Position numbers and translations under genes: made by a program
The notes under the pieces: generated by a model
Seen by the model: only the letters and a program-made list of their open reading frames with translations
Databases searched by the model: none
Told to the model about the DNA's origin: nothing
Shown: one piece after another, positions 1 through 64,000 of the stretch
How the letters are laid out: every line of letters begins with the position of its first letter
How positions within the stretch are numbered: the stretch's first letter is position 1
Source of the DNA: Blastocystis sp. Blastoise
Lineage: Eukaryota; Protista; Bigyra: Opalinata
Direction: 5' to 3'
Assembly (NCBI GenBank): GCA_039096225.1
Contig: JBBPEB010000009.1
Location: forward strand, 868,001-932,000
Length of the DNA stretch: 64,000 nucleotides

Positions 1-616
1 TACACCTGATGCCATATAGGCTATTTTACCTTTGGGATTTATTATATAACTATAAAGGATATATATATAATAAGAATATATATAAAAACTAATAAAATAA
101 AAGAAAACAATAAATAAACAAAAATATAAGTAACGAAAACACCAAATACCATGGCAATACCAAAAAGTAAAGGAATGCCACTAGAAAGACCAACAGAATC
201 AATTGTGGAGAATTGAACAATTTGAGTACCAATATTTGTTAATCCTAAAAAAAAGAAATAAAAATAAAGAAATAAAAAAAACATCTATACCAGCAAGAGC
301 AGGACCAGCTATCTTCATAACAACATCGGTAGGCTATATAAAGAAAGAATAATATACATATAACTAGTATAAATACAGAGTTTTTGAAGACTGCACTAAA
401 ATTAGCCCAAATACTATCGTTATTAGGAGGGAAGAAGGACATGCCCATAGTTAAACTCAGGAGAGCAATCCAGATGAAGCACCAGATGACAAAATCAAGA
501 TTGTAGTAAGAAACGGAGTATGGTAAATTCTTGGCTGCGTTCATATTTGAACCCCAACAGAGCATGGTAATAATGCTGAGAATAAGAGAGACAGTGTAAG
601 ATTCAGCAATAAACAT
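1..616 (-). CDS. Ureide permease-like / DMT-superfamily membrane transporter, spliced, 3' end outside the window
   Basis: N-terminal TM with ITMLCWGS motif. GT-AG introns join exons giving ...GPALAGLTNIGTQIVQFS..VGLSSGIPLLFGIAMVFGVFVTYIINPKG, matching the ureide permease pattern. Confidence 0.7.
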
Positions 617-1389
617 TGTGAATGTGTAATAAAGAATAAATGTTTAGAAAACAGTAATCTCGTTTATAAAATTCCATCCAAAGAAAAATAAAAGGAGAAA
701 CTCATCAAAATGGGAAATCATCCCATTTACAATTCTACTTTGCATTTCTCCCATGAAAATCCCTTTTCTACTCATTCTGCGTCATTTGATTGGCTAACCA
801 AACGAAAAACCATACAAAGGGATTTGTGTGCTATTTGTATTTCTCATTTCGTTAAAAAAATAAGAATTGTTGTGTATGTTTTCTTTTTGGTTTATAGAAG
901 TTTTTATGATAAATAAGATCATGGATCTTTGGTGATAGCTAATAATCACATATATAAATATGTTGAGCGTATATTTGGTGAAAAACATGCATACTATTTT
1001 ATATTTAAATTAGTATAATTGTGACCATTTAAACTGTTTTTGTGTGTTAAGAATATATGTAAATAGTTCATTATTTTATTTAAAAAAAAATGAGAATGAA
1101 CAATAGAGAGATTAATCCAGTATTTTAAAATAAAAAAAAAATGTTAAATATAAGTTTTCTTTATGTTAATAATATACTTTTATAGAACTAAACAATAAAT
1201 AAAAACTAAAATATTTCATTACATATAAAAAGCAATGAAATACAAATAGAAGCAAGGGAAAAAAATAGGAAAAAGAATATATTAAAATACAAAAAGTAGT
1301 AGTTTATAAAAATATATAAATTGATTTGAAATAATGTCACAAGTGTATTTAATAAATTGTATAATAGTTATTGATCAATAATATTTTCT

Positions 1390-1477
1390 TTATATACGAG
1401 TAATATAAGCACCAGAACGACTTACATAACGTAAATACTTTTGACTAGATAATAAAGATAATAAAGATAATAATAAT

Positions 1478-1533
<56 letters not shown>

Positions 1534-2987
1534 TTGATAGGAGTCATCATTGGAAGTGACTTCAAGACCATTAATACGAAGTTGAGATAAATTATAATTT
1601 AACATAACATAAGTGACATTAATAGGACTCATTTCCTTGATAGTAAAAGCATCCGAAGGTTTCGTTAAATTGATAATAATATGTAAATAATGTTCATTAG
1701 GAGCAGTATATCCCTTTATATACCATAAAATCTTCTTCTTTATCTCACTATATTCAGCAACCTATATATATATGTTATTACTATCTCCATATTTTATAAT
1801 GAATATACTCTTTAAAGAAATATTTTTATATAATTAACAAATATTTAATATAAATAATAATAATAATATAATAATAATATAATAACAATATATATATATA
1901 TATATACTTGTCCTTGAATATCTTTCGGTAATTCTACTTTACAACCAGAGAGAGTAGAAGGAACATTCATACTTATTGCTATTTCACGAATCTTAGTTTC
2001 TGCAGGTATAATAGAGGATAATTTAAGAATGATTTCATATTTATATTCAGAAACAGGTTCAATAAGAGGAACAATAACCAGGGGTTGTTTGAAAGGAGCA
2101 GTACTTCTATAATTCATTAATATAGATGTACCTATATATATAGATATATAGATGATTATTAATTAAGGATATATATAATAAAATAACTAAATAAATAAAT
2201 AAATAAATAACTAAATAATATATATATATATGCCTTTATCGGGTTGAATCATAAGAAGATGATTACGATCCCAACAATCGGTATCAATCTTACTATTAAA
2301 GTTCATATCATCATATAATATATCACCATAACTAGAATCCTTATGATTCTCTTTACCTATCTATATATACATATATAGATAGATAGTATTTGATAAGAAA
2401 TAAATAAAATAATAATAATAATAATAATAATAATATATACAATAATATTCTTTGGTAATTGTATTTTGACTGTAGCATCACCGATAACTTTATTATTAAT
2501 CTTAATAGAACCATCAATACAACTATTCATAATATATCCCTATATATAGAATATTATAATATATATATATAACATATTATAAATAAAATAATATAAACCT
2601 ATATATATCCTTCTCTATTAAGTGTAGCAGAAACACGTTCAATAACATCCACATATATTTCACTCTTGACCATAACATTCGACTTATTTACTTGAGTAAG
2701 AGCCTGACTAGCAATACCATTCAAACGATTCTATATATATATTATTATTAATATAAGGAATAGTTCACATTGATAGTATAATATGAAATCAAATATTATA
2801 TATATATATATATATACCAAGAAGTTTTCATCAGTACTAACAGCAGGTGTATATACATATGTTTGTAAGAGAGCAGGATCAGTACTTTGGGGGTAACCAT
2901 ACTCCTATAGAATATATATTAATTATAACATATAGAATAATATAATGTTAAATAATACAATAAAATTGAATAATAATATAAAACACC

Positions 2988-3022
<35 letters not shown>

Positions 3023-3699
3023 GAAAATAAATAAACATATCATTTAATATAAAATTATAATTATTATATATATATATATACAATAATTTCATCTAACATT
3101 TCATAAATTAAAACAAGATTTTTACGAAGTGCATTTTCAGTTAATCCTCCTAATTTATCCTATATATATAATATATATATATTATAAACAATAAAATATA
3201 ATAAAAATTATAAACAATAAAATATAATAAAAATTATAAACAATAAAATGTAATAAAAAATAATAAACATAATAAACATAATAAAATATAATAAACAACA
3301 TCATAAACAATATAATAATAACACATAATAACTTACCGTGAATAAAATGACCATACGTGATAATAATTCTAAGGTTTGAGTAACAGGGACATTATTTTTA
3401 GTAGAGAAGACAAAGTAGAATCTACCTCTCTTTATATGAATGAAATGAAGTCCATCACAATCCTATATTAAAAACAATAGACATTAAATTGGTTGATTCT
3501 TTTGTTTCATTATAAAATAAACATATCTATTAAATAAAATAAAGATATATACAGTAACAGGAGAAGCATCGTCTTCATCAGAGAACTGAACGGCACGATA
3601 GAAGATTTCAGGAGTATTTTTGGGCATTTCTTGTCTAAAATCTCTGTATACGATACGATCACCATGACGAGTTAAAATGAAGAATTCACATAAAGCCAT
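1390..3699 (-). CDS. AP4M1: Adaptor complex medium (mu) subunit, most like AP-4 mu; multi-exon
   Basis: Exons encode FFILTRHGDRIVYRDFR, LRKNLVLIYEMLDEI, YGYPQST, EIYVDVIERVS, DDMNFN and C-terminal RYVSRSGAYITRI, all hallmark mu-adaptin motifs. ATG at 3699, stop at 1390. Confidence 0.8.
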
Positions 3700-5425
3700 T
3701 GTATTTTTCCTAAAAAAAGATACGCTCAATGTAAAAAGGTTTGTATCCCTTACTTTTAAATAAATATTATATCCTTGAATAGATTATACTTTAAACAAGA
3801 TAATATTATCTTTTTTAGACTGATCTTTTCTTTTTTCTATTAAGAAAAAGCACATTTTTCTTGGTTATTATGACATATTCTATGGACAGAAATAAAAAAA
3901 ATCAGAAACCTATTGGATACCTCAGAGACACTAATGGATCTATTGGAGATTCTTTATAAAAACCAAGTCTATTTTAGTAAAAATCTTCTCAACAGCTCCT
4001 TTTTTTATCAATTTTTCCACGGTTTTCTCACGATTCTTCTGTTGTTTTAGAAAAACGAAAGTTGTCTCCTTTGTGTCTTCAAATTTTCAGACTTTTTATT
4101 TTTATACCTTTATATCTCTAGATACTTACATTTGTTCTATGAAACACATCATTTTAGGTTTGATGATATTATTTGTATTTGCTTATCGTATATCTATTTA
4201 TGAAAATGCCTTTAACATGATTTCAATTGTAAATGATTTCTAATCATTATAATAGCAAATAGAAATGCTAAAATATTACGATATAAATTATGAATGAACT
4301 AATTCTTTTATATTCAATATCTAATATGTAAACACAGTTCGATTTACAACTCATTTTATTATGAAAAATAAGAAAGATATCATATTTCATATACTATATG
4401 TTTTTAAATTACTACCTAAACATATTCCACTCTAAGAAACATAAAAGATATTATCTATAACTATTCATTTATGAGGAAAACACATAAAACTTTAATAATA
4501 GAATAGCCATACTATTCTATAACGAAAATAAGTATCATTATTGAATAAAAAAATAAATAAAAATCATTTTATTTATAAAAAATTCTTTTTATTCTCTTAA
4601 TTAATATTCTGACTAAACCCCAAAGATGTCTGTACATCTAAGAATGAAATAAAGATAACGATTTTTTAAAATTAATGGATTCAATGCTAATAATTATTTT
4701 CATTGTGGTATTTATTTAATATAATATATATTTAGTGAACTGCAGATGAGTTATAGGCATTCAAAAAAATGTAAATAATCGAAATACTAAAACAATTCTA
4801 TACAACATATCCCTAAAAAACCAACACAAGTATCACAATAAATTAGCACATCATCAGAACATACCATTTAAAATAAAATGAAATTGATCATAGTATTAGT
4901 ATCATAAAACAAAGCATGACAGACTAAAGATTCCGTTCAAACTTCTCTCTTAAAAATTTGTTTCTTATTCATTCAGTTCAAGGAAGAAGGGATAGATCTA
5001 ATTCTTTCATTTTGACTTAGGATATTAGGAATATTGATGCATATAGAAACACAAAAGTGTCCTTTATTCCCTATCCATTCTAAGAAGTGTTGGGGCAAGA
5101 GTGGAAAACCCAATTTTTTTGAATTGCCGTTAAATAATCTCAAATGACCATGAGATAATCGAAATACAAAAAGAATTACTGGATAAAGTCGGTTTCTCTC
5201 AAATAGTCATGATGTGTCATTGTTTGGACAGGTGGCATTGCCAACAGTTGAGACGAGAGAAATCCTGGTTTTCCTCACTTTTTGACTATATTTTTGGAAG
5301 AGGAAGAAAGGGATACTGTGCTCGTCCTACACTGATTCTAAACTCCTTTTTGGATGGTTCATGTTCAATTTGGATCATATTTATTTTATTTTGATTTTAA
5401 AATATTATAATATAAAATAACTAAT

Positions 5426-8118
<2,693 letters not shown>

Positions 8119-11100
8119 ATGATATAGTTATATATATCTATTTATTTGTATTATATAATTGCTTTCTATATCTATATATATGTTAAGGTTATTAAATTTT
8201 TTATGAATTAATTTTATTGTTCTTCTTTTCTTTTTTCATTTTCAACTCTTTCTGTTCTGTGATTCTCCTTATAAACCATAATATTTCCTGCTTTATATAT
8301 ACTTTTATTATTTTATATACTAATATATTGTATATATGCGTAGTTTTTAATTATGAATTATTTTCTATATTCACTATCAGGTTTTTTGTATTATAAATTC
8401 ATTTTGATTGGCTAATACAAGGTCAAAATTGGTTCGGCCAATAGAAAAAGGGCATTTTTAGAGACTTAGAATTTTTGAGAATTTTTGAATAAAAAAATAG
8501 TACTTGTTTTAAATTTGACTATAAAAATCATACTAGACATGCTTTTTAATAAAATTGACATTATTTTATTATATCAGTGGGTCACACAATATCCAAAACG
8601 TTTTTATTTATTTTAAAGTCGCAATTCTGAAGAAAATGGGGGTCAATATTTTAAAATATTTTATAGTTGTGTTTAAATTGAAGACCCTCTGAAAGTCACA
8701 AGTATGTCTAAAAGTGAATAAAAAGACCTCTATGGGACAAAACCAAAATTCAGCCAAAAAGTCAAAAATTTATATTTTTTTTACACTGAAAAATTGAGCC
8801 GAGCCTATTTGTTCCATGGGCAGTCAGACCAGAGTTTTGAATTTTTAAAATATTTACGGGAATAATTTTCTTGTTTAAAACTGAGTCTATTTTTATTTTA
8901 TTATATATCAGAGGACATAAGAATTTTAAAAGACTTTTTTCATTTTATTCTATCATGACTTAAAGTTCCGCATACAAAGAGTATGTCAAAACTTATAAAA
9001 AAACTACTTTTCCTCAGAATCAAAGAAAAGTCTTTTAAAGAGTTGTTTTGAGAGTTAATTATGTATTATAAAAACGTTTTATGTCAGAATTAATAGTTTT
9101 TAGACGAGTTAGTCAACAGATCAGAGAGTCAACAAAAATGAGTAATTTTTTAAAACCTGAAAGTAGTGGGATACAATAATGTTGTGTCAATAGTGTAATA
9201 TATAATTGTTAAAACTTGTTACTTTAGTATTGAGTCATAAAAATTTAAAAAAAAATTAAAAATGAATTTTTATGAAAATTTTTAGTATTTGACTAAAAAA
9301 TTGACTTTAAATATGAATTTATCTTTATTTTTAATTTGTTGTATACAAGCAGATCTAGTGACTGCTATGCATATCTTAGGTGTTTTCCATACAGGTATAT
9401 ATTATATCATAATTTATTTATTGAATATTTCCTATTTTTTTATATAATTCTTTTAGGTTCTTGATTCTGGCTTCCCGTCTGCGTTCAAACAGTCTCTTCA
9501 GTCACTATTAGAAGTGTTTACCAAAAACGGGTTGATGCTATTTATCTATTTGGTAAGGTATTTTTTTCCATTTCTTTTTTATTTTTTTTTAGGTTCTTTT
9601 CGGTTCTACTAACTCAAAACACTGTCAAACAACAACCATATATGTTATCAATAGTATATAAATATCGTATATATTTTTTTTCGTTTGCATTAACATTTTT
9701 CTTTTTTTTTCTTTTCCTATATTAATATCCTTAATTTAGTTCATGTAGCGTACGGTGTCTCACACACTTTCACTATTATCGACTTTGTTATTAACTTTTA
9801 TAAAATAAAAATTACATCATAAAATCCAGAACACAATTCTGAAAATGACTGTTAAAGAAATTTTTCAAAAATTCTAAATTTCTGGCTAAAAAACGGAAAA
9901 AACCATTTTCGCACAAATTTTTAACCAAAATTATTGGATTATTTTTATTTTATCCAATATTTTTCATTTTTATAAAAACACTTATTTTTCGTTTTTCATT
10001 TTTTATTGTTTTCTTATTTTTCCTATATCACTTCACATACTCTATATTTATTTTTATAAAATTGACTTTTATTGACGGGTTAGTCTTATAAATAGTTTTG
10101 ACGGGTGAATTAGTTTATATTTACAACTTGACAACATATCAATACACACATCACTAACTTTAAACTCTAAAATGGTTTCAGTTGTTATGATACTGACCTC
10201 AACTACTCTGAAACAACAATAATTCCTTTAAATAACAACAAAAGTCAAACTGATATCCGACACATTCCTTCTTTATAAACTTATTTGAGTTTATTCAAGT
10301 TATTTAGAATCAATACATGTCATAAGTATATCTTTTAGTTGTTTAAAAAGTTTTAATAAGAAAATATTTGATAATAGAAATTTTGATGTTTTGATAGTAT
10401 AGTTTGTTATTCGTCTTTCTCCTTGAGTTTTGGGTATTTTTTAAAAATAGAAGTATAATTATAATTAAGATAAGCTATTGCAGATACATATTTTTTATTT
10501 TATCTAAATATTTAATATTGACTGAGAAACATTCATTTATATGAAAAACATAAAAATGAAAATTTTCAAAAAAGGGTATAGTTTGTTATTGTGATTTCTC
10601 AATCAATTCTTAATAAAATAAAAAGGTTAAAACATATTTAGAAACTAGACATGTCATAGCAGATACATATTTTTCATTTTTTTAATTAATTGAAAACTCA
10701 GGTCACAAGAGTCAATAGTTGAACTCAATAAAAAATGACTTTCAAAAAATTTTCTTAAAAAGTTTTCATTTGTTTTTTGTTAATATTTTCATCATTAACA
10801 ATTTTATTTGACATTTGACTTTATATTTAAAAACTACATACCAAAATAAACATATTTTACAATTTTATTTTGTTTTTAAAAGACTTTAACAACACATCAC
10901 CAGACAATGTTAACTCAATAAACTCTTAAAACGTTTTAATACGTGTTTAGTACCACTCATAGACACTGTACGTGACTTATTTGAAAAAGTTAAGACAACA
11001 TGTTGAACTGATACAGACAATGTTTGTCTTAAAAAGTTAGTTATGAGTCTTTATGAGTTGTATATGTCATAAATAAGCTTAAAATAAATAAATTTGTTTT

Positions 11101-13514
11101 TAATTGTCTTTAATTAGTGAAATAAGTCGTTTAAAAAGAAGAAAGCATTTTGGATACTATAGTTTATTTTGACAATTTTTCCATCAATATTAATTTAAAT
11201 AAAATAAATAAATCTTATTTATAAACTAGACAACATATAGTTTATATATTTATAAAAATATTATCAAAATATAAAATAACTTTTGAGATAAAAAATTATA
11301 TATGCAAAACATAAAAAAATTAATTTTTGAAAAAAGGGTATACTTTATAACATTAATTTCTCAGTCAATATTTAATTATATTTAATAATTTTAATAAATA
11401 AATACATAGAATAAAACATATTATTAATATAATTTTTAATATTTGAGATTAATAAAAAAATGAGTTCAGTAGAGTCAATAGTGTAACATGTTAAAAAACT
11501 GAAAATTGAAAAATCTTTTTTCTCAAAATTTTCTGAAAGTTGACAAATCAAATTCATATTTGACAAATAATTTTTATATATTTGTAAACTAGACCTTATA
11601 TGTATTGCATTTCTTAAAAAATTAGTCAAAAATAAGTTAGACGAGTGTATGAGTATATGCACATGTTGACTCATAATTTTGTAAAAAGTAGTTAAATATG
11701 TCCTAAACCACATATCAAAGCAATTCTATAAATATTATCACTTTATAATGAGTTTAAAGGGTAAAATAATTTTGAATTGTCTGTTTGACTGTCTTAAGTG
11801 AAGAGATTCAATACACTTTTTATAAAAATGAGTATTAGAGTGTTTAATGTTTATAATAATAAAAGAATTGTTTGAAATAAAGGTGGTTGTGTGTTTGACC
11901 AAAATGTTAAAATGAGTCTATTTTTCTAAAATGGTTACAATAAGTATATATTGAGTGTTTTTAGAGTGTTTCATATTAAAATCTACAATAAATAAACATT
12001 TTAAGTTGTTCAAAAAATTATTTTTTTAGAATTACAATAGTTAAGTCAAGAGATTCAAGTCACTTTTTATAATAATAATAAATAGACTTATTATAGAATA
12101 TAAAATATTAAAAATTAGTTTAATTAAACATGGTTGACTGTTTGATAGGAGTGTTAAAATGGGTAAAAAGATTTTAATTGTTTCTAAAACTGTATAATAC
12201 GTTTTTATGTTACTAAATACAAAATTATTATTGTTTAAAGAATGTTTTTTGTCTTTCAAAAGAACTCATTTTTTGTAATTGTGACTTTAAACAAAAGAGA
12301 TTCAAGTTATTTTTTACAAATTAAAATAATAAATTAAATATATATGTATATTAATATAAAATTCGTTTTAATAAAAGTGGATATGTGTATTTAAAAACGT
12401 TAAAATCTTTTAGAGTTTTTTAAAAATAACTTATTTGTTTTATAAACTATATTTTATGTATAATAGGTAAAGTTTCCAAAGTATTTAAATCTATTTAGTT
12501 ATGAAATGGAATGTAATTTTTGGTTTATATTTAGTTTTTCGTTTCATTTAATGAAATGATTTTGATAACACTATAAAAATTGAATTAAACTTGAATTAAT
12601 TAATTTTAAATAATGAAAAGATAATTTCTCTATAAATATTCTCTTTTACTTAAAACGAATAGATTCTATTAATGATAAATATTAAAATAAGACTCTAATT
12701 TTTTTGTTTATTATATAAAGTAATAAATATCTTTTAATTATTAAGAGTACTTTTGTATTAATAATTCAAACTAAAATAAGTATAATAAAAGAAAAATTAT
12801 AATATTTATCAAATAATATCAAGATATGATTACTATTTATATAATTAAACATTTATTAATTGAGAAAAGCTGTATAATAAAATTTCTAAAATATTTATAT
12901 AATAGTATATATAAAAGGAAAGGATAAAATATAAAAAAACAAATAGATATCAAAATTATAATATTTTAAAAATAAAACAAAACAATATATGAAAAGAATA
13001 TATAATGTTTTTTTTAGACAAGAGAATAAGCTATTTCTCACAATAATAATTATATAGACTAATTCAAATAAAACATAAATATTTAAAGGTAGGGTATAAG
13101 TGATAATAATATGTTTTAAAAGAAAAAGTATTTTATAATCATATTGATATTATTTAAAATACTAAATATTTATAAAACTAAATGAATTGATAAAATACAT
13201 AGAAAGTTATAAATGAAATAACAAAGAAAAGTGAATTAATATTGAAAACTAAATAGAAATAGAAATAGAAATAGAAATAGAAATAGAAATAGAAATAGAA
13301 ATAAGATCAAAAATAAAACACAAGAGTTAATTAATTATCATTGATAAACAATAAATATATATAATCAATAATAAAAATGGCTAAAATAATACTAAATAAA
13401 AAAGGAAATAATACTCAAAAACATATAGAATGTTAAGTAAGAATTATCAATATGTATGAATTAAATTATTTAAAATACTAAATTGAAAATTAAGATTAGA
13501 AGATAACATATTAA

Positions 13515-14408
13515 TTCTTCCGTTCTTCGAACTGCAGAAGGGGGTATGCAAACCCCGCATAGAGTCTGCGCGACGCGCGCAGCCATAAGCGGGGAAGACA
13601 TCCCCCTTTTTGTTCTCGACGGAAGAATTAATAACATTTCTGAAGTAAAATAACCATGGGAGTGTAGGGTAGTGTGTGTGTGTATTTATTTTTTCCCATG
13701 TTTATTTATTTTTAATTTATTTGTGTTCCGATTCCAACGTGAAACGTAAAGTGATCAAGGAGAAACTCATAGTAATCATAAAAGAAATAAAATACACAGT
13801 CCAACCCTCCCCTTTACAGGGAATATTCATGGGAAATGGCTCCATCGTTGGTAAAGTGAGTAAAATAATCACGGGAATACAGAAAGAAATACGAAAAGAA
13901 GCACAGAATGTGCTAAATAAACACACACCCCGACCCTCCCTTTATATAGAGAAAAGATGAAATGGATGGTTCTATCTAAAAAGAAATAATAGAAATAATC
14001 ACGGGAATATATAAAAATAAAAATGTATGTATAGTGATCAATAAATAATATAAAAAGTCATGATAATCATAAAAAAATTTATATAAAAAGAGTAAAGTGA
14101 TCAAGGTATGTATTTATAGTGGGTGAAAGAAAAGCTGGTGGTGGTGTGGTCTTGTAAAAAGATGTACCCACCACCACGATTATAACGAGAGACTTTTGGA
14201 AACAAGGGTGACCGTTATGGAAATAGGATGCGTCATCGTGAATTGTCCAATCAAATTGCTTAAAAATGTAAAAATGAGGGATTTTGGAACACAAAAACAC
14301 AATTATAATAGGGAAACTGGGGAAACTAATTGTGTTCCAGTTGTTTTATGTGGCGGAATGTATATCAATTTTCTAGAACATTCTAGAACATTCTCGAAAC
14401 TTCTAGAA
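13515..14408 (+). repeat. Left terminal inverted repeat of the PLV
   Basis: Reverse complement of 40829-41723 with a few substitutions and indels. Confidence 0.95.
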
Positions 14409-14418
14409 CATTCTAGAA
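14371..14418. promoter_or_regulatory. Heat-shock-element-like array (10 alternating nTTCn/nGAAn units) upstream of recombinase 1
   Basis: TTCTAGAACATTCTAGAACATTCTCGAAACTTCTAGAACATTCTAGAA, ~90 bp before ATG 14507. Confidence 0.7.
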
Positions 14419-14506
14419 CATGAGAATCTTAGATATTTTATTTTGATTTTCTTATGTATTATTCTTTTGAAAATAGAAGTTTTAAATATTCTACTTGAGA
14501 AAATCA

Positions 14507-15442
14507 ATGAAAAATACGAATTATGACAAGTATCTTTCTGTTATACAAAATTCAAATTATTCTGATATTTGGAAAAAACGTTTAACCAATTATTTCAATT
14601 TATATATTTTCCCATTACCATTTAAAAAGTTCTCAGAATTCTTAAAGAATCCTTATTCATTCATGGATTATATGGTAAATGAGCGTAAAATCAAAATTAG
14701 TCCAATGAAATCGTTATGTGAATTGATTTTATTTATTATACGTAATGTTTCTTCATTAAATAAAGAAGGTATTTTAAATAAATGGTGTGAATTTTATGTG
14801 ATTATCAATTCAATGTATGAAAAATATCTGGATAATAAGAAACGTACTTTGATTCAAGATCTTATTAAAGATGGTATTACGACTCCTTATTTACATGAAT
14901 ATCACGATAAATTAGAAAATTATAATCCATTACGATTAATATTAGATTTTTACTCCTATCTTCCTCCTGCTCGTGCTGATTATGCTCAATTATTCATTCT
15001 ATCACCAGAAGATACTATTGATCCAGCTATTCATAAGAATTATATTGTTTATGATAAAGAGAAACATACTGGTTCTATTCTATTAAATGATTATAAAACT
15101 GCTGGTAAATACTCTACAATTCAATTAGATGCACCAAAAGAATTGATTGAAGATCTAGAATTACTCTTAAAAAGAAATCCAAATCGTAAATTTATATTTG
15201 AATCTTCTGTACGAACTGGATTTACTACTAAAGCATTTGATTGGTTTGTGAATAAGCATTTAAAACAAATCCATCCAAAATTAACCATTAATGCATTAAG
15301 AAAATTATATGCTACAACTACAACCAATACATTCCAAGATATAGAAAATTCTGCTTCTGCTTTATGTCATAATGATTATACACATATTAATTCTTATGTA
15401 TCTTTAGAAAATAATAATTTATTTAAAAAATTAATTGAATAA
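14507..15442 (+). CDS. Tyrosine recombinase 1 (PLV/virophage type)
   Basis: PPARADY (R), NDYKT (K), NALRKLYAT, ALCH, INSY (Y) catalytic pattern; first ATG at 14507. Confidence 0.8.
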   Translation: MKNTNYDKYLSVIQNSNYSDIWKKRLTNYFNLYIFPLPFKKFSEFLKNPYSFMDYMVNERKIKISPMKSLCELILFIIRNVSSLNKEGILNKWCEFYVIINSMYEKYLDNKKRTLIQDLIKDGITTPYLHEYHDKLENYNPLRLILDFYSYLPPARADYAQLFILSPEDTIDPAIHKNYIVYDKEKHTGSILLNDYKTAGKYSTIQLDAPKELIEDLELLLKRNPNRKFIFESSVRTGFTTKAFDWFVNKHLKQIHPKLTINALRKLYATTTTNTFQDIENSASALCHNDYTHINSYVSLENNNLFKKLIE

Positions 15443-15515
15443 TTTTATGTTTTCATGCTTGTTTTGTTTTAAATTTGAATATAACTAAACAACTAGTAAT
15501 AAAAGGATATAAAAA

Positions 15516-15890
15516 TTAATTAAAAGGTAAGAAAGATAGATTATTATTATTATTTTGATATTGATTTTGTTGTTGATTACTTTTCATAGTTGGCATAAAC
15601 ATATTATTGGGTTGAATAAGATTTTTATCATCTTGATATTGATTCTCATTCTTCATATATTGTTTATCCAATAGCATTTCAAGACGTTGATGAATCACAG
15701 GATCATCTATATAAAGTAGCATATTTCTACAATAACTTAGTTGTAAATCACTAAGATTTTTGTTGTTATTGTTATTTAAAAATTGTTCTAATAGATTCGC
15801 TATTTCATTCTTTTTGGATTTAATTCCTTCTTCTTTTAGATTCTTCATCACACGACAAAAATAAGAATAACTAAGATATTTCTTGTTCAT
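15516..15890 (-). CDS. Hypothetical viral protein, 124 aa
   Basis: ATG-initiated ORF with an upstream HSE array (15986-16008) and downstream TGTTTAGTT (15483-15491). Confidence 0.6.
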   Translation of the reverse strand: MNKKYLSYSYFCRVMKNLKEEGIKSKKNEIANLLEQFLNNNNNKNLSDLQLSYCRNMLLYIDDPVIHQRLEMLLDKQYMKNENQYQDDKNLIQPNNMFMPTMKSNQQQNQYQNNNNNLSFLPFN

Positions 15891-15985
15891 TATTTAAATT
15901 AACCAATGATTAAACAAAACAAATTAATTATATAAAACACTAATATAATAAATTAAAGATTCTACAAATAGAGCCAGTTCAAAAT

Positions 15986-16008
15986 GAATGTTCTAGAATG
16001 TTCTAGAA
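15986..16008. promoter_or_regulatory. HSE-like array (5 units)
   Basis: GAATGTTCTAGAATGTTCTAGAA, ~100 bp upstream of ORF 15890(-). Confidence 0.6.
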
Positions 16009-16012
16009 GGTT

Positions 16013-16633
16013 TTAACAAGGCATAAGATTTCCATTAGAAAGTAAATAAAGTAAAGAATAATAAAAGCAACCATTTGCATTACTTGTAGTTTTTTGGTGT
16101 TGAATAGGATTATACTGAATATTATGATTTTGAATAAATGATTTTGAAAAAGTAGGTTCATTTCCTAATGACGAATAGTGTTCTATATTTTTATTACCAT
16201 TATAAATAACAGCTTCAAAATGACCATTATAAGGATCACTAGGACTTTCATGAAAGATCATATTAAATTTAGTTTGATCTTGATCTATATTTTGTTCAAA
16301 ATCATCATAACTATTATAATAATTATAAGATTGAGAATTCGTTTTATTTAATTGTTTCATAACATTTTCAGCACGATCACAAGCAACAGAAGAGGTAGGT
16401 TTATTTAAATAAGCATAATTATATAATTGAGATATTAAAGAATTGGGTATATTACAATATTGAGATAGAGTTTGTTTGAAATTATCAGGGGATCTAGGAG
16501 TAACATGACGAGTTTTATCAGATATAATAGGATTATCGCAATTCATTGAATTTTGAATTAATTTCTCATCTTTACTCTTTACCAGATCCCCTCCCCTGAG
16601 TTTTTTGATAACATATACTTCTTTTCTTTCCAA
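16013..16633 (-). CDS. Adenain-like cysteine (maturation) protease, probably expressed by -1 frameshift from the upstream ORF
   Basis: NGHFEAV (His), IEHYSSLG, IQYNPIQHQ (Gln), SNANGCFYY (Cys) resemble adenain/PLV protease motifs. The ORF-track start is TTG; first ATG is 16546. Confidence 0.65.
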   Translation of the reverse strand: MERKEVYVIKKLRGGDLVKSKDEKLIQNSMNCDNPIISDKTRHVTPRSPDNFKQTLSQYCNIPNSLISQLYNYAYLNKPTSSVACDRAENVMKQLNKTNSQSYNYYNSYDDFEQNIDQDQTKFNMIFHESPSDPYNGHFEAVIYNGNKNIEHYSSLGNEPTFSKSFIQNHNIQYNPIQHQKTTSNANGCFYYSLLYLLSNGNLMPC

Positions 16634-18306
16634 AACATTTGTTCACCTCTATCTAATATTTCATTATTATCCATCTTCTGTTTTATAATTTGTAATTGTT
16701 TTAAATCATTTTTAGCTACTTTACGTTTCCTTTGAGCTACTTGTGCAGGTATTACAAAATCTGTATAAGCTGATACTATTGGAGGTAAATCACCACCTCT
16801 TTTCTTTTTAGCTTCTTTTCCTCTTCTCATTCGTTCTAAGAATTCTTCTTTACTTAATTTAACACGACCACCATATCCTCTACGTTTAGCTCTTCTTGCA
16901 GCTATTCGTTTATCCCTTTCATCTTCTTTCCATTTTCTATCGACTTTTTCTTTATCATTTTGAGGAAAACCATAAATCTTATAAGGATAACTTTGTTCAT
17001 CACGAGACATGGGTTTATAAGGTTGAGGAGGTTGTTGAGTTTGTGGATGTCTTGGTGTATCATTTTGAGGTATATCAAATGTATCAACATTCAATTCAGG
17101 TTCAATTTCTGGTTGTGGTTGAATGGGTGCTGCTGGAGGAGGTGGTTGACGAACAGGAAGATTCTTTCTAAGTTGTTGTTTCATACTGTGCAAATCTCTT
17201 AATGGTTGTACTTCTTGATCTAATAATTCTGATTGTCGTTCAACTGTATCGTAACCATCATTAATTGTTCCCATTACTATACCATTACCTATTTGCTTTT
17301 TCATTTCATTTAATGCTTGTTGACGTTTTAATTTTTCCATTTCAAATTCCATATCATTTAATTCACTTGATTGTTGTGCCAAATGTGTATCATAATAAGC
17401 TTTTCTACCTTTAGCAAAAGAATCCATACCTTTATCAACTACACCTAGAAGAGATGGTGCTATAGTTGTAAATGAGTCCCAGAACCCACCACCTCTTTTT
17501 ACTCTTAATATACCATCACCACTTTGAGCTGAATCTAAATCTATATATTTTGGTATAATAGAGGGTCTTAACATTCTTCTTAATTTTGGATTAATAATCA
17601 TTTTCTTATTTTTAATTGCATTCATAATTGCTGAAGCAACAGATATAGGAATTTTTCCACCACGTTTAATTTTATGTTCATAGAATCTTTTGAATTCATC
17701 ATCAAGATCATGATGACCGTCACCAACATATTGAGCTAAAATAGCTAATGCATCACGAGCTTTTCTATTAGCTTTTTTATCTACAATAGCATCTCTTATA
17801 TCTAATACATTTCGTTGATACATATCTTTTACTTTATTTTTAATTGCATCACCAATACCAGAACCTTGATTATTCTCAAATTTATTGATTTCTGATTTAT
17901 TTGGAATAATTCCTCTACCAGATTTACGTCTTGGTTTACATGGATTTAATACTTTATATTGACGATCTTCACCATCTATTTTATCTTCTTCTGGACCAGC
18001 TGCTTTCATTACACCTTTACCTGCTGCTCTAGCACGAATTAATGCACCATTTCCTTGTGGAACAGCATCTTTACCAAATGTTTTAGAACGATCTACATAA
18101 TCATCTTCTTTACCATCATGTATTTCTTTACTTTCTAAAGTAGACACAGGCATAGATGAATTTGGACCTATTTCATGAAATATTGGATTATATTGATCCA
18201 TTTTATGTAATGGTTGTGTATTATATCGCCTATATTCTTTTCCAGTTGAAATTAAATTCATACCAAAAGTACCAGGACTTGGCATTCCTAATATACAACT
18301 TTGCAT
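16579..18306 (-). CDS. Basic, low-complexity putative core/DNA-condensing polyprotein (575 aa)
   Basis: K/R-rich, with about a dozen GxG/GG motifs (GNGA, GRGI, GSGI, RGGK, GDGI, RGGG, GNGI, RGGD, GEGI); adjacent to the protease. Confidence 0.6.
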   Translation of the reverse strand: MQSCILGMPSPGTFGMNLISTGKEYRRYNTQPLHKMDQYNPIFHEIGPNSSMPVSTLESKEIHDGKEDDYVDRSKTFGKDAVPQGNGALIRARAAGKGVMKAAGPEEDKIDGEDRQYKVLNPCKPRRKSGRGIIPNKSEINKFENNQGSGIGDAIKNKVKDMYQRNVLDIRDAIVDKKANRKARDALAILAQYVGDGHHDLDDEFKRFYEHKIKRGGKIPISVASAIMNAIKNKKMIINPKLRRMLRPSIIPKYIDLDSAQSGDGILRVKRGGGFWDSFTTIAPSLLGVVDKGMDSFAKGRKAYYDTHLAQQSSELNDMEFEMEKLKRQQALNEMKKQIGNGIVMGTINDGYDTVERQSELLDQEVQPLRDLHSMKQQLRKNLPVRQPPPPAAPIQPQPEIEPELNVDTFDIPQNDTPRHPQTQQPPQPYKPMSRDEQSYPYKIYGFPQNDKEKVDRKWKEDERDKRIAARRAKRRGYGGRVKLSKEEFLERMRRGKEAKKKRGGDLPPIVSAYTDFVIPAQVAQRKRKVAKNDLKQLQIIKQKMDNNEILDRGEQMFWKEKKYMLSKNSGEGIW

Positions 18307-18799
18307 TTTTTTATTTCAATTATAAAATTATTTATAAACAAAACAAATATATTAATAAAAAATAAATTTAACATTAAAAATTTATAAATTAGTTAAATCA
18401 ATAATAGTATCATTACTATTAGTATTCTTCGTAGATTTATCGATGACTTTAATAGAACGAGCATATAAACCAATATAATACTTGTTATTATAACGATGAA
18501 TACCATGTATTGTAAATAATACTTTACATAACGTATTTGGTGGAATATACTTTTCACGTATTTCTTCGTAAGTTAACTTAGGATCTTTACCGATATTAAT
18601 CTTCTTATCTCTTTTATCAGTAACTAGGGTCACGCCGCAGGTCCGGGGCCTAACGGCACCGGACCGCGGCTGCATAAAATAATAACAGTTTGGCTTTTAT
18701 TTTCTTTTTTTCATTATTATATATTATCTATTATATATTAGTATTTATTATTTATTATTTATTATCTATTATATATTATATATTATATATTATTATCTA

Positions 18800-19290
18800 T
18801 TATATATTATATATTATATATTATATATTATATATTATATATTATATATTATATATTATATATTATATATTATATATTATATATTATATATTATATATTA
18901 TATATTATATATTATATATTATATATTATATATTATATATTATATATTATATATTATATATTATATATTATATATTATATATTATATATTATATATTATA
19001 TATTATATATTATATATTATATATTATATATTATATATTATATATTATATATTATATATTATATATTATATATTATATATTATATATTATATATTATATA
19101 TTATATATTATATATTATATATTATATATTATATATTATATATTATATATTATATATTATATATTATATATTATATATTATATATTATATATTATATATT
19201 ATATATTATATATTATATATTATATATTATATATTATATATTATATATTATATATTATATATTATATATTATATATTATATATTATATAT
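18800..19290. repeat. (ATTATAT)n 7-mer microsatellite within Helitron A
   Basis: ~490 bp of near-perfect 7-mer; the equivalent region at ~53310-53410 is short. Confidence 0.9.
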
Positions 19291-19305
19291 TACTTTAATA
19301 ACACT

Positions 19306-19372
19306 TCTTATACTCTATATGGGAGTTACAATCATTTATTGATTGTAATCAGGTTCAATTCCTGATATAAGT
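19306..19372 (+). ncRNA. tRNA-like (mascRNA-like) cloverleaf, subtype 1
   Basis: CTTATA / CTCT-ATATGG-GAG / TTACAATCA-TTTAT-TGATTGTAA / TCAGG-TTCAATT-CCTGA / TATAAG. Confidence 0.6.
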
Positions 19373-22228
19373 ATCTTTTAGATTTTTTTTTATAATATGT
19401 AAAAAACTAAAAGAATTTCTTAGATACTAAAAACGAAATTTGTATTATTATATATTATTTATTATTTTTAAAATATATTTTGTATTTATTAATAATGAAA
19501 CAACTGTTTTAAGCTTTTTTTGAGTTTTTAAAGTCAACAACTTTAGAAATGAGTCACAATGTGAAGTACTCTTGAGTATTTTTAAGTCATAAAATTCATT
19601 TAAATAAGCATAATATAATAATTTTAACTCATTTCAATACTTTTTAAAAGAATTTTGAAGTTTTATGTATAACAAAGTCAACATTCATTCTAACTTTGAC
19701 AACTAAAACATTTCTTAAAAAGTTAATATTTCTACAGTCGTCTCAAATAATGATCTTAAACACAAATTACTTGAAAACGTAACTTTTAAATAGACTTTAC
19801 CCATTCAAGATCCACTGTATCAAAATAATTTCCTTTAGTCTTTTGATATAATATAGAGTTTATCACACTATTTATTTAAAAAAAGTAAATGTTTTGAATC
19901 TCTTTCTTAAAGACCATTTTTGACACATTATGAAAAGTTAAGACACCTTAACTCATTTTTATAAGCTAATATTTACACACTATACTCAGTATAACGTTGG
20001 CTACACATTGGTCATCACTTTAAGACATTTTATAAACCTTTTGCATTTGCTCATTTACTTCGACCAAAATATTTTCGTCCCTCCTTTTGACATAATATAG
20101 AGTGTGTGGTCTAGTTATATGAAAGTGAGGGGGAATTTTGAATCTCGTCCTCTAAGTCAATCATTTTTACATTTTTCAAAATTTATACCCCTAAACTTGA
20201 TATTTTGACTCAACTTTTCTACAGTGTTCCAAAAACACGATTTTGCTCAAACTGAGTGAAAAATATTTTTTCAATAACTCTCACAACCCTTTACACATCC
20301 ACTCTCTAAAAATAGATTTTGCTATATTTTTGATATGTTGTAGAGTGTCTCTTAGTGTATACTGAACAATATCTCGTTTCTTAAAACTCTCATTTTATGA
20401 CTCACTTTGAACATATTATTACTAATTGAAAGGCTTAAACATATTTTTAAAAGCTAATATTTACATAGTAGACTATATATGACTCTATAAGCACATTAGT
20501 CAACACTTTAGACTTTTTAAAGACACTTTACCATTTGGTCATACACTTTGATCAAAATATTTTCGTCCCTTCTTTTAACATAATATAGGTCATACACTCT
20601 AGTTTAATGAATAAACACTCAAATATTGAATCTCGTCCTCTAAGTCACTCGTTTTTACATTTTTTTAAATTTAAGACCCTTAGAGTTAATTTTTTGGCTC
20701 AATTTTTTTATAGTGCACGAAATTCACGATTTAACATAAACTGAAGTAAAAATAAATTTTAAATAATAGTCACAACCCTTCACACATCCACTCTCTAAAA
20801 ATTATTTTAACTGTACTTTTGATATGTTGTAGAGCTACTACAGCTGTACACTAATTAATATCTCTAAATTTTTTATTCATAGTCTAAGACTATGTTTTAC
20901 ACATTCTTTTGAATTTGACAACCTTAAACTATTTATTTAAAGCTATTATTCATAAAATAAACTTAATATATGATTCTAAACACATATAGAAACCCTTTTA
21001 CTTTTTAAGACACATTTTGTCATTTGGTCATACACTTTGACCTTCATAATTTTGACTCTCCTTTTAATATAGTATAGAGTTATAAGTCTAGTTTACTAAA
21101 CGAAAGTCATTATATTGAATCTCTCACTCTAAGACCACTTAATTCACATTTTTCAAAATGGTCACTTTTAAACTTGTTATTTTAAAACTTTGTTTTAACT
21201 ATAGTAGTTTGATGACCTATTGATTACAATACTACAATATTAGTCCATTATAAGAAGATCGAAGAAAATATCGATCACTCAAAAATCGTCCTCAGGAGCT
21301 CAAAATTGGTACACCTAGGTTTTTGAACCTCCTGAATCAGAATATGATGTCAAATTGAGAATCTAAATTTGACTGTTAAGGCCTCACGTGTTCAATATGA
21401 AAAAGTCTTTAAAAATAGATAAATATAAAGAATAAACACGGATAACGTATATTGTGGGATTGATAAAAAATCAAGTTTACCCCATGTTTATTTTTCAATT
21501 GTCTGGTCAACAATTTTTATCGGGGTCATCCCAAAGAGCCAATCAAAAACGACTCAAAAATCATGTTTTCTGTTCTTTTATTAATAACTTTTTAATTATA
21601 AACAATATCGCTTAACCAAATATACGGTGCACAACTACATGTTATATCCTATTGAACTGTGTTTCAACCAAAAGTTAACTCCCCGTAAGTTTAGAGGAGT
21701 TGCGGCGACAAACTATAGTATATAGTAGCCAATCAAATGCATTTTCCAAAAACTGACCAATGGGAATTTTTTTGCCTATTCTCATATATATAGTAATGAT
21801 ATCAATAGTAACATTCTTCGATGCATTAATAGGTACTTTAATTGTAATCTTATACTTACCATTATCCATACGTACAAAATTAACAATATCACCATCAGGA
21901 CATAATTCACATAATTTACGATAAAGTTCTTTATAAGCAGTTAAGAATACTTGATTATCATCTTCAATTGTTAATAAAGTCCATTTATCACGTGTAACAA
22001 TATAACCAAATAAACATGGTGTAGCATCAGTAGAAATACATACACGATGATTATTATTTAAAAGAACAGCATTTTCTTTGGTGTCATCCCATTGTAAATT
22101 AAAGTTAGAAGTATCAAGAATAGTAGGTTTTTTAAATTCAGTTGTAGACATTTTTAGTTAAGTATTTAGTAAAAATATAAGTATTTTAATACTAATATTT
22201 TACGATATTCTTTTCAAATGAATCAATT

Positions 22229-22276
22229 TTCGAGAAGGTTCTAGAAGGTTCTAGAAGGTTCTAGAAGGTTCTAGAA
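22229..22276. promoter_or_regulatory. HSE-like array (10 units) upstream of the SSB gene
   Basis: TTCGAGAAGG(TTCTAGAAGG)3TTCTAGAA, ~80 bp upstream of ATG 22151(-). Confidence 0.7.
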
Positions 22277-22475
22277 AAAAAAGAACACTTGAATAATCTA
22301 ATGGAAACATTTTAACGGAATCGAACCATGATACTGTGGTTACATATTTCTTTAATAGATCCATTAGACCATTCAAGAATTCTATTTGAAACTATTCTAT
22401 TCTCCATTTAAACTTTGTGTAATTAATTTAAAAAAAAAAATAAACAAAACAAAATAATTAATTAAATAAAAATAA

Positions 22476-23003
22476 TTAATGATCAAATATTTCAGACATA
22501 GAAGGAATAGAATATTCGGATAATAATGAAACAATTTCTTTAGAATCATCATGAATCTGTTTCAAATCTTGTTTCTGACTTTCAATCTTTGTTTTTAAAT
22601 GATCAACAGTACAATAAATACCATTTAATATATTATCAGCTGTTTCAATAGTTTGAAATAAAGATTCGAATTGACTGGATATATTTGTTAACTCCTCATT
22701 TGTAAATAATAATGCTTGCTTATTAGGATTTGTATTTACTTGATCTTGAAATTGTATTGGTTGATTGTTAACGGAATGATATCTATCTGGATTTTTAGAT
22801 ACGTAAACATCATTGATTGGATGAATTTCTTGAGGTGGATCTTCAAACATGATTTCGTCACGCGAATTAAAACAGAAATCATTATCATTGGGTAAAGCCA
22901 TAGGATTTGCAGAAACACTATTTTCAAATGGATTCAACAAGGGGGATATCATGGCTTGACCGAAAGGGGATAAACTGGCGGAAAGATTATCAGGAATTTC
23001 CAT
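22476..23003 (-). CDS. Hypothetical viral protein with C-terminal coiled coil
   Basis: 175-aa ATG ORF; TGTTTTGTT downstream at 22443-22451(-). Confidence 0.6.
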   Translation of the reverse strand: MEIPDNLSASLSPFGQAMISPLLNPFENSVSANPMALPNDNDFCFNSRDEIMFEDPPQEIHPINDVYVSKNPDRYHSVNNQPIQFQDQVNTNPNKQALLFTNEELTNISSQFESLFQTIETADNILNGIYCTVDHLKTKIESQKQDLKQIHDDSKEIVSLLSEYSIPSMSEIFDH

Positions 23004-23272
23004 GATTATTTAAACCTTCAAAAGTATTTTTATACAATATATTAAATATACTATTTTTAGTGTACAGTTCTTCATTTCAGTTGCTAACAAAAGCCTATTG
23101 CTTCCAGCTGGAAAATAAGCCAATAAAATAACTTATTTCGTATGACACATCGTCGTCATCGTCTAATTGTGTTTTACTAATTTTTTTATCCAATCAGATT
23201 ACAGATGCCAACTATACTCGTCATTGAAACACAAATAAAAAATGCTAAGTCGACAAAATTAGCCAATCAAAT

Positions 23273-23290
23273 GAACCTTCTAGAACATTC
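23273..23290. promoter_or_regulatory. HSE-like element (4 units) beside CCAAT boxes in a divergent promoter
   Basis: GAACCTTCTAGAACATTC, with CCAATCA at ~23190 and ~23263. Confidence 0.55.
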
Positions 23291-23401
23291 CATAGAGATT
23301 CTACACTGTCTCCTAGAATATTTAATATTCCATTTAAATGTATTATTTATTTCATTTTGATAAATACAAATTTTCTCTCTGTAACGATATTCGCGATTAT
23401 A

Positions 23402-24025
23402 ATGCAATTTAATCTTTCTGCTGATTCCCGTAAATGTCTTCAAACTGTTCGTATGGAACTTCTAAAGAATTCTAAGAAGGCTGTTGAAGTTCATAAGAAT
23501 GTTCTTCGTGATATTGATTTACATCAGTCTCAATTGAATAGAGAAAAGAATCTATTGGGTATTGCAAAATCTAAAGAACGTCTTGCTTCTTTCGAAGTCG
23601 AAAATTATAGATCAGCTTTAAAACGTATAAACGCGGTTATTAAAGGTCTTGAAGATTATGAAGAATTCGCTGCTGATATTTATACTCAACAACTTAATGA
23701 AGAACAAGATATTCAAGATATTATCAATACTGAAGATCTTTTAGAAAGTGATAGAACTACTATTTTATGTTCTGAAGATTCTAAAGAACATTCGAATTCT
23801 AAAGATGATGATTTTGATATTATGAAATTCCATATGGAAGATGGATTTCTTTATGATGAAAAAGGTAAAGTTTATTCTTATGAAGTTGTTCATGCTAAGA
23901 GTATTAACAAGATTAAAAGAGATCCTTCAAAACAAATGTATTTCTGGGATGGTATTTTATATGATAAAAATGGATGGCCTCATTCATGTACATATATTAA
24001 TAGTCAAGAACCAATTGAAATTTAA
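23402..24025 (+). CDS. Hypothetical viral protein (N-terminal coiled coil; two DGxLYDxxG repeats)
   Basis: ATG 23402; DGFLYDEKG and DGILYDKNG. Confidence 0.65.
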   Translation: MQFNLSADSRKCLQTVRMELLKNSKKAVEVHKNVLRDIDLHQSQLNREKNLLGIAKSKERLASFEVENYRSALKRINAVIKGLEDYEEFAADIYTQQLNEEQDIQDIINTEDLLESDRTTILCSEDSKEHSNSKDDDFDIMKFHMEDGFLYDEKGKVYSYEVVHAKSINKIKRDPSKQMYFWDGILYDKNGWPHSCTYINSQEPIEI

Positions 24026-24135
24026 TTATTTTTCTTGTTTATTTTTCTATTTTTACTTATAAACTTGTAAAAAATCATTGAAAATTGTTTTGTTTATTGT
24101 ATATACATTTAAAACACTAAAGTATAAAAAGGATG

Positions 24136-24265
24136 TTCTAGAAGGTTCTAGAAGGTTCTAGAATGTTCTCGAAGGTTCTAGAACATTTAAAAATATAAAG
24201 TAATATTTACTATTATAGAATGTTCTAGAAGGTTCTAGAAGGTTCTAGAAGGTTCTAGAAGCTTC
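24136..24265. promoter_or_regulatory. Two HSE-like arrays (10 + 10 units) upstream of the primase-helicase
   Basis: 24136-24183 and 24218-24265: alternating TTC/GAA with variable 2-nt spacers. Confidence 0.7.
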
Positions 24266-24351
24266 CAAAACTGACTTCTAGAATCTTTAATATATTATTT
24301 GTTTTGAATTTTATACCATATTTATTTTCATTATTTATAAGTCAAATAATC

Positions 24352-27189
24352 ATGGAAAATTCACAAATTCATTTTGTTTATACTTTTGGTTCCTTTAATC
24401 ATGATAACTCAAAAGATAATCATAGTGAAATTATTATACCAAATCCATTACCATTTTATAAAAGTCTATTTACTAATTATCAAAATCAAAAAGAATTATT
24501 ACATTATATTGATTGTACTCCTTGTAATACATCAACTAATTATAGAAGATTATGGTTTGATTTAGATTATCACCAAATATCTGATGATTTTTCTTTTCTA
24601 ACAGATTCTTTTATTCATGAATTTATTGAAGAAATATGTAATCATTGTATTCATTATTATAATCAAGAATTTATTTCGCTTGTGTATACAAAGAAAGAAG
24701 TGAATAAGAAGACAGTTCATAATGAAATACATTATTCATGGGGAATTCATATATATACGAATTGGTTTGTAAATGGTGATTATTTATTTTTCTTATATAA
24801 TAGTATGATTTTGAATACCAAATTGGTTGATTTATGTAAAACATATAATTTAGATATAAAAGAATTCATTGATTATAATGTTATTGGTAAACCCAGAAAG
24901 AATAATGGTTGTATGTTTCTTGGTTGTAGCAAAGATAATTCTCCATCTACTTATAAATTATATGAAGAATATACCAATAAAACATGGAAGAAAATAGATG
25001 ATGAAATCGATGAACATTATTATTTCAAAACATTATTGAATTATAAGAATGAAGATGATATTATAAGTGATATTATTAATCCTATTATCTTTTCTAAATT
25101 AAAACAATATTCACGTTATAAACGTTATTATGCAAGATTAAATAATTGTTCACGTACTATATTATGTTCTATACAAGATATTAAAGATATTCCTATGTTG
25201 ATTTCTACAGATACTATATTGGATACTACAGCATCTAAAGAAGCTTTATTAGAACGATATTTATTATTGATTGGTTCTATTGAAGATATGAATTATTTTG
25301 AATCCCATAATACTTGGTATAAATTATGTTGTGCAGCAAAACAGATTTGTAATACAACAAGAGGATTAGAATTATTTAAAAATTATTCATTACGTTATGG
25401 CCATGATCGAAGTGATGATGTAATTGAATCTACATGGAATCATATACAAGTTGATCCTACTCATTTATCGAATAATTATATTTTGAAGATATTAATGGAT
25501 AATAAATTATTTAATAAAGATGATGATAATGATTTCATATTTATGTCTATTTTAGAATGTATTCAATCCTTTAATCTTGTAGATTCACAAACATTAGTTA
25601 TGTTATTTCAATTATTAGAATTTAATGAAATTGTATCTATTATATTAGATAAAGATAATTTTATCTTATATACATTTGATGAATATAATATCTTAAGACG
25701 TTGTAAGAATAATTATGATATTAATTTCTTTGAAACCAAAATAACTACATTTATGAAATCGATTGTAGAGAAATTCAAACTATCAAGATTATATTCCAAA
25801 GAGAATGAACAACATCAAAAAATAGTTGATAAAATAATGTCTGCTTCTGTTACTAATGAATATCATTATAAAGAATGGTTGAATCGTTATTTGAAGACTT
25901 ATGGTAAATCTTATAAAGAATATTTAGATACGTATATGGTTCATAAAGAACGTGTTATCTATACACAACTTGGTTATTTATATCCAAAAGAATCTACAGA
26001 AGAAGATCCTAGACAATATTATATCCAACCATATCATAAAGAAGATATGGTGTTTGAAGATTTATTAATTGATACTGAATTTAATGTAAGTTGGAATATT
26101 AATAATGAACAGAAAGATATTATCCAATTATTTGAACAACATATTGCAAGATATTGTGAATTCGATAAGAAATATGAAAGTATTATGTTACGTATCTTAA
26201 CCACTGCTTTCTATGTCAATACTCAGAAAACTGTTTCTTATATATTATATGGTAGTACAGGTAGTAATGGTAAAACAATAACAACTGATTTAATATCTCG
26301 TATTGTAGGTAGTAATCAATGTATTATAGTAAATCCAGATAATTTAGAAGAAACATCTATAGCTCCTAAGATTGTAGATATGTCTAATAAAACAATGTAT
26401 TATATGAATGAATTAATAGAAGAAGATGTTACTGGTAGAAAGAAAACATTTAATCCATTCTCTTCTAAAGTCTTTAAAGAAATAGCAGAAAAGAAAGAAG
26501 GTGCTAGTGCTCGTAAATTATTCAGTAATATATTTACAAAAGTTCATTTCACGGGTACTTTATTTATGACAAGTAATATCCAACCTACTGCTGTGAATGC
26601 TGGTCCTATTGAAAGAAGAGTCTGTTTCTTACCATCATGTTGTCGTTATTTCCCTCCTGGTAATGCTAATTTATATGAAGATTATGTAGATCATAATTTA
26701 CCTAAACGTAAACAGACAGTAGAAAAGAGATTGAAACCAAATCATTATGAAATGGATTATACTCTATCCGATAAATTCTATCAGAATCGTTCAATTATCT
26801 TTAGTTATCTAGTAAGTAATTATTTCTATTCTAGTATGCAATTAGATATGCATGAATTAGATAATGAATATCATATAAGTGAATGTAAGAAACGATTCTT
26901 TGATCGTAGTACAGAAGGATATGATTTGAAATCTTTTGTTGATAACCATATTACTATAGATCCTTATTATTTGAATGTAGTTACTATTGAAGATATTTTT
27001 AATAGTTATAAGAAAGTGAATAATAATAATCAATTTACGATTAAGAAAGATTTAGATAAATTTACAAATGCTTTATTTGGTTGTTTAAGTAGTAAAGATA
27101 CATTTAATTCTATAGATATTGTGAATATTCATAGAAAACATACTTCAAATTTCTATAAGGGGGGAATGCTATTGGTATTTGTGGTTTAA
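24352..27189 (+). CDS. AEP primase(-polymerase) - PriCT-2 - D5-like SF3 helicase fusion
   Basis: LWFDLD and GIHIY (AEP motifs); HNTWYKLCCA..GLELFKNYS..TW (PriCT-2-like); LYGSTGSNGKT (Walker A), YYMNE (Walker B), LFMTSN, IERRV. The true C-terminus may extend to 27353. Confidence 0.85.
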   Translation: MENSQIHFVYTFGSFNHDNSKDNHSEIIIPNPLPFYKSLFTNYQNQKELLHYIDCTPCNTSTNYRRLWFDLDYHQISDDFSFLTDSFIHEFIEEICNHCIHYYNQEFISLVYTKKEVNKKTVHNEIHYSWGIHIYTNWFVNGDYLFFLYNSMILNTKLVDLCKTYNLDIKEFIDYNVIGKPRKNNGCMFLGCSKDNSPSTYKLYEEYTNKTWKKIDDEIDEHYYFKTLLNYKNEDDIISDIINPIIFSKLKQYSRYKRYYARLNNCSRTILCSIQDIKDIPMLISTDTILDTTASKEALLERYLLLIGSIEDMNYFESHNTWYKLCCAAKQICNTTRGLELFKNYSLRYGHDRSDDVIESTWNHIQVDPTHLSNNYILKILMDNKLFNKDDDNDFIFMSILECIQSFNLVDSQTLVMLFQLLEFNEIVSIILDKDNFILYTFDEYNILRRCKNNYDINFFETKITTFMKSIVEKFKLSRLYSKENEQHQKIVDKIMSASVTNEYHYKEWLNRYLKTYGKSYKEYLDTYMVHKERVIYTQLGYLYPKESTEEDPRQYYIQPYHKEDMVFEDLLIDTEFNVSWNINNEQKDIIQLFEQHIARYCEFDKKYESIMLRILTTAFYVNTQKTVSYILYGSTGSNGKTITTDLISRIVGSNQCIIVNPDNLEETSIAPKIVDMSNKTMYYMNELIEEDVTGRKKTFNPFSSKVFKEIAEKKEGASARKLFSNIFTKVHFTGTLFMTSNIQPTAVNAGPIERRVCFLPSCCRYFPPGNANLYEDYVDHNLPKRKQTVEKRLKPNHYEMDYTLSDKFYQNRSIIFSYLVSNYFYSSMQLDMHELDNEYHISECKKRFFDRSTEGYDLKSFVDNHITIDPYYLNVVTIEDIFNSYKKVNNNNQFTIKKDLDKFTNALFGCLSSKDTFNSIDIVNIHRKHTSNFYKGGMLLVFVV

Positions 27190-27397
27190 TGATTGATAAT
27201 ACTTATAATGAATGTGTGGATACAGATTTATTCTGTTTATCCAATTGTTTATCTAAGAAAGAAGAAATTGTTTATAGTGAAGATCAATATCATAATACGT
27301 CATCAACAAAACGAATTTTAATAGATAATACTTTATATGCTATACCAAATTAAATATATATTTATTTTTTATTATAAAAAGTTGTTTTGTTTTAAAA

Positions 27398-29194
27398 TTA
27401 ATAAAATTTAAATTGAATTCCATGAAAATGTTTTTTAGGGACTTTGACTTTAAAGAATGCATTACTTTTATGTTTTTTCAATAAACCATGACCACGATGA
27501 ATAGGTTCTAAAGGAGGCATAGTAGAAAGACTACGTAATGCATAAGTATCTGAATTATTCATAACTATAGGTGTAGAGTTTTCATCTTGGGTATTCTGTT
27601 GCATAAGAGATGCTTGAGTATTCGTTAATTCTGAATCTGTTGTATTATTATGTAAATGATCAGGTAATAATTGTTTATTACGTATAAAACGATTATAACG
27701 ATCTCTAGAATTCTCTGGAACTTCTTCAGATTCTAATGAACATCCTACAGGTAATTCATTTTCTAAATCGTTTTTATCAGGATACTTATGCTTTAATAGA
27801 TCTTTATAATATCTTAATGTAATCATTATAGTATCATTATCTGATGAATATTGTTCTAATGTAGATAATATCGATTCTGATTTCATATTGAAATTCTCTT
27901 TACCAAATACATCTTCATAGTCTTCATCATATTGTTCTATACGATCATTAAATCGTTTACATAAAAATAATAATTTATTCAATTGATTAATTTCTCTTGT
28001 ATAAGTAATATTATTCATATCAATATGAAATATTCTTGTTTTATTATCTAAATCTTGTAATTTAGTTGAATGAGAAGATAAATAAGGAGATATATAATTT
28101 TCCATATGTGTTGATTGACTATGTAACATCTTCATAATAGAATTTTCAAAGAGTTCTACACCTTTAGATTCATGTTCTGAATCATTATGTTGGAATTGTG
28201 CTTCTCTTGATAATCTATAATAATATTGAGCAAATAAATGTCTTATAATATCACAACCATTAATTAAAGAATTATTCTGTTGTGTTTTATAAATCCAGCC
28301 TAAATGGGGTTTTATATATTCATCACCAAATTTCAAATCACGTACTTTACCACCATTCTCAGTAACAAATAAATAATGTCTTGGAAATAAACGTAAGGAT
28401 CTAGCTAAGACATTTAAATATTCTTCTGATAAATACTGATAAGTAGGATATTCATTCTTACCAATTTCAAATCGATTCTTTGTATCATTCACATGAATAG
28501 TCAAAGTATTTAAATCAATATAATTGGTTGTTCTTCTTAAGGATAAAGGAATTTGTTGGCCACGAGTATAGATTACACAATCATTATAATCATTACGAGC
28601 ACATAATGTATCATAAGTTAAAACTAATAAATAACTATTCACATAATATAAATCATTAGGATTCTCTAAATAATTCTTTTTGGTGATATTAATGATTTCT
28701 CCCCAATCAGCTTCACAATTAATAATTTTCTGAGTGATTTCATAATGTCTTGAATAAGTAGCATCAATTTGTAAAGAACCCCATAAATGTTCCCATTTCT
28801 TTATATTTTGTGGAGTAAATGCTTTATAATTAATGATATCTTCATCATCTGTACAAATAGATATATTCTTCATTATATAAGTAATCATTTGCATATAATT
28901 AGCTACAGTAGTATTGGATAATCCACCTTGTTGTCCAGGAGCTTCTGTTTGTGTATGTTGCATAACATTTTGAAATTGAAATGGATCTGTTAACACTTCT
29001 ACACAAAAGAATGGTTCTTCCATATCATCTATTTGAATTCGTTCTTCATTACGAAATTTCTTACATATTGTCTTTATCCATTTCTTCCAATTTATACTTG
29101 TTGATAATTGTATTTTCTTCCAATGTAATAATTGATCTATACAATTTGTAAAGAATTCTTCACAATCTTTATCTGAATAACCTGTTGATTGCAT
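27398..29194 (-). CDS. Tyrosine recombinase 2 (598 aa, long C-terminal extension)
   Basis: LCARNDY, NYID, DTKN, SLRLFPRHYLF, DIIRH, MLHS..HMENY. Confidence 0.7.
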   Translation of the reverse strand: MQSTGYSDKDCEEFFTNCIDQLLHWKKIQLSTSINWKKWIKTICKKFRNEERIQIDDMEEPFFCVEVLTDPFQFQNVMQHTQTEAPGQQGGLSNTTVANYMQMITYIMKNISICTDDEDIINYKAFTPQNIKKWEHLWGSLQIDATYSRHYEITQKIINCEADWGEIINITKKNYLENPNDLYYVNSYLLVLTYDTLCARNDYNDCVIYTRGQQIPLSLRRTTNYIDLNTLTIHVNDTKNRFEIGKNEYPTYQYLSEEYLNVLARSLRLFPRHYLFVTENGGKVRDLKFGDEYIKPHLGWIYKTQQNNSLINGCDIIRHLFAQYYYRLSREAQFQHNDSEHESKGVELFENSIMKMLHSQSTHMENYISPYLSSHSTKLQDLDNKTRIFHIDMNNITYTREINQLNKLLFLCKRFNDRIEQYDEDYEDVFGKENFNMKSESILSTLEQYSSDNDTIMITLRYYKDLLKHKYPDKNDLENELPVGCSLESEEVPENSRDRYNRFIRNKQLLPDHLHNNTTDSELTNTQASLMQQNTQDENSTPIVMNNSDTYALRSLSTMPPLEPIHRGHGLLKKHKSNAFFKVKVPKKHFHGIQFKFY

Positions 29195-29261
29195 TATTAA
29201 AAATTAAATTATTTATAAACAAAACAAATTTATTATTAATATTTTATAACATTTCATAGAA

Positions 29262-29684
29262 TTATAAATGAAGAGATTGAACAATAGAATCAACACTTAT
29301 ATTTAATTTCATTAATTGAACAGCTAATTCTTGTATTGATTCATTTTGATTCGAATCAATTTCTTCTAATTCATTCAAGACTTCAGATATATGTTTGACT
29401 TCTTCTTCTATAATCGTTTGTTGTATTTTCATTGTCTTATAATAGACTTTCTTTGTTTGTGGATTACAACAATTACAATGAATATCTATATTTTTAACAA
29501 TTAATTGAAAGAATTCAGTTGATTTCTCAAATAAACATTTTATAGCTTTTATAATAAATTCTAATAAAGTATTTTTCTTTTCTATTTCTTCTTCGGATAA
29601 TGTGGTTGTTGTTGAACTATCTGAACTTGTTGAACTTGTACTTGATAAAGAATGTAAGGATTCAGATACAGATTTAGGCTCCAT
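29262..29684 (-). CDS. Hypothetical viral protein (S/T-rich N-terminus, CNCC, coiled coil)
   Basis: 140-aa ATG ORF with the downstream 3' motif. Confidence 0.6.
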   Translation of the reverse strand: MEPKSVSESLHSLSSTSSTSSDSSTTTTLSEEEIEKKNTLLEFIIKAIKCLFEKSTEFFQLIVKNIDIHCNCCNPQTKKVYYKTMKIQQTIIEEEVKHISEVLNELEEIDSNQNESIQELAVQLMKLNISVDSIVQSLHL

Positions 29685-29753
29685 TTTTTAATAATTTTTA
29701 AATGAATAATATAACAAAACATTTTTTAATTTAAATGAAATGAATTAAAATAT

Positions 29754-32189
29754 TTATATATAAGAGATAGTTAATAAAACAACACAAGGATAATCACATG
29801 TTATAAAGAACATATTATCATGAGGTAATAACTTTAATAATTTACGATTACAATAATAGACATTCTTATTGATCTTATTTGATATACCTTCATATTTAAT
29901 ACCATTCGAATAGTAATAAGGTAGATTTGTAGTATCAATAACATGAATATTATTCTCATATTCATTAGTAAAGCATCTTAATGAAATAGGATATAAGTAA
30001 TCAGTGGATTGACCATACACTGATATAATTTGTATATTCGTTAAGTATTGATATCCATAGACATTGGTTTTCTTCAATTCATAAATTAAATTCTTACTCG
30101 TACTAAAATCACAATATACTTCATCATAAGCTTTGAAACGTATATCACTACCATTCGGTTCACATATATTACAAATTATATTTCCTTTGAATAATTCATC
30201 AAATCTTAAATCTATATGATGATCAATTGTGATTGGAGAATTTATATTACTATAAGTAACATATTTATCAGATAAAGGAAAACTAAATGTAGGATAATAT
30301 GATCCATTTATATATCCAGTACATAATTTAGATGCATTTGTTTGGATCGTATCAGTATCATTCTGAATAATAATATCTTTTAAGATCTTATTCTGGATAT
30401 TCAATGTAGGATATTCAGCATAGAATTGTGTGTCTGCTGTTAAACAATTCAAACATAATTTCTTAATGGTTTCACTAGGTTGAATCGTATCGACTGTATC
30501 TGAGAATTCTAAGAATCCTCTTAAAATACAATTATCATTGAAATTCACATATTGTTTATTCTTATCAGTATATCGTATTGTAATATCTTGTATTGTATTC
30601 AAATAAGGAGACACATTAATATTCATAATATCATGAAATTCATTATTGCCTTTATAATTATTCACATTGAATGAATATAAAGAATTCTGACTATTATCTA
30701 CTATATTCGATTGAGCTATTAACATTCCTTTTGGACGACTACTATCAATATTATGAATACCATAATTAATAATTTCATCATGACCTAATTTATTATATCC
30801 TAGAATTTCACCTAATTCTTGAGCTTGAGAAAAATCTATATGATAACTATCAGTATAACACTTATAATTACCATCTAAATCTAATGTATTCAAATCAGCT
30901 ATTTTGTCTGGTATTAATTGTTTACCATAAGATACATACCAAGCAAAACATCCTTGTTCATCATAAACTAAATCAGGACGTATATTATGTAGAGCACCAC
31001 GATACTTAAATAAGGAGTGCTCTATATCTGTAGCTGTAAATGTGAATGACGTAGAATCAGTACCTTTACAAGATAAATATATTATATATCCATCCTTATT
31101 GTCCATAGTCTGAGTATCTTTGGATATACTTAAATAATCCGTATAAATTGTATTATTGATTGAACTTTCTAATAATTCATAGAATTTGTTTTCTGTGTAA
31201 TTTCCAGGAGGAACAGTGAATGTAGTTTCATGAACACCATCATAACCACTCAATTGTCGAACAATCATTGTATTATATCCATCTTCCACAAAGACTGTTC
31301 TTTTAATTCTATTTAATGTAATTTCCTCTTGAAGTGAAGTATATGTCAATGTTTCTGAATCTTCAAATAAGCCAGTGAATAATTGTTTTTCTAAACTGAG
31401 TATATTATTACTTGACCATTGGAAATAAAATTTATGTTCATCAGCTAATACACATTTCATAATTCCATTAGAACCTTGTGTTGGAACAATATAACTTGAA
31501 TGATCACTCACACCATCAGTAAAGAATTCATTCAATTCATAGATTCCTGTTGATGTAACAGGAACATTATAAGAAGTTAATTGAGGTCGATATATGGTTA
31601 TAGTATCATCATCATATCTCATCATTAAACGATTAAATTTATCACCCCATTTAGCTGATACACAACATACAGCTATCCACCAAAACTCTATATCCGTATA
31701 AGTACCTTTTGGAAAGTAAAAACCACGTCTTTTCTTATAAATTGTAATTTCACAATACCAATCATCTCTATCAATGGTTATTGTTGGGGCTTCATTAATT
31801 TTGACAGTGGGATCAATATCAGGAGAATCTTTTATTACTGGTCTATCACATACATCAAAATGACATAGTTCTAATAATTGTGGAATAGAATAATTTTTCT
31901 GATCTAAAGTAATTGTTTGAATTTGTTCATTACCATTGACACGAGTATTTATATATTTGAATATTTGTGTTTTTGTGAAAGTATCAAATAGAGGCACACT
32001 TTCACTACCAATTAAATTAAGATCAATATAAGAAATGATATTTTTAGTGATATCAATAGAATTCGATAAATGTATATTGAATTGATTATCAATACAACGA
32101 ACATCAATAGGGACTACATGTGTTTTAATACGAGTATCCTTCTCTTCTAATGAAGTCTGTTCTTCATAATTATCATCATCAAGTTCCAT
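29754..32189 (-). CDS. Large penton/minor-capsid-like structural protein (811 aa)
   Basis: Repeated penton insertion motif (LDQKNYS, FPKGTYT, VPPGNYT) and IQDITIRYTDKNKQYVNFN, similar to the 35221 penton. Confidence 0.6.
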   Translation of the reverse strand: MELDDDNYEEQTSLEEKDTRIKTHVVPIDVRCIDNQFNIHLSNSIDITKNIISYIDLNLIGSESVPLFDTFTKTQIFKYINTRVNGNEQIQTITLDQKNYSIPQLLELCHFDVCDRPVIKDSPDIDPTVKINEAPTITIDRDDWYCEITIYKKRRGFYFPKGTYTDIEFWWIAVCCVSAKWGDKFNRLMMRYDDDTITIYRPQLTSYNVPVTSTGIYELNEFFTDGVSDHSSYIVPTQGSNGIMKCVLADEHKFYFQWSSNNILSLEKQLFTGLFEDSETLTYTSLQEEITLNRIKRTVFVEDGYNTMIVRQLSGYDGVHETTFTVPPGNYTENKFYELLESSINNTIYTDYLSISKDTQTMDNKDGYIIYLSCKGTDSTSFTFTATDIEHSLFKYRGALHNIRPDLVYDEQGCFAWYVSYGKQLIPDKIADLNTLDLDGNYKCYTDSYHIDFSQAQELGEILGYNKLGHDEIINYGIHNIDSSRPKGMLIAQSNIVDNSQNSLYSFNVNNYKGNNEFHDIMNINVSPYLNTIQDITIRYTDKNKQYVNFNDNCILRGFLEFSDTVDTIQPSETIKKLCLNCLTADTQFYAEYPTLNIQNKILKDIIIQNDTDTIQTNASKLCTGYINGSYYPTFSFPLSDKYVTYSNINSPITIDHHIDLRFDELFKGNIICNICEPNGSDIRFKAYDEVYCDFSTSKNLIYELKKTNVYGYQYLTNIQIISVYGQSTDYLYPISLRCFTNEYENNIHVIDTTNLPYYYSNGIKYEGISNKINKNVYYCNRKLLKLLPHDNMFFITCDYPCVVLLTISYI

Positions 32190-32263
32190 ATTTTTCTAAT
32201 TTATTAAATAATAATTTATATTAATTTTATTTTATTTATTAATATTTTTTTATTTAAAAAAAA

Positions 32264-33736
32264 ATGAGAATCTTAAGAATTAAAGATAATATTCCTATTC
32301 AAAGCAATACTGATATTCTATCAAGTCCTTATATCTTTCAATATCATTGGACTAATGTGGATAACACTTATATCAATTTCAATCAATCCTATTTGGATCT
32401 TACTGTCAAGGCAACTGTCACAGATAAAGCTGGACCAGTTTCTGTTTATTTAGATGAAACAGGTACTTCTGTTAGTTTCACCTATGATCAATTATGTCAA
32501 TATTTCTTGGATCAATTAGTTCAAAAAGCTAATATTTATTCTATTATTGATTCCACTGATGTTGAAATGGTTTATACTTTACCTGATGGATCTGATCGTG
32601 CTTTGAAATATGAAGAAAACTGTACACATGCTTCACGTGGTCGTAAAATGATTTTATTAAAAGATATCAGTAAGAATGATTTAGAAAAATCTATGTATGG
32701 TGAAGATTTATCTGCAGATACTTATGAATTGAATTCTATTCGTTATATACGTGCACATCCAAATGAATCTATTCATATTGCTATTCCTTTATATCTCATT
32801 AGTGGTTTAGGTGTTGATGGAGATTCTTTAATATTAACTAAACATTTCAATATGCTATTTAGAACGAGTACTATTGAATCCTTAATTGATAATAATATGA
32901 GTATTTATTTCAAGAATGGTGGTGCTAAATTATCAACACAATGGTTACATCTAACTGATGAAAAATGGTTTAAGACATTTGAATTGGAATCAGCTACTAT
33001 GAATTTAATGACTTATAAAGATATTCAATTCCAAACGAATGAATTATATAAAACTATACCTACATGTATTCAAGTCGATTATCAAAATACAAGAATAACT
33101 AGTGATCATTTCAATATCAATAGAGCTTTACCATTTATACCTGAATATATATTATTTTGGTTTACAAATGGTTATAGTTCAACAACTATTAGTAATGTAG
33201 CTAGTCCATCTGTATGGCCTAAATATCAAAGTTGTTTGATTGGTGATGTTCAAATGTTCCCTCAAACTGAATTCCCTACTCAAATGTATTATCATAATCT
33301 TACTACTAAAGGTCATGTCTTCAATAATGAAGAAACTGCTAGTTTATCTTGTCCTAATAAAAATTTATATTGTTTATGGGCTGATAATTCAAATCCTGAA
33401 ACTATTCTTAAATATGATGAATGGATTAAACATCCTATTTATATTATTCCAACTAAAGCATTAATGAATATCCAATCAGATAGTGGTATAGAAATGAATT
33501 TTGATTGTAATCTAGATGTCCATGATATTGAATATGGTCATGCTGATTCATCTACTGTTCCTGATGGATATACATGTACATATAATGAAACTACTAAAAT
33601 ATGGACACCTGATACTGGTGCTTCTTATAGTGTAGCATCTCATGCTGGTATTTATAAACATATTAATACTGAACTAAATGAGAAGCATCCTTATACATTA
33701 CATATGATTGCTGTACGTAGTGTACGTGATATTTAA
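32264..33736 (+). CDS. Major capsid protein-like, paralogue A (putative double jelly-roll)
   Basis: Aligns by eye along its length with 33907-35130; beta-rich; clustered with penton and ATPase. Confidence 0.65.
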   Translation: MRILRIKDNIPIQSNTDILSSPYIFQYHWTNVDNTYINFNQSYLDLTVKATVTDKAGPVSVYLDETGTSVSFTYDQLCQYFLDQLVQKANIYSIIDSTDVEMVYTLPDGSDRALKYEENCTHASRGRKMILLKDISKNDLEKSMYGEDLSADTYELNSIRYIRAHPNESIHIAIPLYLISGLGVDGDSLILTKHFNMLFRTSTIESLIDNNMSIYFKNGGAKLSTQWLHLTDEKWFKTFELESATMNLMTYKDIQFQTNELYKTIPTCIQVDYQNTRITSDHFNINRALPFIPEYILFWFTNGYSSTTISNVASPSVWPKYQSCLIGDVQMFPQTEFPTQMYYHNLTTKGHVFNNEETASLSCPNKNLYCLWADNSNPETILKYDEWIKHPIYIIPTKALMNIQSDSGIEMNFDCNLDVHDIEYGHADSSTVPDGYTCTYNETTKIWTPDTGASYSVASHAGIYKHINTELNEKHPYTLHMIAVRSVRDI

Positions 33737-33906
33737 ATTTAATATTTCTTACTTACTATTCTTAACGTTAACTTGTTTAATTAATTCTATTCTATTCTAT
33801 ATTCCAATCATTTGTTTTGTTATGAATTTCAAATAATTTTATAATTATAAAATATCATTATTATTTTATTTTTTATTTAAAAAATACATAAACAATAATT
33901 ATTAAA

Positions 33907-35130
33907 ATGGAAGGATTCCCAAGACAATTCTTACCTTCAAAGGCAAATCAAACTATTAAACCTGTACAAATTCCTATTCTAGTTTCTACTAGTCAAGATT
34001 TATTAAATCAACCTTATCCATTTGAATTCTTATATAATTCAGTTGATAGTCCTTTTATTGATTTCAGTAATTCATTCTTAGAACTGAATTTCAATATTAC
34101 AACAAATGCAGCTACAACTAGTTCTGTTGTACAACATTCTAATATCTATAGTATTATTGATAAAATTACTACAGATCTTACGTTTGTATCTCCTACGGGT
34201 CAAGATATTCTTATTAATTATTCTGAATCTTCTATTGAATCCAGTAAAGCAAGAAAATTTGTTACTATTAAAGAATTAAGTAAAGATGAAATTGATAAAT
34301 CTATGTATAGTATGACAGAATGCTTATATAATACAACCTTAAGTAGTATTGCTGGAATGCAAAGTTCTACTAAAGCTCAAGTTATTATTCCTTTATCTCT
34401 TATTACTGGTCTTGGTACATTTGATTGTGCTATTAAAGTAAAATCTTTGAAGATGCAATTCGTTACAAATTATTTAAAGAATCTATTTACTGGAACCACT
34501 AAAATCACTGCATTAACATTTGATCGTGTTTATATTCATCTTCAACAAATTTATGATATTAATTTTGGTAATGATCCACGTGCTTTGATTAAATGTATTC
34601 CTAATAATTGTCAAATATCTGCATTTACTACACCTGTTTATTCAGAAACATTCTCAACAGCAGGTAAACCAACTCCACAACAATTCTTATCCAATAGAAG
34701 TGTTGTTTTCGTACCTGATTACTGTATGCTATATTTTACAACTCAAGAGAAGAGTATGATTCCTATTAAGACTGAATTATTGAAGATGTGTCAATTCCAA
34801 ATTGGTGGTCAAAATATCTTACCAAAGACGGATTTCCCTACTACATATAAAACAACGAATCCATCACAAATTATTCCTAATGCTATGCTTTATAATACTT
34901 GGAGATGTAATAGTCATCCTCAATCTCCTTTGAATGGTGAAAAGTGGTATGAACAACCTATTTATATATTCCCTATTTCAAGTGTTGTTGATGTCAATAC
35001 TCGTAGTGGTTGTGAAGTTAATATCTCCTTATTAACTGAATATAATGGTGCAAATATTACTAGTGGTACTTATACTTTATATGCTCATTTTATATTTGTT
35101 AAATTTGTTAGAGATGGTGCAACCAATTAA
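33907..35130 (+). CDS. Major capsid protein, paralogue B (putative double jelly-roll)
   Basis: FIDFSNSFLELNFNIT, NIYSIID, VIIPLS..GLG, VPDYCMLYF, PIYIF; size and context typical of a PLV MCP. Confidence 0.7.
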   Translation: MEGFPRQFLPSKANQTIKPVQIPILVSTSQDLLNQPYPFEFLYNSVDSPFIDFSNSFLELNFNITTNAATTSSVVQHSNIYSIIDKITTDLTFVSPTGQDILINYSESSIESSKARKFVTIKELSKDEIDKSMYSMTECLYNTTLSSIAGMQSSTKAQVIIPLSLITGLGTFDCAIKVKSLKMQFVTNYLKNLFTGTTKITALTFDRVYIHLQQIYDINFGNDPRALIKCIPNNCQISAFTTPVYSETFSTAGKPTPQQFLSNRSVVFVPDYCMLYFTTQEKSMIPIKTELLKMCQFQIGGQNILPKTDFPTTYKTTNPSQIIPNAMLYNTWRCNSHPQSPLNGEKWYEQPIYIFPISSVVDVNTRSGCEVNISLLTEYNGANITSGTYTLYAHFIFVKFVRDGATN

Positions 35131-35220
35131 TTTATTTAAATAACTTTCTATTTTATCAATTTATTCAATTTAATAAATATTGTTTTGTTTATAATTTCAT
35201 AATTAATTTATTTAATAAAA

Positions 35221-35892
35221 ATGACATCAATATCTCATCTAAGTAAAATTACAAGTCAAATCTGTCATGAACAATTCAATTATACTTTGGATTTAGTGGG
35301 TAAAAATATCACTCATATCAATACATTAGTGAATACAAGTGATATCATTAATATTCCAGAATTCAATATTCAGTTTTATGAAAATGCTGGTAGATATACA
35401 TTTCCAGCTGGAAATTATACTTTAGAAGATTTTTTAGATAAATTATATGAAATTGGAAAAAAAATGAAATCCTATGTTGAAGGAGAACCTTATGGTTTCA
35501 GCTATAATAAAGAAACTAAAACTTTTAAATCAAATCATTGGTTTGAATGTGGTCTTAGTTCTGGACTATTTAAATACTTAGGCATTAAATCATCATACTT
35601 TAGTCCGGGTGATACAATCGTATTTACTGATGAATATATATCCAATAATATTTCATGGTATAAGATCTATATGTTACGTGTGTATTGTGATATTATTAAT
35701 AAAGATAATGATTTAATTTCTATTCCTTTATATGCTAAACAAGGATTTGATAATACATTTGCTCTCAGTGATTTATCTATTCCATGTATTGATGGTAAAT
35801 ATACAGATATCCAATGGGAAATATATGATCAATTAAATAATCCAATTGATTTATCAAATACAAATCTTTATATATACTTTACTGCATCTTAA
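35221..35892 (+). CDS. Minor capsid protein (penton)
   Basis: FPAGNYTL, LRVYCDII, LISIP, IQWEIYDQLNNPIDL are typical Polinton/PLV penton motifs. Confidence 0.75.
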   Translation: MTSISHLSKITSQICHEQFNYTLDLVGKNITHINTLVNTSDIINIPEFNIQFYENAGRYTFPAGNYTLEDFLDKLYEIGKKMKSYVEGEPYGFSYNKETKTFKSNHWFECGLSSGLFKYLGIKSSYFSPGDTIVFTDEYISNNISWYKIYMLRVYCDIINKDNDLISIPLYAKQGFDNTFALSDLSIPCIDGKYTDIQWEIYDQLNNPIDLSNTNLYIYFTAS

Positions 35893-35960
35893 TAAAATCA
35901 TTTATTTATCTTTAACTTATCATTAATTATTTTTTGTTTTGTTGATTAAAATCATATAAA

Positions 35961-36998
35961 ATGGTGAATAAAATAAATCCATTAAAAGAAACACGTAAAG
36001 GATGTGGAGTCTTAGAATTTAAATATGGAAAATCCCATCATAAAACATATGAATCAAAATTCATATTGATTATTGCAAGAACATTCTCAGGAAAATCTTT
36101 CTTAACTGTGAATCTCTTATGTTCTATGGATCTTAAAAATAAATATAAGCAAGTCACAGTAATTTGTCCTGATGCATCCAATAAGAATGAATGTTATACA
36201 TCCTTTCAAGATATTTGTGAACATGCTGGAATTGATTATAAATGGTATGATTCTGTAGATGATAAATTTAAAAAGATTAAAACTGTTGATGAATTAGTCA
36301 ATACATATAAATTACCAGAACATAATTTTATTGTATTGGATGATATCTATCCATTATCTAGACAAACCAAACAATTGATTGTATCTATATTATCTAAAGG
36401 TCGTCATTATAAACAGAATGCTATTATATGTCTTCAAAGTCATACAGATGTTACCAATCAATCTATATTAAGTCAAGTATCTCATTTCTTTATTAATAGT
36501 CAAATCTTAAAACGTGATCCTGGATTCTTACCAGATAAATTAAAGATTATGCCATCAAATCTAAATGAAATTCTTACAGATGAAGAATTAATGAATGATC
36601 CACATCAATTCTTTATGTTAAAACAAGGTAGTGATGATTTAACAATATGGACAAATCCTGATTGTGGTAGTAAACAGAATGTATATAAGATGGTAAAGAA
36701 AAGGAAATGGACAGAAGAAGATAGTGAAAAAGAGAAACGAGAAGAACAAGGTGAAGTATCAGGTAGTGGTATTAAACGTCCTAATGAACATATATCTACA
36801 TATGAAAAGAAAATGAAGAAGTTTTTACCTGTTGAAGAAGAAGTCTCATTGAAAGGTATTGAACGAGATGAAAAAGATAAACCTAAAGAATCCATCTTAC
36901 AAATCATACAAGATCAAATCATACAAGATAGTCAACGACGCATTTTCAATCCTTATTTAAATAAAAAACATTATTCTGGTTATCCATCTTTTCATTAA
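35961..36998 (+). CDS. A32-like (FtsK/HerA) DNA packaging ATPase
   Basis: ILIIARTFSGKS (Walker A), IVLDD (Walker B), KGRHYKQNAIICLQ (arginine finger and Gln sensor). Confidence 0.9.
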   Translation: MVNKINPLKETRKGCGVLEFKYGKSHHKTYESKFILIIARTFSGKSFLTVNLLCSMDLKNKYKQVTVICPDASNKNECYTSFQDICEHAGIDYKWYDSVDDKFKKIKTVDELVNTYKLPEHNFIVLDDIYPLSRQTKQLIVSILSKGRHYKQNAIICLQSHTDVTNQSILSQVSHFFINSQILKRDPGFLPDKLKIMPSNLNEILTDEELMNDPHQFFMLKQGSDDLTIWTNPDCGSKQNVYKMVKKRKWTEEDSEKEKREEQGEVSGSGIKRPNEHISTYEKKMKKFLPVEEEVSLKGIERDEKDKPKESILQIIQDQIIQDSQRRIFNPYLNKKHYSGYPSFH

Positions 36999-37050
36999 TT
37001 TTTTATATTTTAATTTGTTAAATAAACCATAATTATTTTATTGTTTTGTT

Positions 37051-38088
37051 ATGAGTTCAATTACAAAAAGATATTTAAAACAAAATTGTGATCCACGATT
37101 ATTTGGAGGATCACCACCAAAATCAAATAGACGTGATCTTTATCATAAACGTTATGTAAGATATGGAGGAACTGGTTTTGAAGAAATTGTTAGACAACAA
37201 GCTAAAGATGCTGATTGGGCTGATTTTAAAAATGGTGTCTATACTGCATTACCTATTTTAGGTACATTAGGAGCATTTGCTGGATATAATTATTATCAGA
37301 AACGTAAAGAACAAAAACGTCAAGAAAAAGCAAAAGAAGAAAAGAAAAGACAATTTGAAGAACATATTGAAGATGCTAATCGAGATGATGAATTATATAA
37401 TGATGATGCTACTTATCAACCAAAGAGAATAACAAGAAAAATGATGGCTGATGATGATAAAGATTATAATAATGCAAATCTTGAAGATGAAAATTATGAT
37501 GATATATTTGGTCAAGGTATACATAGAAGGCATCAGAAACATCGTAAAGAACATGGGAGTCACCGAGAAAAAGAAAAGAAAACAAGTAAATTCGTAACTC
37601 CTCAAATAAAAATTATTGCTAAGAAGTCTATTCGTTCTAGTAATGTAAAGTCTAATAAGAAGAAATTACAAGATATTAAAGAACGATTACCTAAAAATGA
37701 TGAGCATGTGTCTGTACGTGATATTGTTAATGTCGTTATCGATAAAGAATATCCTATGGATCCAAAACAAAAGCATTCTATTATTGCGAATACTGCTATT
37801 AAAACTATTAAAACGATTGTTCCTATTGTAGTGAATGCATTAAAATACTATTATCCTTCTCTTGGTATCCCTATTGATTTCGCTTATAATATGATTACTA
37901 CTGATGATGATAAGAAACGTAAAGAAACTGCTGATAACTACTTTAAAAATCCTGGTGGAAGTGGTGTTACAAAAGAGAATGCTGAACGTTGTGGTGGTGC
38001 TCTTGTCAACTCTACATCCTTTGATACTACTACTAATTTAATTATTAATCTTGTTCAATTCTTCTTAAAAAAATTCCATTTAAATTAA
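37051..38088 (+). CDS. Hypothetical viral structural/core protein with one hydrophobic segment
   Basis: 345 aa; ALPILGTLGAFAGY followed by charged tracts; several GG/GxG motifs. Confidence 0.6.
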   Translation: MSSITKRYLKQNCDPRLFGGSPPKSNRRDLYHKRYVRYGGTGFEEIVRQQAKDADWADFKNGVYTALPILGTLGAFAGYNYYQKRKEQKRQEKAKEEKKRQFEEHIEDANRDDELYNDDATYQPKRITRKMMADDDKDYNNANLEDENYDDIFGQGIHRRHQKHRKEHGSHREKEKKTSKFVTPQIKIIAKKSIRSSNVKSNKKKLQDIKERLPKNDEHVSVRDIVNVVIDKEYPMDPKQKHSIIANTAIKTIKTIVPIVVNALKYYYPSLGIPIDFAYNMITTDDDKKRKETADNYFKNPGGSGVTKENAERCGGALVNSTSFDTTTNLIINLVQFFLKKFHLN

Positions 38089-38164
38089 TTATTTTAACTT
38101 TTATTATTTCATAATTAATTATTTGTTTTGTTATATAATTATTTTTAAATTAATACAATAAATA

Positions 38165-38962
38165 ATGCAAAGTAATTTAGGAGATAGTGTAACTCTATAT
38201 GATATTTTATCAAGAAATCAGAAAAAACAATCTTGGGATCCATGGTTACCAAATTCATATATTTGTCAAGATGAACAACCTGTACAACCATTAGCACATG
38301 ATCCTAATGCACAAGGATCTATGTATAGTTCAATGGCAGTTCAAGCATTAAGAAATCATGGTCAATCACCTGAAGATATGTTTATAGCTACTATGAATTC
38401 AGCTAAAGCTAATGGTGATACCAATAGATATACATCCATGTTATCTCAATGGCAAACGAATTATGGTATTCCTACTACAAGTAAGATATGGTATGATGCT
38501 AGTAATCCTAATAACTATCAATATGAAAAACTTATTCATACTGTAAGAAATCCTAATGAAGACTATACAGTGAAACCACAACCAGAATCCATGAATTCTA
38601 ATTTCACTGAAGAACAACCCAAACCAGAACCTGAAAAGAAACCTGAACACGAAAAGAAACCAGCTAAAGAACCTGAAACTAAACCTGAAACTGAAAAGAA
38701 ACCATCTAAAGAAGATGATAATACTCCAAAGAAATTTGAATTCGATATGAATTTACAACAAGATACCGACGAAAAAACATATTATAACGCCACTTATGGA
38801 AAGTATAAATTCAAATGGTATACTGATGGACCTATTGAATGCACCAATAGTGATGTTTTTGGAAATAATAATATATTCTACAAAAATAAAACATTATTTG
38901 TTGAAGCTAATGATAAATCAATGAATATTGACGATTATTTAAAAAATACTCATAATAATTAA
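38165..38962 (+). CDS. Hypothetical viral protein with KPE repeats
   Basis: 265-aa ATG ORF with a PEPEKKPEHEKKPAKEPETKPE linker. Confidence 0.65.
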   Translation: MQSNLGDSVTLYDILSRNQKKQSWDPWLPNSYICQDEQPVQPLAHDPNAQGSMYSSMAVQALRNHGQSPEDMFIATMNSAKANGDTNRYTSMLSQWQTNYGIPTTSKIWYDASNPNNYQYEKLIHTVRNPNEDYTVKPQPESMNSNFTEEQPKPEPEKKPEHEKKPAKEPETKPETEKKPSKEDDNTPKKFEFDMNLQQDTDEKTYYNATYGKYKFKWYTDGPIECTNSDVFGNNNIFYKNKTLFVEANDKSMNIDDYLKNTHNN

Positions 38963-39052
38963 TGATACTATTAATATACTAACTATATAATATAAATAAT
39001 TTCTTTTTTTTTTGTTTTGTTTTAAAATTCATAATTATTTTATTAATTTAAA

Positions 39053-40537
39053 ATGATACAAAGTGCTCGTTTAAATGTTTCAAATAAAGGATTAGTAGGC
39101 GTAAATCATCGTGCTACTGGTCATGAATATCGAAATTATATTGTTCCAGGATCTATTCCTGATGGAGAAGAACGTTATCCAATTAATTATTCTATTGCTC
39201 CAAATTCATTATATGCTGTTAAGAAAATTGAAAGTAATATGGTCAATAGAGCAACATCCAATCCATTTTTCTCCTATTTATCAGAAACCAGACAAGATAT
39301 TATACAAAGTTCCTTAGAAGAATCAGAAGAAAGTGAACCAATAGATGAAGGATCTGGGTTATTACCTGATGGTAGAATTCCGAAGAACTTTACAAGAAAA
39401 CTCATTTATGCTCATGATTATGTCTTACCTTATATGAAACAAAATCATATGTCTGATTATGCTAAATATTCAAGATTATTAAATCCTCGTACAATTGATA
39501 GTGCAATTGATTTTACTAAAAGAGATCGTGATGGTTATTTATATTCTAGAGGTGGTAATTTATTTTCTAATATTTATCACACTGTAAGTGATGTATACAA
39601 TGTGTCTGATAAATTAACTGGAGGTATTAATAATATCACTCATGGAATAAGTAATGCTGTTGATTATGGTGCAAATAAATTCAAAGATCTCAAGAATTGG
39701 TGGAGAGATATTAATGTTGATCCAAAAGAAGGATTCAATGATATTAAAGGAAAACTTGTAAGTGATAGAAATAATTTATATGATAATTGGAAATTAACTG
39801 ATGATAATGAAGCTAAGAAAAAGAATAAATTATTAGCTGATAACTATTTTAGATTTGCTCATATGTCAGGTAATGATACGAAACAACAAAGACTTAACAA
39901 AAGTAAATCTTTAGAAGATCAAGCAAAAACATTTCATGAAAATTATATTCCCTATGCAGAAAACCCAACATTCGTTAATAAAGTTGTTAATACTGCAACA
40001 AATGTATCAAAACCTGTGTATAATGGTGTTAAGAAAGTTGCAAACTCTGTTGTTAGTGGTGTAAAGAATTTATTTAATACCTTTTCTGGATATTACTATG
40101 GTAAAAACCCAGAGGACGAAATACCACAAACAGAAAATTCAATAGAAACAAATAATAATGTTATACCAACTTCTTCATCTACTCCTGATACTCTAACACA
40201 AGAAAATATTCATAATATTACTATTGAAGATTCAAATCCTCCAAATTTAATTCCTCTTATGAATGATCCTACTGTTCCTTTACCTGATACTGTTCCAATG
40301 TCTCAAGCAATAACGAATAAATTCACTCCAAATATTACACCTGTAGCCCCTATTCCTAATCCAGTAGAAAATGTCACTCTTGAAAATAAAAGAAATAAAA
40401 AAGAAGATGATGAATTTCAATCATTTGATGAAGATGATGGTGAGGTATTTTATGATCTCGAAGAAGGTAATGGATTACGTAGAAAAAGACGTATTTCAAA
40501 AAATAAAAAATTAAGAAATAAACGTAGAAAACATTAG
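39053..40537 (+). CDS. Hypothetical viral core-like protein (acidic patch, then basic tail)
   Basis: 494 aa; GSGL, RGGN and GNGL motifs; C-terminal RRKRRISKNKKLRNKRRKH. Confidence 0.65.
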   Translation: MIQSARLNVSNKGLVGVNHRATGHEYRNYIVPGSIPDGEERYPINYSIAPNSLYAVKKIESNMVNRATSNPFFSYLSETRQDIIQSSLEESEESEPIDEGSGLLPDGRIPKNFTRKLIYAHDYVLPYMKQNHMSDYAKYSRLLNPRTIDSAIDFTKRDRDGYLYSRGGNLFSNIYHTVSDVYNVSDKLTGGINNITHGISNAVDYGANKFKDLKNWWRDINVDPKEGFNDIKGKLVSDRNNLYDNWKLTDDNEAKKKNKLLADNYFRFAHMSGNDTKQQRLNKSKSLEDQAKTFHENYIPYAENPTFVNKVVNTATNVSKPVYNGVKKVANSVVSGVKNLFNTFSGYYYGKNPEDEIPQTENSIETNNNVIPTSSSTPDTLTQENIHNITIEDSNPPNLIPLMNDPTVPLPDTVPMSQAITNKFTPNITPVAPIPNPVENVTLENKRNKKEDDEFQSFDEDDGEVFYDLEEGNGLRRKRRISKNKKLRNKRRKH

Positions 40538-40611
40538 TTAATTTTAATTTATTTTATTTATTATTATTTTAAAAAACTAAACAATTTGTTTTGTTATTTA
40601 TAAAAATTAAT

Positions 40612-40782
40612 TTAAAAATCAATAAAATTCTTGATATAATCTTCATATTCATCATCTTCACTTACAGTATGAAAACTGTCCATATCAGAATCACTATCAC
40701 TTAATTCATCAACTTCAAAATTTCCATAAGGTTTCCAAGTACCTTCTTTATAATCTGGAGCAAATTGCTTTGGAGAATCCAT
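40612..40782 (-). CDS. Small acidic viral protein (56 aa) downstream of the right-TIR HSE array
   Basis: ATG 40782; HSE array at 40829-40866 upstream; TGTTTAGTT downstream (40575-40583). Confidence 0.55.
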   Translation of the reverse strand: MDSPKQFAPDYKEGTWKPYGNFEVDELSDSDSDMDSFHTVSEDDEYEDYIKNFIDF

Positions 40783-40828
40783 AATAAATAGTATAAAAAT
40801 AGAAAAAAACGCATAATACAATTTGTTA

Positions 40829-41723
40829 TTCTAGAAGTTTCGAGAATGTTCTAGAATGTTCTAGAAAATTGATATACATCCCGCCACATAAAACCACTGG
40901 AACACAATTAGTTTCCCCAGTTTCCCCAATATAATTGTGTTTTTGTGTTCCAAAATCCCTCATTTTTACATTTTTAAGCAATTTGATTGGACAATTCACG
41001 ATGACGCATCCTATTTCCATAACGGTCACCCTTGTTTCCAAAAGTCTCTCGTTATAATCGTGGTGGTGGGTACATCTTTTTACAAGACCACACCACCACC
41101 AGCTTTTCTTTCACCCACTATAAATACATACCTTGATCACTTTACTCTTTTTATATATTTTTTTTTATGATTATCATGACTTTTTATATTATTTATTGAT
41201 CACTATACATACATTTTTATTTTTATATATTCCCGTGATTATTTTTATTATTTCTTTTTAGATAGAACCATCCATTTCATCTTTTCTCTATATAAAGGGA
41301 GGGTCGGGGTGTGTGTTTATTTAGCACATTCTGTGCTTCTTTTCGTATTTCTTTCTGTATTCCCGTGATTATTTTACTCACTTTACCAACGATGGAGCCA
41401 TTTCCCATGAATATTCCCTGTAAAGGGGAGGGTGTGAGCGTGTATTTTATTTCTTTTATGATTACTATGAGTTTCTCCTTGATCACTTTACGTTTCACGT
41501 TGGAATCGGAACACAAATAAATTAAAAATAAATAAACATGGGAAAAAATAAATACACACACACACCACCCTACACTCCCATGGTTATTTTACTTCAGAAA
41601 TGTTATTAATTCTTCCGTCGAGAACAAAAAGGGGGGATGACTTCCCCGCTTATGGCTGCGCGCGTCGCGCAGACTCTATGCGGGGTTTGCATACCCCCTT
41701 CTGCAGTTCGAAGAACGGAAGAA
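40829..41723 (-). repeat. Right terminal inverted repeat of the PLV (inner end carries an 8-unit HSE array)
   Basis: Reverse complement of 13515-14408. Confidence 0.95.
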
Positions 41724-41920
41724 TATTAAAAGCAATTGAAATAATATTTTATAAAATATGAAATAGTTTTAATCCTAAAAAAAAATAAAAACAGAAATGA
41801 ATAACAAAAACATAAGAATAAATATTCATTTTTTAAAATTCAATGTAAGATATAACAATTGAGAGATAATAATTATCTAAACTCAAGCGTAGGCTGGCGT
41901 AGCCAGTCGTGAAACGCTTG

Positions 41921-44252
41921 TACCTTCTAAAGAAGGAACAGAAAAATAAGTATCATATCATAACTGACTTGAAGAACCTATATATAATGATAAGATAATT
42001 AATAAATTAAAAAAAAAGAAAGGAAGAAATAAGTATATACCTTTCATTACCTATAATAGAAGACTCGATCAGAATAGAAGGACCTATATATAAATAATAA
42101 ATAAAAATAAACTAAATTAAATTAAAAAAATAGACATACCTTAATTATTAACACCTTCAGCAACCACACACACAACAATAAAAGAACCTATAAAGAAACA
42201 GTAATAGACAAATAATAAATAAAAAAAAATAATAATAAATGAATGACAATATATATATATACCTTTAATACCATAGGAACAGTCTATCTGATCACCAACA
42301 ACATCAACAGCAGTATTGAAAGCATCAGAAGAACCTTCAACACCACACAGACATCTATCATCAACACCACTGTCAACATGCACAGCAACTGAAGAACCTA
42401 TATATATATATAGAAATAATAAAAAAATAATAATAAAATATAAAAATAAATTAAATGATTGGCAACATACCTTCAATACAATAAGAAGAACCTACAATCA
42501 CATCATTAGAACCATTAGCATCATTTAAAACAACAGAAGAACCTATAAATAAATAAAATTAAAAAAATAAAAACAAATCATTGACAACATACCTTCACAG
42601 TTAGCATAGCAGGCAACACCACCACCACTGCATAATTCAAATAACATAGAAGAACCTAAAATAATATAATAAATAATTTAAAAAAAAGAAACGGAAAATA
42701 TATACCTTTAAGACCATCAGAGCAAGTACCACCAAGACCAAGAACATACGCAACTGGATTTTATTGAGTAAAAGAACCTATATACAAATAATAATAAAAA
42801 ATAGATACAATATACCTGAAGGTTTTTGAAAAAAAGCATATTTTTCCATTAAGACACTTCGATCTTGATAGCATCATGCCTTCTGAGGCATCTTAGATAA
42901 TATTTTAATTATAAAAAATAAGTGTTTTCTCTTAATATAAAAATTGTGTTTATATTTCTACTTTTAAAGAATAGGGTCTATTTTAAAAATATGCTTCTTA
43001 AAACTTAATAGAAATTAAAAAACCCTTGAATTTTCATTGATTTATTTACAAAAGTAATAATTGGGTCATTTTCTATTAAAAATATTTAGGGTACCCAAAA
43101 AACATAGTTTTTTACATTTTTTGTATATTTGATTATATTCTTTTATTCTATATATTTTTGTTATATATTTGATGTTTGTTAGTCATTATTATTATATTTA
43201 TTTGTATATATTGATTTATTCATTTAAAATATTTCATTTTCTATAGGATTGTTTTGTATTTGTCTTCGTTATAGTGGTGAAGTGTTCTTGAAGTGGTCTT
43301 GGCTGTGTAAAATGGTTTATTTATGATCAGGTATATAAATATATTATTTATTTCTTAAGATCTGTTTTTCTTTTTGTTAATTCGTTTTTATTATTTATTA
43401 TTTTTATTATCAATATTATTTATTTAGTCTTTACATATAATTTATTCTATATATTATTAATAATTTTTATTCTATAGGAAAGAAACTTCAATGGATGTGT
43501 TGTGGTCTTCGTTGCTAAATATTTTCCTTCTTTAATCTGTCGTTCAAGGTTATTTTAAAGGTATATATTTATATTTTATTTATTATTTTTATTATTTATT
43601 GTTTACATTTTTTTTTATTATTTATTTATTTATTTATTATTTATTTATTCATTTTTTTTTATATGTTTATTTATTTATTAATTATATATATATATATATT
43701 TATATATATATTTATTGTTTATTATTTATTTATTTATTTATTTATTTATTATGTTTATTTATTGTATATAGGTTTAATATTCTTCTTAGTTTTTTTTTTC
43801 TTCTTTCTATCTTCGTTCTTCTTCCTTCTTACTTATTCCTTCTTCCTCATCCTTCCTACTTACTTCTTCTTCCTTCCTTCTTCTTCCTTCTTCCTTCTTC
43901 ATTCTTCCTTCTTCTTTCTGCCTTCTTTCTTTTCATTCTTTACTTCTTCCTCCTTCTTCCTTCTTCATCATTCTTCCTTCATTCTTCGTACTTACTTCTT
44001 ACTTCTCCCTTCTTCTTCACCTTGGTTCTTCATTCTTCTTCCTCCTTCCTTCTTCCTTCTTTCTTCTTCCCCATCCTTGATTCTTCCTACTTCCTTCTTC
44101 CTCATCCTTCTTTCTTCCTTCTTCTTCATCCTTCCTTCTTACTTCTTCATCCTTCCTTCTTCCTTCTTCCTTCCTACTTCCTACTTCCTACTTCCTACTT
44201 CCTACTTCCTCCTTATTATATATCTATATATATATCTATATCTATATCTATA
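41921..44252 (-). mobile_element. Inverted internal fragment of Helitron family A (micro-exon cassette plus pyrimidine tract)
   Basis: Reverse-complement homologue of ~49190-51540. Confidence 0.7.
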
Positions 44253-46193
44253 TCATTACTATATATATGAGAATAGGCAAAAAAATTCCCATTGGTCAGT
44301 TTTTGGAAAATGCATTTGATTGGTTAAGGTATACTATAGTTTGTACCCACAACTCCTCTAAACTTACGGGGAGTTAACTTTTGGTTGAAACACAGTTCAA
44401 TAGGATATAACATGTAGTTGTGCACCATATATTTGGTTAAGCGATATTGTTTATAATTAAAAAGTTATTAATAAAAGAACAGAAAACATGATTTTTGAGT
44501 CGTTTTTGATTGGCTCTTTGGGATCGTCCCGATAAAAATTGTTGACCAGACAATTGGAAAATAAACATGGGGTAAACTTGATTTTTTCTCAATCCCACAA
44601 TATACGTTATCCGTGTTTATTCTTTATATTTATCTATTTTTTAATACTTTTTCATATTGAACACGTGAGGCCTTAACGGTCAAATTTAGATTCTTAATTT
44701 GACATCATATTCTGATTCAGGAGGTCAAAAAACCTAGGTGTACCAATTTTGAGCTCCTGAGGACGATTTTTGAGTGATCGATATTTTCTTTGATCTTCTT
44801 ATAATCGACTAATATTACAGTATTGTAATCAATAGGTCCTCAAACTACTATAGTTAAAACAGAGTCTTAAAATAATGAGTTTGAGTGTCACAATTCTGAA
44901 AAATGTGAATTAAGTGGTCTTAGAGGATAAGATTCAATATAATGACTTTTGTTTAGTAAACTAGAGATAATACTCTATACTATGTTAAAAGGAAAGTCAA
45001 AATTATGATGGTCAAAGTGTATCACCAAATGACAAAATGTGTCTTAAAAAGTAAAAGGGTGTCTATATGTGTTTCAAATGTTAAGTCAAGTCAATTCTAT
45101 GAATAAGAGCTTTAAATAAATAGTTTAAGGTTGTCAAATTCAAAAGAATGTGTAAAACATAGTCTTAAACTATGAATAAAAAATTTAGAGATATTAATTA
45201 GTGTACAGCTGTAGTAGCTCTACAACATATCAAAAGTACAAAGAAAATAATTTTTAGAGAGTGGATGTGTGAAGGGTTGTGACTATTATTTAAAATTTAT
45301 TTTTACTTCAGTTTGAGCAAAATCGTGAATTTCGTGCACTGTAGAAAAATTGAGTCAAAAAATCAACTCTAAGGGTCTTAATTTAAAAAAATGTAAAAAT
45401 GAGTAACTTAGAGGACGAGATTCAATATTTGAGTGTTTATTCATTAAACTAGAGTGTATGATCTATATTATATTAAAAGAAGGGACGAAAATGTTTTGAT
45501 CAAAGTGTATGACCAAATGGTAAAGTGTCTTTAAAAGTGTTATGGTGATGCCAGTTGTGTTTAAGGGTCTAAATCAAGTTTACTCTTAAAATATCAACTT
45601 TAAATAACCAGTTAAAGGTTGTCAATTTGTCAAAATGTTTTAAAGCGTGTCTTAAACAAAGAGATTCAAGAAGTTGACTTTCATTTTATACATAACATGT
45701 ATATATAAACACTTTACTAAAAGAACTTTGGAAAATATTGTGGATGAGTGTTTTGTCAAATGGCAAAGTTGTATCAAGAGTTGATTGTTTCCATTCATTT
45801 TTGTTTAAATCAATGTTTTATGTCTACTCTATAAAAATAACCTTTTAATACTGAGTTTAACGTTTAAAAGTCAACATGTGTGTTTGGTTTGTTTACTTTT
45901 GAGAGTTGAAAATCAGTTTAAAATGATAAATTATGACATACACGTCTATATTGATTGATTCAAACAGTTTTGAGATGACTTAGTTGCTCGAGTTAAAATG
46001 GATTTTGTTCTCATTCTGACTGTTGTTGAGAAGAGGAAGTCTAAAAAAAACTATAAAAAGTTAGATATATGTATGCAATGTCAAAATTGAAAAGTATAAA
46101 GTAAAATGGATTAAAATGAATTTAAAAAAGAGAATATATATATATAATAATAATATGTAAAAAAAAATATTAAAAAACAGGAGAAAAATAACA

Positions 46194-46260
46194 CTTCATG
46201 TCAGGAATTGAACCTGAAAACAATCTATAATGATTGCTTCTCTCCTTCTAGAGCATAAAG
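46194..46260 (-). ncRNA. tRNA-like (mascRNA-like) cloverleaf, subtype 2
   Basis: CTTTATG / CTCT-AGAAGG-AGAG / AAGCAATC-ATTATA-GATTGTTT / TCAGG-TTCAATT-CCTGA / CATGAAG. Confidence 0.6.
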
Positions 46261-46285
46261 GGAGTTTATAAATAATAATAATAAT

Positions 46286-46326
<41 letters not shown>

Positions 46327-49086
46327 GGAATGAAGGAAGTAGGAAGAAAGAAGTAGGAAGTAGGAAGAAAGAAGAAAGAATGAAGAATGAGGAAGAATGA
46401 AGTAGGAAGGATGAGGAAGGATGAGGAAGAAGGAAGAATGAGGAAGGATGTAAAAGTAGGAATGATGAGGAAGAAGGAAGAATGAGGAAGAAGAAGGAAA
46501 AAACAAGGATGAAGGATGAGGAAGAAGGAAGAAGGAAGAATCAAGGATGGGAAAGAAGAAAGAAGGAAGCAGGAAGAAGGAAATGATGAATGATGAAGCA
46601 GGAAGAAGTAGGAAGAAGTAGGAAGAAGTAGGAAGAATGCCAGATGAGGAAGAAGGAAGTAGGAAGAATAAGGAAGACGGAAGAAGGATGAGAAAGAAGG
46701 ATGAGAAAGAAGGAAGAAGTAAGTAGGATGAGGAAGAAGGAAGAATAAGGAAGGAAGAATGACGGATGAGGAAGGAAGGAAGAAAGAAGTAGGAAGGATA
46801 AGAAAGACGGAAGAAGAAAGAAGGAAGAAAGAAGGAAGAAAGAAGTAGGAAGGATAAGGAAGAAGGAAGAAGTAAAATGAAGAAGAAAGAAGGAAGAAAG
46901 AAGAAAAAAGAACAAGAAGACTATAAAACCTATATATAATAGAAAACATATAAAAATAAATAAATAATAAATAAATAATAAATAAATAAATATAATAAAT
47001 AAATAAATAAATAAATATAATAAATAAATAAATATAATAAATAAATATAATAAATATAATAAATAAATATAATAAATAAATAAATAAATATAATAAATAA
47101 ATAAATAAAAAACATAAATAAATAAATAAAAAACATAAATAATAAATAATCATTACTATATATATGAGAATAGGCAAAAAAATTCCCATTGGTCAGTTTT
47201 TGGAGAATGCATTTGATTGGCTACTATATACTATAGTTTGTCGCCGCAACTCCTCTAAACTTACGGGGAGTTAACTTTTGAGTGAAACACAGTTCAATAC
47301 GATATAACGTGTAGTTGTGCACCGTATATTTAGTTAAGCGATATTATTTATAACTAAAAAGTTATTAATAAAAGAACAGAAAACATGATTTTTGAGTCGT
47401 TTTTGATTGGCTCTTTGGGATGACCCCGATAAAAATTGTTGACCAGACAATTGGAAAATAAACATGGGGTAAACTTGATTTTTTCTCAATCCCACAATAT
47501 ACGTTATCCGTGTTTATTCTTTATATTTATCTATTTTTTAATACTTTTTCATATTGAACACGTGAGGCCTTAACGGTCAAATTTAGATTCTTAATTTGAC
47601 ATCATATTCTGATTCAGGAGGTCAGAAAACCTAGGTGTAGCGATTTTGAGCTCCTGAAGACGATTTTTGAGTGATCGATATTTTCTTCGATCTTCTTATA
47701 ATCGACTAATATTGTATCATAGTAATCAATAGGTCATCAGACTACTATAGTAGAAACAGAGTCTTAAAATAATGAGTTTAAGTATGACAATTTTGAAAAA
47801 TGTGAATTAAGTGGTCTTAGAGTGAGAGATTCAATATAATGACTTTTATTTAATAAACTAGAGATAATACTCTATACTATGTTAAAAGAAGAGTCAAAAT
47901 TATGAAGGTCAAAGTGTATGACCAAATGACAAAATGTGTCTTAAAAAGAAAAAGGGTTTGCATATGTGTATAGAATGTTAAGTCAAGTTTATTCTATGAA
48001 TAAGAGCTTTAAATAAATAGTTTAAGGTTGTCAAATTCAAAAGAATGTGTAAAACATAGTCTTAGACTATGAATAAAAAATCTAGAGATATTAATTAGTG
48101 TACAGCTGTAGTAGCTCTACAACATATCAAAAGTACAAAGAAAATAATTTTTAGAGAGTGGATGTGTGAGGTGTTGTGACTATTATTTAAAATTTATTTT
48201 TACTTCAGTTTGAGCAAAATCGTGAATTTCGTGCACTGTGGAAAAATTGAGTCAAAAGGTCAACTCTAAGGGTCTTAAATTTAAAAAAATGTAAAAATGA
48301 GTGACTTAGAGGACGAGATTCAAAATAAGAGCTTTTATTCATTAAACTAGAGTGTATGATCTATATTATGTTAAAAGAAGGGACGAAAATATGTTGATCA
48401 AAGTGTATGACCAAATGGTAAAGTGTCTTTAAAAGTGTTATGATGATGACAGTTGTGTTTATATGTCTGAATCAAGTCTATTCTTTAAATATTAGCTTTA
48501 ACTAATAAGTTAAAGGTTGTCAATTTGTCATAATATTTTAAAAACTATCTTAAACAAAGAGATTCAAGAAGTTGACTTTCATTTTATACATAATATGTCT
48601 ATATAAACACTTTAACAAAAGAACTTTGGAAAATATTGTGGATGAGTGTTTTGTCAAATGGTAAAGTTGTATCAAGAGTGAATTGTTTCCATTCCTTTTT
48701 GTTTAAATCAATGTTTTATGTCCACTCTATAAAAACTATCTTTTAATACTGAGTTTAACGTTTTAAAGTCAACATGTGTGTTTGGTTTGCTTACTTTTGA
48801 GAGTTGAAAATCAGTTTAAATTGATAAATTATGTCATAGACGTCTATATTAATTGATTCAAACAGTTTTGAGATGACTTAGTTGTTTGAGTTAAAATGGA
48901 TTTGTTCTCATTGTGACTGTTGTTGAGAAGAGGAAGTCTAAAAAAACTATAAACAGTTAGATATATGTATATAATGTCAAAATTTAAAAGGTATAATCTA
49001 AAAGAGATAAAAATAAGTTTAAAAAAAGAGAAAATATATATATATATATAATACGTAAAAAATATTAAAGAAAAAGAAAAATAAGA

Positions 49087-49153
49087 CTTCATGTCAGGAA
49101 TTGAACCTGAAAACAATCTATAATGATTGTTTCTCTCCTTCTAGAGCATAAAG
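49087..49153 (-). ncRNA. tRNA-like (mascRNA-like) cloverleaf, subtype 2
   Basis: 7-bp acceptor, 4-bp D-like arm with GG loop, 8-bp AAACAATC/GATTGTTT arm, canonical T arm. Confidence 0.6.
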
Positions 49154-49199
49154 GGAGTTTATAAATAATAATAATAATAATATATATATATATATATAA

Positions 49200-49625
49200 T
49201 AAGGAGGAAGTAGGAAGTAGGAAGTAGGAAGGAAGAAGGAAGAAGGAAGGAGGAAGTTTAAGAAGGAAGGATGAAGAAGTAAGAAGGAAGGATGAAGAAG
49301 AAGGAAGAAAGAAGGATGAGGAAGAAGGAAATAGGAAGAATCAAGGATGGGGAAGAAGAAAGAAGGAAGAAGGAAGGAGGAAGAAGAATGAAGAACCAAG
49401 GTGAAGAAGAAGGGAGAAGTAAGAAGTAAGTACGAAGAATGAAGGAAGAATGAGGAAGAAGGAAGAAGGAGGAAGAAGTAAAGAATGAAAAGAAAGAAGG
49501 CAGAAAGAAGAAGGAAGAAGGAAGAAGAAGGAAGGAAGAATGAAGTAAGTAGGAAGGATGAGGAAGAAGGAAGAAGTAAGAAGGAAGAAGAACGAAGATA
49601 GAAAGAAGAAAAAAAAACTAAGAAG
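49200..49625. repeat. Purine-rich (GAAG/GAAGGA) low-complexity tract; related tracts at ~43790-44210 (inverted), ~46325-46920 and ~56265-56645
   Basis: Directly visible; source of the spurious F/L/S-rich ORFs. Confidence 0.85.
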
Positions 49626-50629
49626 AATATTAAACCTATATACAATAAATAAACATAATAAATAAATAAATAAATAAATAAATAATAAACAATAAATATA
49701 TATATAAATATATATATATATAATTAATAAATAAATAAACATATAAAAAAAATGAATAAATAAATAATAAATAAATAAATAAATAATAAAAAAAAATGTA
49801 AACAATAAATAATAAAAATAATAAATAAAATATAAATATATACCTTTAAAATAACCTTGAACGACAGATTAAAGAAGGAAAATATTTAGCAACGAAGACC
49901 ACAACACATCCATTGAAGTTTCTTTCCTATAGAATAAAAATTATTAATAATATATAGAATAAATTATATGTAAAGACTAAATAAATAATATTGATAATAA
50001 AAATAATAAATAATAAAAACGAATTAACAAAAAGAAAAACAGATCTTAAGAAATAAATAATATATTTATATACCTGAAACAAAGTAATCCATTACACACA
50101 ACCAAGACCACTTCAAGAACCCTTCACTACCACAACCAAGACAAATACAAAAGAATCCTATAGAAAAGTGTATTATTTTAAATAAATAAATATATACATA
50201 CAAATATATATAAAAATAATAACTAAACAATATCAAATAAATAAATAAAACATACTCAGTCAATCAATATAATTAAATATTTAAAAAAAGAGTAAAGAAC
50301 TATGTTTTTTGGGTACCCAAAATGATTTTAAATAAGAATGACCCAATTATTACTTTAGTAAATAAATCAATGAAAAATTAAGGTTTTTTTTGATTTCTAT
50401 TATGTTTAAAGAAGCATATTTTGAAAATAGACCCTATTATATTTATTAATACAAATGAAATAGGATTCTTAAATACATATTCAAATACTTAATTGTATAT
50501 TATATTATTAAATAAGATGTCTAAAAACAACAAAATGTCATCCAGGAGGAGGTCTGGAAATAAAAAATAATTTATATTTCAAAGAAAATCAGGTATATTA
50601 TATCTATTTGTTATTATTATTCATATTTA

Positions 50630-51654
50630 GGTTCTTCTACTCAATAGAATCCAGTTGTGTATGCTCTTGGTCTTGGTGGTACTTGCTATGATGGTCTTTA
50701 ATGTATATATTTTTCCATTTCTTTTTTTTTAAATTATTTATTATATTATTTTAGGTTCTTCTATGCTATTTGAATTATGCAGTGGTGGTGGTGTTGCCTG
50801 TTATGCTAACTGTGAAGGTATGTTGTCAATGATTTGTTTTTATTTTTTTAACTTTTCTTTATTTATAGGTTCTTCTGTTGTTTTAAATGATGCTAATGGT
50901 TCTAATGATGTGATTGTAGGTTCTTCTTATTGTATTGAAGGTATGTTGCCAATCATTTAATTTATTTTTATATTTTATTATTATTTTTTTATTATTTCTA
51001 TATATATATATAGGTTCTTCAGTTGCTGTGCATGTAAACAGTGGTGTAGATGAAGATATCTGTGTAGTGTTGAAGGTATGTTGTCATTCATTTATTTTTC
51101 TTTTTTTACTTTTATATATATAGGTTTGTTTTATTGATGTAAATGTTGCTATGGATGTTGTTGGTGATCAGATAGACTGTTCCTATGGTATTAAAGGTAT
51201 ATATATATATTGTCATTCATTTATTATTATTTTTTTTTATTTATTATTTGTCTATTACTGTTTCTTTATAGGTTCTTTTATTGTTGTGTGTGTGGTTGCT
51301 GAAGGTGTTAATAATTAAGGTATGTCTATTTTTTTAATTTAATTTAGTTTATTTTTATTTATTATTTATATATAGGTCCTTCTATTCTGATCGAGTCTTC
51401 TATTATAGGTAATGAAAGGTATATACTTATTTCTTCCTTTCTTTTTTTTTTAATTTATTAATTATCTTATCATTATATATAGGTTCTTCAAGTCAGTTAT
51501 GATATGATACTTATTTTTCTGTTCCTTCTTTAGAAGGTATATATATTTTTATTGTTTATATATTTTTTATTATTTATTATATATAGGTGTCTTTTCTAAT
51601 AGGGGATCTTATCACCCTAATGTTGGCTTTTATTTTAATAATAAAAATATATCT

Positions 51655-51685
<31 letters not shown>

Positions 51686-51830
51686 ACAAATATTTATATT
51701 TCTTTTAATATATATATCTATATATTTTATCTATATAGTGATGGTGTGAATAGTTCTTTAATGCTGAAGGTATATATATATATATTTATCTTTTATTTCT
51801 ATAGGTTCTTCTAATTTGGTTGGCATACTT
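50630..51830 (+). pseudogene. Degenerate micro-exon cassette (GT-AG introns, exons GTTCTTC...GAAG); copies at ~57725-58950(+) and ~41921-42830(-)
   Basis: Repeated TAG|GTTC...GAAG|GTAT junctions; many exons are 48, 63 or 72 nt; stops and frameshifts in some copies. Confidence 0.55.
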
Positions 51831-53229
51831 AACATATTATTTTATTTTTGTTTTGTTTTGTTTTGCTTTGTTTATTATTATTATTTTTTTTTTTCACAGA
51901 TAATATCTTTCTATTATCTGTTTTCTTAGTATTATTTATTTATTTTTGTTTTGTTCGTTTTTTATAATTTTTATTGTGCTTACTATTAAGATAATTTTGA
52001 AATTAGTTAATGTTATTAGTATGTGGTCCTTAATATTGTTTTAATTTATAATAACATTCATTTATCACCTAATCTGATATAGACTAGCGATATAATTACA
52101 TCAATGATTGAGTTATTATTAAGTTTTGTATTCTCCACTTTCATTTATATATTTAATTATGTGTAAAATTTTAAGCAATAAGAAATGTGAAAAAATAGGT
52201 TATTAAATTAAGAGATTTAAAATTATAGAAATTGTTTAATATAGAACAACATGTACTCTACAACATATTAAAAAATAAGAGAATTTCATTTTTGACAAGT
52301 GAATTAAGAATGCGTTTGAGTTGTTCAGAAATTTTAAAGAGTAAGTCTATTCTTTTAAAATTGTGTTTTTGTTATACTATGAAAATTTTGACTTTTAAAA
52401 ACAAGTTTAAAGGGATTATTTTTTTAAAATGTAGAAATGAATTATCCAAAGGACGAGATTCAATATAAAACATTTTATTTATCAAACTATTATTTATAGT
52501 CTGAATTATATTAAAAGGAGGGACAAAAATACTCTTGACAAAGTGTATGACCAAATGAAAAATGTTTATAAAGAGTGTCAAAATGGTAGCTAATGTATTG
52601 ATAGAGTTATGTTGAGCATAGTGTTAAAATATAAGCTTTTTAAATTAACTATAAGTGTGTTAACTTTTCAAAATGTATAAAAAAGGGTCTTTAGGTCAGA
52701 GATTCAAGACATTCAACTATAAGTAATATATGAAATAATGAGATCTATACTATGTGAAAGTTACGTCTAAAACTATTTTGATACACTGGATATCAAAATG
52801 GTGAAGTCTCTTTACAAGCGATATTGTTGACACCTTTATGTATAGAAATGCTATTTAAAGTGACTTTATTAATATTAATTCTAAAATTATGTGTTTAAGT
52901 CGTTAAAGTGAAAATGAATGTTGACTTTGTTGTGTTAGATTCGTTTTAGTTTTATGAAATGGTTAAAGAAAGTGTAAACTACCTTATTATAATCTATTTA
53001 AAATGATTTTACATAATAATGACTTTCAATACTTAACATTGTGACCCATTTCTAAATTTATTAGCTTTAGAAACTCCATAATAATTAAAGCAGTAACTCA
53101 ACTATTTATAAATACAAAATATATTTTTAAAATAATAAATAACAAATATAATGATTCAAAAACGATTTCTTATTTTTTTTAAAGTATTGTTTTTAGTTTT
53201 TCAGATACTATTCAAAAGTAAATTTTAAT

Positions 53230-53297
53230 TCTTATATCAGGAATTGAACCTGATTACAATCAATATATGATTGTAACTCTCCATATAGAGTATAAGA
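53230..53297 (-). ncRNA. tRNA-like (mascRNA-like) cloverleaf, subtype 1
   Basis: TCTTATA / CTCT-ATATGG-AGAG / TTACAATCA-TATAT-TGATTGTAA / TCAGG-TTCAATT-CCTGA / TATAAGA. Confidence 0.6.
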
Positions 53298-56064
53298 AGT
53301 GTTAATAAAATAATATATATAATATATAATAAGTAACATATTATAGATAATAAGTAACATATTATAGATAATATTTAATAAATAATATATATTATATAAT
53401 ATATAGTAGATAATAAGGAAAGAAAGTGAATAAAAACAAAACACTTATTATTCATTGCAGCCGCGGTCCGGTGCCGTTAGGCCCCGGACCTGCGGCGTGA
53501 CCCTAGTAAAAATGAAAATAATAAATAAAATATAAATATATACCTAATAGATTAATCTGAAACCACAGACTAAAGAAGAATGACATGAAAAAACGAAGAC
53601 GACAACACATCAACAACATTTTCTTTCCTATAGAATAAAAATAATTAAAAACTATTTAATAAATGATATAAAAAGACAAAATAAATAATATAGATAACAA
53701 AAATATAAAATAAAACAAAGTAATGAGAGAATTAAAAAACAAATACTATAAAAATAAATATATATTATATACCTGACACAAAGTAATCCAATTCACATAG
53801 CCGTGACCACTTCAAGAACTCTTTACTACAACAACCAAGACAAATACAAGAGAATCCTATAAAAAAGTGTATTATTTTGAATAAATAAATAACTATATAG
53901 ATAGATAGATATAATGCAATATAAAACAATATCAAATAAATAAATAAAATATACAGAATCAAATAATATAATCAAATATTTAAAAAATGTAAAAAACTAT
54001 GTTTTTTGGGTACCATAAATGTTTTTAATAGAAAATGACCCAATTATTACTTTTGTAAATAAATCAATGAAAACTCAAGGGTATTTTTGATTTCTATTAG
54101 ATTTTAAGAAGCATATTTTTATAAAAGACCCTTTTCTTTAAAAGTAGAAATATAAACACAATTTTTATATTAAGAGAAAACACTTATCATTACTATTATA
54201 AAGCAAATAGGCAAAAAAATTCCCATTGGTCAGTTTTTGGAAAAACCATTTGATTGGCTACTATATACTATAGTTTGTCGCCGCAACTCCTCTAAACTTA
54301 CGGGGAGTTAACTTTTGGTTGAAACACAGTTCAATACGATATAACGTGTAGTTTTGCACCGTATATTTGGATAAGCGATATTGTTTATAATTAAAAAGTT
54401 ATTAATAAAAAAACAGAAAACATGATTTTTGAGTCGTTTTTGATTGGCTCTTTGGGGTGACCCCGATAAAAATTGTTGACCAGACAATTGAAAAATAAAC
54501 ATGGGGTAAACTTGATTTTTTCTCAATCCCACAATATACGTTATCCGTGTTTATTCTTTATATTTATCTATTTTTTAATACTTTTTCATATTGAACACGT
54601 GAGGCCTTAACGGTCAAATTTAGATTCTCAATTTGACATGATATTCTGATTCAGGAGGTCCAAAAACCTAGGTGTAGCGATTTTGAGCTCCTGAGGACGA
54701 TTTTTGAGTGATCGATATTTTCTTCGATCTTCTTATAATGGACTAATATTGTAGCATAGTAATCAATAGGTCATCAAACTACTATAGTTAAAACAGAGTT
54801 TTAAAATAACGAGTTTAAAAGTGACAATTTTGAAAAATGTGAATTAAGTGGTCTTAGAGTGAGAGATTCAATATTATGACTTTTATTTAGTAAACTAGAC
54901 TTATAACTCTATTCTATATTAAAAGGAGAGTCAAAATTATGAAGGTCAAAGTGTATGACCAAATGACAAAATGTGTCTTAAAAAGTAAAAGGGTTTATAT
55001 ATGTGTTTAGAATCATGTATCAAGTCTATTTTATGAATAAGAGCTTTAAATAAATAGTTTAAGGTTGTCAAATTTAAAAGAATGTGTAAAACATAGTCTT
55101 AAACTATGAATAAAAAATTTAGAGATATTAATTAGTGTACAGCTATAGTAGCTCTACAACATATCAAAAGTACAGTTAAAATAATTTTTAAAGAATGGAT
55201 GTGTGAGGTGTTGTGACTATTATTTAAAATTTATTTTTACTTCAGTTTGAGCAAAATCGTGTTTTTGGAACACTGTAGAAAAATTAACTTAAAAAATCAA
55301 CTCTAAGGGTCTTAATTTTTAGAAAATGTAAAAATGAGTGACTTAGAGGACGAGATTCAAAATAAGAGCTTTTAGTCATTAAACTAGAGTGTATAACCTA
55401 TATTATATTAAAAGGAGGGACAAAAATATTTTGATCAAAGTGTATGACCAAATGGTAAAGTGTCTTTAAAAAGTCTAAAGTGTTGACTAATGTGTTCATA
55501 GGTCTAAATCAAGTTTAATTTTAAAATATTAGCTTTATATAATAAGTTAAAGGTTGTCTATTTGTCAAAATGTATTAAGTAGTGTCTTAAACAAAGAGAT
55601 TCAAGAAGTTGACTTTCATTTTATAGATAGCATGTGTATATAAACACTTTATGAAAAGTACTTTAGAAAATATTGTGGATGAGTGTTTTGCCAAATGGTA
55701 AAGTTGTATCAAGAGTTGATTGTTTCCATTCCTTTTTGTATAAATCAATGTTTCGTGTTTACTCTATAAAAATAAATTATTAATACTGAGTTTAACGTTT
55801 TAAAGTCGACATGTGTGTTTGGTTTGTTTACTTTTAATTATTAAAATTGAGTTTAAATTGATAAATTATGTCAGACACGTCTATATTGATTGATTCAAAC
55901 AGTTTAGAGATAATTTATTTGTTTGAGTATAAATAGATTTGTTCTCATTGTGACTGTTGTTAAGAAGAGGAAGTCTAAAAAAGCTATAAAAAGTTAGATA
56001 TATATGTTTAAGATCAAAATTGAAAAGTATAAATTAAAATGGTTTAAAATAAATTTAAAAAAGA

Positions 56065-56115
<51 letters not shown>

Positions 56116-56148
56116 GTGAATAAAATATTAAAAAATAAAAAAATAACA

Positions 56149-56214
56149 CTTTATGTCAGGAATTGAACCTGAAAACAATCTATATGATTGTTTCTCTCCT
56201 TCTAGAGCATAAAA
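56149..56214 (-). ncRNA. tRNA-like (mascRNA-like) cloverleaf, subtype 2
   Basis: TTTTATG/CATAAAG acceptor; same D-like, middle and T arms. Confidence 0.6.
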
Positions 56215-56793
56215 GGAGTTTATAAATAATAATAATAATCAAATATATATATTTATATATATATAATAAGAAGGAAATGAAGTGGAAGGATGAGGAAGAA
56301 GGAAGTAGGAAGGATTAGGAAGAAGAAGTAAGAATAAGGAAGGATGAGGAAGAAGGATGAGAAAGAAGGAAGTAAGAAGAAGTAAGAATAAGGAAGGATG
56401 AGGAAGAAGGAAGAATCCAGAATGAAGAAGAAGTAAGTAAGAAGAATCAAAGATGAGGAAGAAGGAAGAAGGAAGTAGGAAGTAGGAAGTAGGAAGCATG
56501 AATGAAGAATGAAATAGGAAGAAGGAAGCATGAATGGAGAAGGAAATAGGAAGAAGGAAGAAGGAATGAAGAAGGAAATAGGAAGTAGAAAGAATGAGAA
56601 AGAAGTAAGAAGGAAGAAGAAAGAAGAAAAAAAAGAATAAGAAGATTTTAAACCTATATAAAATAGAAAACATATAAAAAAGATAATATAAATAATTAAT
56701 AAATACATAAATAAATATTAAAAATAAATAAATAAACATATAAAATAAATAAATAATAATAAATAAATAAACATATAAATATAATAAATATAA

Positions 56794-56836
<43 letters not shown>

Positions 56837-59006
56837 AATAAATAAATAAATAAATAAATAAAATAAATTTAATAAATAAAATATAAATAAATAAAGAAAC
56901 AATAAATAACAAAAATAATAAATAAAATATAAATATATACATATAAATCAACCTGAAACCACAGATTTAAAAGAAAGACATGAAAAAACGAAGAGTATAA
57001 CACACACATCAGTTACATTTTCTTCCCTATAGAATAAAAATAACTAATAATCTATTGATTAATTATATATAAAGAAAATATAAACCAAAAAGATAATAAA
57101 AAAAGAAACAATTAAAGAAACAAATGAATTAAAAATGAAATATTATAAAAAATATATATATTTATATACCTGACACTAAATAAACCATTTCATTTAACCA
57201 GGACCACTTCAAGAACCACTAACCATGACAACCAAGGCAAATACAAGAGAATCCTATAAAGAAGTGTATTATTTTAAATAAATAAATTAGTATATAAATA
57301 GATAAATATAATACTAAGTTAAATAACTTTAAATAAATAAATAAAACACACTAAGTCAATCAATACAATAAAATATTTAAAAAAGAGTAAAGAACTATGT
57401 TTTTTGGGTACCCAAAATGATTTTAAACCAGAATGACCCAATTATTACTTTTGTAATAAAATCAATGAAAAATTAAGGCTATTTTTGATTTCTATTATGT
57501 TTTAAGAAGCATATTTTAAAAATAGACCCTATTATATTTATTAATTCAAATGAAATAGGATTGTTAAATACATAATCTAATACTCATTTATATATTAAAT
57601 TATTAATTATGATGTCTAAGAACAACAAAATTGCTTCAAGGTGGAGGTCTGGAAATAAAAAATAATTTATATTTCAAAGAAAATCAGGTATATTGTATCT
57701 ATTTGTTATTAGTATTCATATTTAGGTTCTTCTACTCAATAGAATCCAGTTATGTATGTTCTTAGTCTTGGTGGTACTTGCTCTGATGGTCTTAAAGGTA
57801 TATATTTTCCATTTCTTTTTTTATTAATTATTTATTATATTATTTTAGGTTGTTCTATGTTATTTGTATCATACAGAGGTGGTGGTGTTGCCTGTTATGC
57901 TAACTGTGAAGGTATGTTGTCAATGATTTGTTTTTATTTTTTTAACTTTTCTTTATATATAGGTTCTTCTGTTATTGTAAGTGATTCCAATAGTGATATC
58001 GGTGTTGATGTAGGTTCTTCTTGCTTTATAGATGGTATGTTACCAATCATTTATTTTTTTTTTTTATATTTTATTATTATTTTTTTATTATTTCTATATA
58101 TATAGGTTCTTCAGTTGTTGTACATGTTAACAGTGATGTTGATAATAGATGTCTGTGTGGTGTTGAAGGTATGTTGTCATTCATTTATTTTTCTTTTTTT
58201 ACTTTTATATATATAGGTTTGTTTTATTGATGTAAATGTTGCTATGGATGTTGTTGGTGATCAGGTAGACTGCTCATATGATATTAAAGGTATATATATA
58301 TTGTCATTCATTTATTATTATTTTTTTTTATTTATTATTTGTCTATTACTGTTTCTTTATAGGTTATTCTACTGTTGTGGTTGTAGTTGCTGAACGTATT
58401 AATGATGAAGGTATGTCTACTTTTTAAATTTAATTTAGTTTATTATTATTTTTATCTTATATAGGTCGTTCTTTTCTTATGGAGTCTTGGATTAATGGTA
58501 ATAATGATACAGGTATATTCTTATTTCTTCCTTTCTTTTTTTTTTGATTTATTAATTATCTTTTCATTATATATAGGTTCTTCAAGTCAGTTAAGATATC
58601 ATGGTGTTTCCTCTGTTCCTTCTTTAGAAGGTATATATATATATTTATTGTTTATATATATTTTATCATTTATTATATTATATATAGGTGTCTTTTCTAA
58701 TAGGGGATCTTATCACCCTAATGTTAGCTTTCATTTTAATAATAAAAATGTATCTAAAGGTATATATATATATATATATATATAACAAATATTTATAATA
58801 TTTCTTTTAATATATCTATATCTTATATCTATATAGTGATGGTGTGAATAGTTTTTAATACTGAAGGTATATATATATATGTTAGATATATTTATTATAC
58901 TATCTCTTATTATATATATATATATCTTTTATCTATATAGGTTCTCTTAGTGTTATGGTTATGTTTAGATTTTTTTTTTTAGTTCTTTTTCTTTTTCTTT
59001 TGCTTA

Positions 59007-62000
59007 TTAATATCCTTAATTTAGCAGCCCAAAAGTACGGTGTCTCACACACTTTCACCTTTATTGACTTTGTTATTAACTTTTATAAAATAAAAATAAC
59101 ATCATAAAAACCGGAACACAATTCTAAAAATGACTGTTAAAAAAAAATTTTCGAAAACTCTAAATTTCTGGCTAAAAAACGGAAAAAACCATTTTCGCAC
59201 AAAATTTTAACCAAAATTATTGGATTATTTTTATTTTATCCAATATTTTTCATTTTTATAAAAACACTTATTTTTCCATTTTCATTTTTTATTGTTTTCT
59301 TATTTTTCCTATATCTACTTACATTCTTTATATTTATTTTTATAAAATTAACTATTATTGACGAGTTAGTCTAATGAATAGTTTTGACGGGTAAATTTGT
59401 TTATATTAAGAACTTGACAACATATCAATACACAGATCACTAACTATAAACTCTAAAAACATTTCATATGTAATGAATACGACCTCAACTATTATAAAAC
59501 AACAATAATTCCTTTAAATAACGACAAAAGTCAAACTGATATCCGACACATTCCTTTTAAATAAACTTATTTGAGCTTTAATGCATTTATTTAACTCTAT
59601 ATCCGTCATAGATATGTTTTATATTTTATTAATATCTTTTAAAAGAGATATATTTGTTTCTAAAAATTTTAGTGTTTGATACCCAATTTTGTGATCTTGA
59701 TATTTCTGTCAATATTCAACATATAATGAAAATTAAAATATATTTAGAAACTAGATAACATAAAAATGATGCATTTTTAATATTTCCTTTTAATATTCAA
59801 TATTGACTAAAATATAAAAGTTTATATTAAAAACATAAAAATGAAAATTTTCTAAAAAGGGTATATTTTGTGATTGTGATTTCTCAGTCAATATTTTATA
59901 AAATAATAAAGTTAAAACATATTTAGATATAAGACAACCAAAACATGATGCGTTTTTGTCACTTTTTTAAATAATTAAAAAATGATGTTACAGGAGACAA
60001 TAGTTGAACTCAATAAAAAAATGAGGTTCGAAATTTTTCTCAAAACTTTTTTATTTGTTTTTTGTTAATATTTTCATCATTAACAATTTTATTTGACATT
60101 TGACTTCATATTTAACTATAACATATCAAAATAAACATATTTTACAATTTTATTTTGTTTTTAAAAGACTTTGACAACAGATCACCAGACAATGTTAACT
60201 CAATAAACTCTGAAAATGTTTCAATTAGTGTTTAGAATCATATATGGACACTGAACGTGACTTATTTGAAAAAGTTAAGACAACATGTTGAACTGATACA
60301 GACAATGTTTGTTCTATAAAGTCTATTATGGGTCTCAATGAGTAGATAATGTCATAAATGAGCTTTAAATAAATAAATTTATTCATAATTGTCTTTAATT
60401 AGTGAAATAAATCGTTTAAAAAAAGAAAATGTTTTTGATACTATAATTTATTTTGACAATTTCTCCATCAATATTAATTTTTAAAAAATAAATAAAACTT
60501 ATTTATAAACTAGACAACCTATAGTTTATATATTTATAAAAATATTATAAAAATATTAAATAACTTTTGAGAAAAAAAATTATATATGCAAAACATAAAA
60601 ATAAAAATTTTTGAAAAAAGGGTATAGTTTATCGTTTTAATTTCTCAGTCAATATTTAATTATTTTATATATTTTTAACAAATAAATATAGAGAATAACA
60701 CATATTAATTATATTATTTTTAATATTTGAAATTAATAAAAAAATGAGTTCAGTAGAGTCAATAATGTAACATGTTAAAAAACTGAAAATTGAAAAATCA
60801 TTTTTCTAAAAATTTTCCAAAAGTTGACAAATCAAATTAATATTTTACAACTATTTTTTATATATTTGAAGACTAGGCCTTATATGTATTGCATATCTCA
60901 AAAAATTAGTCAAAAATAAGTTAGACGAGTGTATGAGTATATGCATATGTTGACTCAAAATTTTATAAAAAGTAGTTCAATGTGTCCTAAACCACATATT
61001 AGGACAATTCTGAAAATATTATTACTTTATAATGACTTTAAAGGATAAAATAGTTTTGAATTGTCTGTTTGACTGTCTTAAGTCAAGAGATTCAATACAA
61101 CTTTTGTAATTATGAGTATTAGGGTGTTTAATGTTTATAGTAATAAAAGAATTGTTTGAAATAAAGGTGGTTGTGTGTTTGACCAAAATGTTAAAATGAG
61201 TCTATTTTTTAAAAAATGGTTGTAATAAGTATGTATAGAGTGTTTTTAAATTGTTTTATATTAAAATCGACAATAAATAAATATTTTAAGTTGTTCAAAA
61301 AATTATTTTTTTAGAATTACAATAGTTAAGTTAAGAGATTCAAGTCACTTTTTATAATAATAATAAATAGACTTATTATAGAATATAAAATATTAAAAAT
61401 TAGTCTAATTAAATATGGTTGACTGTTTGATAGGAGTGTTAAAATGGGTAAAAAGATTTTAATTGTTTCTAAAACTGTATAATACGTTTTTATGTCACTA
61501 AATACAAAATTATTATTGTTTAAAGAATGTTTTTTGTCTTTCAAAAGAACTCATTCTTTGTAATTGTGACTTTAAACAAAAGAGATTCAAGTTATTTTTT
61601 ATAAATTAAAATAACAAATTCAATACATGTGTATATTAGCATAAAATTAGTTAAAATAAAAGTGAGTATATGTATTTAAAAACGTTCAGTCTTTTAGAGT
61701 TTTTTTATGATAACTTATTTGTTTTAGAAGCTATATTGTATGTACAATAATAAAAGTTTCCAAAGTATTTAAATCTATTTAGTTATGAAATGAAATGTAA
61801 TTTTTGTTTTATATTTTAGTTTTTATTTCTTATTTCTAGAATGATTTTGATAACACTATAAAAATTGAATTAAATTTGAATTAATTAATTTTAAATAATG
61901 AAAAGATAATTTCTCTATAAATATTCTCTTTTACTTAAAACGAATAGATTCTATTAATGATAAATATTAAAATAAGACTCTAATTTTTTTGTTTATTATA

Positions 62001-63012
62001 TAAAGTAATAAATATCTTTTAATTATTAAGAGTACTTTTGTATTAATAATTCAAACTAAAATAAGTATAATTAAAGAAAAATTATAATATTTATCAAATA
62101 ATATCAAGATATGATTACTATTTATATAATTAAACATTTATTAATTGAGAAAAACTGTATAATAAAATTTCTAAAATATTTATATAATAGTATATATAAA
62201 AGGAAAGGATAAAATATAAAAAAACAAATAGATATCAAAATTATAATATTTTAAAAATAAAACAAAACAATATATGAAAAGAATAAAAAAGAATATATAA
62301 TATTTTTTTAGACAAGAGAATAAGCTATTTCTCACAATAATAATTATATAGACTAATTCAAATAAAACATAAATATTTAAAGGTAGGGTATAAGTGATAA
62401 TAATATGTTTTAAAAGAAAAAGTATTTTATAATCATATTGATATTATTTAAAATACTAAATATTTATAAAACTAAATGAATTGATAAAATACATAGAAAG
62501 TTATAAATGAAATAACAAAGAAAAGTGAATTAATATTGAAAACTAAAAACTAAATAGAAATAGAAATAGAAATAGAAATAGAAATAGAAATAGAAATAGA
62601 AATAGAAATAAGATCAAAAATAAAACACAAGAGTTAATTAATTATCATTGATAAACAATAAATATATATAATCAATAATAAAAATGGCTAAAAAGAATAT
62701 TAAAAAAAAAAGGAAATAATACTCAAAAACATATAGAATGTTAAGTAAGAATTATCAATATGTATGAATTAAATTATTTAAAATACTAAATTGAAAATTA
62801 AGATTAGAAGATAACAATTAAAAGCAATTGAAATAATATTTTATAAAATATGAAATAGTTTTAATCCTAAAAAAAAATAAAAACAGAAATGAATAACAAA
62901 AACATAAGAATAAATATTCATTTTTTAAAATTCAATGTAAGATATAACAATTGAGAGATAATAATTATCTAAACTCAAGCGTAGGCTGGCGTAGCCAGTC
63001 GTGAAACGCTTG
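59007..63012 (+). mobile_element. Helitron-like family B, copy 2 (uninterrupted, ~4.0 kb), containing the empty viral integration site
   Basis: Collinear with 9722-13514 + 41730-41920; ends in hairpin-CTTG|T; flanks rejoin to match ~51860-51900. Confidence 0.7.
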
Positions 63013-64000
63013 TTATTATTATTATTTTTCACATTTAATAGCTTTCTATTATCTGCTTTCTTTATATTATTTATTTATTTATGCTGTTGTTATCGTTTTA
63101 GCTATTCTATATTTAAATGTTTTCTTTTGTTCTATTTTTGTTTTGTTCTTTTTCTTTTTTTTTTTTTTATTTAAATTGTGTCGACTATTAAGATAATTCT
63201 TCAATTACTTAATATATTAAATAGTGTCAAGTTTTTAAATGTTTGGATTCAATTTAATTTAAAATATCTATTGTCCACTTTTAACTTTATATAGTATAAC
63301 TGATTTAATACTGTCAATGATTGAGATATTTAAGTTTTGTTTTTCTCCACTAATTCATCTTGCATATATATATTATTGTGTAAATATAAAGTCATAAAAG
63401 TAAGTTTAAGGTTGTAAAATTTAAAAAATTGTAAAAAGGGGTTCTTAAACTAAGAGATTCGAAATTCTAAAAAATGATTTAATATACACTAAGCTAAATT
63501 CTACAACATATTAAAAATTAAGAGAATTTCATTTTTGAAAAGTTAATTAACAATGTGTTTGAGTTGTCTAGAAATTTTAAAGAGTTAGCTTCTTTGTTTA
63601 AAATTGTGTTTTTATTATACTATGAAAATTTTGACTTTTAAAAACAAGTTTAAAGGGGTTTATTTTTTTAAATGTAGAAATAAGTTACTCAACGGACGAG
63701 ATTCAATATAAAACATTTTATTTATCAAACTATGAACTATAGTCTAAATTATATTAAAAGAAGTGACAAAAATACTCTTGAAAAAGTGTATGACCAAATG
63801 TAAAATGTTTATAAAGAGTGTTAAAATGGTAACTAATGTATTGATAGAGTTATGTTGAGTATAGTGTTTAAATATTAGAGTTTTAAATTAACTATAAGTG
63901 TGTCAATTTTTCAAAATGTATTAAAAAGCGTCATGAGGTCAGAGATTCAAGACATTAAACTATAATTAATAAATAATACAATGAGATCTATACTGTGTGA

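Follow-up and report, generated by a model that had tools for sequence, protein, structure and literature searches.

The pairing of an AEP-helicase with a tyrosine recombinase (YR) is common in Polinton-like viruses (PLVs) (Barth et al. 2026 preprint, 10.64898/2026.10.13.758929; Bellas et al. 2023, PMC10120064). We analysed a 64,000-nucleotide stretch of DNA from Blastocystis sp. Blastoise (the window), which contains an element resembling the AEP-SF3/YR PLVs of the Polisuviricotina (Bellas et al. 2023; Barth et al. 2026; Bulzu et al. 2025, PMC12220804). Size, TIRs, the MCP, penton and ATPase genes and the AEP-SF3 and YR genes are the same, and those viruses are likewise endogenous and multicopy, usually without a target duplication. 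The element differs from them in its sequence-isolated capsid, two likely recombinases, nGAAn arrays and Blastocystis-type 3' motif, and the accessible parts of the text of the three studies mention no gut-protist host.

Three MCPs and two pentons occur in Trimcap PLVs, for which heterotrimeric capsomers have been proposed (Bellas & Sommaruga 2026 preprint, 10.64898/2026.06.19.733378). These viruses share with the element several MCP genes, sometimes two pentons, and stramenopile hosts (MAST), but they are aquatic and have three highly divergent MCPs, whereas the element has two paralogues at 28-30% identity and an 811-aa ORF that is a possible penton. A preliminary description of the locus had called its gene set unusual. 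This is overstated, as AEP plus recombinase and multiple capsid genes are already known in PLVs; the more unusual features are ones that it did not see, namely the host, the insertion footprint and the cis-signals.

The host genus is shared with the Blastocystis hominis MELD virus, which, in the accessible part of its report, carries PolB and an integrase where the element has AEP-SF3 and YR (Starrett et al. 2021, PMC8502044). The best structural matches of MCP1 and penton are BFVD entries named 'MELD virus sp.' (A0A8S5L5M3, A0A8S5L5B1, A0A8S5L5C7), possibly from Starrett's virus: a 420-aa protein for MCP1 (TM 0.62, 15% identity) and, for the penton, two proteins of 996 aa (a putative penton) and 236 aa. 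This large and small penton pattern is like that of the element, where the second penton is a candidate, but identities are only 14-18%.

Extent, gene content and copies of the element

The element spans positions 13514-41724, is bounded by TIRs (Table 1) and measures ~25.0 kb without a Helitron-like insert. Its dense, uninterrupted ORFs cover 20,544 bp of the ~25.0 kb (insert excluded), and its GC content is 27.1% versus 22.7% and 23.4% in the flanks, in which by-eye reading indicates host genes rich in introns. The preliminary description, which had placed a TIR-bounded block of dense, intronless ORFs in an intron-rich genome at 13515..41723, was thus correct to within one base at each end.

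Table 1. Features of the element and its surroundings, with positions counted from the first nucleotide of the window
Feature	Position	Strand	Basis or remark
TATTA, 5 bp at left junction	13509..13513	+	not in empty target
Left TIR	13514..14408	+	897 aligned columns vs right TIR, 98.4% identical
nGAAn array, 10 units	14371..14418	.	136 bp before YR1, in left TIR
YR1, likely tyrosine recombinase, 311 aa	14507..15442	+	ESM Atlas, motifs
ORF, 124 aa	15516..15890	-	array upstream
nGAAn array, 5 units	15986-16008	.	upstream of 124-aa ORF
ORF, 177 aa, possible adenain-like protease	16013..16546	-	degenerate H..S..Q..C order, by eye
ORF, 575 aa, basic, possible core protein precursor	16579..18306	-	six G-x-G-hydrophobic motifs
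SSB-like gene, 3' part	18382..18623	-	downstream of insert
Helitron-like insert, non-autonomous host element, 3,176 bp	18624..21799	-	inside SSB-like gene; not viral
SSB-like gene, 5' part	21800..22151	-	array upstream
nGAAn array, 10 units	22229-22276	.	upstream of SSB-like gene
ORF, 175 aa	22476..23003	-	ORF call
nGAAn array, 4 units	23273-23290	.	upstream of 207-aa ORF
ORF, 207 aa	23402..24025	+	array upstream
Two nGAAn arrays, 10 units each	24136..24265	.	216 and 134 bp before primase-helicase
AEP primase-PriCT-2-SF3 helicase fusion	24352..27189	+	frameshifted near 3' end; sibling frame ends 27353
YR2, likely second tyrosine recombinase, 598 aa	27398..29194	-	ESM Atlas, motifs; long acidic tail
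ORF, 140 aa	29262..29684	-	ORF call
ORF, 811 aa, possible large penton/spike protein	29754..32189	-	P-x-G-x-Y motifs by eye
MCP2, paralogous MCP, 490 aa	32264..33736	+	homology to MCP1
MCP1, double-jelly-roll MCP, 407 aa	33907..35130	+	AlphaFold2, Foldseek
Penton, single jelly-roll with variable central insert, 223 aa	35221..35892	+	predicted fold
P-loop ATPase, 345 aa, likely A32/FtsK-type packaging	35961..36998	+	phrog_2666 E 1.2e-10; Walker A/B, R, Q motifs
ORF, 345 aa, basic	37051..38088	+	ORF call; hydrophobic stretch, G-x-G motifs
ORF, 265 aa	38165..38962	+	ORF call
ORF, 494 aa, possible core/membrane-contact protein	39053..40537	+	weak tape-measure-like matches
Acidic ORF, 56 aa	40612..40782	-	behind right-TIR array
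nGAAn array, 8 units	40829-40866	.	right TIR, before 56-aa ORF
Right TIR	40829..41724	-	897 aligned columns vs left TIR, 98.4% identical
Target 5-mer ATTAA	41725..41729	+	identical to that of empty site
Empty paralogous insertion site	62817..62821	+	within host repeat 58983-63013

AlphaFold2 folded MCP1 (pLDDT 74) as a double jelly-roll matching Sputnik 3j26 in Foldseek (E 4.5e-12). MCP2 is its paralogue by BLASTP (28% over 418 columns, E 2e-39) and hhalign (100%), so the duplication of MCP proposed earlier stands, and of the two expected double jelly-rolls one is borne out by fold and the other by homology. No third MCP was detected by MCP profile search. A prediction of an MCP1-MCP2 complex scored 0.00, with controls not folded, and carries no weight either way. 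The 223-aa protein folds as a single-jelly-roll penton in structure prediction, as had been proposed; among siblings its central insert is 75-78% identical, versus 95-99%, and its ends are identical, the pattern one would expect if this virion protein is exposed. The 811-aa ORF, whose 90% cluster has 12 members, reached only 2.8% against the penton profile in hhalign. The ATPase is likely of A32 type, although no A32 family match was found in Pfam, PDB or NCBIfam. To judge by degenerate motifs read by eye, the 177-aa ORF may be an adenain-like cysteine protease, a trait of Polintoviricetes and Gosseviruses; it had no match in Pfam, PHROGs, NCBIfam or PDB. The six motifs of the 575-aa ORF compare with 0.3 in shuffles, for a pattern picked post hoc, and its N-terminus is related to the 494-aa ORF (E 2e-5).

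The fusion of AEP primase and SF3 helicase is supported by phrog_1156 (E 2e-9), a match of sibling P0161 to TIGR01613 (E 1.4e-8), weak PriCT_2 and DUF5906 matches of relatives and conserved motifs; its profile gave nothing significant against PDB (phmmer/hmmsearch). YR1 carries the motifs ARADY (155), YKT (196), NALRK (262), CHN (287) and SYV (296), whose roles we presume, and scores 0.98 to Preplasmiviricota clusters in the ESM Atlas, with PF00589 in 16% of the members of one cluster. YR2 scores 0.91-0.93, one cluster having PF00589 in 15%. The recombinase genes had been described as duplicated: two likely tyrosine recombinases are present, but YR2, to judge by BLASTP (E 0.057), is not a recent duplicate of YR1. 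The SSB label of the split gene is likewise our assumption, and neither it nor the recombinase labels had a significant family match in Pfam, PHROGs or NCBIfam. Protein-primed PolB and rve integrase, the pair that marks the Polintoviricetes (Maverick-Polintons), were matched by 0/19 ORFs or ORF pieces (Pfam, PHROGs) and 0/15 proteins (NCBIfam), in agreement with the preliminary description.

With a length inside the 15-45 kb of PLVs (Polisuviricotina in the broad sense), TIRs, an integrated state, double-jelly-roll MCP, penton, AEP-SF3 and tyrosine recombinase (the last from one evidence source plus motifs), the element is almost certainly an endogenous PLV of a protist, as first proposed. The suggestion of a divergent, possibly undescribed lineage fits the capsid, which at sequence level has no described relative: an MCP profile searched against 1.84 billion proteins gave 11 matches, comprising its own family and one distant singleton (Logan). 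This is an indirect comparison with the described PLV and virophage MCP groups (GKS1-3, PgVV, TsV, Trimcap, Dino, Virophaviricetes). Pattern scans of IMG/VR (ATPase, MCP1, primase-helicase) and of JGI metagenomes and GTDB genomes, in which only close relatives are detectable, returned no relative, and nothing useful came from searching phage records by tblastn with MCP1 and ATPase. The MCP1 tree left the order of lineages unresolved; its 16 rows are 13 representatives (<85% identity, from 80 matches), MCP1 and MCP2 of the window and one MCP2 sibling, with 7 short matches excluded.

Near-identical proteins are present in 18-21 copies in Blastocystis sp. Blastoise, numbers derived from protein clusters. 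Siblings of YR1 are 99.0-99.7% identical in 9/9 cases and those of the ATPase 98.8-99.7% in 9/10. Some are truncated (e.g. ATPase 255 aa; YR2 125 and 534 aa), and most copies retain full-length capsid genes. Relatives at 55-63% identity form 83 clusters with 370 sequences, and relatives in other assemblies lie on 23.7-27.5-kb contigs.

Helitrons begin with 5' TC, end in a 3' hairpin followed by CTAG, and insert between A and T without duplication. The insert has all of these features (hairpin z -5.3), is non-autonomous because no Rep-helicase ORF lies inside, and has relatives in the window at 44253, 47150-53506 and 54186. A frameshift near 27160-27170 leaves the primase-helicase with 945 aa, compared with 1000 aa in 12/15 siblings listed; as it falls at a homopolymer, it may be a sequencing error. 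The claim that the element is complete is therefore overstated: neither a TIR nor any gene is missing, but the SSB-like gene and primase-helicase are broken in this copy, which is likely disabled, though siblings could complement it.

Termini and insertion footprint

The 125 nt that begin at 13509 form a single predicted hairpin (-36.4 kcal/mol, z -7.2, 0/200 shuffles). The empty and filled sites are identical over 100/100 bases on the left and 197/197 on the right; the paralogous host repeat is 90% identical overall, and the footprint is known from one site. In each TIR, the 5-mer next to the inner copy of the end is likewise TATTA, likely a donor coupling sequence. The comparison shows that this insertion added a virus-derived 5-mer, without plain target duplication, which is new here. 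TATTAA as a 6-bp target duplication was considered and dropped once the empty site was found.

Tn916-type elements insert by a tyrosine recombinase across non-matching coupling sequences, leaving donor bases on one side and target bases on the other with no duplication, and their integrases release a circle by joining the ends across the coupling sequence. The element shares insertion without duplication, with donor bases on one side and target bases on the other and probably also by YR; Tn916-type elements are bacterial and capsid-free with short ends, whereas the element has 0.9-kb TIRs. We consider it probable that it entered the chromosome via a tyrosine recombinase.

Candidate switch signals and proposed life cycle

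Perfect nGAAn runs of 4-10 units occur seven times in the element and not once in 35.8 kb of host flank (shuffles: mean 0.26, maximum 2, n = 300). The arrays start 84-136 bp before six ATGs; GAA/TTC is invariant in them, whereas the bases of the spacers vary. They are confined to recombinase, replication-side and small genes, which is new here; none precedes a capsid-module gene, and YR2 also lacks one. The consensus is that of the heat-shock element, with a precedent in the mobile element ONSEN of Arabidopsis, where nGAAn boxes couple activation to host heat-shock factors (Cavrak et al. 2014, PMC3907296, in the part accessible). There, in an LTR retroelement, binding and induction were shown; for this DNA virus induction is predicted. 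The heat-shock-element-like arrays suggest host stress as the switch of the element, and we give induction by host stress an even chance. Against it stand the arrayless YR2, the post hoc definition of the motif (as of the 3' motif below) and the host, for which a literature search for a heat-shock factor gave nothing specific.

All 15 occurrences of the GU-rich motif TGTTTTGTT in the element lie <=100 nt past a stop on the sense strand, behind 15/19 genes (shuffle mean 0.14). It has one T more than the host-genus consensus for polyadenylation, TGTTTGTT (Klimes et al. 2014, PMC4159000). A motif resembling the Blastocystis polyadenylation signal after most genes of such an element is, on this sequence evidence, new here. 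Speaking against a 3' signal are the extra T, the lack of enrichment of the polyadenylation motif in tortoise-clade Blastocystis (Lind et al.) and the absence of the motif from the own strand of three minus-strand genes that belong to convergent pairs. A role of TTGTTTTGTT as late promoter was considered and dropped: the sequence comes after stops, even where genes converge and no start lies downstream.

The best reading is a lineage of nuclear, likely stress-inducible PLVs of Blastocystis, undescribed as judged by protein-database profile search. We lean slightly towards an integrated PLV, very likely of Blastocystis, that probably enters by YR and is switched on in the nucleus by heat-shock factor. 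Under stress, the factor would bind the arrays and RNA polymerase II would transcribe YR1, SSB, primase-helicase and small early genes. YR1, perhaps with YR2, would join both ends across the 5-bp coupling sequence and release a circle; AEP-SF3 and SSB would prime and unwind, with elongation by a host polymerase or AEP itself, while the terminal hairpin possibly serves to restore the ends. The arrayless late genes would then provide MCP1 and MCP2 capsomers, pentons and protease-processed core proteins, the ATPase would package DNA, and host polyadenylation factors would recognise the GU-rich motif, where transcripts would stop. More tentatively, and in our view rather doubtful, this could be a deep new lineage of helper-independent nuclear Blastocystis viruses, likely widespread in animal and human guts and prophage-like, with Tn916-like excision triggered by heat-shock factor, whose mammal/bird-subtype polyadenylation signal in a tortoise-clade host without it would reflect a host jump.

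The TTCTAGAA arrays might instead be operators or iterons for a viral DNA-binding protein (a small ORF or YR2), controlling early genes or marking origins with no heat-shock role. Arrays also lie within both TIRs, ten perfect units exceed the number in most cellular promoters, and several small ORFs lack an assigned role; yet the fixed GAA/TTC, free spacers and 5-bp period are exactly the nGAAn pattern, and the arrays keep a constant position relative to start codons instead of grouping at one origin, which makes this unlikely, if the strongest of the alternatives. Less probable still is a virophage-like parasite of a hypothetical giant virus of Blastocystis, whose infection would wake the copies and whose transcription signals would be the arrays and 3' motif. 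In its favour, several isolated PLVs depend on a giant virus (such dependence, seen in many studied PLVs, also weighs against the main reading), the element encodes no transcription enzymes, and guts do harbour large DNA viruses, the egoviruses. Against it, the preprint on egoviruses describes no gene flux linking them to Blastocystis, and both motifs resemble nuclear signals of the host type.

Insertion by a DDE (rve) integrase acting in trans, with a 6-bp TATTAA duplication and later loss of 1 base from the empty paralogue, we regard as very improbable. TATTAA is directly repeated at both ends, rve integrases give 6-bp duplications (Bulzu et al. 2025), and the accessible part of Starrett et al. 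(2021) reports an integrase-bearing Blastocystis virus; this route would nevertheless require a 1-bp loss exactly on the site amid the identical flanking bases, and the left 5-mer would have to agree by coincidence with the one at the inner copy in each TIR, in an element without an rve match (Pfam, NCBIfam). Hardly credible, finally, is transposon-like spread within the genome with virions no longer made. It would fit the two lesions and the truncated siblings, but not the full-length capsid genes of most copies, the virion-protein pattern of the penton insert or the relatives on contigs of other assemblies. The integrated, YR-borne and stress-switched PLV remains our preferred reading.

Blastocystis is said to be the commonest gut protist of humans, and in the accessible literature we found no DNA virus of the genus described besides one PolB-type virus. 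At 25 kb each, about 20 copies would make up roughly 1.5-2% of a 26-33-Mb genome; the main text of the genome paper does not mention them. Barth et al. (10.64898/2026.10.13.758929) call the link between AEP and recombinase 'elusive'; on the integration of TIR-bounded elements by tyrosine recombinases, the locus studied here supplies a footprint. The element also bears, in a culturable host, on what wakes endogenous PLVs where no giant virus is known.

Anatomy of the element and its relation to described viruses

We find that the element is a genuine endogenous Polinton-like virus (PLV), as proposed in the preliminary description. Its major capsid proteins (MCPs), penton, terminal inverted repeats (TIRs) and size agree with the broad definition of the group, and its ATPase is tentatively placed in its family by motif. 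The proposed TIR-bounded block and its ends were confirmed, and the TIRs are 98.4% identical over 897 columns. Nineteen ORFs or ORF pieces make up 20,544 bp of coding content. At 27.1%, its GC content exceeds that of the flanks (22.7% and 23.4%), both of which carry intron-rich host genes.

Features of the element and its surroundings
Feature	Position	Strand	Remarks
Host gene	5427-8120		Intron-rich; by eye a cation-efflux (zinc) transporter with His-rich loop
Host repeat, filled	9699-13514, 41725-41921		Holds the element
Terminal 125 nt	13509-13633, 41605-41729		GC-rich hairpin holding inverted copy of the very end
TIRs	13514-14408, 40829-41724		
YR1	14507-15442	+	Likely tyrosine recombinase
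Basic proteins (four)	16579-18306, 35961-38088, 39053-40537		G-x-G motifs
Non-viral insert	18624-21799	-	3,176 bp; interrupts gene earlier called SSB
TATTATA repeats	18791-19292		About 70 perfect copies, within the insert
Primase-helicase	24352-27189	+	AEP-SF3 fusion
YR2	27398-29194	-	Likely tyrosine recombinase
MCP2	32264-33736	+	Paralogue of MCP1
MCP1	33907-35130	+	Double jelly-roll
Penton	35221-35892	+	
ATPase	35961-36998	+	
Helitron-like cluster	41921-44251	-	Non-autonomous
Helitron-like cluster	44253-46760, 54186-58880, 63422-64000		Non-autonomous
Helitron-like cluster	47150-53506		Non-autonomous; both ends present (5' TC, 3' hairpin-CTAG)
Host repeat, empty	58983-63013		Paralogue, 21 kb downstream

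Without the insert the virus measures 25.0 kb. Read on the minus strand, the insert begins with TC and ends in a GC-rich hairpin (z -5.3) and CTAG, and it lies between an A and a T, all of which are Helitron features; relatives outside the element are 92-94% identical. The Helitron-like cluster downstream of the element contains internal repeats of about 490 bp and captured tiny-exon fragments of host genes. A frameshift near 27160-27170 shortens the primase-helicase to 945 aa, versus 1000 aa in 12 of the 15 siblings (near-identical copies) listed; the site is a homopolymer, and a sequencing error is possible. Four basic proteins are enriched in G-x-G followed by a hydrophobic residue (6, 2, 2 and 2 occurrences, with 0.07-0.3 expected), a motif absent from the MCPs, penton and primase-helicase; these are possible candidate sites for a maturation protease.

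The absence of pPolB and rve integrase noted in the preliminary description stands, and places the element outside the Polintoviricetes. The gene set is less odd than was claimed there: AEP-SF3 with a tyrosine recombinase is described as a common pairing (Barth et al. 2026 preprint), and Trimcap viruses are reported with multiple MCPs and double pentons (Bellas & Sommaruga 2026 preprint), although the element, with two MCPs, falls outside Trimcap. The available main text of the latter preprint does not mention Blastocystis, which appears only as a screened genome in the available text of Bellas et al. 2023 (PMC10120064). The main text of the Blastocystis genome paper has no passage on viral elements, and we did not find the lineage in literature on Blastocystis with Polintons, endogenous viral elements or major capsid protein, mostly in non-subscription papers. 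Starrett et al. 2021 (PMC8502044) reported a virus of Blastocystis hominis that encodes PolB and an integrase and whose virion proteins were unrecognisable, and the BFVD 'MELD virus sp.' matches may be this virus. If so, it would be a distant structural relative of the element with a different replication module.

Copies, host and wider capsid family

The proteins nearest to those of the element are from Blastocystis sp. Blastoise (NCBI). Contig counts summed in 90% clusters were 19 for MCP1, 20 for MCP2, 18 for ATPase and 19 for YR1, with 21 members for YR2. YR1 is 99.0-99.7% identical in 9 of 9 siblings and full-length ATPase 98.8-99.7% in 9 of 10, indicating recent spread of the family. MCP1 (about 93%) and MCP2 (89-91%) each occur in two variants. 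The siblings preserve the gene order along consecutive locus tags. On this evidence the virus host is very likely this tortoise-clade Blastocystis, consistent with the low GC (21-23%) and long introns described in tortoise-clade isolates (Lind et al., PMC10690189). Sibling pentons (P0169-P0171) are identical over roughly 50 N-terminal and 80 C-terminal residues and diverge in between (75-78% overall), which suggests that a variable surface domain has been exchanged.

The Blastocystis sp. Blastoise genome also contains no fewer than three other, divergent families of this virus lineage (48-51% for MCP1, 39% for primase-helicase; members P0077, P0079, P0080, P0167, P0175, P0274 and P0279), and locus tags 002974-002976 repeat the order MCP2-MCP1-penton. 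MCP1 had 87 matches, 83 of them outside named genomes (82 ENA or Logan, one NCBI; 55-63% identity, 370 member sequences). Relatives of MCP2, penton and primase-helicase were found in the same kind of data, on contigs of up to 27.5 kb. Contigs of equal size (27,391; 23,956; 23,710) recur across genes, which suggests that the same genomes lie behind relatives of several genes. Two MCPs thus seem to be a trait of the lineage, and the habitat of the ENA and Logan relatives would be gut Blastocystis. A profile search with MCP1 against 1.84 billion representatives (E up to 0.001) gave 11 matches: nine in the MCP1 or MCP2 families, a 44-aa fragment, and a distant Logan singleton (P0281, 403 aa; E 1.9e-4, hhalign 81%) that may represent a sister lineage.

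Insertion footprint

The filled and empty host repeats are 90% identical overall, without a mismatch in the 100 bases to the left of the insertion site or in the 197 to its right. The empty site reads GATAACA/ATTAA/AAGC and the filled site GATAACA/TATTA/ATTCTTCCG...CGGAAGAAT/ATTAA/AAGC. The left 5-mer differs from that of the target, and matches the 5-mer beside an internal, inverted copy of the terminus found in both TIRs. Tyrosine recombinases of the Tn916 type exchange non-matching coupling sequences, so that one junction keeps donor bases, the other keeps target bases, and nothing is duplicated. At this one site the element has the same footprint, with a donor 5-mer on the left, a target 5-mer on the right and no duplication, in agreement with the rarity of target duplications reported in cryptophyte PLVs with recombinases (Bulzu et al. 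2025, PMC12220804). The alternative for this single-site footprint, insertion by a DDE enzyme in trans with a 6-bp duplication and a 1-bp loss in the paralogue, is very improbable. Through the inverted inner copy, the first 125 nt fold as one hairpin (z -7.2; 0 of 200 shuffles), and one of the recombinases might resolve the ends instead of serving as an integrase.

Sequence signals and proposed cycle

We identified 15 copies of TGTTTTGTT in the element, all on the sense strand within 100 nt after a stop, so that 15 of the 19 genes have one (2000 shuffles gave a mean of 0.14 and at most 2; motif defined after inspection). The four genes lacking it are ORF575 and three minus-strand members of convergent pairs. 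The Blastocystis polyadenylation element is reported as TGTTTGTT (Klimes et al. 2014, PMC4159000). As this is described as enriched in human subtypes only and not in tortoise isolates (Lind et al., PMC10690189), TGTTTTGTT is predicted to be either a signal retained from hosts using it or the virus's own.

The element also contains seven nGAAn arrays of 4-10 units, defined after inspection as at least three GAA/TTC units in perfect alternation with a 5-bp period (block-shuffle mean 0.26, maximum 2 in 300 shuffles); the 35.8 kb of host flank contain none. Arrays begin 84-136 bp upstream of YR1, ORF124, the putative SSB gene, ORF207, primase-helicase and ORF56. The primase-helicase has a second array 216 bp upstream, and that of ORF207 is also 287 bp upstream of the divergent ORF175. 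No array precedes the remaining 12 of 19 starts, including YR2 and all capsid-module genes. GAA and TTC are invariant and the spacer bases variable, a pattern that heat-shock elements also show. Boxes of this kind are reported to recruit host heat-shock factors (HSFs) to the ONSEN retrotransposon (Cavrak et al. 2014, PMC3907296); we found no such arrays in the mostly non-subscription literature on heat shock elements and Polintons.

The element copies are most likely nuclear proviruses. From the observed anatomy, copies, footprint and motif positions we infer a cycle, each functional step of which is conditional. Stress-activated host HSF would lead to transcription of the early genes by RNA polymerase II, and a tyrosine recombinase would yield an excised circle, replicated by AEP-SF3 and SSB. 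Late genes would then provide a capsid of two MCPs, into which the ATPase would pack the DNA, and reinsertion would occur at AT-rich 5-mers. An operator protein encoded by the virus, in place of host HSF, appears unlikely beside the heat-shock pattern of the arrays. Dependence on a giant virus is more doubtful still, as an egovirus preprint reports, in its available text, no gene flux to Blastocystis. That the element is virion-less is the hardest of these readings to credit.

With an isolated capsid family, a host, a footprint and host-type signals in hand, two open questions become directly testable: what wakes endogenous PLVs that have no known giant virus, and how TIR-bounded elements integrate by tyrosine recombinases.

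Follow-up and report, generated by a model that had tools for sequence, protein, structure and literature searches.

The provirus and its insertion site

The window analysed here, a stretch of 64,000 nucleotides from Blastocystis sp. Blastoise, contains an integrated Polinton-like provirus of 28,211 bp with 19 genes (positions 13514-41724), which was recognised by its terminal inverted repeats, an empty paralogous site and the fold of its capsid protein (Table 1). The left and right terminal repeats are 98.4% identical across 896 columns. The left flank matches the empty site at 95.9% identity over its final 1 kb, and the right flank at 100% over 197 nt; comparison with this site places 5-bp junctions at the provirus ends. 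Nearer their outer ends the repeats carry the words GTGATCA (three times) and AATAATCACGGGAAT (twice); in the left repeat a TGCGTCAT box lies at 14229 and a CCAAT at 14247, and the inner end merges into the first of the nGAAn arrays described below. Nested in the provirus, whose size would otherwise be about 25.0 kb, is a 3.2-kb insertion which, from its end signatures, we take to be a Helitron-like host repeat; it contains no nGAAn arrays, and the mapped break shows that it cuts one gene in two. This gene had been labelled SSB in the first-pass annotation, a label suggested by a motif and confirmed by no search; we call it SSB-like.

Table 1. Coordinates of the provirus, its genes, the nGAAn arrays and the empty site within the window
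Feature	Position	Strand	Details
Left terminal inverted repeat	13514..14408	+	outer ~120 nt form a GC-rich hairpin, fold z -7.9
nGAAn array, 10 units	14371..14418	.	88 bp 5' of recombinase 1; 8 units within left repeat
Tyrosine recombinase 1, 311 aa	14507..15442	+	R156, K197, R265, H288, Y297 present
ORF124	15516..15890	-	no Pfam or PHROG match
nGAAn array, 5 units	15986..16008	.	95 bp 5' of ORF124; 4 bp beyond stop codon of protease-like gene
Likely CE-clan maturation protease, 177 aa	16013..16546	-	top Foldseek rows SENP/I7L-type, best E 0.04; low-confidence model, pLDDT 51
575-aa protein, possibly core	16579..18306	-	rich in Gly-Gly and Gly-x-Gly; N-terminus like that of ORF494; role inferred
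SSB-like gene, split	18382..22151	-	
Helitron-like host repeat, nested	18624..21799	-	TC start, hairpin and CTAG end, between A and T
nGAAn array, 10 units	22229..22276	.	77 bp 5' of split SSB-like gene
ORF175	22476..23003	-	acidic N-terminus; C-terminal part with weak coiled-coil-type matches
nGAAn array, 4 units	23273..23290	.	269 bp 5' of ORF175 and 111 bp 5' of ORF207, which diverge
ORF207	23402..24025	+	no family assigned in Pfam and PHROG scans
nGAAn array, 10 units	24136..24183	.	distal member of pair 5' of primase-helicase
nGAAn array, 10 units	24218..24265	.	86 bp 5' of primase-helicase
Primase-helicase, 945 aa	24352..27189	+	phrog_1156 DNA primase, E 2e-9, residues 574-749; Walker A at 634
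Tyrosine recombinase 2, 598 aa	27398..29194	-	hhalign against recombinase 1 profile: probability 96%, E 5e-9
ORF140 and ORF811	29262..32189	-	no family assigned in Pfam/PHROG scans
Capsid paralogue, 490 aa	32264..33736	+	28% identity to 407-aa capsid, E 3e-38
Double-jelly-roll major capsid protein, 407 aa	33907..35130	+	Foldseek Sputnik capsid E 1.8e-11; model pLDDT 73
Likely penton (minor capsid), 223 aa	35221..35892	+	atlas feature matches 0.97 incl. DUF5901, Sputnik V18/19 clusters; a lead
Packaging ATPase, 345 aa	35961..36998	+	phrog_2666 E 1e-10; weak FtsK Pfam match E 0.05; variant Walker A at 39
ORF345, ORF265, ORF494, possibly core/virion	37051..40537	+	no firm family match; role inferred from position
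ORF56	40612..40782	-	Asp/Glu 30%
nGAAn array, 8 units	40829..40866	.	mirror copy of first array; 46 bp 5' of ORF56
Right terminal inverted repeat	40829..41724	-	
Empty paralogous target site, flanks joined	62795..62835	+	

Several hallmarks of Polinton-like viruses (PLVs) and MELD viruses are present, namely a double-jelly-roll capsid, a packaging ATPase, a primase-helicase and two tyrosine recombinases. PF00589 was matched by 5 of 19 aligned relatives of recombinase 1, and by recombinase 1 itself only at E 0.08. At 28.2 kb, integrated, with 896-bp terminal repeats and an empty site, the element lies within the 14-40 kb given for PLVs (PMC10120064). The scans of 20 ORFs with Pfam and PHROGs gave no match to a protein-primed PolB, and among the ORFs scanned with Pfam none matched a retroviral-type (rve) integrase, in whose place the tyrosine recombinases stand; the element encodes no polymerase gene. 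By these scans the provirus lacks both the PolB and the rve integrase that would be expected of the Maverick/Polinton group, the adintoviruses or the described Blastocystis MELD virus. Pfam and PHROGs assigned no family to four ORFs that lie next to arrays, one of which, ORF175, belongs to a cluster of 16 members (96.6-100% identity among the 15 listed). The best structural match of the major capsid model is a protein labelled 'MELD virus sp.' (E 6e-17, TM 0.64). Particles in Blastocystis have been described in older electron-microscopy accounts which, in the part of the source consulted, carry no tie to the provirus (PMC12835684).

Arrays of nGAAn units and the genes behind them

All seven arrays of inverted nGAAn units that the first-pass annotation had reported were recovered where it placed them, with 10, 5, 10, 4, 10, 10 and 8 units. 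No further run of at least three alternating GAA/TTC units occurs in the whole window, including the 36 kb of flanks, and 100 local Markov simulations produced per window 1.35 arrays of three units, 0.01 of four and 0.01 of five. The palindrome TTCTAGAA has 23 occurrences in the element (28,211 bp) vs one in the flanks (35,789 bp). The arrays greatly exceed what chance would give, and all of them lie inside the element. Each terminal inverted repeat ends on its inner side in an array, at 14371 and at 40829 respectively, so these two arrays represent a single sequence. There are five independent array loci, all of which lie 5' of a gene. A heat shock element (HSE) calls for at least three inverted nGAAn units in phase, and each of the seven arrays has 4-10 such units; of the initial description, both the provirus and the HSE-type sequence hold.

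The build of the arrays was revised. Since TTCTAGAA is palindromic, CA equals TG, GG equals CC, AC equals GT and TC equals GA, so that the spacers of GAA-nn-TTC fall into four classes; they do vary, as had been noted, but not in the six types then distinguished. Of the 26 TTC-nn-GAA spacers, 22 read TA. Most of each array consists of a single decamer repeated in tandem, so slippage probably built it. The invariance of GAA and TTC is partly true by definition, although in-phase extension of the arrays showed that mismatches are rarer in cores (1/138) than in spacers (7/80; p=0.004, odds ratio 0.08, mirror copy excluded), as they were in 22 control arrays from public contigs (46/936 vs 50/580, p=0.005, odds ratio 0.55), both sets having been seeded on perfect cores. 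The arrays in the provirus never exceed 10 units.

An array lies upstream of seven of the 19 genes (recombinase 1, ORF124, the SSB-like gene, ORF175, ORF207, primase-helicase and ORF56), at 46-269 bp as measured to the ATGs. The remaining 12 genes have no array within 400 bp, among them all five identified virion genes. The placement of the arrays before non-virion genes holds, but recombinase 2 is also non-virion and has none. By class, arrays precede 3/4 replication and recombination genes vs 0/5 virion genes (p=0.048), a weak test on few named genes with the unconfirmed SSB among the three; without it the figures are 2/3 vs 0/5 (p about 0.11, by hand). None of three convergent gaps holds an array, which is not significant (p=0.45).

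The four internal gaps that bear arrays have 16-27% GC with the arrays removed, whereas 10 of the 11 array-free gaps holding a gene start have 1-12%, a split that suggests two promoter classes; the upstream gaps of the virion genes are short and very AT-rich. CCAAT is found at 3/5 array loci vs 2/14 other internal gaps, with three such boxes in the gap between ORF175 and ORF207. Both terminal repeats contain TGCGTCAT together with a CCAATCA-type box, a combination that host DNA shows once, 5' of a host gene.

The exact four-palindrome pattern, found twice within the 28 kb of the provirus, is matched by a single stretch among prokaryote genomes totalling 596 Gb and by 21 among 241 million metagenome records. 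An uncultured Prevotellaceae genome and four rumen-type contigs that look bacterial (L023, L002, L017, L020, L022) carry intergenic arrays of the same decamer, and long degenerate runs of similar arrays were seen in L003, L007 and L013. Bacteria are not known to have a heat shock factor (HSF), and the array alone therefore does not prove HSF use.

Host heat shock factors and possible roles of the arrays

In animals and plants, stress-activated HSF is established to bind cooperatively as trimers, which long perfect arrays favour. The want of an HSF homologue in the host had been named beforehand as fatal to the proposal; HSF-type DNA-binding domains were found at 2-3 per strain in all eight Blastocystis strains surveyed, the genus-level domain counts for IPR000232 being 2, 3 and 2 for the tortoise isolates and 2 apiece for the five human ones (Lind et al. 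2025, PMC12129017 Table S5). In another stramenopile, the oomycete P. infestans, the HSF PITG_04701 binds TTCTAGAA by EMSA, and three units better than one or two (PMC11267843). As described in the consulted part of the same study, most P. infestans HSFs lack a coiled coil, bind ungapped motifs and vary with developmental stage, so that heat need not be the signal in stramenopiles.

Judged from sequence, the arrays are likely candidate binding sites for host HSF 5' of seven non-virion genes. We lean, at somewhat better than an even chance, towards a reading in which host HSF drives an early gene set through them and stress probably induces the provirus. In a stressed host cell, under heat, oxygen upon gut exit or any protein-folding stress, HSF would activate recombinase 1 and the replication genes. 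Activated trimers would load cooperatively, about three of them perhaps seating on a 10-unit array, and would recruit host RNA polymerase II. Recombinase 1 could then excise the provirus at the 5-bp junctions, and the primase-helicase would copy it using a host polymerase, none being encoded. The virion genes may be activated later by another route, possibly via a small array-linked protein, and the array-free recombinase 2 might, speculatively, be a late product for integration. With its SSB-like gene interrupted, the present copy would probably depend on sister copies.

HSF could also bind the arrays as always-on or stage-linked early promoters, being constitutive or activated by infection or encystation, with the integrated copy not induced by stress. 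We consider this rather unlikely, though oomycete HSFs do shift with life-cycle stage (PMC11267843), HSF2 binds herpesvirus lytic promoters in latent cells and acts via chromatin state (PMC12047821) and Blastocystis has 2-3 HSFs (PMC12129017). Long perfect arrays favour cooperative trimers instead, a preference shown for one oomycete HSF (PMC11267843), and an always-on promoter for recombinase and primase fits poorly with many stably integrated copies unless these are silenced. An improbable alternative is that the arrays serve as operators bound by a protein of the virus itself, whether a small-ORF repressor or activator, a recombinase at its arm sites or a replication protein at iterons. Tandem palindromic units would be fitting for a protein that binds as a dimer, no family is assigned to four of the array-linked ORFs and each terminal repeat carries one array; however, some 860 bp separate the repeat-borne arrays from the junctions, and the others are 2.5-10 kb further in, every one of them before a gene. 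Arm sites or a single origin have a layout unlike arrays spread before separate genes. The repeated words nearer the ends are better suited to such roles, and a viral protein matching the HSF optimum would require a coincidence.

That the arrays are a palindromic minisatellite expanded by slippage, neutral or structural (cruciform, nucleosome exclusion), is suggested by the one decamer repeated through most of each array and by the similar arrays in bacteria and degenerate runs elsewhere. We nevertheless hold it to be very improbable, given five independent loci in 28 kb and none in the flanks, all 5' of genes, with a ceiling of 10 units and cores kept free of mismatches. Hardly any credence is given to the idea of promoter motifs that, as in virophages, a helper giant virus would read with its own transcription machinery. 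Giant viruses reactivate mavirus, EMALEs and Tetraselmis PLVs, in the case of EMALEs via matching late promoters (10.1101/2025.10.09.676808), and the present element has no polymerase of its own; against this, its arrays are accompanied by CCAAT boxes resembling those in host DNA, and gene flux between egoviruses and Blastocystis was not found in the consulted part of a gut giant-virus survey (10.1101/2024.03.23.586382). The portions consulted of the gut giant-virus and Blastocystis particle literature describe no helper virus of Blastocystis. A helper could yet act through the AT-rich promoters of the virion genes or through an HSF response that it provokes.

Comparison with known inducible elements

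In SOS induction of lambdoid prophages, a host stress regulator times the exit of the provirus through repressor cleavage. In the provirus the host factor would be an activator that binds directly at several viral promoters. Polinton-like viruses number in the thousands in protist genomes, and Blastocystis is the commonest gut eukaryote. HSF control of mobile DNA is already known from ONSEN, Helitrons and herpesviruses; we found no report of it in Polinton-like viruses. ONSEN/Copia78 of Arabidopsis, likewise mobile DNA integrated in its host, has terminal repeats that contain HSF motifs and is activated by heat, but it is a retroelement with one LTR promoter, whereas the provirus is a dsDNA virus with perfect arrays at five loci before a subset of genes (PMC13602373). 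Caenorhabditis Helitrons are DNA mobile elements with many internal HSEs, to which HSF-1 binds upon heat shock; their reported effect is on neighbouring host genes, while the provirus arrays face its own recombination and replication genes (PMC6927752). At the KSHV ORF50 and EBV BZLF1 promoters, host HSF2 influences how a DNA virus passes from latency to the lytic cycle, there through one master regulator promoter, an episome and chromatin poising, in contrast to an integrated element of a protist with arrays on several genes (PMC12047821).

Similar in make-up are mavirus, EMALEs and Tetraselmis TsV-S2x, which share size, terminal inverted repeats, jelly-roll capsid, packaging ATPase, primase-helicase and tyrosine recombinase but whose described trigger is a giant virus; the provirus differs in its pair of recombinases, its two paralogous capsid proteins and its HSE arrays (10.1101/2025.10.09.676808, PMC10120064). 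PLV reactivation triggers described so far, as far as the literature consulted goes, are giant-virus infections, and mavirus induction is independent of host stress responses (10.1101/2025.10.09.676808). Blastocystis data also yielded the Blastocystis hominis MELD virus, a midsize dsDNA virus whose virion proteins are likewise divergent but which has PolB and an adintovirus-like integrase, both missing here; the words 'promoter' and 'heat' are absent from the main text of its description (Starrett et al. 2021, PMC8502044).

If true, a stress switch made of HSF arrays would mean a helper-independent, prophage-like life cycle, and Blastocystis would gain a DNA virus that can be induced, along with its first candidates for regulated promoters. 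Such a reading specifies both factor and stimulus and is thus testable on an existing culture. By analogy, and tentatively, the PLV family of Blastocystis may be a eukaryotic counterpart of SOS prophage induction, in which HSF, responding to heat or protein damage and acting at five loci, would lead to excision, replication and virions without a giant-virus helper, a wiring that may extend to the relatives of the capsid, of which about 80 were found in metagenomes. Relatives of recombinase 1 that are 99-100% identical are listed under 17 Blastocystis sp. Blastoise accessions, and by these identities the provirus family looks recently mobile.

Structure and gene content of the provirus

Self-comparison of the window gave terminal inverted repeats of 896 bp, 98.4% identical, that bound the provirus within a non-coding host repeat of about 4 kb, of which a second copy is uninterrupted. 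In its final 1 kb the left flank matches the intact copy at 95.9% identity, and over 197 nt the right flank does so at 100%. The left junction reads GATAACA-TATTA-repeat, the right junction repeat-ATTAA-AAGC and the empty site GATAACA-ATTAA-AAGC; read from these sequences, the junctions would represent one of two events, a 4-bp duplication of ATTA plus a single additional base, or an exchange of 5-bp overlaps that do not match. Exchanges of the second kind are made by Tn916-type tyrosine recombinases. The outer ~120 nt of each terminal repeat folds as a hairpin, since an inverted copy of the terminal sequence lies about 110 nt inward; this hairpin may serve as another recombination site, as an origin or as a structure akin to a telomere. 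A search of the left terminal repeat against Rfam returned two sub-threshold chance matches only.

The packaging ATPase and the primase-helicase were matched by PHROG profiles, the latter having no match among PDB and phage records. Recombinase 1 keeps all of R156, K197, R265, H288 and Y297, and recombinase 2 aligned to the recombinase 1 profile with 96% probability. The element likely also encodes a penton and a CE-clan protease, both below firm thresholds. Neither PolB nor a retroviral-type integrase was detected when the element ORFs were searched against Pfam and PHROGs. The element is a Polinton-like virus (PLV) and not a Maverick. The described Blastocystis MELD virus carries PolB and a different integrase (PMC8502044). 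The present element belongs to an apparently undescribed tyrosine-recombinase PLV family of Blastocystis.

The element has two tandem capsid paralogues and two tyrosine recombinases. Two proteins of 575 and 494 aa near opposite ends share similar N-terminal 64 residues (33%, E 2e-4). A TTGTTT/TTTGTT word lies within 80 nt past 16 of the 19 stop codons; its use as a host polyadenylation sign was dropped, the DNA being AT-rich and tortoise isolates reportedly showing no enrichment of the motif.

Features of the window and of array-bearing public contigs
Feature	Position	Remark
Intron-rich host genes	1-8120	
TGCGTCAT, host copy	778	upstream of host gene
Interrupted host repeat	9699-13513 and 41725-41921	
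Provirus	13514-41724	28,211 bp, 19 genes
Left end hairpin	13511-13633	z -7.9
Left terminal repeat	13514-14408	
575-aa protein	16579-18306	
Split gene	18382..22151	SSB-like
Helitron-like repeat	18624-21799	3.2 kb
Strict four-palindrome pattern, starts	22239 and 24223	
Capsid paralogue	32264-33736	tandem with capsid, 28% identical
Capsid, double-jelly-roll	33907-35130	structure model
494-aa protein	39053-40537	
Right terminal repeat	40829-41724	
Right end hairpin	41604-41730	z -7.4
Host gene region duplications	41921-58900	2-5 kb, direct and inverted
Related Helitron-like copies	starts near 44250, 47149, 54185; end near 53507	
Intact host repeat	58983-63013	
(TTCTAGAAnn)n array, Prevotellaceae genome	L023:1501-1538	intergenic
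(TTCTAGAAnn)n arrays, rumen-type contigs	L002:4001-4057, L017:3945-3987, L020:363-410, L022:919-956	intergenic

Distribution and composition of the GAA/TTC arrays

All seven arrays reported by the first-pass annotation were recovered with the same positions and unit counts, and no further array of at least three units occurs elsewhere in the 64-kb window. In simulated windows of matched local composition, four- or five-unit arrays arise at a rate of about 0.01 per window. The word TTCTAGAA has 23 copies in the element against one in the flanks. The strict four-palindrome in-phase pattern, found twice in the window, had one match in 596 Gb of prokaryote genomes and 21 stretches among 241 million metagenome records. 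Array-pattern scans of public collections gave 1, 21 and 1 loci, and none of the first 22 loci encoded relatives of the proteins of the element.

Arrays stand 46-269 bp upstream of recombinase 1, the split gene, the primase-helicase and four small genes (ORF124, ORF175, ORF207 and ORF56), and are absent upstream of the other 12 of 19 genes. The two outer arrays are a single sequence mirrored through the terminal repeats, and there are therefore five independent array loci. Arrays precede three of four replication or recombination genes against none of five virion genes (p=0.048), a test in which the unconfirmed SSB counts as a replication gene and array-free recombinase 2 is the exception. That convergent gaps bear no arrays is not a significant result and was dropped as evidence. 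The earlier interpretation holds in part: the element, the arrays, their placement before recombinase 1, the primase-helicase and small ORFs, and the array-free state of the identified virion genes all stand, but recombinase 2 lacks an array, and the SSB name of the split gene found no support, neither in the Atlas, Pfam and PDB nor through two homologue searches.

The four internal gaps that bear arrays measure 122-398 bp and have 16-27% GC with the arrays removed, while 10 of 11 array-free gaps holding a gene start have 1-12% GC. CCAAT occurs at three of five array loci against 2 of 14 other internal gaps. Three copies of TGCGTCAT are present in the window, in both terminal repeats and upstream of a host gene, each with a CCAATCA-type box nearby. 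These counts, small as they are, point to promoters of host type at the genes linked to arrays and to promoters of another, AT-rich class at the virion genes.

Each array consists mostly of repeats of one decamer, and the spacers fall into four classes once reverse complements are merged, a smaller variety than had been claimed. The arrays were probably made by slippage, which the first-pass annotation had argued against in its simple form. Differences from the array consensus affect 1 of 138 core against 7 of 80 spacer positions (p=0.004). In 22 control arrays, seeded like those of the element on perfect cores and perhaps including some true HSEs, 46 of 936 core and 50 of 580 spacer positions differ, a bias that leans the same way but less strongly. 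Similar intergenic arrays in one Prevotellaceae genome and in four contigs that look bacterial show that such arrays can arise without HSF. The retained sequence looks constrained, and the argument draws on the consistent placement of the five loci.

Candidate readers of the arrays

A candidate host reader of such arrays, on which the earlier proposal depended, exists: Table S5 of PMC12129017 lists two to three HSF-type DNA-binding domains in each of 8/8 Blastocystis strains. EMSA showed binding of TTCTAGAA by one HSF of the oomycete P. infestans, with stronger binding to three units than to one or two; most HSFs of this species, though, bind motifs without gaps, have no coiled coil and change with life stage (PMC11267843). 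HSF control is established for other mobile DNA, namely ONSEN (PMC13602373) and Caenorhabditis Helitrons (PMC6927752), and for herpesvirus lytic promoters (PMC12047821). The element probably has an early gene set driven by HSF. We lean towards a scheme in which stress-activated host HSF would bind the arrays and activate recombinase 1 together with the replication genes; excision and copying of the element would follow, and the virion genes would come on afterwards by a different route. It is doubtful that stress alone leads to both excision and virion production. The main rival, rather unlikely in our estimate, is that the HSF sites work constitutively or in a particular stage of the life cycle. 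Since both readings employ HSF, it is quite probable overall that the arrays are HSF sites.

The remaining explanations fit less well than either HSF reading. Binding by a viral protein is improbable. A neutral minisatellite accords with the decamer repeats but poorly with the placement and the core bias, and is very improbable. A helper-virus motif is given the least credence. Giant viruses are the described trigger of virophages and PLVs, and mavirus induction is independent of host stress, according to a preprint (10.1101/2025.10.09.676808). The main text describing the Blastocystis MELD virus contains no promoter analysis (PMC8502044), that of PMC10120064 mentions neither Blastocystis nor heat, stress or promoters, and viruses are not a topic in the accessible part of the paper on the Blastocystis genomes (PMC12129017). 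No report of HSE arrays in a PLV was found among the titles and abstract openings listed by the literature searches, most subscription journals lying outside them.

Relatives, copy number and flanking DNA

A protein search gave 87 capsid relatives from 2,273 candidates. Those from Blastocystis sp. Blastoise comprise the best, at 93%, and three at 48-51%; the remainder come, with few exceptions, from ENA or Logan and show 55-63% identity. About 80 are metagenome proteins, whose contigs reach 27 kb, and their sequences suggest a widespread virus family. No capsid-relative DNA was confirmed among 63, 239 and 95 pattern matches in viral, metagenome and prokaryote contigs, and no recombinase-relative DNA was found in viral contigs. 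One sequencing run contains 0.33 of the sampled window words, and no RNA run was among those listed with such words. The recombinase 1 cluster holds 10 sequences, 99-100% identical to that of the window, under 17 listed accessions. Table S5 of PMC12129017 gives 36 integrase-like catalytic domains in one tortoise isolate, as expected from ~18 copies with two recombinases each; the element family is multi-copy and recently mobile. The low GC and long introns of the window fit the tortoise clade, whose GC is 21-23% (PMC12129017).

Three layers of mobile DNA are nested here: the host repeat, the provirus and the Helitron-like insertion that interrupts the SSB-like gene. The Helitron-like family has a TC start, 489-bp internal repeats, a long TATTATA tract and a GC-rich hairpin followed by CTAG. 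Its related copies lie among duplicated stretches of a host gene region that is rich in introns and carries GAAGGAA-type repeats. By eye, the intron-rich genes at the left end of the window resemble those for a membrane transporter, the mu subunit of an adaptor complex and a cation-diffusion transporter rich in His.

Follow-up and report, generated by a model that had tools for sequence, protein, structure and literature searches.

Programmed −1 ribosomal frameshifting is a characteristic trait of RNA viruses, retroelements, and phages, and the slippery heptamer A_AAA_AAC is used at the gag-pro junctions of retroviruses such as MMTV and HTLV. According to the available text of PMC5009743, this heptamer is among the most shifty on mammalian ribosomes, and the frameshift examples in the available part of PMC13712778 are drawn from RNA viruses only. 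For polinton-like viruses, virophages, and the Preplasmiviricota, the literature outside subscription papers and supplements yields a single report of −1 frameshifting, in which, in the text available, Penton and Hexon-Adenain (“Hexain”) frameshifts of adintoviruses are predicted with KnotInFrame and treated as hypothetical (PMC11071296). The adenovirus protease and the mavirus protease MVP, which have the clan CE fold and cut at motifs of the GG-X/GX-G type, are encoded by separate genes in the available descriptions (PMC7998265, PMC6048507); the adenovirus enzyme recognizes (M/I/L)XGG-X and has a low copy number in the virion, with 7–50 copies of AVP as against 500–800 of pVII (PMC7998265). 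In Blastocystis, the main text of the genome paper contains no occurrence of either “polinton” or “frameshift,” and the available text on the Blastocystis hominis MELD virus makes no mention of frameshifting (PMC8502044).

The locus described here lies in a stretch of 64,000 nucleotides from Blastocystis sp. Blastoise (the window; Table 1), in an integrated viral element in which a presumed core protein is followed, in the −1 frame, by a predicted protease, and it quite probably represents programmed −1 frameshifting of ribosomes, which joins the two. This is likely a known mechanism in a new setting, since a core-protease frameshift of this kind appears not yet to have been shown in polinton-like viruses. 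By analogy, the site appears to work like the retroviral gag-pro junction, outside that family: in both, a structural polyprotein occupies the 0 frame and a protease the −1 frame, the heptamer is followed by a short spacer and a structure, and the protease is predicted to excise itself. However, the present case involves a linear dsDNA virus of a protist, a clan CE cysteine protease rather than an aspartic protease, and a predicted long stem-loop rather than the pseudoknot of MMTV, and the element appears to lack a reverse transcriptase and a retroviral integrase. The adintovirus Hexon-Adenain prediction is similar in that a −1 shift would fuse a virion protein to an adenain-like protease in a polinton-like virus, but in the text available it is a brief prediction for the capsid genes of animal viruses (PMC11071296), whereas the shift here would involve a presumed core protein, with comparative support from fused relatives and from sister copies. 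The window protease resembles the adenovirus protease and MVP in its predicted fold and in the GG-X and GX-G motifs of its presumed substrate but differs in being a polyprotein tail, either fused or frameshifted, and no match to these proteases was found at the sequence level. Like the MELD virus, the element is a midsize linear dsDNA virus with very divergent virion proteins, but the MELD virus, as far as the available text describes it, has PolB and an rve integrase (PMC8502044), whereas primase-helicase and recombinase-like genes are present here.

The element has terminal inverted repeats and a size within the 15–40 kb range of polinton-like viruses, and it is assigned to this group because it encodes a double-jelly-roll capsid protein, a P-loop ATPase (weak match to FtsK, E 0.05; terminase PHROG, E 1e-10), and a primase-helicase. 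No Pfam or PHROG match to PolB or an rve integrase was obtained among the ORFs of the element that were scanned, a search that divergent genes could escape. The 6-bp TATTAA duplication is present although no rve integrase was found, and the element contains two recombinase-like ORFs, at 14507–15442 (weak Pfam match) and 27398–29194 (recognized by eye only). The adjacent ORFs at 32264–33736 (+) and 33907–35130 (+) look paralogous by eye, so that there may be two genes of the major-capsid type. Between two short ORFs, this copy of the virus is interrupted by a 14-nt tandem array (18651–19306) and a host repeat (about 19300–21800), the latter 91–92% identical to copies at 44250–45672, 47149–48570, and 54185–55607.

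Table 1. Positions in the window of the polinton-like virus and of the features at its core-protease junction
Feature	Position	Strand	Remarks
Integrated polinton-like virus, about 28.2 kb	13515..41723	.	
Left terminal inverted repeat, about 895 nt	13515..14408	+	
Right terminal inverted repeat, about 895 nt	40829..41723	−	
Hexamer TATTAA, identical at both flanks of the element	13509-13514 and 41724-41729		Likely target-site duplication
TGTTTTGTT 3' signal after the protease	15913..15921	−	The first after the core ATG
Open −1 frame, 209 codons (195 after the heptamer)	16013..16642	−	Clan CE cysteine protease fold (predicted)
Catalytic-type residue Cys160	16069-16067	−	
Catalytic-type residue His109	16222-16220	−	
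Predicted stimulatory stem-loop, 106 nt	16592-16487	−	Stack of three helices (11, 6, and 6 bp) with an apical junction
First ATG in the protease frame, opening a 177-aa ORF	16546-16544	−	Inside the conserved segment and the apical hairpin
0-frame stop TAA	16581-16579	−	In a 4-nt stem bulge (TAAA)
575-aa basic protein, presumed core polyprotein, 0 frame	16579..18306	−	K+R 18%, GG/GxG repeats
Spacer, 7 nt	16599-16593	−	
LRGG in the −1 frame	16600-16589	−	Matches the adenovirus protease motif (M/I/L)XGG-X
Slippery heptamer A_AAA_AAC, 0 frame	16606-16600	−	
GT...CAG stretch, 23 nt (intron of a rival explanation)	16618-16596	−	GTATAT and CTCAG ends
TGTTTTGTT 3' signal of the gene upstream of core	18337..18345	−	Bounds the presumed shared mRNA
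Primase-helicase-like replication protein	24352..27189	+	phrog_1156, E 2e-9
Double-jelly-roll major capsid protein	33907..35130	+	TM 0.75 to DJR-like cluster
Single-jelly-roll penton candidate	35221-35892		Size and position only
P-loop ATPase, presumed packaging ATPase	35961..36998	+	

At the end of the 575-aa ORF, the 0 frame of the minus strand reads TCA AAA AAC TCA GGG GAG GGG ATC TGG TAA. A first-pass annotation had noted an in-frame A_AAA_AAC six codons before this stop, a 7-nt spacer, a long hairpin with the UAA bulged out, and a −1 frame that reads KKLRGGDL and runs open into the protease domain. All of these were recovered: the −1 frame stays open between 16642 and 16016, with KKLRGGDL at the heptamer, and the three helices that had been named are all present in the predicted fold (16592–16582/16497–16487, 16577–16572/16503–16498, and 16570–16565/16512–16507; pair probabilities 0.89–1.0), which has an energy of −33.8 kcal/mol and a z-score of −3.49. 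Its stability was equalled by none of 200 shuffles and by none of 2000 sequences in which the −1-frame peptide was randomly recoded with synonymous codons (mean −17.4). The arrangement is that of a canonical −1 frameshift site, with an X_XXY_YYZ heptamer in the 0 frame, a spacer within 5–9 nt followed by a stable (predicted) structure, and a −1 frame that stays open into conserved coding sequence ahead of its own start. In 19 ORFs of the element (6,906 codons) there are 25 in-frame X_XXY_YYZ heptamers, and A_AAA_AAC is found at 16606–16600 only; among the 25, no other site has so long an open −1 frame (195 codons; next, 13) or so stable a fold downstream (next, −23.7). When the element is taken as a whole, the stem-loop ranks about tenth among the distinct peaks in 2,628 windows of 120 nt, several others having a lower z. 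Further strong predicted hairpins, one of them inside the core ORF, are at 17141–17260, 31861–31980, 22261–22400, and 18561–18700 (z from −3.8 to −5.7). The slip site and stem are also rich in codons that are rare in their families, including AAC (25 of 559 Asn codons), CTG (2 of 514 Leu), GGG (6 of 251 Gly), and AGG (5 of 233 Arg), with CTG, GGG, AGG, and CTC each at about 2% or less, but the argument from rare codons is confounded because the first six codons are dual-coding. The only Rfam match, which was miRNA-like, below threshold, and on both strands of the hairpin (E 0.15 and 1.3), was discarded. Searches for the DNA of relatives in viral contigs, metagenome contigs, prokaryote genomes, phages, and plasmids gave no match, and the comparison with relatives is one of proteins, which covers the 0-frame end rather than the heptamer or covariation in the stem.

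The 575-aa protein contains ten GG/GxG-type motifs, a type of motif that is cut by the adenovirus and mavirus proteases in the available descriptions (PMC7998265, PMC6048507), and is presumed from its sequence to be a core polyprotein; this designation, already made in the first-pass annotation, is a presumption from basic composition and motifs and not from a family match, since neither the core nor the protease ORF matched Pfam or PHROG. The core protein of the window and 20 others, all distinct and falling in four clusters, end without exception in LSKNSGEGIW followed by the stop, and none of the last 14 residues is variable as compared with 23 of the preceding 56. It should be noted that this variation is not independent, there being nine haplotypes in the last 70 residues, and that all 21 proteins share the label Blastocystis sp. 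Blastoise and may trace back to a single assembly and a single recent expansion. The common peptide end and stop in 21 of 21 nevertheless indicate that the break is not an indel of one copy. Sister genes with named records include KAK8799552.1, KAK8797515.1, and KAK8800604.1. The 494-aa ORF at 39053–40537 (+) is a distant paralogue of the N-terminal part of the 575-aa ORF (33% identity over 64 aa) and has GG motifs; no protease lies downstream of it.

More distant relatives have a different layout. In P0087 (617 aa), the representative, and the only member examined, of a cluster of 30, residues 1–409 match the core ORF and residues 431–617 match the protease frame at 53%, so that the 575-aa ORF is homologous to the N-terminal two thirds of a fused protein; P0084 and P0079 have core and protease in a single ORF with the same layout, and the two are joined also in the gene models P0080, P0085, and P0086 (533 aa). 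An Atlas search with P0087 returned a match at the level of a lead only. The first-pass annotation had held that sister copies with the ORFs fused in frame would speak against frameshifting; among close sisters the ORFs are unfused and the stop is kept in 21 of 21, whereas distant lineages are fused, a pattern that favours a fusion product and speaks against an indispensable shift. Because the fused relatives are viable, the shift is not essential family-wide, and since these lineages apparently tolerate 1:1 expression, control of the core:protease ratio, as proposed in the first-pass annotation, would be lineage-specific at best. Proteases that are split from the core are also found elsewhere: two metagenomic clusters with 61–62% identity comprise 21 members that are called as free-standing proteins, mostly of 177 or 190 aa and none longer than 205, with contigs of up to 24 kb. 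The gene models P0078, P0082, P0088, and P0080 represent at least two further related virus families with the organism label Blastocystis sp. Blastoise; they merge core, protease, and the next small ORF and are likely annotation artefacts. P0078 differs from P0082 and P0088 in how core and protease are joined at this junction, which suggests, from the models themselves, that in a second family a frame break has been bridged by predicted introns.

The conservation of the −1 frame extends upstream of the first ATG that it contains. In the 12 residues before ATG 16546, 5–7 positions are matched in each of the seven relatives compared, and a GG/GKG motif is situated 15–16 residues before the CDN anchor in the −1 frame of the window and in P0078, P0079, P0084, and P0087. 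The start of the conserved protease is thus the GG site, which precedes the ATG by 15 codons and also precedes the 0-frame stop; only a change of frame could give access to it. The frameshift proposed in the first-pass annotation gains from these observations, the −1 frame being conserved ahead of the ATG in a setting of split sisters and fused relatives.

The product of the −1 frame is predicted to have the fold of a clan CE maturation protease, although the scores are moderate. An earlier structure model was weaker (pLDDT 56; best Foldseek E 0.004), and the model used here, of the 177 residues that contain the His and Cys, has a pLDDT of 74; its best 28 structure matches are to clan CE or related folds (Z 4.9–8.3, rmsd 3.1–4.8) and include ASFV pS273R (Z 7.1, rmsd 3.7, 126 aligned) and adenain (4wx4; Z 6.3, rmsd 3.4, 115 aligned). 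A MELD virus protease matches the window protease with an E of 1.6e-4. Of the putative catalytic triad, His109 and Cys160 are kept, but the acidic residue is not evident; the position that holds Asp ahead of “SLG” in the distant relative P0081 is Ser here. Three sequencing runs contain related sequence, none of them recorded as RNA; in the contigs of the best-matching run (share 0.16), coverage is limited to parts of the protease as far as 16523, with nothing from 16524–17000, and they are therefore silent on the junction.

The motif TGTTTTGTT occurs 22 times in the window as compared with 2.0 expected (11-fold over chance), and 16 of its sites lie between 15460 and 40595, where it is used after most of the virus genes. 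It behaves as a 3' signal because it is enriched, is found behind the last gene, and does not occur ahead of divergent starts. Of the element's 13 junctions between genes on the same strand, 12 contain it, the exception being that between core and protease. The first-pass annotation had stated that no 3' signal lies between these ORFs and that they likely share one mRNA: the gap is real and the only one of the 13, and this supports the presumed shared mRNA. The motif resembles what we take to be the Blastocystis downstream element. The role of this element is treated in PMC10690189, in which, in the text available, it is described from human-associated and not from tortoise-associated Blastocystis; what is found in the virus may point to another host or to a viral variant.

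Several other explanations of the junction have to be considered. The protease might be made alone from ATG 16546, from a transcript of its own or through reinitiation past the TAA, the heptamer and hairpin being incidental or otherwise used. This ATG has an A-rich context like those of other genes of the element, its Met is kept in six of the seven relatives compared, the 177-aa protease that begins there includes both catalytic-type residues and folds at a pLDDT of 74, and 177-aa calls are the most common in the metagenomic clusters. However, the Met is kept in the fused relatives as well, where a role as a start is impossible, and is replaced by Leu in P0078; the conserved segment begins 12–15 residues before it, the ATG is inside the predicted hairpin, and the 32 nt between stop and ATG include no TGTTTTGTT signal. 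Independent synthesis of the protease is accordingly judged unlikely. It is quite improbable that the frames are joined by partial splicing of a short intron, the unspliced mRNA giving the core protein. There are 72 GT/GC-AG pairs that could join the two frames, and removal of the best candidate, 16618–16596, would give an in-frame join in which the GG-DL site is retained; also, the two ways in which the models of the second family (P0078 as opposed to P0082/P0088) join core and protease resemble predicted introns. Against this, all of the other long ORFs of the element are uninterrupted, 21 of 21 core records are unspliced, and 23 nt is shorter than the 30-nt norm for Blastocystis introns, which are longer in tortoise isolates according to the available text of PMC10690189; splicing would also leave unexplained a stem located exactly 7 nt behind a heptamer with the rare codon AAC. 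Excision of an 89-nt intron, with its GT at 16582 and its end at 16494, does not belong to the joins that leave an open frame.

The break is located at a run of six A's, fused relatives exist, and the 21 copies may derive from one assembly, so that the true sequence could be considered to have seven A's and a single ORF, the break being a systematic homopolymer error of assembly. This is very unlikely: the frames remain open at 17 other A/T runs of 6–8 nt in ORFs of the element, the 21 core proteins are concordant, the split is shared by two metagenomic clusters of other origin, and an error of assembly leaves the stem unexplained. A loss of one base could alternatively have inactivated a founder copy and been spread by transposition, the protease being dead or supplied by a helper of the P0080 type. 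Candidates for such a helper, with fused ORFs, are present under the label Blastocystis sp. Blastoise, and a host repeat has been inserted in this copy of the virus. The protease frame is intact, however, with 53–64% identity to relatives, the split state recurs in lineages that are 38% diverged, and the stem and rare codons require selection; the probability of this explanation is very small. Transcriptional slippage was set aside, a run of six A's being short for it.

If the junction is a site of programmed −1 frameshifting, most ribosomes would terminate at the TAA, yielding the 575-aa presumed core polyprotein, and a smaller share, held up by the predicted stem-loop, would slip by −1 on A_AAA_AAC and synthesize a fusion protein of about 764 aa with the protease at its end. 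The core part of the fusion would bring the protease with it into the particle, in which self-cleavage at LRGG-D, five codons after the slip, may free a 191-aa protease; LRGG is its predicted release site on the basis of the motif. The likely purpose would be a low and fixed dose of protease in the particle, as with retroviral Gag-Pro, and the AVP:pVII ratio of adenovirus is, by analogy, of the kind that a −1 shift would give. Such a site would constitute a well-supported case of −1 frameshifting in a eukaryotic double-jelly-roll DNA virus and explain how a low-copy protease enters the particle, and it would be a warning that recoding may lie behind proteases that are “missing,” or misannotated with false introns, in elements of this type; the purpose of the shift can be tested with the help of the fused relatives. 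The chances are slightly better than even that a lineage of protist DNA viruses independently reached the gag-pro design, a self-cleaving core-protease polyprotein, with a protease dose set by a shift and with both fused and frameshifted relatives still alive, in which case the birth of a recoding signal could be traced.

No description of this virus family was found in the literature outside subscription papers and supplements. Relatives in the P0001, P0002, and P0087 clusters are present on many metagenomic contigs (up to 24 kb), which suggests an undescribed and widespread group of viruses. Within the window, arrays of 4–10 alternating nGAAn/nTTCn pentamers are confined to the element, at 14371–14418, 15986–16008, 22229–22276, 23273–23290, 24136–24183, 24218–24265, and 40829–40866, and are mostly upstream of recombinase-like, primase-helicase, and small non-structural genes. 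This is what we take to be the pattern of heat-shock elements, and a possible role of the arrays is in reactivation of the virus triggered by stress.
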